DNA of 32,000 bases from Pyrobaculum aerophilum str. IM2 (GTDB taxonomy: Archaea > Thermoproteota > Thermoprotei > Thermoproteales > Thermoproteaceae). The stretch is taken from the NCBI RefSeq assembly GCF_000007225.1, contig NC_003364.1, forward strand, positions 1,410,001 through 1,442,000. Direction: 5' to 3'. Of this stretch, positions 1 through 32,000 are shown one piece after another. Every line of letters begins with the position of its first letter. Position 1 is the stretch's first letter. Both the position numbers and the translations under genes were made by a program. The notes under the pieces are model-generated. The model was not told the origin of the DNA, ran no database searches, and saw only the letters and a list, made by a program, of their open reading frames with translations.

Positions 1-870
1 CATGAATTTTTGCCTCTCCTCCTCAGTGAGCTCTACTTCCAAGACTTTTACGACGCCGCTCCTCCCGAGTATTATTGGCACTTCCACCGGCACGTCTCGC
101 ACTCCGTATTCGCCTTGTAACACTACTGAGGCAATTAAGGCCCTCTTAGCGTCTCGTTTAACAGCCTCGGCCATTATTGCAAGCCCGGCGCCGGGCCCCC
201 AGTTGGAGGAAAAGCCTCTTAACTCCGTAATTCTGGCGCCCGCCTTGACGGTCTCCTCCACGACCTCTTTTAGCTGTTCCTCCGTTAACAGCTTGCTTAG
301 AGGTACGCCGTGGACGTAGCTTTTACTCGGCACTGGGAACATGCTCTCCCCGTGTTGGCCCAAGACAATTGGAAGTATAGACGCGGGGGATATGCCAAGT
401 TTCTTGGCGGCGTAGAAGGCCAATCTCCCGGCGTCTAAAACGCCGCTGAAGCCTATAACCCGCTCCCTTGGAAAGCCCGTGGCTTTCCACATGACATACG
501 TCATGGCGTCTAGGGGGTTTGTTGTTAAAATAACAATAGAGTCAGGCGCGTATTTCTTTATCTCTCTGCCTATTTCTGCGACAATTTTGGCGTTTGCTTC
601 CAAGAGCTGTTCTCGCGTCATACCCGGCTTTCTGGGCAAGCCGGCGGTGACTATAATTAAGTCGCTCCCCTCTATATCCTTATACTCATTTGAACCCACA
701 TACTCCACGTCTAGGCCTAATATTGAGCTCATGTGATTCATATCGAGGGCCTCGCCTTGTGGCAAGCCTTTTACAATATCTATTAGTAAAATTTTATTAT
801 CCAGTTTCATAAGCCCCATGATCACGGCCGCCGCTGTTCCGACTCTGCCGCTTCCAATTATCGTTATCAT
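1..870 (-). CDS. mdh: LDH-like malate dehydrogenase, C-terminal end cut by window edge
   Basis: Own minus-strand translation from the ATG (complement of 868-870). MITIIGSGRVGTAAAVIMG is a Rossmann GxGxxG N-terminus. TAGLPRKPGMTREQLL is the substrate Arg loop. TNPLD and GQHGESM (catalytic His) are also present. The frame is open to position 1, and the ORF is absent from the track because no stop lies in the window. Confidence 0.85.
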   Translation of the reverse strand, partial: MITIIGSGRVGTAAAVIMGLMKLDNKILLIDIVKGLPQGEALDMNHMSSILGLDVEYVGSNEYKDIEGSDLIIVTAGLPRKPGMTREQLLEANAKIVAEIGREIKKYAPDSIVILTTNPLDAMTYVMWKATGFPRERVIGFSGVLDAGRLAFYAAKKLGISPASILPIVLGQHGESMFPVPSKSYVHGVPLSKLLTEEQLKEVVEETVKAGARITELRGFSSNWGPGAGLAIMAEAVKRDAKRALIASVVLQGEYGVRDVPVEVPIILGRSGVVKVLEVELTEEERQKFM

Positions 871-937
871 GAGAATATAACTAAACTCAGGTAAAATATA
901 TTTTTTATTAAAAAGTCGAATATGTAGTTGCCAAAAG

Positions 938-2284
938 TTACAACTTGCCCCGGCTGAGAACTCTAGCGGCTACTATTAATGGGTGCCACACTGGCGCTGT
1001 GTCGGGCATATATCCAATATCTGAAAAGAAGAGATCAGACACGGTGTAGCCAGATTGTACCGCCACTGCTAGGATATCTGCATAAGAGGCGACGACTGGG
1101 CTCTTGCCGACTATCTGTCCGCCGAGAATGCGGCCAGTCGACTCCTCCGCAATAAGCTTGACGTGTACTGTCTCAGCGCCAGGCATGTAATGTGCCTTAG
1201 TCCTCGCCTTTATTAATGCGCTTTGTGTTTTAAACCCGAGCTGGGCGGCATCCTTTTCGCTCAGCCCTGTTCTAGCTATATAGAGGTTGTAGAACTTAGT
1301 GACGGCAGTCCCGACGACGCCGGGGAATTTCAATATACGGTTTCTCACCGCGTTCCCCCCAGCCACTTGTCCCTCTTTATTTGCCGTGGGAGCAAGCGGT
1401 ATCCAAACCCTCCTACCTGTGACTCTGTGGACTTTTTCCGCCACGTCGCCAGCTGCGTATACGTCGGGAACAGTCGTCTCCATATACTCATTTACATACA
1501 CGGCGCCTGTCTCTCCCAGTTTTGCCCCGGCCCTTACTGCTAAATCCACGTCGGGTCTAACCCCCACGGCTAAAATCACCTCGTCTACTTGATACTCGCC
1601 CTTCTCTGTCACCACTTTATTTACATGTTCCACGCCTCTGAACTCCACCACTTTTTCCCCCAGGTGTAGCTCTACTCCTCTCGTTTTCATCTCCTCTGCC
1701 ACTATTCCAGCAACATCGGGATCTAAAGCCGCTGGCAGAACTTGGTCGAACATCTCGAAAAGCAGAAACCTCTTGCCTAATTCTAACAACACCTCAGCCA
1801 TTTCAACCCCTATGTAGCCCCCGCCCACAATAGCCACAGTTTTTGCCTTGTCAATATGGCCCTTTAGGTGGGGGACCTCGTCGGGGTGTCTCATGGTGAG
1901 AATACCCTTCAGCTCTACGCCAGGTATCCTCGGCACTAAGGGCTTTGCCCCAGTGGCGATGACCAACTTGTCCCAGGGGATTTTCTCCTCAGAGCCCCCC
2001 TTTTTGACAACTACCACTTTTTTATCCGCGTCAACGTCGACAACTTCGGTATTAATCATTACTTTTATATTGCGCTCTTTTTCGAACTCTTCAGGAGTAT
2101 ACGTCATTAGCTCCTCATGGCTTTTAACTATCCCGCCGATTGCATACGGCATGCCGCACGGGGCGTGGGTTATCATAGAACCTCTTTCTATTAGTAGCAC
2201 CTCCGCGCTTGGATCAAGCCTCCTGGCCCTCGCCGCGGCTGAGGCGCCTGCTGCCCCGCCACCGACGACTACAACGCGGACCAT
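938..2284 (-). CDS. FAD-dependent pyridine nucleotide-disulfide oxidoreductase (NADH oxidase / CoA-disulfide reductase family)
   Basis: N-terminal VVVVGGGAAGASAA is a FAD GxGxxG motif. There is a single redox Cys in THAPCGMPY, as in the Nox/CoADR family. A second Rossmann motif is VAIVGGGYIGVEMAE, and AAGDVA is present near the C-terminal third. Length is 448 aa. Confidence 0.8.
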   Translation of the reverse strand: MVRVVVVGGGAAGASAAARARRLDPSAEVLLIERGSMITHAPCGMPYAIGGIVKSHEELMTYTPEEFEKERNIKVMINTEVVDVDADKKVVVVKKGGSEEKIPWDKLVIATGAKPLVPRIPGVELKGILTMRHPDEVPHLKGHIDKAKTVAIVGGGYIGVEMAEVLLELGKRFLLFEMFDQVLPAALDPDVAGIVAEEMKTRGVELHLGEKVVEFRGVEHVNKVVTEKGEYQVDEVILAVGVRPDVDLAVRAGAKLGETGAVYVNEYMETTVPDVYAAGDVAEKVHRVTGRRVWIPLAPTANKEGQVAGGNAVRNRILKFPGVVGTAVTKFYNLYIARTGLSEKDAAQLGFKTQSALIKARTKAHYMPGAETVHVKLIAEESTGRILGGQIVGKSPVVASYADILAVAVQSGYTVSDLFFSDIGYMPDTAPVWHPLIVAARVLSRGKL

Positions 2285-2588
2285 GGAGAGGAGTTTCCCC
2301 CTTTATTAATCTATTTACAACTAGCGTATTTAATACTGCCTCTACAAATGCCCTGAATTGCGGCGCGGTCATAAACCCAGGGGCTACCTCCACTGGCCGT
2401 CCGTCGACAAAGGCCACTGTCGCCGGAGTGCCCATTATGCCAAGGGAGGCGGCCAGTTGATAAAATTCTTCAATATCAGCCTTGACAAAGTTAGCAAAAT
2501 CGCGGTAACGCTCGCCCACTTGGCGGAATATGGGATCGAACATCTGGCAATAGGGACAAGTCTTTCCGAAAAACATCACGAACGCCAC
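2214..2588 (-). CDS. Thioredoxin/glutaredoxin-fold protein (CPYC active site), GTG start; preceded in frame by a TGA and a 47-codon ORF
   Basis: FFGKTCPYCQ is a CxxC motif at the expected position after a beta-strand. GTPATVAF resembles a cis-Pro loop. The 3' end overlaps the downstream oxidoreductase start by 71 nt. See the finding on the in-frame TGA. Confidence 0.6.
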   Translation of the reverse strand: MAFVMFFGKTCPYCQMFDPIFRQVGERYRDFANFVKADIEEFYQLAASLGIMGTPATVAFVDGRPVEVAPGFMTAPQFRAFVEAVLNTLVVNRLIKGETPLHGPRCSRRWRGSRRLSRGEGQEA

Positions 2589-2612
2589 TTTGCAGCCATA
2601 AATTGCGTTTTT

Positions 2613-2756
2613 TCATTGGGATCCGTCTCTCAGCACATACCCCGGCGTATAGCCCACTGTGCAACACCTCGGCCTCCCCTCTCTTGCGCTCAGCTCCACG
2701 GCTTTTTTCCACAACAGCCTATCTAACTCGTCCATGGATACGCTACGTGCTTCCAT
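2613..2756 (-). CDS. 47-codon ORF (MEARSVSMDELDRLLWKKAVELSAREGRPRCCTVGYTPGYVLRDGSQ*), in frame with the thioredoxin-fold ORF
   Basis: Own translation. The ATG at 2756 lies about 30 nt from the TTTATAAA box at 2782-2789. The ORF ends at a TGA (2615-2613), 8 codons before the GTG at 2588 in the same frame. Confidence 0.35.
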   Translation of the reverse strand: MEARSVSMDELDRLLWKKAVELSAREGRPRCCTVGYTPGYVLRDGSQ

Positions 2757-2781
2757 TTTAAAACCTAACGCGCCCTAGATA

Positions 2782-2789
2782 TTTATAAA
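2782..2789. promoter_or_regulatory. Palindromic TATA box (TTTATAAA) in the 51-nt divergent intergenic region
   Basis: It is the only A/T box between the minus-strand ATG at 2756 and the plus-strand GTG at 2808. Its centre is about 30 nt and about 23 nt from the two starts. Confidence 0.5.
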
Positions 2790-2807
2790 CGTGGTATTAT
2801 CTGCCCC

Positions 2808-3683
2808 GTGTCCTTCGACCCTGAGGCAGTCGGCGCTGTTGCTATTAGGGTGTTTAGATTCATAAGAATAGAACACACGATTTTCACGTTACCCATGGCG
2901 TACGCCGCCGCGTTGTTGACAGGCGGGGAGTTAGACCTCTGGAAAGCGATTTTCATAGGGCTTGCCGTATTTGGCTTGAGAACTGCGGGGATGTCGTGGA
3001 ATAATATTGCAGACTACCCACTTGATAAGCTCAACCCCAGGACGCAAGGGCGAATGCTTGTCGCAGGGAAAATGAGCTTTAAGGAGGCATATGGCGTGTT
3101 TTTCACAGGAATTACAATATTCCTAATTTCAGCTGCGATGTTAGGGCCGTGGCCCCTGGCGTTGTCAATACCATATCTAATAGTCGTTATCACATACCCC
3201 TACGCCAAGAGGCTACACTGCCTCCCCCACTTGCACTTAGGCGCCGTATACGCCCTCGTGCCGCTAGGCGCAGCAATAGCCATGCACCCCCTAGATATCA
3301 ACGCCGCACTTGCAAAAACGCCTTGGTTTTTAGTATTTGCAGCGGCGCTTTGGGTGGCTGGCTTTGACGTAATATATTCTAAAGGCGATTATGATTTTGA
3401 CAAGTCGCAAGGGCTCGGAAGCGTAGCCGCGTGTTTTGGGCTTAAAGCCGCAGATTATGTGGCACTCCTCCTCCTTTCCACATCAGCTGCGTTGTATGTG
3501 GCTAACTATTTAGAGTACAGATTGGGAGCCATTGGGCTCGTCATTACGCTAATTGGAGCCGGCTTAGAGATCTACTCGGCGATACTGGGGGCCAGAGGGG
3601 AGGTGGCCAAGGGCTTTAACCTCAACTTGGCAGTGGGCTTGTTGATACCCTTGGGGATATTCGCCGGCTTTTTACGCATATAA
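2808..3683 (+). CDS. UbiA-family aromatic prenyltransferase (integral membrane)
   Basis: NNIADYPLDKLNPRT matches NxxxDxxxD. A second Asp-rich motif is DVIYSKGDYDFD. The protein has multiple hydrophobic helices and is 291 aa long, with a GTG start. Confidence 0.75.
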   Translation: MSFDPEAVGAVAIRVFRFIRIEHTIFTLPMAYAAALLTGGELDLWKAIFIGLAVFGLRTAGMSWNNIADYPLDKLNPRTQGRMLVAGKMSFKEAYGVFFTGITIFLISAAMLGPWPLALSIPYLIVVITYPYAKRLHCLPHLHLGAVYALVPLGAAIAMHPLDINAALAKTPWFLVFAAALWVAGFDVIYSKGDYDFDKSQGLGSVAACFGLKAADYVALLLLSTSAALYVANYLEYRLGAIGLVITLIGAGLEIYSAILGARGEVAKGFNLNLAVGLLIPLGIFAGFLRI

Positions 3684-4773
3684 CCGCGAGGGGCAACATA
3701 AAAATGAGCGGGGCTATTGCGTTGTAAAAAGGATTTGGCACGTAGCCAGAAAAAGCCGCGCCAATGGCATAGCCCAAGTTATTCACAGCTTGATAAACGC
3801 CGTATCCCCTGCCCCAGTAGGCCCCAGATACATATCTAGAGAGAGACTGGTCTAGCGACGTGGACACTATTGCGTAGCCTAGGCTTTCAAGAACCCAGCT
3901 CATGGAAAAAAGTAGCGGATTTGGGGCGTTGTACATCGCCAACAATCCCGTAGCCATGGCGATAACTCCTAAAATAACACGCGTTGGCGCTGGCCTCGCC
4001 AGACGGGGGCCGTATAGCCATGAGAAGACGGCAGGTAAATAGGCCAAAACCGCCGAAAAGGGGGACAGGTTATATTTTGTGTAGATATAGGGCAATACTT
4101 GAGGCCCGTATAGCCCAGAGGCCAGTCCCAGCAAAAATGCCAAGATAGTAACGCACGTGGCTAAACCCAAATTGCCCTGCTTATATCTAGCGGCTAATTG
4201 CATAGTTTCGTGGGGGAGTAATGGGAGCGCCGTCAGAGTTATAAAAGCCAAGGCTAGGGCGGAGGCCCTAAAGGCAACTTCGTAACCCCACAGCTTGTCA
4301 AGAAAATAGGCAATAGGTATAAACGCGCCTCCGCCAACAGCGCCAATAGCGGCGGCGATTCTCATTTTAGAATAAAGGGCGGGGTTTTCCAAGCCCCCTA
4401 CGTCTGTGATATACGCCACTGTAGCCACGTTAATTAAACTTGAAGCCGCGCCTGCGAGGAAAAGGGAAATATAGATGTGGAAAACGCCGTAAGACGCTCC
4501 CAGCAATATCATCGCGCTCGCCAGTATAAGTCCGCCGAGGAGATTGGCGCTCCTCCTCCCCAGACGGTCTGTTAAGTACCCTGCAACTGGACGTACGGCG
4601 ACTACAGCCGTTGCGTATATAGAGAAGGCGAATCCCACCTCAACGCCCCCTCCTCCCAGCTTGAATATATAGAAAGGGAGGAGAAATACGACGAGCGAAT
4701 ACGGGGCGGAGAAAATCGCGTATGCCCTGAGATCAGCTCTTGATGTGCTCGTACCCAACGACGTAGATTCCAT
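3622..4773 (-). CDS. MFS transporter
   Basis: GYLTDRLGRR is the MFS loop 2-3 signature, and about 12 hydrophobic segments are present. The start is uncertain because the ORF overlaps the uL6 3' end by 41 nt. Confidence 0.75.
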   Translation of the reverse strand: MESTSLGTSTSRADLRAYAIFSAPYSLVVFLLPFYIFKLGGGGVEVGFAFSIYATAVVAVRPVAGYLTDRLGRRSANLLGGLILASAMILLGASYGVFHIYISLFLAGAASSLINVATVAYITDVGGLENPALYSKMRIAAAIGAVGGGAFIPIAYFLDKLWGYEVAFRASALALAFITLTALPLLPHETMQLAARYKQGNLGLATCVTILAFLLGLASGLYGPQVLPYIYTKYNLSPFSAVLAYLPAVFSWLYGPRLARPAPTRVILGVIAMATGLLAMYNAPNPLLFSMSWVLESLGYAIVSTSLDQSLSRYVSGAYWGRGYGVYQAVNNLGYAIGAAFSGYVPNPFYNAIAPLIFMLPLAVICVKSRRISPRVSTSPLPS

Positions 4774-5332
4774 CTACTACCCCCAGTCCGCCCTCGCGGC
4801 CGTGGGGCGATGGCCTTTCATCGCCATGGAGCTCTGTTGCGGCTTGAACTGCGGCCGCAAAAGTGCTGACGAGCTCTCTATCAATGCCCTCAATCACAAT
4901 ATCCTCCTTTCCCTTGACCTCTACCTTAACTCCCTTGGGGATGTTTAAAGTAATCTTGGATTTGCGGCCGAGGAAATTCTCAATGACGAGCTGGTTACCT
5001 TGCACTTTTACTAACATGGGGAAGTGCGTATAAATCACCTTAAGCTTATACCGCCATCCTCTCGTCACGCCGAGGAACATATTTTTCAAAATGCCCTTAT
5101 ACGTGCCCAATATTGCGTACTCCCTCTTCCTAGCCTTGAAGACCTCCATGACTATCTTCCCATCTTGCAGAGACATGACCACAGGCGTGTTCTTAAACTC
5201 CTTTGTCACTTCGCCCAGCGGTCCCTTAACTTTTACAATATAGTCAAAGGGCCCAGTCCTCTCGATACTAACACTAACTCCCTTTGGTATTTCCACCTCC
5301 TCAACGCTATATACTACACGCATATGCCCCAC
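4733..5332 (-). CDS. rpl6: 50S ribosomal protein uL6 (L6P)
   Basis: Two-repeat L6 pattern: IPKGVSVSIE...VKVKGPLGEV and ...LNIPKGVKVEVKGKEDIVIEGIDRELV. It has the archaeal-length C-terminus. A TATA-like CTTTTTAAAC sits about 27 nt upstream. Confidence 0.9.
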   Translation of the reverse strand: MGHMRVVYSVEEVEIPKGVSVSIERTGPFDYIVKVKGPLGEVTKEFKNTPVVMSLQDGKIVMEVFKARKREYAILGTYKGILKNMFLGVTRGWRYKLKVIYTHFPMLVKVQGNQLVIENFLGRKSKITLNIPKGVKVEVKGKEDIVIEGIDRELVSTFAAAVQAATELHGDERPSPHGREGGLGVVDGIYVVGYEHIKS

Positions 5333-5389
5333 TTAACGTCTTGTTTAAAAAGTTTGTCTCACGTCGGCGGCTGTTAGCTAAGCCCCTCA

Positions 5390-5965
5390 TTACCACCAGG
5401 CGGGGAACGAGGCGGGGTTAGATTTCGGCTCCACAATTACCACGCCTCTTGAGGTTTTTACTCCGTGTTTACACGTCCGCATTATTTCAAACAAGAGGCT
5501 ACTCAAGTGGTTAAGGACTAATATAGCCTCTCTCCCCTCCTCTATGGCCGCGAGCCTCCTCTCTGCCCATCTAACCCACGCCCGGGCGTTGTTTACGGCG
5601 GCGCAACACCTATCAAGACAATAGACCCACCCCAGCGGAGAGTCAGGCAACATCGGCAATACGCACCTCAGCGACTTGCGCAACATGTAAAGAGACTTGT
5701 TATAATAAAAATCATTCCCTGTGGAAAGATAGAGGCCTAGATAGAATAATGACCAATAAGCCCTGAATAGACACCTCTTCTGCCTTTTACAACTCATCGC
5801 AGCAAAATTAATATAGCCCAACGCCGCTTCCAGCGCGCCGAATAGTTTTACAATGCCAGAGGCCTTAGAGACGCATAAATGCCGCCCCCTCCAGAGTACT
5901 TCAGTATCTCCGAGATCTCCTGGACACGCGCCCGCCAAAACACATGGCTTGCTGAGTACAGGCAC
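5390..5965 (-). CDS. Hypothetical Cys-rich protein (10 Cys in 191 aa)
   Basis: Long ORF directly downstream of the 72-aa ORF on the same strand. I recognise no motif. Confidence 0.35.
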   Translation of the reverse strand: MPVLSKPCVLAGACPGDLGDTEVLWRGRHLCVSKASGIVKLFGALEAALGYINFAAMSCKRQKRCLFRAYWSLFYLGLYLSTGNDFYYNKSLYMLRKSLRCVLPMLPDSPLGWVYCLDRCCAAVNNARAWVRWAERRLAAIEEGREAILVLNHLSSLLFEIMRTCKHGVKTSRGVVIVEPKSNPASFPAWW

Positions 5966-5980
5966 TGAAAAACCTTGTCA

Positions 5981-6199
5981 CTACTTAATATCTATACTTG
6001 TGAAAACTGCAGAAGGGGATGTCTTAATCACCCTCCAGACCGTCTCCACAACTCCCTCAATTAATGGCAACGAGATAGTATTTCCCTCAACGTGTACTTC
6101 AACCTCTTTCCCCAGAGATCGTAGCTCCCCCACAATGCGCCGGTATATAACCTCTACTAAATAAGGCGTCGAGACAGATATTGAGACTACCCTGTCCAT
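5981..6199 (-). CDS. Hypothetical small protein
   Basis: ORF with a TTTATAT box about 25 nt upstream of its ATG on the minus strand. No family recognised. Confidence 0.4.
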   Translation of the reverse strand: MDRVVSISVSTPYLVEVIYRRIVGELRSLGKEVEVHVEGNTISLPLIEGVVETVWRVIKTSPSAVFTSIDIK

Positions 6200-6227
6200 A
6201 TATAGCTAATTGAGAGTGCATATAAAT

Positions 6228-6251
6228 TTTTCTCCACCCCAGTGGAGAAAA
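6228..6251. repeat. Perfect 10-bp inverted repeat TTTTCTCCAC-cCCA-GTGGAGAAAA between two divergent promoters
   Basis: Read directly from the sequence. The arms are 6228-6237 and 6242-6251, with a 4-nt spacer. Confidence 0.8.
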
Positions 6252-6281
6252 CCTTTTAAAACAGTGAGATAAAAAGAGGCG

Positions 6282-6357
6282 AGCCCGGTCGTCTAGCGGC
6301 CAAGGATGCGGGGCTTTGGACCCCGTGGCCCGGGTTCGAATCCCGGCCGGGCTACCA
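6282..6357 (+). tRNA. tRNA-Gln (anticodon TTG), CCA encoded
   Basis: Manual cloverleaf. Acceptor AGCCCGG/CCGGGCT, D arm GTCT...GGAT. Anticodon arm CGGGG-CTTTGGA-CCCCG, T arm CCGGG-TTCGAAT-CCCGG. Discriminator A is followed by CCA. A TTTTAAAA box is centred about 24 nt upstream. Confidence 0.9.
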
Positions 6358-6426
6358 ATTCATTTAGCCTTACTGCGTAACAGCACCTCTGAAATTCATG
6401 AGTTGTGAAAAAATACATTTAACTTA

Positions 6427-6894
6427 ATGTTAAAAAGATTTTTAAACACATTTAAGTGTAATCTTGTGAAAGCAGAAATTCTGGCGAGAAAACCCCCCAT
6501 AACAGCCACTCCAGATATGCGTATAAAAGATGTGGCTAAGATAATGGCTGAAAGAAAAATTGGACTAGTTGTAATTGTTGAAAAGAATCAGCCCGATGTC
6601 GCCATTGGCGTAGTATCAGAACGCGACTTGGTTAGGGCAGTGGCAAATAACGTTGGTCTCAACCTGCCGGTTAAGGAAATTATGTCGTCTCCGGTGATAA
6701 CAGTAGAGGGGGAGGAGCCTATTTGGAATGTGGCTAAAATCATGCGGGAGCATAATATAAGGCATGTTGTTGTGACTAATAAGGGAAAGCTATACGGAGT
6801 TATTTCAATAAGAGATTTAGTGGCTGAAGAATCAGTTTTAAAAAGTTTAATAGAATACGGCATACCAGAAGAACATAGACCTAGCGCAGATTAA
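6427..6894 (+). CDS. CBS-domain pair protein
   Basis: Two CBS repeats: ITATPDMRIKDVAKIMAERKIGLVVIV...GVVSERDLVRAV and VITVEGEEPIWNVAKIMREHNIRHVVVT...GVISIRDLV. The true start may be downstream of 6427. Confidence 0.8.
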   Translation: MLKRFLNTFKCNLVKAEILARKPPITATPDMRIKDVAKIMAERKIGLVVIVEKNQPDVAIGVVSERDLVRAVANNVGLNLPVKEIMSSPVITVEGEEPIWNVAKIMREHNIRHVVVTNKGKLYGVISIRDLVAEESVLKSLIEYGIPEEHRPSAD

Positions 6895-6922
6895 ATTTAA
6901 ATTTTTTAACTTTAATTTTTCC

Positions 6923-7336
6923 ATGGACAAAATAGTTGTAGGGTATGACGGCTCTCCGCAAGCGAAGAAGGCCTTGGAGAGAGCCAAGGCCATAGCCGAG
7001 AAGTTCGGCTCTAAGATCTATGTAGTCCACGTAATTGACACCGCCGTGTTGTCCCTATCAGATATGTTCTCCTCGCCAGCGGTAATAGCAAGTCTTAAGG
7101 AAAAGGCCGAACAGCTCATAAAAGAAGCCTTGGCGTTCTTAGGACAAGGCGCCGAGGGGAAAATCCTTGAGGGCGACCCGGCGCATGAGATCGTTAAGTT
7201 TGCGAGAGAGGTAAACGCGTCGCTGATCGTACTAGGCGCAAGAGGCCTTTCTACAATTAGGCGAATATTAATGGGCAGTGTCTCGTCGAGGGTGGTCCAG
7301 GAGTCGCCAATAGACGTGTTAATTGTAAAGGGCTAG
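6923..7336 (+). CDS. Universal stress protein (UspA family)
   Basis: KIVVGYDGSPQAKKAL...VVHVID...LIVLGARGLSTIRRILMGSVSSRVVQESPIDVLIVK is a typical Usp ATP-binding C-terminal motif, G-x2-G-x9-G-S. Confidence 0.85.
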   Translation: MDKIVVGYDGSPQAKKALERAKAIAEKFGSKIYVVHVIDTAVLSLSDMFSSPAVIASLKEKAEQLIKEALAFLGQGAEGKILEGDPAHEIVKFAREVNASLIVLGARGLSTIRRILMGSVSSRVVQESPIDVLIVKG

Positions 7337-8528
7337 CGGGCTTGTAAAACGCCTTTTATTAGGGGCGTTACGGAAATTAACAACACCGCCCCGGAGAAAA
7401 TAAAAGCCATAGAGGGAGAGTTTGTGTAAATATACGCAACCACCACTCCTCCTATAATAGAGCCTAAGTACTCCAGTGCGAGAGTTGTGCCCATAATCCG
7501 CCCGCGGTTTTCAGGAGTTATATAATCGCCCACTAAAGCTCTACGTATAGACATCGCAACTTCGACGCCTATACCGACTAAAATAGCCGCCGTGACGAGG
7601 GCAACTACGTTTGGCCACACGCCGACCATGAGGTAGCCTACTGCCATTAGCATAAGCCCTGAAAAAAGCGCGGTGACGCGAGGCGCTTTGTCAATAACAG
7701 GCATTAAGACGAGGCCGAAGAGTATTCCTACCGCCGTCGTGGCGCTTTGAATAACTCCCCAGGAGGTGTTGTCTATTCCAATGACTTTAGTGGCGTACAA
7801 AACGCCAAAGGTCTGCAACGCGATTCCCGCAAGAGAGGTGAGAAATCCCAGAAAAGTCACGTAGACTATAAAGGAAGGTAGCGAGGAAAAACCTTGCCAA
7901 AACATATACGACTTGATTATTTCGCGCACAAGCGTATTTCTCGCAAACGGCCTAACTGTTATAGTCTCTTGTAATGCCTTCATGCGGAGGAGGGCTACAG
8001 ATACTGATATAACCCCCGAGATAACAAACGAGAGGCGCATTCCCAACAAGCCGAGATGATCCAAGAGGTAGCCCCCACGGGCGGGAGGAAGAGCCAGGGG
8101 ACTTGGGGGAGCACTGCGGTTAACATCATGCCGCCTCCCCTTTTCTCAGGCGGGAGCGAGTCCAGAAGTATTGCCGTCAGCGCCGGCTGGTAGAAGTGCA
8201 ACGCCCAGTCAATTACGTAAACCACGGCGAATTGTCTCCAATCGACAACAACTGCGTAGAGGAACTGGACAAGCGCAATGCCCCAAGTGCCGATTACAAT
8301 CGCCCTCTTTCTGCCAATAACGTCTGTTAAAACCCCGCCGGGGAGAATAGTTAATAACACGGCGAGCGAGCCAATGGATCTAACAACGCCGATTTCTATA
8401 TCAGAGGCGCCTAGCATATGCAAATATTGCGAGAGGTAAGGCATCGTAAGCGAGCTGGAAATAGCGAATAAAAACCAGGATATGATCATCGTCCCGACGT
8501 TTCCCTTAAGCCAAAAGGAGAGGCCCAC
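7333..8528 (-). pseudogene. MFS transporter split by a 1-nt frameshift in a homopolymer (track ORFs 7995-8528 and 7333-8064)
   Basis: The N-terminal half carries GVLTDVIGRKR, and the C-terminal half is 6 further TM helices in another frame. Adding one G to the minus-strand G5 run (plus-strand C5 at 8072-8076) gives the continuous reading ...LFLPPVGGYLLDHLGLLGMRLSF... Confidence 0.7.
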
Positions 8529-8605
8529 GTCGTTGCCCTCTCATCGTCACTTTATAAATTTTCTGGGGCGTTAAGATTTTAAAGGGCTTGTAAACACCCG
8601 GGCCA

Positions 8606-9256
8606 ATGAACAACTGGATTGTCTTCGCCGTTGCGCTCGCGGTCACGCTTTTTTTGCTCCTGCCCACCCTGGCGACGAACATTTATTCAAAAGAACCAGC
8701 GTATAAGCCCTACTGGGAAAACCCAGCGGCGAGGGCGAAAATATTAACAAACGCCTCAGCAGTTGGGATATTAGCAGGCCGGGGAAGTGAAGGCGTTGTT
8801 ATCGTGGGCTATCGGGACCAGCTAAACGCCACAAACAGGGCTGAGCTACTTGCCGTGTTGAAAGAGGTGATAAATGCAGCGCGTGGATATACAATATACC
8901 TCGCCCCTTGGGCCACGGACAACGCCACTAGGGCGTACCTCTCCCTATTATACAGCGGCAAGATATCGCTTGACGATTACCTGAGAGGCGTTTTATACAA
9001 CGCCTCCTCTACAATGCAGAAAGTAGATCAGGCATATGCCCTGGCTGTCGCAATAGCCTCAACCTACGGCGCATATGCTGTAGCGCCTACAGTCCAAATC
9101 CCCCCGATATACGTTGCAGTGTTTAGAAACGACACTTCTTATGTGGTGTACGAGCCCTTCACCCTTGGCAGAGATAGGACATATGCCGACTGGTTACAGT
9201 GGGTTAAGACGGCGTTAGAAAACTTAAGACAAGGCCAGGGAAAGGTTACTCCATAG
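8606..9256 (+). CDS. Hypothetical exported/membrane-anchored protein
   Basis: N-terminal hydrophobic helix MNNWIVFAVALAVTLFLLLPTLA, and several N-x-S/T sequons. No family recognised. Confidence 0.5.
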   Translation: MNNWIVFAVALAVTLFLLLPTLATNIYSKEPAYKPYWENPAARAKILTNASAVGILAGRGSEGVVIVGYRDQLNATNRAELLAVLKEVINAARGYTIYLAPWATDNATRAYLSLLYSGKISLDDYLRGVLYNASSTMQKVDQAYALAVAIASTYGAYAVAPTVQIPPIYVAVFRNDTSYVVYEPFTLGRDRTYADWLQWVKTALENLRQGQGKVTP

Positions 9257-10060
9257 GTAGTAAGCCCCAACGGCAAATACATAACTAGTGAAAAGCTTCT
9301 TCACAGAACTAGACTTCAGCCTGGGCATTATGTACTTACTGGAGAGGTATGAACCCCCAAAACTGCCAATGGCTATGAGCACTGCCAGCGAAAGGTCAAG
9401 AGCTCCCAGCCACGCATAAGTGGCGGTGGAGGCGAGGGCTGTGGGGAATATAATCCCCATGCTCATAGCCGCGGCCAGCTTGGCGTCTAACCCTGCCAGA
9501 AGTATCAGAGCCGGAACGAATATAGTCCCTCCGCCTACCCCGAAAAGCGAAGAGACAAAGCCGCCTATAAAAACAAGCAAATACCCCAGCCACGGCATTG
9601 TCCTGCCAGGCCGTTTATCAATCAGTAAAACTATGCCAATGGCGATGAGGTAAACTCCGTAGATTAACTTCACCCAACTCCCCGAGTACTTAACTGAGAT
9701 AAACGCGCTTAAAACAGCCGCGGCCATGGAAAACGCCGCATATTTAGCCAAAAGCCCAAAGTCAATCACTCCCCTATAGTTGTATATGGAAGTTATGGCA
9801 GTTACGACGATTGAAAACAAGCTGGCGGCCGCTGCGGCTTGAAAAGCTACGCCCGATAAGTTTAACATAGGCACTATTATCACGCCTCCCCCAACCCCTA
9901 TAAGCGGCCCCAAAAAGCCGCCTATAAAACCCGCTAACAGCGCGAGCCAAAACATAAAATCTACACTTCCACCTCTATATAAGTGATGACACCCCAATAG
10001 CCAGATTATGAAGAGACTCGCATGGGCTGAAAACATATAAACAGGTGGCATTACTTTCAC
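9224..10060 (-). CDS. TauE/SafE-family (DUF81) anion exporter-like membrane protein
   Basis: It has the duplicated motifs GPLIGVGGGVIIVPML and LFGVGGGTIFVP typical of TauE/SafE. The real start is probably the ATG at 9955 (MFWLALLAGF...), because the longer ORF runs over the Sec61-beta promoter. Confidence 0.7.
   Translation of the reverse strand: MKVMPPVYMFSAHASLFIIWLLGCHHLYRGGSVDFMFWLALLAGFIGGFLGPLIGVGGGVIIVPMLNLSGVAFQAAAAASLFSIVVTAITSIYNYRGVIDFGLLAKYAAFSMAAAVLSAFISVKYSGSWVKLIYGVYLIAIGIVLLIDKRPGRTMPWLGYLLVFIGGFVSSLFGVGGGTIFVPALILLAGLDAKLAAAMSMGIIFPTALASTATYAWLGALDLSLAVLIAIGSFGGSYLSSKYIMPRLKSSSVKKLFTSYVFAVGAYYLWSNLSLALS
10034..10041 (+). promoter_or_regulatory. TATA box (CATATAAA) for the Sec61-beta gene
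   Basis: A/T box centred about 24 nt upstream of the GTG at 10061. Confidence 0.45.
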
Positions 10061-10237
10061 GTGGCGCGTAGGAGGAAGTACGAAGGCCTAAACCCCTTTG
10101 TGGCCGCCGGACTTATAAAATTCAGCGAGGAGGGCGAGCTGGAAAAAATAAAGCTGACGCCGCGAGCCGCCGTCGTTATATCGTTGGCCATAATAGGCTT
10201 GTTAATCGCAATAAACTTACTACTGCCCCCCTTGTAG
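10061..10237 (+). CDS. secG: Preprotein translocase subunit Sec61-beta (archaeal SecG), 58 aa; not in ORF track
   Basis: Own translation from the GTG: MARRRKYEGLNPFVAAGLIKFSEEGELEKIKLTPRAAVVISLAIIGLLIAINLLLPPL. It matches the archaeal Sec-beta pattern: basic N-terminus, AGLI[KR][FY] motif, I-K-L/V-x-P, then a single C-terminal TM tail anchor. Confidence 0.75.
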   Translation: MARRRKYEGLNPFVAAGLIKFSEEGELEKIKLTPRAAVVISLAIIGLLIAINLLLPPL

Positions 10238-10271
10238 AAAAATTTTAAACCCTTTATTCATTATCACATTG

Positions 10272-10359
10272 GCGGGGGTGCCCGAGCCAGGTCAAAGGGG
10301 CAGGGTTGAGGTCCCTGTGGCGTAGGCCTGCGTGGGTTCAAATCCCACCCCCCGCACCA
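10272..10359 (+). tRNA. tRNA-Leu (anticodon GAG), long variable arm, CCA encoded
   Basis: Manual cloverleaf. Acceptor GCGGGGG/CCCCCGC, anticodon arm CAGGG-TTGAGGT-CCCTG. The variable arm is 14 nt, and the T arm is GTGGG-TTCAAAT-CCCAC. A TTTTAAA box is centred about 26 nt upstream. Confidence 0.9.
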
Positions 10360-10413
10360 CCTCTTTAGGTCTATATATAGTAATGTATATTAAGTCTCGC
10401 CACTTCTTTCTAT

Positions 10414-12006
10414 ATGAGTAGGTCTCTGTTAATAGGATTAGTTGTGTTAATAGTTCTGTTGGCAGTAGTGGCGGTTTTAATGATGCAACCCCGCCCTGCC
10501 CAGACGCCCACGCCAACACCCACGGCCAGCCCCTCTCCCACAACTCCCAGCGTAACGTCGCTTACAATTGGGGTTACAGATAAGGTGACTGACTTAGATC
10601 CGGCTAATGCCTATGATTTCTTTACGTGGGAGGTGTTATACAACACCATGGCGGGTTTAGTTAGGTATAGGCCCGGCACGACTGAGTTAGAGCCTGATCT
10701 AGCCTTAAGCTGGACGGCTCTTGACGGGGGGAGAGTCTGGGTGTTTAAACTAAGGCCTAATCTAAAGTTCTGCGACGGCACTCCGTTAACGGCTCAAGAC
10801 GTGAAACGCTCTATTGAGCGCGTGATGAAGATAAACGGCGATCCCGCGTGGTTAGTGACGGATTTCGTGGAACGCGTTGAGGCGCCGAATGAGACCGCAG
10901 TTGTATTTTATCTCAAAAAGCCCGTCTCGTACTTCTTGGCGCTATTAGCCACTCCGCCGTACTTCCCAGTACATCCGAAGTACGCGCCTGACAAAGTGGA
11001 CTCAGACCAGACGGCTGGAGGCGCCGGCCCGTATTGTATTAAAAGCTTTGTGAGAGATCAGCAGTTAGTCCTAGAGGCGAACCCGTATTACTACGGGCCT
11101 AAGCCTCAAGCGTCGCGCGTTGTGATAAGGTTTTACAAAGACGCCACTACCCTGAGACTTGCCCTGGAGAGAGGCGAGGTGGACATAGCTTGGAGGACTC
11201 TCAGCCCGCCCGATATAGAGGCGTTGAGGGCCTCTGGGAAGTATAAAGTAGTAGAAGTGCCTGGCTCTTTTATTAGATACGTGGTGCTTAACCTCAACAT
11301 GCCTGAGCTTAAAGACGTGAGGGTGAGGCAGGCGCTGGCGGCGGCTGTGTGTAGGAGTAGTATTGTAAACGTCGTGTACCACGGCACAGTCGCGCCGCTT
11401 TATACGTTAATACCCGAGGGGATGTGGTCTTCTTACCCTGTCTTTAAGGAGAAGTACGGCGATTGCAACACGGAGCTTGCAAAGCAGTTACTACAACAAG
11501 CTGGTTTCGGCCCCAGCAAAAAGCTGAACATCGAGCTCTGGTACACGCCTACGCACTACGGCGATACTGAGAAGGATCTCGCCGCTGTGTTGAAAGAGCA
11601 GTGGGAGGGCACGGGGATGATATCTGTCACTGTGAAATCCGCGGAGTGGGCCACTTACGTCCAGCAGTTAAGAAGCGGGGCCATGATGGTGTCTCTACTT
11701 GGCTGGTACCCCGACTACCTCGACCCCGACGATTACACTAGGCCGTTTTTAAGAACTGTCTCTAATAAATGGCTCGGCAACGGCTACAGCAATCCGAAAA
11801 TGGACGAGATTTTAGACAAGGCCGCCTTGGAGTTAAGCCAGGGGGCTAGAGAACAGTTATACAGACAGGCGCAACAACTGCTGGCCGAGGACGTGCCTAT
11901 AATACCGCTGGTGCAAGGCAAGTTATTCATTGTGACAAAGCCTAACGTCCAGGTGGTTGTGGATCCGACAATGATACTGAGGTACTGGGCGATTAAAATC
12001 TCCTAA
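10414..12006 (+). CDS. ABC transporter substrate-binding protein, family 5 (peptide/nickel type), N-terminally anchored
   Basis: N-terminal TM helix followed by a Pro/Thr-rich linker (PTPTPTASPSPTTPS). The body is typical of DppA/OppA-type proteins (LVRYRPGTTELEPDLALSW, NPYYYGPKP, GWYPDYLDPDDY). Confidence 0.85.
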   Translation: MSRSLLIGLVVLIVLLAVVAVLMMQPRPAQTPTPTPTASPSPTTPSVTSLTIGVTDKVTDLDPANAYDFFTWEVLYNTMAGLVRYRPGTTELEPDLALSWTALDGGRVWVFKLRPNLKFCDGTPLTAQDVKRSIERVMKINGDPAWLVTDFVERVEAPNETAVVFYLKKPVSYFLALLATPPYFPVHPKYAPDKVDSDQTAGGAGPYCIKSFVRDQQLVLEANPYYYGPKPQASRVVIRFYKDATTLRLALERGEVDIAWRTLSPPDIEALRASGKYKVVEVPGSFIRYVVLNLNMPELKDVRVRQALAAAVCRSSIVNVVYHGTVAPLYTLIPEGMWSSYPVFKEKYGDCNTELAKQLLQQAGFGPSKKLNIELWYTPTHYGDTEKDLAAVLKEQWEGTGMISVTVKSAEWATYVQQLRSGAMMVSLLGWYPDYLDPDDYTRPFLRTVSNKWLGNGYSNPKMDEILDKAALELSQGAREQLYRQAQQLLAEDVPIIPLVQGKLFIVTKPNVQVVVDPTMILRYWAIKIS

Positions 12007-12794
12007 ATCTCTTTTTTCCCCAGTCTTTCCCCGAGGCCCTCTCCCATCATTGAGAACCCCAGGGCAGTTATGACGATGAAAAAGCCCGGCGCCAGTAGCC
12101 ACCAGCTCCCGTTTATAATATAAGACCTGGCGCTTGAGAGGTCAAGCCCCCAGTCGGGGGTGGGGGGCGTTACCGTATAGCCGAAAAAGGCGAGGGCGGA
12201 CTCCGTCAAAGCCGCGTCAGCTATATTTATAGTGGCCACGACAACTAGAGAGGGGATGAGGTTGGGGAGAATGTGCCTAAACACAATCCTCCAGCGGGGC
12301 ACTCCAAGGGAGACCGCCGCTTCAATAAACGGGCTTGACTTAACTACCATAGTCTCGTTGCGCCCCATTCTGAAATAAGTGGGTATATACACAACACCAA
12401 TTGCAACGGCGGCATTTAACGGGCTCGGGCCTAAGACGCTCGCAATGGCAATTGCCAAAATGAGGCTGGGGAAGGCGTACATACTATCCATGACAACGTT
12501 AAGCGCCCTGTCCACCCTTCCCCCTATATACCCCGAGAACATCCCCAGCGTAAAGCCTACTGAGGCGGAGAGGAGCGTGGCAAGTATAGAAATGCCGATA
12601 ATGACTTGACCGCCGTATAGAACTCTGCTAAAAACGTCGCGGCCTAAGTTGTCAGTTCCGAAGAAATGGCGCATGCTGGGAGGCGACAGGGGAGGGCCGG
12701 CGGCTTTAGTGGAGTCGTAAGGCGCAATTAATGGCGCCAGCAGGGATAGAATTACCACAATTGCCACGAACAAAAGCCCCAGTTTTAACATCAT
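12003..12794 (-). CDS. ABC transporter permease (DppC/OppC-like)
   Basis: N-terminal HFFGTDNLGRDVFSRV motif, an EAA-loop region (FIEAAVSLGVPRWRIVFRHILPN) and 6 TM helices. Confidence 0.85.
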   Translation of the reverse strand: MMLKLGLLFVAIVVILSLLAPLIAPYDSTKAAGPPLSPPSMRHFFGTDNLGRDVFSRVLYGGQVIIGISILATLLSASVGFTLGMFSGYIGGRVDRALNVVMDSMYAFPSLILAIAIASVLGPSPLNAAVAIGVVYIPTYFRMGRNETMVVKSSPFIEAAVSLGVPRWRIVFRHILPNLIPSLVVVATINIADAALTESALAFFGYTVTPPTPDWGLDLSSARSYIINGSWWLLAPGFFIVITALGFSMMGEGLGERLGKKEI

Positions 12795-13840
12795 AACCCC
12801 CTCCTAACTCTTGGGTCTAGAATGGCGTTTACCACGTCAACAATTATATTCATAACGACCACAATTACGACGAAGATAACCACCGTGCCCTGGACGGTGG
12901 TGTAGTCTAGATATTGAATTCTCTCTAAAAGCAACGTCCCAAGGCCGGGCCAGGAGAATGTAGTCTCAGTGAGCACGGCGCCTTGTAAAAGCAAGGCGAG
13001 CTGGAGGCCCATCATTGTGACTGTTGGGACAATGGCAACTCTGTAGGCTTTCCATAAGATACTCAACTCCCTGAACCCCATGGCTCTATAAGCGGAGATG
13101 AACTCTTCCCCCAGAGTTTTCACCAAGTTATTCCTAATTAGCCTTACAAAAACGCCGGAGAGCACAAGCCCCAGAGTGAAAGAGGGCAGGGCCAAGTGCC
13201 ACAAGGCGTCTAGAAAAGAGTCAATGCGCCCTGCCAGTAATGAGTCCACGAGGTATAGCCCTGTTATTCTCGGCGGTTCAAAACCAGGGGTTATTCTGCC
13301 GGCCACGGGGAATAGGCCTAGCCAGACGGAAAACACTAACTGAAGCGCCAGGCCGATAAAGGGTATAAACAGGACATATGAAACCATGGCGTAAATCCTA
13401 ACTCCCGCGTCAACTTTCCCGCCGTATTTAGCCGCCAAGAAGCCGAAGACGTGGCCGAGGAAAACGCTCACAACAAAAGCTGAGAGCGCCAGTTCTACCG
13501 TGGCAGGTAGCCGATCCATAATCTCAGCAATTACCTCCCTCCTGCCGAAGATCAAACTCTTTCCGAGATTTCCCGTGAACACGCCGGCTAGATATTCAAA
13601 GTACTGGAGATACAAAGGCTTATCAAGACCTGCCTCTTTTATCAACTGCTCCACGTACTCAGGCGGGGCCTTCACTCCCACCATGGCCACTATGGGGTTG
13701 CCGGGAATAACGCGCAACACGAAGAAAACCACAGTCAGTAAGATCAAGAGCGTGGGCAGAGCGAGTAAAACTCTGTAAATAACATAACGCGTTAAACCAG
13801 CCATGAAGTCCCACACTAAGTAGCAATTAAAACTTATCAT
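12791..13840 (-). CDS. ABC transporter permease (DppB/OppB-like)
   Basis: BPD-transporter pattern (FISAYRAMGFRELSILWKAYRVAIVP) and a 4-nt overlap with the downstream permease. The likely true start is the ATG at 13804 (MAGLTRYVIYR...). Confidence 0.85.
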   Translation of the reverse strand: MISFNCYLVWDFMAGLTRYVIYRVLLALPTLLILLTVVFFVLRVIPGNPIVAMVGVKAPPEYVEQLIKEAGLDKPLYLQYFEYLAGVFTGNLGKSLIFGRREVIAEIMDRLPATVELALSAFVVSVFLGHVFGFLAAKYGGKVDAGVRIYAMVSYVLFIPFIGLALQLVFSVWLGLFPVAGRITPGFEPPRITGLYLVDSLLAGRIDSFLDALWHLALPSFTLGLVLSGVFVRLIRNNLVKTLGEEFISAYRAMGFRELSILWKAYRVAIVPTVTMMGLQLALLLQGAVLTETTFSWPGLGTLLLERIQYLDYTTVQGTVVIFVVIVVVMNIIVDVVNAILDPRVRRGL

Positions 13841-13853
13841 TACGAAGGCAAAA

Positions 13854-13861
13854 TTTATAAA
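13854..13861 (+). promoter_or_regulatory. TATA box (TTTATAAA) upstream of tRNA-Ile
   Basis: Centred about 24 nt upstream of the mature tRNA 5' end at 13882. Confidence 0.55.
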
Positions 13862-13881
13862 CCGTGGAGAAGTAAGTCACA

Positions 13882-13956
13882 GGGCCCGTGGCTTAGCCCG
13901 GTTAGAGCGCCCGGCTGATAACCGGGAGGTCCCGGGTTCAAATCCCGGCGGGCCCA
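13882..13956 (+). tRNA. tRNA-Ile (anticodon GAT), no encoded CCA
   Basis: Manual cloverleaf. Acceptor GGGCCCG/CGGGCCC, D arm GCTT...GAGC. Anticodon arm CCCGG-CTGATAA-CCGGG, T arm CCGGG-TTCAAAT-CCCGG. Discriminator A. Confidence 0.9.
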
Positions 13957-14015
13957 CATCAAGTATTTTACCGCAGGTTATAGTCATATATGGCTATTCA
14001 ATATTACGGCAAAAA

Positions 14016-14025
14016 GTTTAAAAAG
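14016..14025 (+). promoter_or_regulatory. TATA box (GTTTAAAAAG) upstream of tRNA-Ala
   Basis: Centred about 24 nt upstream of the tRNA 5' end at 14045. Confidence 0.5.
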
Positions 14026-14044
14026 CGTGGGATAAAGGACTACG

Positions 14045-14139
14045 GGGCCGGTAGTCTAGCGGAAGGATGCCCGCCTTGCAAGGCGTTACATACCTAAGAG
14101 CGCGGGTGATCCCGGGTTCGAATCCCGGCCGGTCCACCA
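14045..14139 (+). tRNA. tRNA-Ala (anticodon TGC) with a 20-nt intron (14081-14100) at canonical position 37/38; CCA encoded
   Basis: Acceptor GGGCCGG/CCGGTCC gives the G3:U70 alanine identity pair. The anticodon stem CCCGC/GCGGG closes only if 14081-14100 is removed, leaving loop CTTGCAC. T arm CCGGG-TTCGAAT-CCCGG. Confidence 0.85.
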
Positions 14140-14331
14140 CTTTCCTGCCCCTCATGGAGATAGTAATGACTTGCCGCCGTCAACGTTTCTCCTGATATCA
14201 CGGGGTTCCTCGGGGAGTAAAAAGCATGGGAGCAGTAAAAGGCCTGGGGGTTTCTGAGGGTGGGCTAGAACCTGTGTCCAACGGTGCGCATAGCACTTAT
14301 AGGGCTTTTAACACGCTTAATGAGTTTTTAA

Positions 14332-15018
14332 GTGGTTATTTTAAATGTGTTTAAGCCGAGAATAGACCCGTGTATATTTCTTCACAGAGACGCTGAGGAT
14401 TGGACTCGGTTGCTGGGAGAGGACTTTATTGACGAGTTAATTAGGCGTTTTAGCCATGTCGTGCGCGACGTTGATGAGCTAGTTGAGTACGTTTTTGAGT
14501 ACCCAGAGGCTTTCCACATTGGGTTGAGGGGGTTGCGGGTGGGAGGGCCTTATAAAGAGCAGTGGTTGCTCTACATCGAGAGCGGATATGTGGATCCTGG
14601 GTGGAGGGCGAAGTGGCCATACGTCCCGTCCGACGGGAAGCTAGATGTCAGAGTGCAAGTATCTCCCTGCTATCTCTTGACTGTGCTTAACGGCAGGGAG
14701 AGGGCATACATATGGCGGAATAGAGCGCCGGCAATTTTTAAGTGGATCAGCGCAGTTCCGAGGAGGAGGCCTCTCGACGTGTTTAGAGAGGCCTTTCCCG
14801 CATGGATTAGAGAGCTGGCCTGGACTCGCGGCTACTCTTGGGTTGCGTGGTCGCGGTGGAGAGACCGGCGTAATAAACACTTGGCGGAGTGGCTCTACTG
14901 GCTTGACAGCGGGCGAATGGCGCATATAGACATGGCCGTGGGGAGGTTTAGAGACGTGTACGAGACGGCAGCACGTACAATTAAAAGCGGCGCCGAGGTT
15001 TTGTACGAATTGTCGTAG
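14332..15018 (+). CDS. Hypothetical Trp/Arg-rich protein, first gene of the cluster (GTG start)
   Basis: Long ORF with no motif I recognise. Only 4 nt separate it from the next ORF. Confidence 0.5.
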   Translation: MVILNVFKPRIDPCIFLHRDAEDWTRLLGEDFIDELIRRFSHVVRDVDELVEYVFEYPEAFHIGLRGLRVGGPYKEQWLLYIESGYVDPGWRAKWPYVPSDGKLDVRVQVSPCYLLTVLNGRERAYIWRNRAPAIFKWISAVPRRRPLDVFREAFPAWIRELAWTRGYSWVAWSRWRDRRNKHLAEWLYWLDSGRMAHIDMAVGRFRDVYETAARTIKSGAEVLYELS

Positions 15019-15022
15019 CGCC

Positions 15023-15619
15023 ATGCAACAGACAATAAACAGAGTTAAGTCTTGGCTGGGGGAGGGCTGGGAATTCTACTGGGGCCTTCCGCCTAGCGGT
15101 GTGTATTTATTAAAAGAGGAATATATGGTAGATCCCAGGACTCTGGACGTTAAATGCGGAGGGGGCGACGGGCTTGTAATTGTTTACGTCGTAGCCTCCT
15201 TTGGCTCAGTGAATGTGGTATATGGAAAAGTAAAGCCCTTTATAACGAGGTGTCCCACGGCGACTTTTACGCGGAGTTTTAAGAGGGATATGATAAAAAG
15301 CGCCGTGAAGCTACTTATTGAATTCGCCACTACGGCAGACGGGGTTTCTATTTTTCAAATAAATCCAGAGGTAGTGCGCTTTGCCGGGCTCTGCGAGGAA
15401 TACCCGTTAGTATGCGATGAGCCTGCCGCCGTGGTTAAAAAACTGGAGGAGCGTATAGCCAGAGCGCCTGGGCCTAAAAGGGCAGTTGGGAGCACGGGGT
15501 GGGCTTTGGGGGAGCTCGTGAGAGTTTTAAACGACGTGGTAAGCAGAGATCCGACGTTTATTGAAGTAATTAAGAAAGTCGCGGAGGATCCTGAGAGGCT
15601 AAGGGCTTGCTATGTTTGA
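15023..15619 (+). CDS. Hypothetical protein
   Basis: ORF on the same strand, overlapping the next ORF by 8 nt. No recognised motif. Confidence 0.5.
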   Translation: MQQTINRVKSWLGEGWEFYWGLPPSGVYLLKEEYMVDPRTLDVKCGGGDGLVIVYVVASFGSVNVVYGKVKPFITRCPTATFTRSFKRDMIKSAVKLLIEFATTADGVSIFQINPEVVRFAGLCEEYPLVCDEPAAVVKKLEERIARAPGPKRAVGSTGWALGELVRVLNDVVSRDPTFIEVIKKVAEDPERLRACYV

Positions 15620-15911
15620 TAAAAACACTCTTAATTTTCTGAAAAATATTGAAGCTAGATGCCGTAATGAGGCCTTTTATAGAAATTATAAAGATATATG
15701 TATAGCCACAAAAATAGCCTTGTCAAACATTAAGGGGAGTGGCGTTAAGTTGAGAACTACGCTGGTGAGGCTGGCCGACCCGTCTGATAAAATTGTGGCC
15801 TCAAAGGTATTGAATTTTTTAAAGAGGGAGGTTGGGAGTATTACAGACAGCGAGAGGTTAAAATTGGCGGCGGCCCGCTACGTATATAAAAAAGTCTTGG
15901 CGTTAATATGA
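15612..15911 (+). CDS. Hypothetical small protein (visibly more A/T-rich than its neighbours)
   Basis: The ORF is bracketed by overlapping start/stop junctions on both sides (8 nt and 4 nt). No recognised motif. Confidence 0.45.
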   Translation: MFDKNTLNFLKNIEARCRNEAFYRNYKDICIATKIALSNIKGSGVKLRTTLVRLADPSDKIVASKVLNFLKREVGSITDSERLKLAAARYVYKKVLALI

Positions 15912-16612
15912 GGGGGGTGAAGACAGTGATAGTGACTTCTCTAGACGGCGGAGTTGGAAAGACAACAATAGCCTCTGTGCTTGCCGTGAAGAAGGGATTT
16001 ACGTTATTAGTGGATATGGACTGGGAGAAGGCCGATTTGTCACAATTATTCAGAGTTCCTAAAAAGCCAGGCTGGGTTGCCCCCTACTTAAAAGGCGGTA
16101 TGCCGTATGTCCACAGAGTATCGCCTCTGTTGTACGTAATGCCGGGGTACGAGGCATACGAGCTTTATCAGAGGTTTGGCGACGACGTAGTGGGGGATTT
16201 CGAAGAGGCCGTGTTGGAGTGGGCGGAGAACATGCCTAAATTCGTGGCGAAATTAAGAATACCGGTGGATACCGTAATTATTGACACAACCGCTGCGCTA
16301 AGAGTGGAGGTGCTTTCCAAGTTGCAACAGCTAGGCACGTATAATATTTTTATGGCCGACCGCCGCCTTATTTCCCGCATATCTGACATCAAGGCGGAGC
16401 AGTACCGCCGCTACATGGCCTACTCCTCCTTAGTGGTGGTAAACCAGTTAGAAAAGGACGAGATGAAAATCGCCAGGAAAATCACCCCCGTGGCGATTAA
16501 GCGCGTTGCCATTAGGGATTACTACGGCGAGAGTATTGCCAATTCAATACTGCGAGACCGCGAAAACCGCAAGTCCATTGACCACATTCTCACTCGCATT
16601 AAGTCTGTATGA
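15908..16612 (+). CDS. MinD/ParA-class (SIMIBI) P-loop ATPase with atypical Walker A (DGGVGKTT)
   Basis: VIVTSLDGGVGKTTIASVLA is a deviant Walker A without the signature Lys. LLVDMD is the Walker A' / switch I-like motif. VIIDTTA is the Walker B. An ATGA overlap links it to the following secretion ATPase gene. Confidence 0.7.
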   Translation: MRGVKTVIVTSLDGGVGKTTIASVLAVKKGFTLLVDMDWEKADLSQLFRVPKKPGWVAPYLKGGMPYVHRVSPLLYVMPGYEAYELYQRFGDDVVGDFEEAVLEWAENMPKFVAKLRIPVDTVIIDTTAALRVEVLSKLQQLGTYNIFMADRRLISRISDIKAEQYRRYMAYSSLVVVNQLEKDEMKIARKITPVAIKRVAIRDYYGESIANSILRDRENRKSIDHILTRIKSV

Positions 16613-18141
16613 TATACGCCCACGCCGACAACTCGCTGAGGAGCCGCTGTTGGCTCAAAAAAGAGGGCGTCATTGTGGACAGGGGGGTTCGCACAGACCT
16701 CTGCATTACTGAGGACCTCATGTACGTAGTCATTGACCCCGAGCTGCCGGACGACCTCCAGACGGCCTTAACGCTCATAATGTTCCGCGGGGCCGTGCCC
16801 CCGGACGAGAGGGAGTACCCCAAGCTGGTGAGGTCTGTGGCCGAGGGCCTCCGCGACCGCGGAATTTGGTCTTTGTACAAAGACTATCAGGACGTCGTCC
16901 ACTACCTCCTCGACAGGTGGTCCGGCGCGAGGGAGTACATGGGCTACGGGGCGCTGGAGGCCATGATGAGAGACCCCATGTTGACGGAAATAGTAATCCC
17001 CCAGCCGGCGGCCCCCGCCGCCAAGTACACCTACGTTCCCAAATCGCTCAAAGAGCAACTGGACTACATAAGATTCCAAATGGTGGAGCTAGGGCGATAC
17101 CGCCGTGTTATCGCCGTGAGGAATGAACTACGGCTCCCCACTAACATCGTCATCCCAGAGCCGTTGATGTACGTAGTAGTGAAACAGTTACTGCCCTCTC
17201 TCACTATGGACAAGCCCATGCTCACCAGAGAAGACCCGGTGAATAAGGCGAGAATAGCCGCTGATTTATTGGAGTATAACGTCAACATCAGGAAGGTGTC
17301 GGCCCATCCAAAACCCTCAAAATCTCTACTAAAGCCATACGTCACAAGGCCTAGGATAGAGGAGGCCGTCAAGGCGGCAGAGCCCTACAGCCCAGAGGGC
17401 CTTGAGGTGTTGGCCCTGGCCTCGCTCGTGTTGGAGACTAGGGGTAGTGTAGTGTTCTCAGGGGGCATGGGCTCTGGCAAGACGACGCAATTAAATCAAC
17501 TTCTCTACATGATGCCTCCTTGGTTTCAAGTAGTAATTATCGAGAGAGGCGCTAGAGAGATGTGGGCGCCTCTTGACGGCCAGCTACTGCACCTCTCAGT
17601 TCCCAGCGAGGACAAGCTGTGGGCAGCGCTTGATCAAGCACTTAGATACGGCACAATGCACACTGTTGTTGCGTTGGCGGAGGCCAGGACGCCGCAAGAG
17701 CTCCGCACTCTAGTGAATTACAAGCTCACTGGCCACGGGGCGCTTACCACTATGCACGCCGATACGGTTAAAGACGCCCTGTTGCGCATAACCGAGGCAG
17801 AGGCGCCTCCCGAGGGCCTAGATGGCACTCTCGTAATTCAGCTATCCGTCGTGGGCGGCATAAGGTACGTAAAGGAGGTAAAGGCCGTAATCGCTGAGGG
17901 CCGGGAGGTTAAAATAGCCGAGCCGTCGGCGGTAACCCCCAAGCTGGAGGCCTACGTGAGGGAGATGTACGGCGTAGACTTGAAAAAGGAGCTGGCGCTG
18001 AGAGTAGAGGCGTTGTTAAAGTCCAGCGAGGTGGAGGACCCCGCCGCGGCGAGGAGGGCTATTGTGGAAATGCTGTGGGGGGAGAGGCTGGACTTCAAAA
18101 CGGCGGTGGAGGAAGAGGCGAGGCACTTCGGCTATGTCTAG
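16609..18141 (+). CDS. Type II/IV secretion-system ATPase superfamily protein (VirB11/PilB/FlaI/TadA class), divergent
   Basis: N-terminal-domain motif GYGALEAMMRDPMLTEIVI. Walker A FSGGMGSGKTTQL. Asp-box position VVIIERGAREM. Walker B TVVALAEARTPQE. His box LTGHGALTTMHADTVKDALLRI. Confidence 0.8.
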   Translation: MIYAHADNSLRSRCWLKKEGVIVDRGVRTDLCITEDLMYVVIDPELPDDLQTALTLIMFRGAVPPDEREYPKLVRSVAEGLRDRGIWSLYKDYQDVVHYLLDRWSGAREYMGYGALEAMMRDPMLTEIVIPQPAAPAAKYTYVPKSLKEQLDYIRFQMVELGRYRRVIAVRNELRLPTNIVIPEPLMYVVVKQLLPSLTMDKPMLTREDPVNKARIAADLLEYNVNIRKVSAHPKPSKSLLKPYVTRPRIEEAVKAAEPYSPEGLEVLALASLVLETRGSVVFSGGMGSGKTTQLNQLLYMMPPWFQVVIIERGAREMWAPLDGQLLHLSVPSEDKLWAALDQALRYGTMHTVVALAEARTPQELRTLVNYKLTGHGALTTMHADTVKDALLRITEAEAPPEGLDGTLVIQLSVVGGIRYVKEVKAVIAEGREVKIAEPSAVTPKLEAYVREMYGVDLKKELALRVEALLKSSEVEDPAAARRAIVEMLWGERLDFKTAVEEEARHFGYV

Positions 18142-18144
18142 GCA

Positions 18145-18157
18145 AAAGTTTTTCCCC
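18145..18157 (+). promoter_or_regulatory. Cluster motif copy 1 (variant AAAGTTTTTCCCC), 32 nt before ATG 18177
   Basis: Read directly. It starts 4 nt after the ATPase stop codon. The T5 run is centred 26 nt upstream of the ATG. Confidence 0.6.
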
Positions 18158-18176
18158 TCCCCGAGGGAATAGGGCC

Positions 18177-18503
18177 ATGGTGTTGAAAAAGAAAATCCTC
18201 AGCGCGATATTAGAGGAGGCAGATAACGGCGGATTTCAACCAGTGCCCCAGTCGCCTCACTCAATTCAGGAATCTGTCGAGCCGGCAGCGGCGCCCCAGC
18301 CGGTACAGCCGGTAATTACGGCAGGGCCCCAGGCCTCCGGCTGGCAGTACCACTTAGCCGCCGCCATTACGCAAATGCCTGAGGAAATGGCGACTAAATT
18401 GCTCAGCTGTCTGCCTAAAGACTTCATTATTGAAATGTTGAAAAGCCGCTCTAACGACCCGTTGATGAAACTGGCGTTGCTCCTTCTCCAGAGAAATGTG
18501 TAG
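18177..18503 (+). CDS. Hypothetical small soluble protein (Pro/Gln-rich linker, helical C-terminus)
   Basis: I chose the internal ATG at 18177 of track ORF 18075-18503 because it lies 32 nt after the motif. The upstream extension overlaps the ATPase gene. Confidence 0.5.
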   Translation: MVLKKKILSAILEEADNGGFQPVPQSPHSIQESVEPAAAPQPVQPVITAGPQASGWQYHLAAAITQMPEEMATKLLSCLPKDFIIEMLKSRSNDPLMKLALLLLQRNV

Positions 18504-18834
18504 AGTAGAAAAGGCGGCTGTCAGAAAAGGCCTCACAGCCTCTACTGCCAGGTGGCTGTGCGAGCTTGCGAAAGAGCTGAACGTAAAGGAGAAGAAATTG
18601 CTCAAAGCCGTATTAAAACTCGCCAAACACGGCGTTTGGCTAGAGGCTGAGGACTGGCGCCTGGCATCGCGGCTGGTAGATCTCAACAAATACATGGACA
18701 TGGTCGTGGACTATATCATACGCAGAGTTGCCTCGGGCGCCTCCGTCGTGCAAGCAGTTAGAGAGCTCCCCAAGGCCGTGGAGAGGGCGGGGAAGCTCGC
18801 CCACGTGAAAGAAGTGCTGTCAAACTTAGTGTAG
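18496..18834 (+). CDS. Hypothetical helical protein
   Basis: ORF overlapping the upstream gene by 8 nt. The sequence is Lys/Leu/Ala-rich and helical-looking. No recognised motif. Confidence 0.5.
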   Translation: MCRVEKAAVRKGLTASTARWLCELAKELNVKEKKLLKAVLKLAKHGVWLEAEDWRLASRLVDLNKYMDMVVDYIIRRVASGASVVQAVRELPKAVERAGKLAHVKEVLSNLV

Positions 18835-18849
18835 CGACGTTCCAAACTC

Positions 18850-18862
18850 AAGGTTTTTCCCC
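18850..18862 (+). promoter_or_regulatory. Cluster motif copy 2 (AAGGTTTTTCCCC), 31 nt before ATG 18881
   Basis: Read directly. The extended 20-mer AAACTCAAGGTTTTTCCCCT (18844-18863) is identical to copy 5. Confidence 0.65.
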
Positions 18863-18880
18863 TATCCCCCTCCCCTCTCC

Positions 18881-20077
18881 ATGCGGGAGGATTTCTACAT
18901 AACGGCAGCTCCCATCTTCGCCACGTACCTCGGTGTAACCTCGGGCAATGAGGCGCTTAAATATACGGCGTTAAACACCGCCGAGTTAAACGAGGTTGAA
19001 TCTCGGCGCCTTTTCGTGGCGTCGTTAATGCCCACCCCCTCTGCCGTATTTCTAGAGGACAAGAGTGAGGTAGTTAGACAATACGGCTACGCCTTGGCGC
19101 AAGAGGAGGCAGGCGTGGACAGAGCCATAGTGGTACACTCCTTTCTAGAATCAACGAGGGCAGTGGCGGTGTCTAAAACCGAGGCCAAAACGAAGCTATA
19201 CGAATCTCTCACAAACGCAATGGGAGCCCTATTCCTACTCCCCCTCTTTTTATTGTTCCTATGGGCGGTGGGAGTGCTGGCAGTAGATCCCGCGCTCCTC
19301 ATCGCGTTAATTTTCGGCGTCACCGCGGCAGTGGGGGCCGTGGCCGTGGCCTCTACGCCGCGGGATCTCTCCCTCTGGAGGACGTATGAGTGGTCCCTCC
19401 CCGTCGGCCTCGCCGCTGGCGCCCTAGTAGGCCTGCTCGCCTCTCCTCCCGCGGCCTTTCTGGCCTTCGGCCTCACGGCGTTAGGCTGGCTGAAGGCGAG
19501 GGACAGGCTGTGGTGGTTTAGAATTAGGCAGGAGGTCCCGCCGATGCTCAGAGCCGCCGCGGCCATGCTGAAAGAGGGGGCTCCCCCCGATATTATAATC
19601 GCGAGGCTGTCGGGCAGGTTCAGAGTGGCGGCTAAAGTGGCCTACGGCTATTTCATCCCGTCGAGGTATTTCGCCCTGGCCAGGGCTATGTACCGGGCCA
19701 TTGCCGAGGCCGGCGGGGCCTCTGCGGTAAAGGCCGTGGAGTACATCCAGTCTGTCATCGACTTGGAAAACACCGCCGTCAGGAGGACAGTTAAGCTGGC
19801 CGCGGCGTATTTCGCCCTGTTTATAGCCGCGGTGGTGATACTGACTTACTCAGTGGCCACAGCCGTGAAGTCTCTATCGGCGCTGGAGTCTGGATACAAC
19901 CCCTTCTTCACGCCGCCTCCCTACGAGGAGGTGAAGTGGGTGGTGTCAACCGTCATGGCCCTAATAGCCGCCAGCTATATAGCGGTGTTTATATCGGCAG
20001 TGGGAATACACTACTCAGCCACGCTGGGCGGGGCAGTAGGCCTGGCCCTAGAGCGGGCAATACAGCTGTTGCTGTAA
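18881..20077 (+). CDS. Polytopic membrane protein, candidate PilC/TadC/FlaJ-type (T2SSF-like) platform
   Basis: Architecture is a soluble domain of about 110 aa, then a TM cluster, a second soluble helical domain (IRQEVPPMLRAAAAMLKEGAPPDIIIARLS...AIAEAGGASAVKAVEYIQSVI), then a second TM cluster. The second domain resembles the T2SSF repeat pattern. The gene sits between the ATPase and pilin genes. Confidence 0.55.
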   Translation: MREDFYITAAPIFATYLGVTSGNEALKYTALNTAELNEVESRRLFVASLMPTPSAVFLEDKSEVVRQYGYALAQEEAGVDRAIVVHSFLESTRAVAVSKTEAKTKLYESLTNAMGALFLLPLFLLFLWAVGVLAVDPALLIALIFGVTAAVGAVAVASTPRDLSLWRTYEWSLPVGLAAGALVGLLASPPAAFLAFGLTALGWLKARDRLWWFRIRQEVPPMLRAAAAMLKEGAPPDIIIARLSGRFRVAAKVAYGYFIPSRYFALARAMYRAIAEAGGASAVKAVEYIQSVIDLENTAVRRTVKLAAAYFALFIAAVVILTYSVATAVKSLSALESGYNPFFTPPPYEEVKWVVSTVMALIAASYIAVFISAVGIHYSATLGGAVGLALERAIQLLL

Positions 20078-20098
20078 TTCTCCTTTTTCAGGGAGGGC

Positions 20099-20111
20099 AA
20101 GGTTTTTCCCC
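20099..20111 (+). promoter_or_regulatory. Cluster motif copy 3 (AAGGTTTTTCCCC), 32 nt before ATG 20131
   Basis: Read directly. Confidence 0.65.
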
Positions 20112-20130
20112 TCTCCCAAACAAAGGGGAC

Positions 20131-20604
20131 ATGAACCAAAAAACGAGAAGAAAACTAAGAGGCCTGACTACAGTGGAGGCGTTGTTAATAGCCGCCGGCT
20201 TTATAATAGTGGGAGTGATCGGGGCGCTTACATTCCAGCAAATTGGAAAGTCCGCCTCTGAGGCTCTAAGGGCAAACGCCATAGTCACGGCGGATAGGGG
20301 CGGCCTTGACGTTACTGTGGAAGTGCTCAACGGGAAGCTCACCGCTATAGCTCTCAGGTATGGAGAAAGCGGCGGGCAATTAAACGACGCTCGGTTACAA
20401 GGCTGTTGGAGAGCCACCGCAAGTGGTATTACGCCTGGTACACCGTCTTCACGGAATCCCGTAGTGGCCGGGCAGTCCATAACTTGCAGGTTCACTGCCT
20501 CTCTGCAGTCTGGGAGGCAGTACGTCTACGTTATACTGGCAGGCGACGAGAGCGGCAAGACCGTCCAAATCGCCAAGGGAGTAGTCACAGTTGGCATATC
20601 GTAA
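20131..20604 (+). CDS. Prepilin-like protein with class III (type IV pilin) signal peptide
   Basis: The internal ATG of track ORF 19936-20604 gives MNQKTRRKLRG|LTTVEALLIAAGFIIVGVIGALTF. This is a basic leader, Arg-Gly at -2/-1, Glu at +5 and a roughly 20-aa hydrophobic helix. A Gly/Thr/Val-rich, beta-looking domain with 2 Cys follows. Confidence 0.65.
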   Translation: MNQKTRRKLRGLTTVEALLIAAGFIIVGVIGALTFQQIGKSASEALRANAIVTADRGGLDVTVEVLNGKLTAIALRYGESGGQLNDARLQGCWRATASGITPGTPSSRNPVVAGQSITCRFTASLQSGRQYVYVILAGDESGKTVQIAKGVVTVGIS

Positions 20605-20630
20605 ACGCCCAAAAACCCCCCACTTTTTTC

Positions 20631-20643
20631 AAGGTTTTTCCCC
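20631..20643 (+). promoter_or_regulatory. Cluster motif copy 4 (AAGGTTTTTCCCC[C]), 32 nt before ATG 20663
   Basis: Read directly. The spacer down to the ATG is almost pure pyrimidine. Confidence 0.65.
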
Positions 20644-20662
20644 CTCTCTTCTTCCCTTTCTT

Positions 20663-21643
20663 ATGAAGTTGCTAGGGATAATTGCGTTGGTAACACTGGT
20701 CGCGGCCGTATTTGGTCAAATCGTCAGCTGGGTTCCGCCGCACGCCCAGCTGGTGGGCGCGTATGTGTACAACGCCACTCACTTCGCGTATTACAAAGAT
20801 GGCGCGGCTGTATACATCGCGCAGGAGGGCCTTACCTTCAACGGGACTGATGCAGAGGCCCAGGCCGTTATGCAATTTCTCTACTCCCAGTGTAAATACG
20901 TAGCCGTCGAGGTGGAAAACATCACCGTTATTGACGGCGGAGAGCTCTGGCCCTCAGAGGTGTACTGCTCTCAAGACGGCTCCTCCTGGCTCTGGCTGAG
21001 GCTATTGCCCTTAAGATTCGCCGCGTATAAAGGCGATGTTGATTTTGTAAACGCCTCAATAACAGTATACACGCCAATTGGAGTATTTACTGGATACGTC
21101 CCCGCCGGCTGGTATCTAGACAGAGGCACAAACACTGTATTCCGCCTCCCGGGCTTCAACGCCTCTCTAATAACGGAGATACACAAGTTGCAGAGGGCAA
21201 TAACACAGCTGACAGCCCAGCTACAAGCCGTCAGCGCCAACAACAGCCAGCTGTCAGCGCTATTAACACAGCTAAGCGCAAAGGCGAATGAGCTGGAGTC
21301 CCAGCGCAAGGCGCTGGAAGAGGCCGTGAGGCAGAGGGAGAGCGTAATATCCGCCCTCAGCGCCCAGCTACAAGCGGCTAGGGCCGAGGCAGATGCCCTT
21401 AGAAAACAACTGGAGGAGGCCAGGAGAGAAAACGAGGCTCTGAGGGCGAGGCTGGCCGAAATAAACGCCACTTACACTGACATGATTCAACAACTACAGG
21501 CGCAACTAGATCAACTAAGCCAAATGCAACTACAAGCCCAGCCTGATGAGGGCGGCCCCAATCTACTCCCCCTACTGTTTATCGCGCTTATAGCAATAGT
21601 CGGCGCCCTAGTGTACATTAGGAAGAAGAGGGCGGAGGAGTAA
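20663..21643 (+). CDS. Bitopic coiled-coil protein: N-terminal hydrophobic helix, globular domain, about 120-aa Gln/Ala/Leu/Glu coiled coil, C-terminal TM anchor
   Basis: The internal ATG of track ORF 20591-21643 gives MKLLGIIALVTLVAAVFGQ. There is a heptad-like stretch (ITQLTAQLQAVSANNSQLSALLTQLSAKANELESQRKALEEAV...). The C-terminus is LLPLLFIALIAIVGALVYIRKKRAEE. Several N-x-S/T sequons are present. Confidence 0.6.
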   Translation: MKLLGIIALVTLVAAVFGQIVSWVPPHAQLVGAYVYNATHFAYYKDGAAVYIAQEGLTFNGTDAEAQAVMQFLYSQCKYVAVEVENITVIDGGELWPSEVYCSQDGSSWLWLRLLPLRFAAYKGDVDFVNASITVYTPIGVFTGYVPAGWYLDRGTNTVFRLPGFNASLITEIHKLQRAITQLTAQLQAVSANNSQLSALLTQLSAKANELESQRKALEEAVRQRESVISALSAQLQAARAEADALRKQLEEARRENEALRARLAEINATYTDMIQQLQAQLDQLSQMQLQAQPDEGGPNLLPLLFIALIAIVGALVYIRKKRAEE

Positions 21644-21661
21644 ACGGGGAAAGGGAAACTC

Positions 21662-21674
21662 AAGGTTTTTCCCC
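21662..21674 (+). promoter_or_regulatory. Cluster motif copy 5 (AAGGTTTTTCCCC), 31 nt before ATG 21693
   Basis: Read directly. The 20-mer at 21656-21675 is identical to copy 2. Confidence 0.65.
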
Positions 21675-21692
21675 TCCCCTTCCCCCTCTTTC

Positions 21693-21860
21693 ATGCTCCT
21701 GCTCCTAAGGAAATTGCTAGAGGGGCCTTTAACGCTAGAGGAATTTATGAGAGAGGTGTCTAAACTGGGGGAGAGGGATAGGGAGGTAGTCTGGTGGTAC
21801 GTGCGGGTTGTTGACGGCAGAGTAATGCTCAGGGGGTCGGGGCTATGGAGGATTTCATAG
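21693..21860 (+). CDS. 55-aa ORF not in the ORF track (MLLLLRKLLEGPLTLEEFMREVSKLGERDREVVWWYVRVVDGRVMLRGSGLWRIS)
   Basis: Own translation. It is the only ATG at the canonical 31-nt distance from motif copy 5. It overlaps the next ORF by 16 nt. Confidence 0.4.
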   Translation: MLLLLRKLLEGPLTLEEFMREVSKLGERDREVVWWYVRVVDGRVMLRGSGLWRIS

Positions 21861-22288
21861 CCGCCGCCGTATTTATTACAGCTTTGACGGCCTTGTTCAC
21901 ACTGACGGCTTTAGTGCTAAAGCCCTACATGCCCACCGCCTACGTAGAGGCGCCTGTGCAACCGGGCGAGAATACGCCAACTAGGACAATTTACGTCTAC
22001 GCGTACACGGCCGGCGGCGCCGAGAGGTACTACCTAGTGGAATACGTAGGCCCAGACGTAGAGGCGTTTAGGCGGTTTCTGGGAGTGCCGGGCGTGCTGG
22101 CGGCTAAGTTTGAGGTGTACCCGGGTGGCTACCGCTGTGAGTTATACAGAGAAAAGCCCGTTAAAATCGGCGATCCCTACACCGGCTTTTGGTGCCCGCC
22201 TCCCTTTGACGCCCGCGTTGACCCGCGTTGCGTGCCTATTGGCGTTATCTCTAGGGGGAGGTGGTTGTTAGTGCAGTACAAATGCTGA
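21845..22288 (+). CDS. Hypothetical protein with N-terminal hydrophobic helix (candidate minor pilin-like/anchored protein)
   Basis: MEDFIAAAVFITALTALFTLTALVLKP, followed by a Cys-containing soluble domain. Confidence 0.5.
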   Translation: MEDFIAAAVFITALTALFTLTALVLKPYMPTAYVEAPVQPGENTPTRTIYVYAYTAGGAERYYLVEYVGPDVEAFRRFLGVPGVLAAKFEVYPGGYRCELYREKPVKIGDPYTGFWCPPPFDARVDPRCVPIGVISRGRWLLVQYKC

Positions 22289-22292
22289 GGAT

Positions 22293-23390
22293 ATGTACGC
22301 AGTGAGAGATCTCGTGTTATTCGCCGCCTTAACCGCTATGGCCGTAGCCGTAATTGCGTCTTTATTCCCAGTGCGGGAGGGGCCCGCGGAAGTGCCGGTG
22401 TGCTCAGACTGCGCCTTTAAGCTAGTAGGCCCTTATGTCGTGAAACAATACGACAGCTACGCCGCAATACAGCTTGGCGGTAGGCAATTGGCGAGATACG
22501 GCTGGGCATATGTAAACGGCATGCCGCTATTGCCGGGGGAAAACGCCACGTGCCCAACGGCCATGTATCTGTGGGTTGCGGCTGGGAATCTTTACGTGTC
22601 TTGCGACGGCGCTCCCCCCAAGTTCGGGAGGTTTATCGCCGGGCGTCCCACGCTTGTAATAGACACTCTCGGCTTTTGTGACAGCGGGTGCGTCTACGTT
22701 ACGGCCGCAGACGGCTGGGGGGAGGTTGCGCTACCCGTAACTTTTGAATACGGCGCTTTGCATTATCTGAAGACAACCCCCTTCTGGTTCTGCATTAGCG
22801 GGTATCCCGCCCCTCCCTCAGACGGCGTGTATTACTTCGCGGCGCATTTCCCGGGCAACTCCTCTATACCTCCTCTGTGGGCAGAGGCCATGATTACGGT
22901 GAGCACAAAGCTGGTCATAGGCGGTCAGAACTACGTCATGTTGCAGAGTAGCGACTCCTCAGATCTCCGCCCCACGGCGTTGAAGGTCTACAACTTATCG
23001 GCCTACTGGGCTAAAGGGCAGTCCACAGCTAGGATATACGTCAACCGCCACAGATATTTCGACGTTGATAATAAGGGGGCCTTGCTGGACTTTCTACTGG
23101 CATGGGAGGACTGCCTCAGATGCGGCTCTTCAAGCTCTGCAGATCTCTACGTAGACGAGGTGTGGCGCCTTTGGCACGACGGCAGATGGCATTTACAGAG
23201 GCTAAATTCACAAGGCGGCTTTTGGCATGAGGTGCGCCTAAACGGCACATTGATATGGGTATACAACGCCCGCGGCCCGAAAATGAGTTACTTGGAGTGG
23301 TCTGGGACTCTCGCCAGAGTGCAGTTCGCCTCGCGGGACAGCGGTATGAACGCCGTCTTTGAGGTAAAGTTCGAGAGGGTCTGTAGATAG
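22293..23390 (+). CDS. Hypothetical Cys-rich exported protein with N-terminal hydrophobic helix
   Basis: MYAVRDLVLFAALTAMAVAVIASLF. Multiple Cys (CSDC, CPT...SCDG, FCDSGC, CLRC) and N-x-S/T sequons. Confidence 0.55.
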   Translation: MYAVRDLVLFAALTAMAVAVIASLFPVREGPAEVPVCSDCAFKLVGPYVVKQYDSYAAIQLGGRQLARYGWAYVNGMPLLPGENATCPTAMYLWVAAGNLYVSCDGAPPKFGRFIAGRPTLVIDTLGFCDSGCVYVTAADGWGEVALPVTFEYGALHYLKTTPFWFCISGYPAPPSDGVYYFAAHFPGNSSIPPLWAEAMITVSTKLVIGGQNYVMLQSSDSSDLRPTALKVYNLSAYWAKGQSTARIYVNRHRYFDVDNKGALLDFLLAWEDCLRCGSSSSADLYVDEVWRLWHDGRWHLQRLNSQGGFWHEVRLNGTLIWVYNARGPKMSYLEWSGTLARVQFASRDSGMNAVFEVKFERVCR

Positions 23391-23391
23391 T

Positions 23392-24150
23392 ATGTGGTCT
23401 CTTGCCTACGGCCTAATAGCCCTCGCCGTTGTTGCTTTCGCCGTCATGTACGCAGCCCTCCACTTCTCAAAGCCTATTTCTATAAATCTGGCGGAGGATC
23501 TCTATAACGCCAAGAGAAAGGCCCTTGACGTGTTTTACACAGACTCCCTGGCTGTTTTTAGGCGCAACTCCGGCGTTGCGTATTACGTGAGGGTGAACGT
23601 CACGGCATACGACCCGGCTACAAAGAAATACGTGGAATTCCCATTGGGAATGCCAGTGGCCTATAGGCTACAGGGAGAGGCCTCCTACTACATATACTCC
23701 TTGGCGTTAAACGCCACGTGCCTCCTGTCTGCGGCTAAGGCGTATGGAAAGCCCGCTGTGTTGTACGAAGTGGAGGTGTACTATCCACTGGACCCAGCCC
23801 CGTGGCTTGAGGTATACGCCGTAGTGCCTAAATACGACAACTGGACATCGTACCTATACCCAGCCGCTGGGAGGAGCCTGATCCTCACCACAGACCTAGT
23901 GGACTGGAATTTTGGATTTCTCTTCGACGCGGTGAAGGCCGAGTGGGCCTTTATAAACAACGGGACCCGCGCAGTGCTCTACGCCCTTGTGCCTAAAGCC
24001 GCTGTGGGCGTATTAGTGGTGGACTACCCCGCCAAGGCCTTTATTACATGCGGGAGGCTATTCGCACAGCAAGAGGGGGAGGAGGGCAGAGAGGGGGAGA
24101 GAGGCGGCGGGGACAACGGCCCTACTCAGTACATACAGCCGGAGAAATGA
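23392..24150 (+). CDS. Hypothetical protein with N-terminal hydrophobic helix and acidic Gly/Glu-rich C-terminus
   Basis: MWSLAYGLIALAVVAFAVMYAAL. The tail is QQEGEEGREGERGGGDNG. Its stop codon overlaps motif copy 6. Confidence 0.55.
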   Translation: MWSLAYGLIALAVVAFAVMYAALHFSKPISINLAEDLYNAKRKALDVFYTDSLAVFRRNSGVAYYVRVNVTAYDPATKKYVEFPLGMPVAYRLQGEASYYIYSLALNATCLLSAAKAYGKPAVLYEVEVYYPLDPAPWLEVYAVVPKYDNWTSYLYPAAGRSLILTTDLVDWNFGFLFDAVKAEWAFINNGTRAVLYALVPKAAVGVLVVDYPAKAFITCGRLFAQQEGEEGREGERGGGDNGPTQYIQPEK

Positions 24151-24162
24151 AGGTTTTTCCCC
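24150..24162 (+). promoter_or_regulatory. Cluster motif copy 6 (AAGGTTTTTCCCC), 32 nt before ATG 24182
   Basis: Read directly. The first A is the last base of the upstream TGA stop. Confidence 0.65.
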
Positions 24163-24181
24163 TTGCCTCTAGGCGAGAGCC

Positions 24182-27100
24182 ATGAGGCTGATATTGTTTG
24201 CCCTGATACTAACAATGTTAGTAACTGCCGGCGTTAAGCTGGAATCCGTCCAGATAGAAAAACTTGGCAACTACACCTATTCAAACGTAGTTGAAGCCGC
24301 CGTGTCCTTCTCCATGGGCACCGCGGCGCCGCTGGGAGTTGGGAAAGGCGTCGGGGGCGCGAGCTGGAAGCCCTCAGACGCTCCCACGACGGAGGTCTGG
24401 GGCGTTAGGGGGGTTAACACAACTGTGGCCGCTTGGTGGAGTTATGCACAAGGCGCAAAGTGGGAGGGGGACTTGCGCTTTTCAGTCACTCTAGAATACT
24501 ACGATTCCAACGGTGTATGGAGCATCACTAAGTACTTCGTAAACAAGACCTACTGTGAGTACGACGACGCCACAGGGGCCAAGCTATACTGCTGGAATAA
24601 TTATTACGTCTACCACGTGGTGGAGGGGGAGCCCAGCCGCGTCTCCACGACGGTGACTTTCACAGTGCCTAGCGATAGGGCCAGGTACTCGGCGAGCCAG
24701 AGCCTTAAGGTGAATAAGCCGCCCCAGCCCTTTACCCGTTGGGTTTACATAAAGGGTGTTATCGCGCGAGAGAGCGGCTACTGCTCTTCCATAGACAGCT
24801 GGGGAGACTGCCAGCAGTATACGCCAAAGGAAGACAAAGTGGTGAGAGGCTCCTCACCCGGCGTCTGGCGGGCTTTGGAAATAGACGGCTATAAGCCGGG
24901 AGATGTGGTGAGAATTGGCGGCGCCAACGCCACTATTCCAGACCCTTGGCTCTACACAGACTGGCCGTTGTTAGACCTGGCCCCCAGTCTGGGCGTTAGC
25001 ACTGACATAGATGGGGTATTGCGCCCGTTGAGAGGAGGGCTTGATATTCCCTTCGACCGGCGCGTTTACATCACTGGCGACGTTTCGCCTACAGACTGGG
25101 GCACCGTGGAAATTAGGCCTCCCCGGGACGCTCCTCTGTACATCTCCAGAGTGGTGTTTATAGGCGACGTGTCTAAATGCCGGTTCCCAGACTGTATAAT
25201 AATACACACAGTGGGCAATTCCACTTGGGTTGGGGATAGGTGGGTTTGGAGAGACACCATGGCCTCCCTCGCGTTTAAAACTCCTTTTACGCTGAGGCCT
25301 TATTTAATAACGCGAGTGGGCGGCGCCGCCAATCCCTACCAAGTCATAGGGGATCCCCTTGTCACTTTAATCAGCAGAGAAGCGTATGTATACGTCCCCT
25401 ACGGCAGCGTTGGGCAACTGTGGGTTGAGGTGAAGTGGATGCTAGACTTGGCGGGGAGGAGGGTCTGGGTAGGCGATAGGGGGACTGCCCTTAGGGCTGT
25501 GGACGACAGAGGCCGGCTGTTAGACTACGAAACGGCGGGGGCCAGGGGGAAGCTGGCGTATTACAAGCCGGGGTATAACGCCCCTATCGCGGGGTTTTCC
25601 TTTGGCATAGACGCGGGCTTTGGGCGGTTAACAACCGCCTTCTACTCCCCGCCGGATCCGTGCCGCCAGTGGCCTACACAGATTTTCCACTGCGTTTACT
25701 CACAACACGTCTTCACGAAGGTAAACGGCACGTGGGTCGGCTACGCCAGGGTGGGCCCCCGGGGAGGGCCGCAGTGGCCTATAACTAGGCTGAGGCTGGT
25801 GGACTGGCTAATTGGCTCTGATCCCTACGTGTCAGTAAGGGGGTATTTCTTAGACTTCATGAGCGCCGTTGTGGGAGACCCCCACCTTCTCTACCACCAC
25901 TACTACAGGTTGGAGTGCTGGGCCTTCAACCCGCAGACGGGGGATTTCGACATACCTGACATGTGCCCCGTGCCGGGGCCTCACCAAGTCTCGTTGCTGG
26001 GCCGGGTGTACGGAATTTCGCAATACCTCAACACAACAAGGGGCTGGAGCCGGCTTTACCACCAGACGGCCATGCCGAGAGGCCTCACTTTTTATAATTA
26101 CGCCTTTGGGAAATACGGCGGCGGTACGGAGCTACCGGCCGGCTGGACAGACGCCCTTCCCCTCGGAGTGTCTAGTATGATTCCCAACGGGCCGTCGCCA
26201 TGGTTTGTCTTCCTGGCCCCGGCCACTGCCTGCGACGGCACTATATGTACGTCTACAGACGTGAGAGTGTGGGGGCCTGTGCCCGGTCCTCTTGCCGATT
26301 TAGCCCTCCCCGGCGCTGGATACGCCTTTGTCCTCATATACATGGGAAATGTCACTAAGGCCTCAGTGAGGGTGTACGTGGAGAAGGGGCTATTGGTAAA
26401 CGCCTCTATGGGCGTTAGGGAGGCCAATTGGGATCTCCTCGTGGAAATACCAGAGAGGGAGTGGAGGCCCCTCGACGTAGTATACCTGGGGTACGGGTGG
26501 TACAGGCTGGCCGGCGCCCTCGGCCCCTGTCAGTCGTTGCGCGTCGGCCGCGTTGGCTACTACGCCGCGCCGGTAGATTGGGTCGGGCCTGTCCAGCTCA
26601 AAATAACAGACGGAAAGGGCTCCCACCACTTCGCCTTCCTCGTGGCTCCGCCTGAGCTCACGGCGTTGAAAATTGGGGGTAGGACAGAGGCGCCTGCTAG
26701 GGCAAACGGGTGGCAACTTAATTTATCCGCCTATCTCTATGTCAACGGCGTGCCTTACTTCCACGGCTTCACGCCGTTCGGCGAGGGGGGAAGGCAGTAT
26801 GAGAGGAAGTGCGTAGCGGCCAGCCTCCCGGCTCCCCGCACCTCTCTCCTTGGAGAGGCGGACGCCGCCTCTCAGCTGGCCGCAAGCGGAGACTTCTGGG
26901 GCCTTGTGGAGATGTACGCCAGAGCGAGGCTGGAGGGCGCCGTTGTTGAGCCCAAGTTCGAGCTAGTGGACCCCGATGGGGGTCTGGTGAATATCACGGC
27001 GGAAGGCCCCGTCAAGGGCTTTGCCTTTTACTTACAGCGCGGCGGCGTATGGGTGAAGGTGACTGAGGTGAACGGCACGTGGGCTTTGGTGGACGTCTCC

Positions 27101-27280
27101 AGAGTATTCCCCTGGGATCCCGTAGCGGTAGTCCCCATTGTGGAGTTCGAGGCCTATGTCCGAAACGGGGGCGTTGTCACAGTGTGGCGGCCGAGGCCTT
27201 CGCTGTTATTCAAGGCCTGGGCCGACGGCCTGGGCTATCCCGACGGCCAGAGCGAGTTGCGCATAGTGGCCTATGGATAG
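24182..27280 (+). CDS. Giant (1032 aa) exported protein, N-terminal hydrophobic helix, Trp/Tyr/Gly/Val-rich, many N-x-S/T sequons
   Basis: MRLILFALILTMLVTAGVKLES. It is one uninterrupted ORF with no further obvious TM segment. No family recognised. Confidence 0.65.
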   Translation: MRLILFALILTMLVTAGVKLESVQIEKLGNYTYSNVVEAAVSFSMGTAAPLGVGKGVGGASWKPSDAPTTEVWGVRGVNTTVAAWWSYAQGAKWEGDLRFSVTLEYYDSNGVWSITKYFVNKTYCEYDDATGAKLYCWNNYYVYHVVEGEPSRVSTTVTFTVPSDRARYSASQSLKVNKPPQPFTRWVYIKGVIARESGYCSSIDSWGDCQQYTPKEDKVVRGSSPGVWRALEIDGYKPGDVVRIGGANATIPDPWLYTDWPLLDLAPSLGVSTDIDGVLRPLRGGLDIPFDRRVYITGDVSPTDWGTVEIRPPRDAPLYISRVVFIGDVSKCRFPDCIIIHTVGNSTWVGDRWVWRDTMASLAFKTPFTLRPYLITRVGGAANPYQVIGDPLVTLISREAYVYVPYGSVGQLWVEVKWMLDLAGRRVWVGDRGTALRAVDDRGRLLDYETAGARGKLAYYKPGYNAPIAGFSFGIDAGFGRLTTAFYSPPDPCRQWPTQIFHCVYSQHVFTKVNGTWVGYARVGPRGGPQWPITRLRLVDWLIGSDPYVSVRGYFLDFMSAVVGDPHLLYHHYYRLECWAFNPQTGDFDIPDMCPVPGPHQVSLLGRVYGISQYLNTTRGWSRLYHQTAMPRGLTFYNYAFGKYGGGTELPAGWTDALPLGVSSMIPNGPSPWFVFLAPATACDGTICTSTDVRVWGPVPGPLADLALPGAGYAFVLIYMGNVTKASVRVYVEKGLLVNASMGVREANWDLLVEIPEREWRPLDVVYLGYGWYRLAGALGPCQSLRVGRVGYYAAPVDWVGPVQLKITDGKGSHHFAFLVAPPELTALKIGGRTEAPARANGWQLNLSAYLYVNGVPYFHGFTPFGEGGRQYERKCVAASLPAPRTSLLGEADAASQLAASGDFWGLVEMYARARLEGAVVEPKFELVDPDGGLVNITAEGPVKGFAFYLQRGGVWVKVTEVNGTWALVDVSRVFPWDPVAVVPIVEFEAYVRNGGVVTVWRPRPSLLFKAWADGLGYPDGQSELRIVAYG

Positions 27281-27785
27281 TCTCAAGGCCGTTTTGACGA
27301 CAGCGGCCGCCGTGGCGTTGACTCTAGTGGTGGCAGTGGCTGTGACCAACGCGTTGCAAAGCGCAAATCCAGTTGTTAAATCAATAGCATTAGCCGTAGC
27401 TGGGGAGTCCAAGGCAAAGGCGGAGACGCCACTGTCCGTAGTAAAATACGGAGTGTACTACGTCTACGAGGGCGGCGGATGGGCTTTGTCCGCCGCTCCC
27501 TCAGCCGTTTCTACGCCGCAGCTCTACGCCGTGGGCTTCGGCAACTGCCCTGCCGACATTTCGGGGCTATACGGAAGGGCATATGCGCCGGGGAGCAATG
27601 TAGTACACGTAACGGGCTGTTCCATCGTAGTGCCCTCCATCGCCAAGGAGGACGGGGCTGTGGCAATTACCCACTACCTCCCCATGTGCGTTTCAGGAAC
27701 TGATTTTAGAACCGAAACTGTTGGACAGTACTTCACTTACAAGGGAGTGCGGTTTAGAGTGAGGCTGGTGATAATCCGCTGTTAA
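27273..27785 (+). CDS. Second prepilin-like candidate
   Basis: MDSLKA|VLTTAAAVALTLVVAVAVTNAL has Lys-Ala at -2/-1 and an LTT-containing hydrophobic helix, reminiscent of the 20131 protein. It overlaps the giant gene by 8 nt. Confidence 0.5.
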   Translation: MDSLKAVLTTAAAVALTLVVAVAVTNALQSANPVVKSIALAVAGESKAKAETPLSVVKYGVYYVYEGGGWALSAAPSAVSTPQLYAVGFGNCPADISGLYGRAYAPGSNVVHVTGCSIVVPSIAKEDGAVAITHYLPMCVSGTDFRTETVGQYFTYKGVRFRVRLVIIRC

Positions 27786-27791
27786 AAACCC

Positions 27792-27830
27792 GCTTTTTTC
27801 CTCTCTTTCCATTCTTCTTCTCTAATCCCC
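27792..27830 (+). promoter_or_regulatory. Degenerate motif-like element (GCTTTTTTCCTCTCTTTCC...) with no ATG at the canonical distance; possible oligo-T terminator or decayed promoter
   Basis: A T6 run at 27795-27800 is followed by a C/T-rich tract resembling the spacer of copy 4. No start codon lies 25-35 nt downstream. Confidence 0.3.
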
Positions 27831-27950
27831 CTATTCTCTTCACTTCTACGTCACCTTAAACCCCGTATTTCCAGGCGTGTCCCAATAAGACGTCGTGCTT
27901 CTGGGCACGTTTAGACAGAACATAGCCTTCAGCGCCGTTTCAAATGCCGT

Positions 27951-27963
27951 AAGGTTTTTCCCC
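27951..27963 (+). promoter_or_regulatory. Cluster motif copy 7 (AAGGTTTTTCCCC), 31 nt before ATG 27982
   Basis: Read directly. Confidence 0.65.
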
Positions 27964-27981
27964 AGCCACTGCCACACGGCC

Positions 27982-28248
27982 ATGAGACTGGAGCTGGCCT
28001 TGATACCGGTTATATTCGGAATGGCAGTAGCCGTCTTAATAGCGGTGAAGCCGCTGGAGGTCAACAAGCCGGACTTGTCCGCGTTGTTCCTCTACTGGCC
28101 TGAGGCTTATAAATACGCGGAGAGGGGCGACGCGATGTTTATACGCGGCGTTGTGCCGTTCGTGACGTGCGCCTCTAGCGGTATCGTCGAGGCGCCTCCC
28201 GGCCTGGCCTACAAGGCGCTCGGCCTCACCTGCCGGTTTAGGCCATGA
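27982..28248 (+). CDS. Small protein with N-terminal hydrophobic helix
   Basis: The internal ATG of track ORF 27895-28248 gives MRLELALIPVIFGMAVAVLIAVKP. I chose this start because of the motif spacing. Confidence 0.5.
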   Translation: MRLELALIPVIFGMAVAVLIAVKPLEVNKPDLSALFLYWPEAYKYAERGDAMFIRGVVPFVTCASSGIVEAPPGLAYKALGLTCRFRP

Positions 28249-28538
28249 TTGAGGAGTACATAGAGCTAGCCGCCGTCACGGCGCTGGCGGTAATTGCCAT
28301 TACAGCCTTCGCCTACATATTCGCCTACATCACAACGCCAGCAGCCTGCCAAGCCGTTAGGCTCGCGGCGGAAAACCCAGGCAGCGAGCTGGTGGCGTAC
28401 GGAAGGCTGAGAGTAATTACAAACGACACGCATGTATCTCTATGCGGCATTACTATTGAAAAGGACAAAATCTTAATATATAGAACTGAAGGATATCTAT
28501 TCATTGTAAGCGATAATTATAAAATATATATTAAATAA
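28245..28538 (+). CDS. Small protein with N-terminal hydrophobic helix; 3' third is strikingly A/T-rich
   Basis: MIEEYIELAAVTALAVIAITAFAYIFAYITT. It overlaps the previous gene by 4 nt. Composition changes from about 28440 onward. Confidence 0.45.
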   Translation: MIEEYIELAAVTALAVIAITAFAYIFAYITTPAACQAVRLAAENPGSELVAYGRLRVITNDTHVSLCGITIEKDKILIYRTEGYLFIVSDNYKIYIK

Positions 28539-28592
28539 ATATTAAAATTTTTTATGAATTAAGGCCAGTTTCCTCGCGATGCCGTTGCAAAT

Positions 28593-29729
28593 TTATAGGA
28601 AGTCAGTAATGGGCTTTGCCTCGTCCTTTAGTAAATATAGGGGGTTGGCCCCCACTTTATCAACATATTTCTTGAATTCCTCGTCTAAGGGTTTAAAAGA
28701 GACTCTCCTAAGCGTTTCCCTTATTTGCCAGTTTCCCACTGATATGTAATAACCCTCGCCAATGCTCCTCACAATGGCGACAGAGCCCCGCCTCCTCAAT
28801 GCATAGAGTTTTTCCAAAACTGCCACTCTAGCCGCCTCGTATCCCCCGTCCATAGTGCTACGCTCTCCTCTAACGTCTTCCTTAACTAAAACTTCTACCA
28901 GCTTGCCTCTCCAATGCCAGCGTTCTAAATAGACAAATCTTAGAGGGCCGGGCTTTATCAGGACTAAATATTTATTATCTAGATACTCCCCGTAGGCATA
29001 AACAGCTGAATTAATTTCGGGGAAGTATCTAACCTTAGAGGCTAGCCAATCGCCTACAGCCGTATCCACTGCAGTTATACTCCACCGGGATGGCACTAGT
29101 CGGCGTCTGTGCTTAACGCCAATGAGCCCAAGGGCAAAAGCCCTTTGAATAGTGTATATATCAACTCCCCTGGCATAGAGCTCCACAGCCGCTTCGCTGG
29201 CAGTTAAATTATCGCTGATTAATTTCTCAAGGGGTTTAGGCACAGAGGGATTATCAACTACTCTTGCCTTTTCTAATGGCGCGGTGGGGCCCAGCGGCTT
29301 CTCCCTTAAATCAAATACTAACCGCGGGGCTGGGGGCTTTGACAGTTTAATCTCTAAGTCAACGGGCCTTGTTGAAACGGCCGCTAGAGGCAACTCCCCC
29401 AGTTCCCAAGGCGTCTTTGCTGTTTTCACGCCAAAGGTTAAATAACTGCGTAGTTTTGCTATTTCCTCAAGCGGCAGGCCCCATAAAGCGCTGGGATCGT
29501 CGTATTTCTTGGCATCGTCGCCAAAGACATCAGGCGGTTCCCCCACGTAGATTCTGACCTTTGGCCACCCGTGCTCTCCCACAACAGCAGTAGGAGGCGT
29601 TGACCCAAATATCTCAAGCCTTGACGCCTTGCTCAACGCCAGCTTGAATACTGAAATTCTATCAGCTATGGGGCATCTCGGAAGGCCGCATAACAACTTG
29701 CGCACCTGGCACTTAAGACAAATGCTCAT
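28593..29729 (-). CDS. Nre-family (archaeal DNA repair-associated) protein, tentative
   Basis: The N-terminal Cys cluster MSICLKCQVRKLLCGLPRCP and the length of about 380 aa match my recollection of the archaeal Nre N-terminal/C-terminal domain family. This is not verifiable here. Confidence 0.45.
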   Translation of the reverse strand: MSICLKCQVRKLLCGLPRCPIADRISVFKLALSKASRLEIFGSTPPTAVVGEHGWPKVRIYVGEPPDVFGDDAKKYDDPSALWGLPLEEIAKLRSYLTFGVKTAKTPWELGELPLAAVSTRPVDLEIKLSKPPAPRLVFDLREKPLGPTAPLEKARVVDNPSVPKPLEKLISDNLTASEAAVELYARGVDIYTIQRAFALGLIGVKHRRRLVPSRWSITAVDTAVGDWLASKVRYFPEINSAVYAYGEYLDNKYLVLIKPGPLRFVYLERWHWRGKLVEVLVKEDVRGERSTMDGGYEAARVAVLEKLYALRRRGSVAIVRSIGEGYYISVGNWQIRETLRRVSFKPLDEEFKKYVDKVGANPLYLLKDEAKPITDFL

Positions 29730-29756
29730 ATATTTAGAGGGGCTTATAAAAAAGAA

Positions 29757-30908
29757 TTAGCTGTTTAAAGCCCTGTCTAAATCCTCTATTAAATCCTCAG
29801 CCTCCTCCAGCCCTATAGACAGCCTCACTAAATCCTCAGTTATTCCCAAGATCTTTCTCTCGTCTTCAGGAATTGGCGACGCTGCACTCGCCACTGGGTA
29901 CGTCGCATTGCTCTCCACTCCGCCAAGACTTGGACCCGGAGTTATAAGTCTCAACGACTTGAAAAACCTCACGACAGCATCCCTACCTCCCTTAATTCTA
30001 AAGGAGACAACCGCGCCGAATTTGTCGCCAAATAGCCTCTTAGCAGTGGCGTGGTGGGGGTGGCTAGATAGGCCGGGGTATATAACCTCAGCCACTTTGC
30101 CGTGTCCCTCTAGGAACTGGGCCACGGCCATTGCCGTCTTACACTGTTTTTCAAAACGTACAAATAACGTCTTCAGTCCTCTAAGCGTTAAAAACGCCTC
30201 AAAAGGTTGCATTATGCTGCCTAGCATCGCCCGCCAAATCCAAAGCTCCTCTAATAAATCGCCTCTGGCCACAACAGCTATTCCCCCTACTACGTCGTTA
30301 TGTCCCGCCAGATATTTAGTGGCCGAGTGCACTACTACATCAGCTCCGTAGGAAATAGGCGTTGTCAGTACGGGAGTGGCAAAGGTGTTGTCCACCACTA
30401 CCACAGCTCCTAAATCCTTAGCCGCCTTAATAATCTCAGGTCCGTCTAAAACTCTCAACATGGGATTTGTAATAGTTTCAAAAAACGCCAAATTAGGCTT
30501 AACCGCCTTTAAGGCCTCTATATACGTTTCAGTGTCAGGATATGCCTTTCGCATTCTGACGCCGTATTTCTCCAAGGCGTTTAGAAGTCTGAGAGTAGCC
30601 CCGTACGCCTCCATTGGCGTCAACACGGAGGCGTCGGCGGAGAGAAGTGAGAAAAACACCGTGGAGAGAGCGGCCATGCCGCTATTAAAAGCAAGAGAGT
30701 CTACGCCGCCCTCTAAATTGGCCACTACCTCTTCCAGGGGGCGCAGAGTGGGGTTTTCCTCCCGGCTGTATTTAAGGTCAAACCCCCTGTCTGACTTCAA
30801 AGCCTCTCCCTCCATCCTGAAAAGAGCAGTTAGGTAAATAGGAGGTTGTAAAGCGCCGTAGGGGTCGCTGTGTTTATACCCCCTCACGGCGACTGTACCT
30901 TTGCGCAT
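29757..30908 (-). CDS. Cys/Met-metabolism PLP-dependent enzyme (cystathionine gamma-synthase/lyase or O-acylhomoserine sulfhydrylase family)
   Basis: VVHSATKYLAGHNDVVGG is the PLP-Lys motif S-x-T-K-[YF]-x-x-G-H. DNTFATP is present, and the C-terminus LVRLSIGLEEAEDLIEDL is typical of the family. Confidence 0.85.
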   Translation of the reverse strand: MRKGTVAVRGYKHSDPYGALQPPIYLTALFRMEGEALKSDRGFDLKYSREENPTLRPLEEVVANLEGGVDSLAFNSGMAALSTVFFSLLSADASVLTPMEAYGATLRLLNALEKYGVRMRKAYPDTETYIEALKAVKPNLAFFETITNPMLRVLDGPEIIKAAKDLGAVVVVDNTFATPVLTTPISYGADVVVHSATKYLAGHNDVVGGIAVVARGDLLEELWIWRAMLGSIMQPFEAFLTLRGLKTLFVRFEKQCKTAMAVAQFLEGHGKVAEVIYPGLSSHPHHATAKRLFGDKFGAVVSFRIKGGRDAVVRFFKSLRLITPGPSLGGVESNATYPVASAASPIPEDERKILGITEDLVRLSIGLEEAEDLIEDLDRALNS

Positions 30909-31096
30909 TTGAATTTACAAGAACTATCTATAAAAATCTTCTCCCATCTATAAAGACTACGACGGATAATATATATTAATGTAATTTTTTAGTATTTGAA
31001 ACAAATATAGTACTAATGCGAAAAACATCAAAAAGCTAAAACTATTTAGGGTAAAACGCAAGAGATGACTTTATAAACAGGTACACTAAGGAAAGC

Positions 31097-31726
31097 GTGG
31101 CTAGAGAAGCGCTGATATTAGACAGCAACGACGAGCTCGCCCAACAGCTTGCCGCCGTGCTTACGGAAAACGGGTATGTGGTGAGGATATTAGCTACTAA
31201 AGACCGTGCAAAAGTATTTGAAAAAATACCTGTATATATTCACACATTACTTGAAAACTATGAAAAAACTATTAAAGAAATAGATTTTTCACATGTTGAA
31301 ATTGCTGTATTCTCCTCCCCAAATGACGTTTTAAATCTAACGCTGGCAAAAATAGCGAGATCAAACGGAGTGCCTATAGTGATAATAACCGCCAGGACTA
31401 GCTCAGTGATAAAACAGGCAGAGGAAATGGGCATTACAGCCATAATACCCTACCACTGTGTTATATCGAGGCTACTCAGAATTCTAAATTTAAAATTCAC
31501 CAAGATTATGCCAATTAGGGACAATATCTCAATATTGGAAATGTTAATCACCTCTGACTCTAAAATACTGGGAAAAACAATAGCTGAATTAGAGGAGGAA
31601 ATAGGCGGGAAGGTATCAGTAATTAGAGGAGGGGAATTACTCACCGCGGGAGAAGCTGAGCTACAGGAGGGAGATTACTTAATAGCGGTGGGATACCACA
31701 CTGAATTACAAAAAATTACCGAGTAG
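31097..31726 (+). CDS. TrkA/RCK-domain protein (TrkA-C domain clear, N-terminal domain lacks GxGxxG)
   Basis: C-terminal SKILGKTIAELEEEIGGKVSVIRGGELLTAGEAELQEGDYLIAVG matches the TrkA-C/RCK_C pattern. GTG start. Confidence 0.65.
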   Translation: MAREALILDSNDELAQQLAAVLTENGYVVRILATKDRAKVFEKIPVYIHTLLENYEKTIKEIDFSHVEIAVFSSPNDVLNLTLAKIARSNGVPIVIITARTSSVIKQAEEMGITAIIPYHCVISRLLRILNLKFTKIMPIRDNISILEMLITSDSKILGKTIAELEEEIGGKVSVIRGGELLTAGEAELQEGDYLIAVGYHTELQKITE

Positions 31727-32000
31727 AAAACGCTTTGTCGGCGATCTCGGCATATACTCTATCTAAAATGGCGTACTTCACCTCATCCTCCTGTCTCGGA
31801 TCTTTTAGAACTCCCCTTACTACTAATAAAACGCCTCTTAGCCCAATTCTCTCCACGTCTACGTTTAATTTCTCCAAGCCGTACTCCCTCGCCACTGTGG
31901 CCACAATATCCCTCACTTTTTTCAAGTCATGTCCCCGCGGGATGTAAAGCCTAATCCTAACCTCGTGGCCTTCAGGCGTCTTAACTCTTCTAAAGGGAAA
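31716..32000 (-). CDS. Partial CDS, open to the right window edge (C-terminal 94 codons)
   Basis: The minus-strand frame of track ORF 31716-31925 stays open upstream to position 32000 (FPFRRVKTPEGHEVRIRLYIPRGHDLKKVRD...). The TTG at 31925 is therefore probably internal. Family not recognised. Confidence 0.4.
   Translation of the reverse strand, partial: FPFRRVKTPEGHEVRIRLYIPRGHDLKKVRDIVATVAREYGLEKLNVDVERIGLRGVLLVVRGVLKDPRQEDEVKYAILDRVYAEIADKAFSTR

Follow-up and report, generated by a model that had tools for sequence, protein, structure and literature searches.

The 18 consecutive plus-strand open reading frames (ORFs) at 14332-28538 of the window (the whole 32,000-nt stretch of DNA analysed) form a 14-kb block of the Pyrobaculum aerophilum IM2 chromosome, the source being identified by exact protein matches. 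This cluster is quite probably (we would put it at roughly 78%) the P. aerophilum copy of "subclade 4G", an archaeal type IV pilus-like (TFF) system. The locus type, which comprises arCOG05605-05619 and is specific to Pyrobaculum and Thermoproteus, was described by Makarova et al. (2016, Front Microbiol 7:667). The published set includes a diverged ATPase (arCOG05609), a TadC protein (arCOG05611), a PilA-family pilin (arCOG05612), a FleN/MinD protein (arCOG05608), a pair of large proteins and a pair of small helical ones, and a 2026 preprint describes it in agreement (bioRxiv 10.64898/2026.04.22.720090). Gene lengths match those given for 4G members from P. calidifontis and P. oguniense. Also shared with 4G are the small helical arCOG05610, a C-terminally anchored large protein, the giant arCOG05616, cysteine-rich pilin-like proteins and arCOG05605-05607; nothing essential differs. 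The initial annotation of this DNA had proposed a TFF-type machine with an unplaced layout. The ATPase, the platform, the class III pilin and the upstream MinD/ParA-like gene support the machine, but the layout had already been catalogued as 4G. Hence, the reading is right but already published, from comparative genomics in 2016 and again in the 2026 preprint. In the 4G papers that we found, we did not find described the T5CC box, the Lys-to-Asp replacement in the Walker A motif of g04, the 55-aa ORF, or the long C-terminal extension of g13.

The cluster is preceded by a minus-strand ABC permease gene (12791-13840), tRNA-Ile (13882-13957) and an intron-containing tRNA-Ala (14045-14139), and is followed by a minus-strand gene for Nre (28593-29729). 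The sequence at 14045-14139, read directly, has a G3:U70 pair and an anticodon loop with UGC (cTTGCAa), which identify that tRNA as tRNA-Ala. The structural description in the initial annotation was accurate: all 18 ORFs are present, the first begins ~195 nt past tRNA-Ala, and consecutive genes overlap by 4 nt at 15908, 16609 and 28245, by 8 nt at 15612, 18496 and 27273, and by 16 nt at 21845. The motifs that it quoted were all found in the translations: GGMGSGKTT, VVALAEAR, TGHGALTTMHAD and MNQKTRRKLRG/LTTVEALL (here and below, a slash marks the predicted cleavage site).

The product of g05 (AAL64166; 16609-18141) is a secretion ATPase of the PilB/FlaI/GspE class, assigned to arCOG05609 and clade 4G. 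The expected Pfam T2SSE match covers residues 269-399 and reaches 39.2 bits, where the cutoff is 24.9 (E = 4.5e-10), PDB sequence matches are to GspE2 (2oap), FlaI (4ii7) and CpaF, and the Walker A, Walker B and His box motifs are all intact. Orthologs are 73–85% identical in Pyrobaculum (80–85% in the named species) and ~54% identical in Thermoproteus; beyond them, the next match is only at E = 1e-5. The ATPase gene of P. arsenaticum looks frameshifted, suggesting that the 4G system can be lost. Directly upstream, and translationally coupled to the ATPase gene, is g04 (PAE2398; 15908-16612), which encodes a MinD/ParA-fold protein (MinD/FleN/ParA-like; arCOG05608). That it is a P-loop protein, as originally proposed, is borne out, but its CbiA/ParA/MinD matches are below the Pfam and NCBIfam cutoffs. 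Nine orthologs carry S[LV]DGGVGKTT without exception, with Asp replacing the signature Lys of MinD/ParA proteins; hence, it cannot be taken for granted that the protein dimerises on ATP as MinD does. In P. oguniense, both orthologs, at 234 and 237 aa, match the arCOG05608 entries of the 2016 supplement.

The polytopic protein encoded by g08 (PAE2403; 18881-20077; arCOG05611, "diverged TadC") occupies the platform position, and its domain layout, as modelled, is TadC/FlaJ-like. The AlphaFold (AF2) model (pLDDT 88, pTM 0.81) has two repeats, each consisting of a helical bundle, a 50–56-residue helix and two TM helices, in agreement with the two-repeat build that had been described from sequence. 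A predicted match to PF00482 (T2SSF), however, was absent from all 19 family members searched against Pfam, even at E ≤ 10, and Foldseek returned no PDB match for the model. Alignment with a 92-sequence FlaJ/TadC profile using hhalign was collinear, with a score of 43.4 (E = 9e-5, probability 60%); the reversed control scored 17.6, and two of 40 block shuffles reached the real score. Given the lack of Pfam and Foldseek/PDB matches and the result of the shuffles, homology of g08 to T2SSF is weakly supported and statistically insecure. The protein has only 10 representatives in 1.84 billion proteins. In a divergent relative (L011), the platform and ATPase genes share a 4-nt overlap.

The predicted major pilin is the product of g09 (PAE2405; 20131-20604; arCOG05612). 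The class III signal peptide reported for it is conserved as [KR]G/[LMQ]xx[VI]E: the leader is basic and 3–10 aa long, the −1 Gly is invariant, and +1 is L, M or Q. Glu occupies +5 in seven Pyrobaculum orthologs, and Thermoproteus has Asp one position later. Family members have a 24-residue hydrophobic segment followed by a conserved polar stretch (~71% nonpolar over 41 residues), two invariant Cys, and a variable central region. One ortholog matches Pfam Pilin_N (E = 0.0038), and the best PDB profile matches, which are not significant, are to archaeal (crenarchaeal) flagellin N-termini. The initial annotation was also correct that many proteins in the cluster have a hydrophobic N-terminus. 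Besides g09, six small proteins start with a pilin-like hydrophobic helix. These are mostly leaderless; of the seven P. aerophilum proteins, only g09 carries a class III leader, and no paralogy is detectable between the pilin-like proteins of the cluster. The g12 product (21845-22288; 147 aa, four Cys; probably arCOG05614) has P. oguniense orthologs with a class III-like leader, RLRG/VEDV. The g13 product (22293-23390; 365 aa, 10 Cys) also has an N-terminal helix and is conserved only over the first ~115 aa; its orthologs are 108–128 aa long in most species and 265–334 aa long in P. oguniense. The g14 product (23392-24150; 252 aa, four sequons) is bitopic or pilin-like, with orthologs that are 29–38% identical and share the N-terminus MW[SA][LVTM][AT]YG[LV]IA. 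Orthologs of the g16 product (27273-27785; 170 aa, four Cys) begin MLTLR[AY]LL, like a mature pilin N-terminus without a leader. The last two genes, g17 (27982-28248; 88 aa, pilin-like or bitopic) and g18 (28245-28538; 97 aa, two conserved Cys), overlap by 4 nt. The 55-aa ORF g11 (21693-21860), which overlaps g12 by 16 nt, has no ortholog detectable by tblastn in the related loci compared. Seen only in P. aerophilum, it is either a doubtful gene or a coupling ORF.

Two larger proteins are predicted to be at the cell surface. The g10 product (20663-21643; arCOG05613), for which only coiled-coil matches were found, has a Sec-type signal, a beta-rich domain, a ~120-aa coiled coil and a C-terminal TM anchor, and therefore a TM segment at each end, as well as seven N-glycosylation sequons; the gene is missing from one related locus (L008). 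The 1032-aa secreted giant encoded by g15 (PAE2412; 24182-27280; arCOG05616, "Ig-rich adhesin-like") has a Sec-type N-terminus with no further TM segment, 14 Cys and 12 sequons. It has no match in Pfam or PDB, its orthologs are 38–43% identical, and giants of this type are said to be rich in Ig folds (bioRxiv 10.64898/2026.04.22.720090). Even Cys counts and sequons are confined to the predicted surface proteins of the cluster, which argues for their extracellular location.

No family was recognised for the five small cytoplasmic proteins of the cluster. The three leading genes are g01 (14332-15018; 228 aa), g02 (15023-15619; 198 aa), which overlaps g03 by 8 nt, and g03 (15612-15911; 99 aa, basic and probably helical), which overlaps g04 by 4 nt. 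By position, they resemble arCOG05605, arCOG05606 and arCOG05607, respectively, which are Pyrobaculum-specific cytoplasmic proteins of the same operon (Makarova 2016, supplementary file 10). The g01 product has no match in Pfam, NCBIfam, PHROG or PDB; its orthologs, 57–63% identical, are directly upstream in five Pyrobaculum loci. The g06 product (18177-18503) is poorly conserved, with orthologs of 72–89 aa. The basic helical product of g07 (18496-18834; arCOG05610) is 112 aa long, as is the P. calidifontis arCOG05610 entry, and its orthologs are 64–73% identical.

Seven internal gene starts are preceded, 17–18 nt ahead of the ATG, by a non-canonical box, AAGGTTTTTCCCCT. All copies are on the plus strand: before g06 (18145-18158, as AAAGTTTTTCCCCT, 18 nt ahead of the ATG at 18177), the platform gene g08 (18850-18863, as AAGGTTTTTCCCCT), the pilin gene g09 (20099-20112), g10 (20631-20644, 18 nt ahead of the ATG at 20663), g11/g12 (21662-21675), the giant gene g15 (24150-24163, sharing its first base with the end of the g14 stop codon) and g17 (27951-27964, 17 nt ahead of the ATG at 27982). 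Nine matches were found against 0.36 expected, and there are 16 matches inside clusters but none in ~82 kb of flanking sequence. The box is at orthologous positions across Pyrobaculum, with fixed spacing to the ATG; before the platform gene, it is kept as TTTTTCC in five Pyrobaculum loci (TTTTTCA in L007). In contrast, g01 has a canonical TTTTAA-type box upstream, and ordinary promoters in the window differ from the T5CC box. Together, the box and ortholog N-termini (g17 orthologs begin MRLELALIP) suggest that g06, g10 and g17 probably start downstream of their longest-ORF starts, at 18177 rather than 18075, 20663 rather than 20591, and 27982 rather than 27895, respectively. Transcripts of P. 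aerophilum are described as leaderless (PMC2151090), and a T5CC box 17–18 nt ahead of seven units fits leaderless mRNAs and common control. From its position, we consider the box promoter-like. The cluster is probably transcribed as more than one operon: g01-g05 would follow the canonical box, and seven downstream units would start 17–18 nt past the shared T5CC box.

How does the cluster relate to better-known filament systems? As in bacterial Tad/Flp systems (TadZ/CpaE-TadA/CpaF-TadB/TadC), a MinD/ParA-fold gene is directly upstream of the ATPase gene and coupled to it, and CpaF is among the best PDB matches of the ATPase. However, the cluster has a single two-repeat platform gene in place of TadB and TadC, it has no secretin, and its MinD-like protein is only weakly similar to any ParA/MinD model. 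Its pilin, 157 aa with a beta-rich domain, is also unlike Flp-type pilins, which are far shorter. Pyrobaculum filaments with solved structures comprise the type IV pilus of P. arsenaticum (assigned to 4E; PMC7347861), the P. calidifontis flagellar-like pilus (PDB 8FK7; PMC10334743), Abp and Ted, and the cluster proteins have no sequence similarity to these filament proteins or their PDB chains. The first two share genus and machine superfamily with the cluster but differ in locus and pilin family; the P. calidifontis locus carries KaiC, whereas the 4G cluster carries a MinD-like gene instead. We found no experiment on a 4G cluster in the literature and no solved structure of any 4G component, and no filament built of the cluster proteins has been seen.

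The initial annotation speculated that the cluster could account for motility in Thermoproteales that lack fla genes. The puzzle is real, since motility and flagella-like filaments are reported in P. aerophilum and P. calidifontis without a fla operon (PMC10334743). A motility organelle replacing the archaellum (FlaB/FlaI/FlaJ/FlaH/FlaF/FlaG/FlaX), with the MinD-like protein giving polar placement and some N-terminally anchored proteins acting as stator analogues, would be in line with the polar stretch and flagellin-like N-terminus of g09, with an ATPase of the FlaI superfamily (the 4ii7 match), and with the positioning of haloarchaeal archaella by MinD-type proteins (bioRxiv 10.64898/2026.04.22.720090). 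Nonetheless, we consider this very unlikely: the cluster has no FlaH/KaiC, FlaF/FlaG, FlaX or flagellin-domain (Arch_flagellin) match, P. neutrophilum also has the cluster, and the flagellar-like filament found in P. calidifontis, which showed no supercoiling, comes from the other, KaiC-linked pilus locus, the better candidate.

T2SS has a characteristic ratio of major to minor pseudopilins, which the one major pilin and six pilin-like proteins resemble. An unlikely alternative is that the cluster builds, in place of a long pilus, a short, T2SS-like pseudopilus or bindosome-like assembly that exports the giant and the coiled-coil stalk or displays them through the S-layer. The giant, a hallmark of 4G, is encoded by a gene with a T5CC box to itself, electron microscopy of Pyrobaculum appendages yielded no 4G filament, and a TFF that is not a pilus has a precedent in the Sulfolobus bindosome (bioRxiv 10.64898/2026.04.22.720090). 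However, g10 and the giant each carry a Sec-type signal of the ordinary kind and so need no TFF to cross the membrane, and the variable central region of g09 is as in exposed major pilins. Finally, the adjacent pair of tRNA genes, the one-strand organisation, and GC and GC3 somewhat above those of the flanks could indicate a mobile element or provirus integrated at tRNA-Ala. We regard this as refuted, since there is no integrase and no PHROG match, the 3ʹ end of the tRNA is not repeated, and Pyrobaculum as a whole, as well as Thermoproteus, has orthologous clusters; that of P. neutrophilum shares the right neighbour, Nre, but has no adjacent tRNA and a left flank that is simply inverted. The order of g01-g18 is kept across Pyrobaculum and partly rearranged in Thermoproteus, so the term "accessory" does not hold if it is taken to mean an island. 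The locus is chromosomal, inherited vertically and specific to the Pyrobaculum-Thermoproteus lineage.

For the 4G system, we propose the following. As the initial annotation stated, the cluster contains no prepilin peptidase gene; a PibD-type enzyme encoded elsewhere would cut PAE2405 after Gly11. The ATPase, as a hexamer, would dock on the platform and lift the processed pilin from the membrane into a helical filament, which leaderless pilin-like proteins may prime or cap. The MinD-like g04 protein would place or gate the machine, possibly at a pole, and the coiled-coil g10 protein and the giant g15 protein could serve as collar and adhesin, respectively, at or beyond the S-layer. The output of the cluster is most likely an adhesion or cell-contact pilus.

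The 18 consecutive plus-strand ORFs at positions 14332–28538 (g01–g18) most likely encode a type IV pilus-like assembly machine, one already known as a published computational prediction. Subclade 4G, within the superfamily of type IV filaments (TFF), was described by Makarova et al. 2016 (PMC4858521) as a highly complex system of the Pyrobaculum-Thermoproteus group. Its parts are a diverged ATPase (arCOG05609) and a diverged TadC (arCOG05611), major pilins of the PilA family (arCOG05612), an ATPase of the FleN/MinD type (arCOG05608), a pair of large proteins, of which one is C-terminally anchored and the other secreted, numerous minor pilins rich in cysteine, and two small helical cytoplasmic proteins; the supplement also has arCOG05605-05607, which are the three leading genes. 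The cluster contains this set of 4G parts (arCOG05605-05619) and has the same Pyrobaculum-Thermoproteus range. We tied it to the 4G entries through orthologs in P. calidifontis and P. oguniense. In the supplement, P. calidifontis entries of 234/112/398/148/318/159/979 aa compare with lengths of 234/112/398/157/326/147/1032 aa here, and we recovered the two P. oguniense arCOG05608 entries, of 237 and 234 aa, as the orthologs in loci L005 and L002, respectively. The identifiers PAE2398-PAE2412 were not found in the portion of the supplement examined, and a literature search returned no paper citing these gene numbers. Six cluster proteins have exact database counterparts among P. aerophilum IM2 entries, including AAL64166 (the ATPase, g05), PAE2398 (the MinD-like protein, g04), PAE2403 (the platform, g08), PAE2405 (the pilin, g09) and PAE2412 (the giant, g15). 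A 2026 preprint (10.64898/2026.04.22.720090) restates 4G and terms the giant Ig-rich adhesin-like; it places the solved P. arsenaticum pilus in subsystem 4E.

The initial annotation had read the cluster from its sequence as a type IV filament system, and both the ATPase and a class III pilin support that reading. The layout it described is exact: all 18 ORFs are present, they overlap by 4 nt at 15908, 16609 and 28245, by 8 nt at 15612, 18496 and 27273, and by 16 nt at 21845, every quoted peptide motif is found in the translations, and the minus-strand housekeeping flanks are ABC permeases on the left and Nre on the right. The product of 16609-18141 (g05) matches Pfam T2SSE (PF00437), as had been expected, scoring 39.2 bits where the cutoff is 24.9, with the match limited to residues 269-399. 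In the PDB it is closest to A. fulgidus GspE2, to FlaI and to CpaF (E 3e-7 to 3e-6), and its translation has the Walker A, Walker B and His box of a PilB/GspE/FlaI-type ATPase. The P. arsenaticum ortholog (P0062, 427 aa) is collinear with g05, at 84% identity, only to residue 351; past this point it is out of frame, with loss of Walker B and the His box, an apparent frameshift, pseudogene or sequencing error.

The adjacent MinD-like protein (g04, 15908-16612, 234 aa) carries a GGVGKTT P-loop together with DxD switch-like and hhhhD Walker B-like motifs. The ParA/MinD families had been expected for it; its matches to CbiA/ParA/MinD profiles are all below the cutoffs (CbiA, 21.7 against 25.4; minD_arch, 23 against 201.75). 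MinD/ParA proteins have a deviant Walker A motif, KGGxGK[ST], that includes a signature lysine. The P-loop region of g04 reads S[LV]DGGVGKTT in 9 of 9 orthologs, with Asp at the site of that lysine. Hence, canonical MinD-type ATP-sandwich dimerisation should not be assumed for this protein.

In the platform protein, the T2SSF domain that the initial annotation anticipated was not detected, PF00482 matching none of 19 platform family members even at E≤10. When a full HMMER profile was run against 1.84 billion representative proteins, it recovered only ten, all from the platform's own family. A confident AlphaFold model (pLDDT 88, pTM 0.81), based on an alignment extending to the most divergent members and used instead of a single-sequence AF2 run (pLDDT 50), bears out the proposed two-repeat architecture: each repeat is a soluble helical bundle followed by one helix of 50-56 residues and two transmembrane helices. 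No internal repeat was detected at the sequence level, and Foldseek found nothing in the PDB resembling the model. We also compared the platform, profile against profile, with PF00482-bearing FlaJ/TadC proteins, collected from one Thermoplasmatota locus and from relatives of it. With 22 sequences the E-value was 0.014; with 92 sequences the score was 38-43 (E 9e-5 to 4e-4, probability 36-60%), collinear over 270-304 columns. These values lean, tentatively, towards membership of T2SSF, a call tempered by the 2 of 40 block shuffles that reach the real score, although the reversed-sequence control scored 17.6. The same reading is supported by a 4-nt overlap of the platform and ATPase genes in a divergent relative, and by the arCOG label of diverged TadC.

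The product of 20131-20604, PAE2405, begins MNQKTRRKLRG/LTTVEALLIAAGFIIVGVIGALTF, where the slash marks the predicted cleavage site of a class III signal peptide, as initially annotated. This motif is kept in 8 orthologs with basic leaders of variable length (3-10 residues). The Gly at -1 is invariant, +1 is L, M or Q, and +5 is Glu in seven Pyrobaculum orthologs; the Thermoproteus ortholog has instead an Asp one position later. After a 24-residue hydrophobic segment come a polar stretch that is conserved, a pair of invariant cysteines and a central region that varies. One ortholog matches Pfam Pilin_N (E 0.0038), and the top PDB profile matches of PAE2405, which are non-significant, are crenarchaeal flagellin N-termini. 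Six further small proteins (g12, g13, g14, g16, g17 and g18) start with a hydrophobic helix and, in P. aerophilum, have no leader; in P. oguniense, the g12 orthologs carry one (RLRG/VEDV). All-against-all hhalign comparison of the pilin-like families revealed no likeness past the N-terminal helices. Conservation of g13 (22293-23390, 365 aa) is confined to the first ~115 residues: orthologs in most species are 108-128 aa long, and a long cysteine-rich C-terminal extension is present in P. aerophilum and in P. oguniense (265 and 334 aa). The g10 protein combines a Sec-type signal, a beta-rich domain, a coiled coil of ~120 residues and a C-terminal anchor. Five small cytoplasmic proteins (g01-g03, g06 and g07) have no match in Pfam, PHROGs or the PDB, and g01-g03 have none in NCBIfam. 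A Pfam scan covering the 18 cluster proteins and 12 flanking ORFs in the window identified no prepilin peptidase (PibD/FlaK/EppA, peptidase A24), in agreement with the initial annotation for the cluster.

One 14-mer, the T5CC box (AAGGTTTTTCCCCT, ≤2 mismatches), occurs 9 times in the window against 0.36 expected. Seven plus-strand copies lie in the cluster, at 18145-18158, 18850-18863, 20099-20112, 20631-20644, 21662-21675, 24150-24163 and 27951-27964, and each ends 17-18 nt before the ATG of g06, g08, g09, g10, g11, g15 or g17. The stop codon that precedes each box lies at no fixed distance (0 to 166 nt). We regard the two minus-strand matches, at 7155 and 7882, as chance occurrences, being mismatched, inside genes and without the ATG spacing. 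A relaxed pattern that keeps the spacing has 16 matches in the cluster and 0 in about 82 kb of flanks, and the remaining genes and tRNAs in the window have AAA-TTTATAAA-type boxes. In other Pyrobaculum species, the core, ...TTTTTCC..., recurs at most of the orthologous sites examined (before the platform, pilin, g10, giant and g17 genes); it was not found at these sites in Thermoproteus. From its position and conservation, we read the box as a putative shared, non-canonical TATA-like promoter, perhaps with a second role as an oligo-T terminator. The cluster would then fall into about eight units under common regulation. The mRNAs of P. aerophilum are known to be leaderless (PMC2151090). The box would also relocate three start codons, those of g06, g10 and g17. 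A box precedes the 55-aa ORF g11 (21693-21860), which overlaps g12 by 16 nt. No related locus has an ortholog of g11, and it may, instead of being a protein gene, be an ORF of the coupling or leader kind.

How is the cluster inherited? Gene order from g01 to g18 is kept in Pyrobaculum. The ATPase has orthologs of 73-85% identity in Pyrobaculum genomes and metagenomes (named species, 80-85%) and of ~54% identity in Thermoproteus, beyond which similarity collapses. The surface proteins diverge steeply: identity is down to 38-43% in the giant and to 29-40% in several of the pilin-like proteins. P. oguniense TE7 (CP003316.1) has two copies, at 617043-638566 (L002) and 485409-506935 (L005), the second of which lacks the leading genes g01-g03. 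Two divergent loci, L010 and L011, suggest that the family may extend slightly beyond Pyrobaculum and Thermoproteus. In L011 (Logan SRR32459163 contig), the ATPase is 39% identical, the platform gene directly follows, and proteins of 857 and 172 aa are encoded upstream.

The cluster lies downstream of tRNA-Ile (13882-13957) and an intron-containing tRNA (14045-14139). The latter is tRNA-Ala, as initially annotated, because its sequence shows UGC in the anticodon loop together with G3:U70 pairing; its isotype was not named by ARAGORN, an intron of ~18 nt directly follows the anticodon, and the 3' CCA is gene-encoded. Rfam detected nothing in the window besides four tRNAs. The initial description of the locus as an accessory block, with a provirus as an alternative, did not survive: a provirus or island at tRNA-Ala is ruled out by the lack of an integrase, an att-type repeat of the tRNA end, or a PHROG viral family match, and by conserved synteny at orthologous loci that are widespread in Pyrobaculum. 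The cluster is a chromosomal, lineage-specific locus. In P. neutrophilum (L007) it has the same right neighbour, Nre, and no adjoining tRNA. On the left, the P. aerophilum flank is the inverted P. neutrophilum arrangement with an added ABC transporter. The TauE to Cob_adeno_trans block (5390-10060) is inverted relative to 2928-7503 of L007, and an ABC peptide-transporter operon and tRNAs lie between this block and the cluster; hence, the cluster is beside tRNAs here and not in P. neutrophilum. Within the left flank, an MFS transporter (7333-8528, minus strand) is split into overlapping ORFs (7333-8064 and 7995-8528) by a probable frameshift; a G5 tract lies at about 8068-8072, immediately upstream of where they overlap, and the syntenic P. 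neutrophilum position has one 397-aa gene. The ORF at 8606-9256 (plus strand) encodes a protein of 216 aa that has a signal or anchor at its N-terminus and no Pfam family, and a comparable 219-aa ORF adjoins TauE in P. neutrophilum.

Could the cluster encode a filament of another known type? The initial annotation judged it unlike the archaellum, and no Pfam match to flagellin (PF01917), FlaH/KaiC-like proteins, FlaF/FlaG, FlaX or FlaCDE was found in the window ORFs scanned; the only related match, of the g10 coiled coil to FlaC_arch, is sub-threshold (E 0.012). The parallel drawn with TadZ/CpaE-TadA holds for the adjacency of the MinD-like and ATPase genes and for the ATPase family, and goes no further: the bacterial Tad pilus has TadB/TadC, an Flp pilin and a secretin, whereas the cluster has a single platform gene, a 157-aa pilin and no secretin. 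Identity with the solved Pyrobaculum filaments (T4P 4E, flagellar-like AT4P, Abp and Ted) was rejected, since none of their PDB chains was matched by any cluster protein; the P. calidifontis flagellar-like pilus comes from a separate locus that carries KaiC.

Motile Pyrobaculum without fla genes have been reported, and the N-terminus of the pilin is flagellin-like in flavour. That the cluster builds the motility structure of these archaellum-less species is nevertheless very unlikely, as it lacks every archaellum-specific component. Slightly less probable again is a broader scenario in which the seven T5CC boxes mark a dedicated 4G regulon, read by a lineage-specific basal-factor paralogue (e.g. 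TFIIB) or an activator that would switch on insulated leaderless units, and the resulting filament, with its flagellin-like pilin and MinD-like positioning, would account for the reported motility. A TFIIB restricted to Pyrobaculum and Thermoproteus sits in the pilin-less 4D locus (Makarova et al. 2016; PMC4858521). The giant is a predicted secreted protein of 1032 aa with 14 cysteines and 12 sequons, and sequons are confined to the predicted extracellular proteins of the cluster. A role in display or secretion of the giant, with no filament, is unlikely, if somewhat less so than a role in motility.

What would a type IV pilus-like machine of this kind do? Our data establish the presence and class of its parts. 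By analogy with established TFF systems, we infer processing, assembly, localisation and adhesion: the machine would assemble PAE2405 into a filament, the leaderless pilin-like proteins could serve as primers or minor subunits, the coiled-coil stalk and the giant adhesin-like protein would operate at the cell surface, and the MinD-like protein might position or gate the machine. The finding mainly confirms a published prediction, in that a reading of the raw sequence arrived at the result of arCOG-based comparative genomics in 2016. Concrete handles for experimental work on the 4G system, the most complex TFF variant in the Thermoproteales, are provided by the revised gene starts, the confident model of the platform, the shared promoter-like box and the unusual Walker A motif of the MinD-like protein.

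Follow-up and report, generated by a model that had tools for sequence, protein, structure and literature searches.

A 13-nt motif, AAGGTTTTTCCCC, recurs at a fixed distance ahead of gene starts in a surface-filament gene cluster of Pyrobaculum aerophilum, and in our reading each copy is probably a core promoter that drives a leaderless transcription unit of its own within the Pyrobaculum "4G" cluster. The window (the whole stretch of DNA analyzed) comprises 32,000 nucleotides of P. aerophilum str. IM2, and its positions 14332-28538 hold the type IV pilus-like cluster known as 4G in Pyrobaculum and Thermoproteus. As published (Makarova et al. 2016, PMC4858521; bioRxiv 10.64898/2026.04.22.720090), 4G shares with the window the ATPase pair (MinD/FleN-like and diverged T2SSE), the TadC-like protein, the PilA pilin, many pilin-like proteins, the large adhesin-like protein, and the 2 small helical cytoplasmic proteins. 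Apart from one partial match labelled Thermofilum, the named ATPase and adhesin homologues come from Pyrobaculum and Thermoproteus. Neither of the 4G papers contains a promoter analysis (the word "promoter" occurs 0 times in PMC4858521), and a literature search found no paper pairing GGTTTTTCC with Pyrobaculum and no published description of the motif, which is an addition to the description of the 4G system in its Pyrobaculum branch only.

Motif copies and genes of the cluster

Searching the window, we found 6 exact copies of the 13-mer, with the first A at 18850, 20099, 20631, 21662, 24150, and 27951, and one variant copy, AAAGTTTTTCCCC, at 18145. All 7 lie on the + strand, and the distance from the first A to the following ATG is, from copy 1 to copy 7, 32, 31, 32, 32, 31, 32, and 31 nt. 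Each of the 7 ATGs opens an ORF, and an ATG would occur at +31/32 by chance with a probability of approximately 0.03 per site. When up to 2 mismatches were allowed, the window contained 9 matches, compared with 1.28 +/- 1.27 (largest 5) in 100 dinucleotide-preserving shuffles. Together with its spacer, each copy forms a module, and the modules and genes are arranged as follows:

14295..18141, + strand: first operon, with g1, g2, g3, the MinD/FleN-like ATPase, and the T2SSE-family ATPase; without the motif
15908-16612, + strand: MinD/FleN-like ATPase, a CbiA/ParA-type P-loop protein by a weak match (E = 2e-4) below the Pfam cut-off
16609-18141, + strand: T2SSE-family ATPase (PF00437, E = 4.5e-10)
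18145..18176, + strand: module 1, the variant copy (18145-18157) and a 19-nt spacer; ATG at 18177
18177-18834, + strand: unit after module 1, g6 and g7, encoding 2 small helical cytoplasmic proteins
18850..18880, + strand: module 2, the exact motif and an 18-nt C/T spacer; ATG at 18881
18881-20077, + strand: TadC-like polytopic platform protein (polytopic 398-aa sequence; no Pfam match)
20099..20130, + strand: module 3; ATG at 20131; a separate T5 run at 20084, just past the upstream stop
20131-20604, + strand: PilA-type pilin (N-terminus RG|LTTVE, class III signal peptide, E at +5; no Pfam match)
20631..20662, + strand: module 4; ATG at 20663; a separate T6 run at 20624
20663-21643, + strand: coiled-coil protein with a C-terminal membrane anchor
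21662..21692, + strand: module 5; ATG at 21693, opening a 55-aa ORF
21845-24150, + strand: 3 overlapping or abutting pilin-like genes after the 55-aa ORF
24150..24181, + strand: module 6; ATG at 24182; its first A doubles as the final A of the upstream TGA stop
24182-27785, + strand: 1032-aa adhesin-like secreted protein (no Pfam match) and a 170-aa gene
27951..27981, + strand: module 7; ATG at 27982
27982-28538, + strand: last 2 small pilin-like genes
28548..28553, + strand: T6 run, 10 nt past the last cluster gene, motif absent; likely a generic oligo-T terminator

The first operon consists of overlapping genes with a GTG start and has a canonical-type T/A box (CTTTTAA) ahead of it. Copies 2 and 5 have the 20-mer AAACTCAAGGTTTTTCCCCT in common, and almost only C and T occur in the spacers of copies 2, 4, and 5. 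The motif begins -1 to 26 nt past the upstream stop codon in 6 copies and 165 nt past it in the seventh, and the center of the T5 run lies 25-26 nt before the ATG in all 7. Besides these copies, the only window matches are at 7168 (antisense, within a Usp gene) and at 7895 (within a split MFS transporter gene), both on the - strand with 1 mismatch. These two, and the near-matches at 5976(-) and at 15187(-) of the P. ferrireducens locus, were rejected as further sites because no gene start lies in frame and in register with any of them. The picture drawn in the first-pass annotation, which comprised seven copies 31-32 nt before ATGs, six of them within about 30 nt of an upstream stop, a 20-mer shared by copies 2 and 5, and C/T spacers in copies 2, 4, and 5, was reproduced.

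On the basis of the motif and of orthologs of 87-91 aa, we favor the ATG at 27982 over the GTG at 27895 chosen by gene callers. The motif also corrects a gene start in the P. ferrireducens locus, to 6133 instead of 6121.

Conservation and restriction of the motif

The footprint set consisted of the window and six loci, namely P. ferrireducens (L011), P. neutrophilum (L162), and the MAG loci L012-L015. AAnnTTTTTC occupies 35 of the 36 orthologous slots in this set; in the exceptional slot, g6 of L012, TTTAT replaces the T-run. The start-codon register described for the window extends to these related genomes, since the 35 anchored Pyrobaculum sites lie 31-34 nt from the start (31 nt, 15 sites; 32 nt, 16; 33 nt, 3; 34 nt, 1), 31 of them at 31 or 32 nt, and the T5 center has the equivalent position in 34 of the 35. 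Information content reaches 1-1.8 bits over -32 to -20 and approximately 0.1-0.3 bits in the flanks and the spacer. Protein identity among these loci is only 40-85%, and the spacers are divergent. Positions 3-4 (GG) vary among species and AA, T5, and CC are constant. The motif was also found in P. sp. WP30 (L044) and P. oguniense (L262), and in all eight further Pyrobaculum loci carry AAnnTTTTTCC 31-33 nt ahead of orthologous genes. The slot of module 1 contains the motif in L011, L015, L162, and L262 and the TTTAT variant in L012, and in other species module 5 stands directly ahead of the ortholog of the gene at 21845. The metagenomic 4G loci, 200 kb in total, contain 51 unique AAnnTTTTTC sites, of which 48 are followed at 31-34 nt by an ORF of 50 aa or more and the other 3 are truncated by contig ends; AAnnTTTTTC was found nowhere else and not on the opposite strand in these 200 kb. 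Judged from the sequences, the motif is under selection, and because the register is fixed at 31-32 nt and conservation is genus-wide, a cluster-specific promoter variant is most likely. The motif is absent from two Thermoproteus 4G clusters, which are orthologous to the Pyrobaculum cluster and contain g7. As a counterpoint to the promoter reading, Thermoproteus operates the orthologous cluster without the motif.

The first-pass annotation had called the motif cluster-specific, and this held within the DNA covered. Within the clusters (approximately 78 kb), a position weight matrix at a threshold of at least 17 bits gave 31 matches, each of them in register and on the coding strand, against 2 matches in approximately 65 kb of flanking DNA, 0 of them at gene starts. 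A strict-pattern scan of public metagenomes returned 98 stretches. Of these, 44 are Pyrobaculum, all within 4G clusters, and the remaining 54, which lack an ORF in register or do not resemble Pyrobaculum, look like chance matches. The strict pattern fits 6 of the 13 collected exact-motif sites and so recovers about half of the known sites; degenerate copies outside the cluster are therefore possible. A contig scan for AAGGTTTTTCCCCN{18,19}ATG gave at least 120 matches, almost all by chance in unrelated genomes, and among the matches listed the sole Pyrobaculum one (WP30, L044) belongs to the same 4G cluster. As far as the flanks and metagenomes go, the motif appears private to the 4G cluster of the Pyrobaculum branch.

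Likeness to canonical promoters and alternative roles

The first-pass annotation had proposed that the motif is a non-canonical BRE/TATA equivalent driving leaderless units, and that other genes of the window have TTTAWAAA-type boxes instead. Such boxes were found at the equivalent position for the four tRNAs and several flanking genes. The left half of the motif, AA..TTTT, aligns base for base with the BRE/TATA of the tRNA promoters in the same window, and the right half has CCCC where these have AAAA (tRNA-Gln gAAAAccTTTTAAAAc and tRNA-Ala cAAAAAGTTTAAAAAg versus cAAGGTTTTTCCCC in the motif, with the T-run starting at -28/-29 in each). BRE-type purines are present, the AA at -32/-31 being near-invariant, and canonical promoters likewise have AA(A/G)G ahead of the T-run (tRNA-Ala, g1 of the P. 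ferrireducens locus, and 6213 of the P. oguniense locus). The consensus TTTTTCC(C/A)C differs from a TTTAWA-type box in that it has neither a TpA step nor an A/T-rich 3' half; TTTAT variants occur in a few orthologous slots, and an intermediate form, AAAGGTTTTTAAGC, stands 33 nt ahead of a gene start in P. oguniense. When transcription is assumed to start at the ATG, 29 of the 36 sites have C(-1)A(+1), an initiator-like pair. The term non-canonical thus fits the unusual 3' half, CC(C/A)C, but not AA(G)G and the T-run, which are the normal Pyrobaculum BRE and TATA 5' half. The promoter assignment is supported by the start-locked register, the tRNA BRE/TATA geometry, and the initiator-like pair, and we infer leaderless transcription itself.

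P. aerophilum mRNAs are leaderless according to Slupska 2001, as cited in PMC6028130; the archaeal promoter box lies approximately 26 nt from leaderless starts (PMC6028130), and Pyrobaculum operons contain several internal promoters (PMC3388794). With canonical leaderless promoters (those of P. aerophilum and the tRNAs of the window) the motif shares an A-rich BRE remnant, a T-run approximately 28 nt before the start, a pyrimidine-purine pair at -1/+1, and a start codon at the predicted transcription start. Unlike them, it has CC(C/A)C without a TpA step in place of an A/T 3' half, is nearly invariant within each genome, and is confined to one gene cluster. In the proposed mechanism, AA at -32/-31, usually AAGG, would be the 3' end of the BRE contacted by TFB, T5 at -28 to -24 would be the TATA 5' half, and CC(C/A)C would take the place of the usual A-rich TATA 3' half. 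C(-1)A(+1) would act as the initiator, and the mRNA would therefore start at or within approximately 1 nt of the AUG. A polymerase arriving from upstream would transcribe T5 as U5; each module therefore probably also attenuates read-through, which would insulate the units from each other.

This terminator role of the T5 run is plausible as a second function, and T5 begins 4-31 nt past the upstream stop in 6 of the 7 modules. Archaeal RNA polymerase is terminated by oligo-T tracts, and 12 of the 20 sense-strand T5+ runs in 14001-28600 are intergenic. That the motif is mainly an intrinsic terminator or insulator, with a secondary register to the next ATG, is nevertheless highly unlikely: the distance to the ATG is fixed, termination does not require the conserved AA and CC, and coding sequence shows only a mild depletion of sense T5 runs (8, versus 12 A5 runs). 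Three junctions have a further T5/T6 run ahead of the motif, as if termination did not depend on the motif alone. Because the distance from stop to motif varies (-1 to 165 nt) and the cluster ends in a plain T6 run without the motif, the motif is tied to the downstream gene. A bacterial-type promoter and terminator scan of the window, whose model is inapplicable to an archaeon, returned nothing but T-runs. A somewhat stronger case, though one we still consider quite unlikely, is that the motif is mainly an operator, bound by a repressor or activator and overlapping a weak core promoter, and is conserved on account of that regulator. Binding over BRE/TATA is common among archaeal repressors, a TATA box would require neither the conserved CC(C/A)C nor such near-identical 13-mers (6 identical in the window), and a conserved small helical protein of the cluster, g7, has weak HTH-like signals. 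Against this, the motif lacks dyad symmetry, variable GG next to fixed AA, T5, and CC is a BRE/TATA-like pattern, and g7, whose model has no significant match to a DNA-binding fold, is also encoded in the motif-less Thermoproteus clusters. The operator idea overlaps with the core-promoter reading and does not exclude it.

An action in the RNA of one polycistronic mRNA, as a processing site, a U-tract bound by Lsm or another protein, or a re-initiation signal, would account for the fixed AUG distance, the U-rich core, and the very short intergenic regions. We give it little credence, since the same register is that of the BRE/TATA of untranslated tRNA genes, no Rfam family was matched, and no conserved secondary structure was found, the seven modules folding differently (z-scores +0.2 to -3.6). 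Moreover, the CCUCC-like spacers are not complementary to the 16S 3' end, CCUCC being of the same sense as that end. Least credible of all is a foreign or mobile origin, the motif marking an integrated virus, plasmid, or the like with its own promoter code; the first-pass annotation had entertained a foreign origin, which we now discount. In the window and in L011, L015, and L162, the cluster directly follows a tRNA gene, its proteins are mostly orphans, and its GC content is slightly above that of the flanks. However, every Pyrobaculum examined has the locus in synteny, the Thermoproteus 4G clusters are its homologues, and PMC4858521 describes a chromosomal type IV pilus system. No integrase domain was found, nor does the far border carry an att-like copy of the tRNA 3' end, and a viral-contig scan gave 25 single matches, a chance level, none of them clustered.

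Candidate readers and significance

For the promoter reading, how the motif would be recognized is a separate matter. Because a T5 tract without TpA is expected to bind TBP poorly, the promoters may be very weak if served only by the standard TBP and TFB. We infer from the C-rich right half a dependence on a dedicated reader, which is plausible and could be a Thermoproteaceae TFB paralogue reading a downstream-BRE-like CCCC, or an activator; through it the filament structural genes would be switched as a block. As in the eukaryotic BREd, a conserved element would lie immediately 3' of TATA, potentially read by the TFIIB/TFB core domain, as TFIIB-DNA contacts suggest. The eukaryotic BREd is RTDKKKK, to which the CCCC of the motif is unrelated in sequence, and we know of no established archaeal BREd consensus.

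Several TFB paralogues exist in the lineage: in T. tenax there are four TFBs alongside a single TBP (PMC3189178), and Pyrobaculum has TFB1, TFB2, and the lineage-specific TFIIB variant arCOG05559 (PMC3388794; PMC4858521). This the cluster has in common with TFB-paralogue regulons, such as the Halobacterium TFB/TBP pairs and the Sulfolobus TFB3 regulons, as well as a set of related genes, here for a surface filament, with a distinctive core promoter. Bacterial sigma-28 flagellar late promoters offer an analogy, in that related filament genes have their own promoter sequence. The difference is that the signal of the motif would lie inside and just downstream of the TATA region and not in a separate box, the link to a TFB being hypothetical here. 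A bolder proposal, that the motif forms a half-TATA class unusable by the standard TBP/TFB and read by a sigma-like dedicated TFB paralogue (arCOG05559 being one candidate), is tentative and, in our estimate, unlikely. This TFIIB variant is specific to Pyrobaculum and Thermoproteus and lies in an operon with the pilin-less 4D pilus-type ATPase.

The cluster itself was searched for a reader. g1-g3 gave no family matches and were rejected as readers, since they are absent from the P. oguniense locus, where the motif persists. The predicted structure of g7 is confident and all-helical (pLDDT 90.6), with HTH-like sequence signals at residues ~20-50 that are all sub-threshold; its comparison with PDB folds gave no significant match (best E = 0.28). 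The 55-aa ORF has a winged-helix-like topology with matches that are all non-significant.

Archaeal promoters are usually taken as one generic BRE/TATA class, tuned by regulators bound close by. In this case an entire cluster has a distinct putative core-promoter sequence, kept over the lifetime of the genus and absent in the sister genus, and such a pattern would be predicted by a sigma-like division of labor among TFB paralogues. To our knowledge, this division of labor has long been discussed, with little evidence in Crenarchaeota. The motif can serve as bait for DNA pull-downs and in vitro transcription and as a pattern with which to look for the 4G filament regulon, and it predicts expression of the cluster in eight short units whose levels are set individually. 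If the proposal of a dedicated TFB paralogue were true, a crenarchaeon would have a private transcription code for a surface-filament regulon, and the 4G filament could serve P. aerophilum, a species reported to be motile yet lacking archaellum genes (PMC10117864), as its organelle of motility or adhesion.

Motif copies and gene organization of the 4G cluster

Positions 14332-28538 hold a single co-oriented cluster of 18 genes, the content of which agrees with the published type IV pilus "subclade/subsystem 4G" of the Pyrobaculum-Thermoproteus group (PMC4858521; bioRxiv 10.64898/2026.04.22.720090); neither report discusses promoters. The ATPase of the window shares 99% identity with a protein assigned to P. 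aerophilum at NCBI, and contigs identical to the window sequence occur in several public assemblies.

Genes of the cluster, in order, and motif copies (window positions)
Start of cluster 14332-28538: g1-g3, three unknown proteins
After g1-g3: MinD/ParA-like P-loop protein
After the MinD/ParA-like protein: T2SSE-family secretion ATPase
After the ATPase: g6 and g7, two small helical cytoplasmic proteins
After g6 and g7: polytopic 398-aa membrane protein
After the 398-aa membrane protein: pilin with N-terminus RG|LTTVE
After this pilin: coiled-coil protein with C-terminal anchor
3' part of the cluster: several proteins with hydrophobic pilin-like N-termini
Also in the 3' part: 1032-aa secreted protein
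18145, + strand: motif variant AAAGTTTTTCCCC (copy 1)
18850, 20099, 20631, 21662, 24150 and 27951, + strand: exact 13-mer AAGGTTTTTCCCC (copies 2-7)
21693-21860: 55-aa ORF directly behind motif copy 5

A pattern search of the window returned the seven motif copies where the first-pass annotation had placed them, and an ORF-opening ATG lies 31 or 32 nt after every plus-strand copy (7/7), in keeping with the fixed spacing it had reported. The 20-mer common to copies 2 and 5, the C/T-rich spacers and the upstream stop codons close to the motif copies were likewise found as described, and TTTAWAAA-type boxes are present at the tRNAs and at several flanking genes. Allowing up to 2 mismatches, the window contains 9 motif matches versus 1.28 ± 1.27 in dinucleotide-preserving shuffles, none of which reached 9. 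The motif pattern is highly non-random and real. The extra matches, each with one mismatch, are located at 7168 (-), antisense in a Usp gene, and at 7895 (-), inside a split MFS transporter gene, and neither has a start codon in register. A weaker likeness, AAGGTTTTTCAGT (5964-5976, -; 10 of the 13 motif bases), abuts the annotated GTG start of the cobalamin adenosyltransferase gene; no in-frame start lies 31-32 nt from it, and this near-match is probably due to chance.

Each cluster gene that lacks the motif overlaps or abuts the preceding gene, and every intergenic gap of at least 30 nt from 18141 onward holds one motif. The cluster can therefore be read as one canonical-promoter operon (14332-18141) and seven motif-headed units. 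Two other features of the cluster are of note. The 165-nt spacer at 27786-27950, which is not found in other species, has AAAAACCCGCTTTTTTCCTCTC and then a C/T-rich tract immediately behind the stop codon, and resembles a promoter module (motif plus spacer to the ATG) that has decayed and been displaced by an insertion. In addition, an inverted repeat, GTACAA(AA)-N~14-(TT)TTGTAC, is located at 14975-15006 within the 3' end of g1, approximately 17 nt before the g2 ATG (15023). Its arms are kept in four other Pyrobaculum loci (L011, L012, L015 and L162) and the amino acids encoded between them differ; it could be the site of a dimeric regulator or an RNA hairpin controlling g2.

Conservation of the motif and its restriction to 4G loci

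We compared the orthologous clusters of P. ferrireducens (L011), P. neutrophilum (L162), P. oguniense (L262), Pyrobaculum sp. WP30 (L044) and 4 metagenomic populations (L012-L015). Across these loci identity is only 41-52% for the adhesin and 74-85% for the ATPase. In the window and 6 of the loci, AAnnTTTTTC is present on the coding strand in 35 of the 36 orthologous slots, the remaining one having TTTAT in place of the T-run, and the first A lies 31 (15 sites), 32 (16), 33 (3) or 34 nt (1) from the start codon. When the sites were aligned at the ATG, information content was 1-1.8 bits at -32/-31 (AA), -27 to -24 (T) and -23 to -21 (C), near zero upstream of the motif, and low (about 0.1-0.3 bits) in the spacer. 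In this C-rich spacer, C makes up 42% of the bases and pyrimidines 65%, versus 25% and 52% further upstream; base -1 is C in 29/36 sites. In P. neutrophilum the AA of the motif is often part of the TAA stop codon of the upstream gene, so that stop, promoter and start are packed in about 30 nt. For the P. ferrireducens pilin, the motif position points to a start at the second ATG, which fits the L012 ortholog.

The motif is absent from the Thermoproteus 4G clusters L161 and L261, in which the ATPases are 54-55% identical and the genes overlap. This indicates that the element is a Pyrobaculum innovation. Several genes of these two clusters are directly preceded by (T)ATT(T)CC-ATG, and once by GTTTTTCC-ATG, in place of AAnnTTTTTCC. 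The P. oguniense locus (6213-9290, 14978-15220) carries 6 unrelated small genes in place of g1-g3, a MinD-like gene with its own motif (TAGGTTTTTCCGC, 33 nt before the ATG), and a CopG/RHH-type gene within the cluster on the opposite strand.

The first-pass annotation had proposed a private promoter code, to be checked by searching related DNA for enrichment near starts. With a weight matrix built from the compiled sites, 31 positions reached 17 bits or more in about 78 kb of DNA from the clusters; every one lies on the coding strand, in register with a start. Flanking Pyrobaculum DNA (about 65 kb) contained only 2 such positions, both away from gene starts. The stricter pattern AAGGTTTTTCCCCYN{15,16}YCATG fits 6/13 exact-motif sites in our set of loci and so has a sensitivity of about half. 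Applied to the entire metagenome collection, it detected 98 stretches, 44 of which encode 4G-cluster proteins; the remaining 54 lack an ORF in register or belong to obviously unrelated GC-poor/bacterial contexts. The 44 loci with 4G proteins (200 kb) hold 51 unique sites of the relaxed core AAnnTTTTTC: 48 are followed at 31-34 nt by an ORF of 50 aa or more and 3 are cut by contig ends, with no further site elsewhere or on the opposite strand. Scanning viral contigs produced 25 isolated matches, consistent with chance. To the extent covered by these scans, the motif belongs to the 4G cluster alone.

Proposed promoter function and recognition of the motif

Alignment of 6 tRNA promoters showed that their BRE A-run and the first T's of the TATA box coincide with the AA and T-run of the motif (gAAAAccTTTTAAAAc and cAAAAAGTTTAAAAAg versus cAAGGTTTTTCCCCt), the T-run starting at -28/-29 in all. 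Ordinary TATA boxes can likewise have AAGG or AAAG in front of them, for instance at L011 g1 (AAGGTGTTTAAAAT) and in L262 (AAAGGTTTTTAAGC, 33 nt before a start), and three slots, two of them in P. oguniense and one in L012, read AAGGTTTATCC. In its left half the motif thus corresponds to the usual Pyrobaculum BRE followed by the 5' half of a TATA box, and the special part of the element is its C-rich right half. Hence, of the earlier proposal of a non-canonical BRE/TATA equivalent, the promoter assignment is supported by the comparison, but the element is only half non-canonical. P. aerophilum mRNAs are described as leaderless (Slupska 2001, as cited in PMC6028130), the distance between promoter box and leaderless start in archaea is about 26 nt (PMC6028130), and multiple internal promoters have been reported in Pyrobaculum operons (PMC3388794). 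The most economical reading is therefore that of seven core promoters, which would produce mRNAs beginning at the AUG. Judged from sequence comparison, a core-promoter role is well supported. The motif would then be a locus-specific core-promoter class in an archaeon; we found no description of it in the searchable literature.

Since the T5 run would become U5 in the transcript of a polymerase coming from upstream, some termination is plausible. However, the position of the motif is set by the downstream ATG and not by the upstream stop, an additional T5/T6 run precedes the motif at three junctions, and the cluster ends in a plain T6, so a putative terminator function would be secondary at most. 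Action of the motif at the RNA level is unlikely: the modules have no common fold, gave no family match against Rfam, and have the register of tRNA promoters.

TBP kinks DNA at TpA steps, and nothing would keep a generic TATA box from varying within the TTTAWA type. An A/T-rich right half is nevertheless seen in none of the 36 compiled slots, and the T5-CC sequence lacks TpA steps, from which we infer a reader of the right half that is not a generic TBP. A dedicated factor might be a TFB paralogue touching DNA just downstream of the TATA box, or else an activator or repressor. Thermoproteus tenax has one TBP and four TFBs (PMC3189178), and Pyrobaculum has TFB1 PAE1645 and TFB2 PAE3329 (PMC3388794) and, in arCOG05559, a TFIIB variant that is specific to the lineage and connected with another pilus-type ATPase (PMC4858521). 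No reader emerged from the cluster products. Proteins g1-g3 gave no family matches and are missing from the P. oguniense locus, in which the motif is kept, one copy even preceding the MinD gene. The confident helical model of g7 gave no significant fold match, and its HTH matches were all sub-threshold. The 55-aa ORF was seen only in P. aerophilum-type loci (window and L204); in L011 and L012 the ortholog of 21845 is directly preceded by the motif, with no 55-aa ORF between. A single-sequence model of this ORF (pLDDT 76) predicts a helix-helix-helix-strand-strand, winged-helix-like topology, and its matches in the PDB were all non-significant, though most were winged-helix domains.

Origin and neighborhood of the cluster

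The first-pass annotation had also considered a foreign origin. The cluster always adjoins a tRNA gene, as would suit an integrated element, but the locus is syntenic across the genus Pyrobaculum and homologous to the Thermoproteus clusters, and no integrase, att repeat or viral match was found for it. A foreign origin of motif or cluster is thus not supported. The intron-containing tRNA just upstream of the cluster (14045-14139), the type of which was not assigned by ARAGORN, corresponds by position to tRNA-Ala(TGC) of P. neutrophilum (L162 7648-7722), and in L011 and L015 a tRNA 3' end likewise lies directly 5' of the cluster. The cobalamin adenosyltransferase gene (5390-5965, -) is relocated and inverted in P. 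aerophilum relative to P. neutrophilum, L011 and L015. The MFS transporter gene (7333-8528, -) consists of two overlapping ORFs, 7995-8528 and 7333-8064, each matching half of PF07690, and is probably a frameshifted pseudogene; in the neighboring locus of P. neutrophilum (L162 4342-5535) the MFS gene is intact (397 aa).
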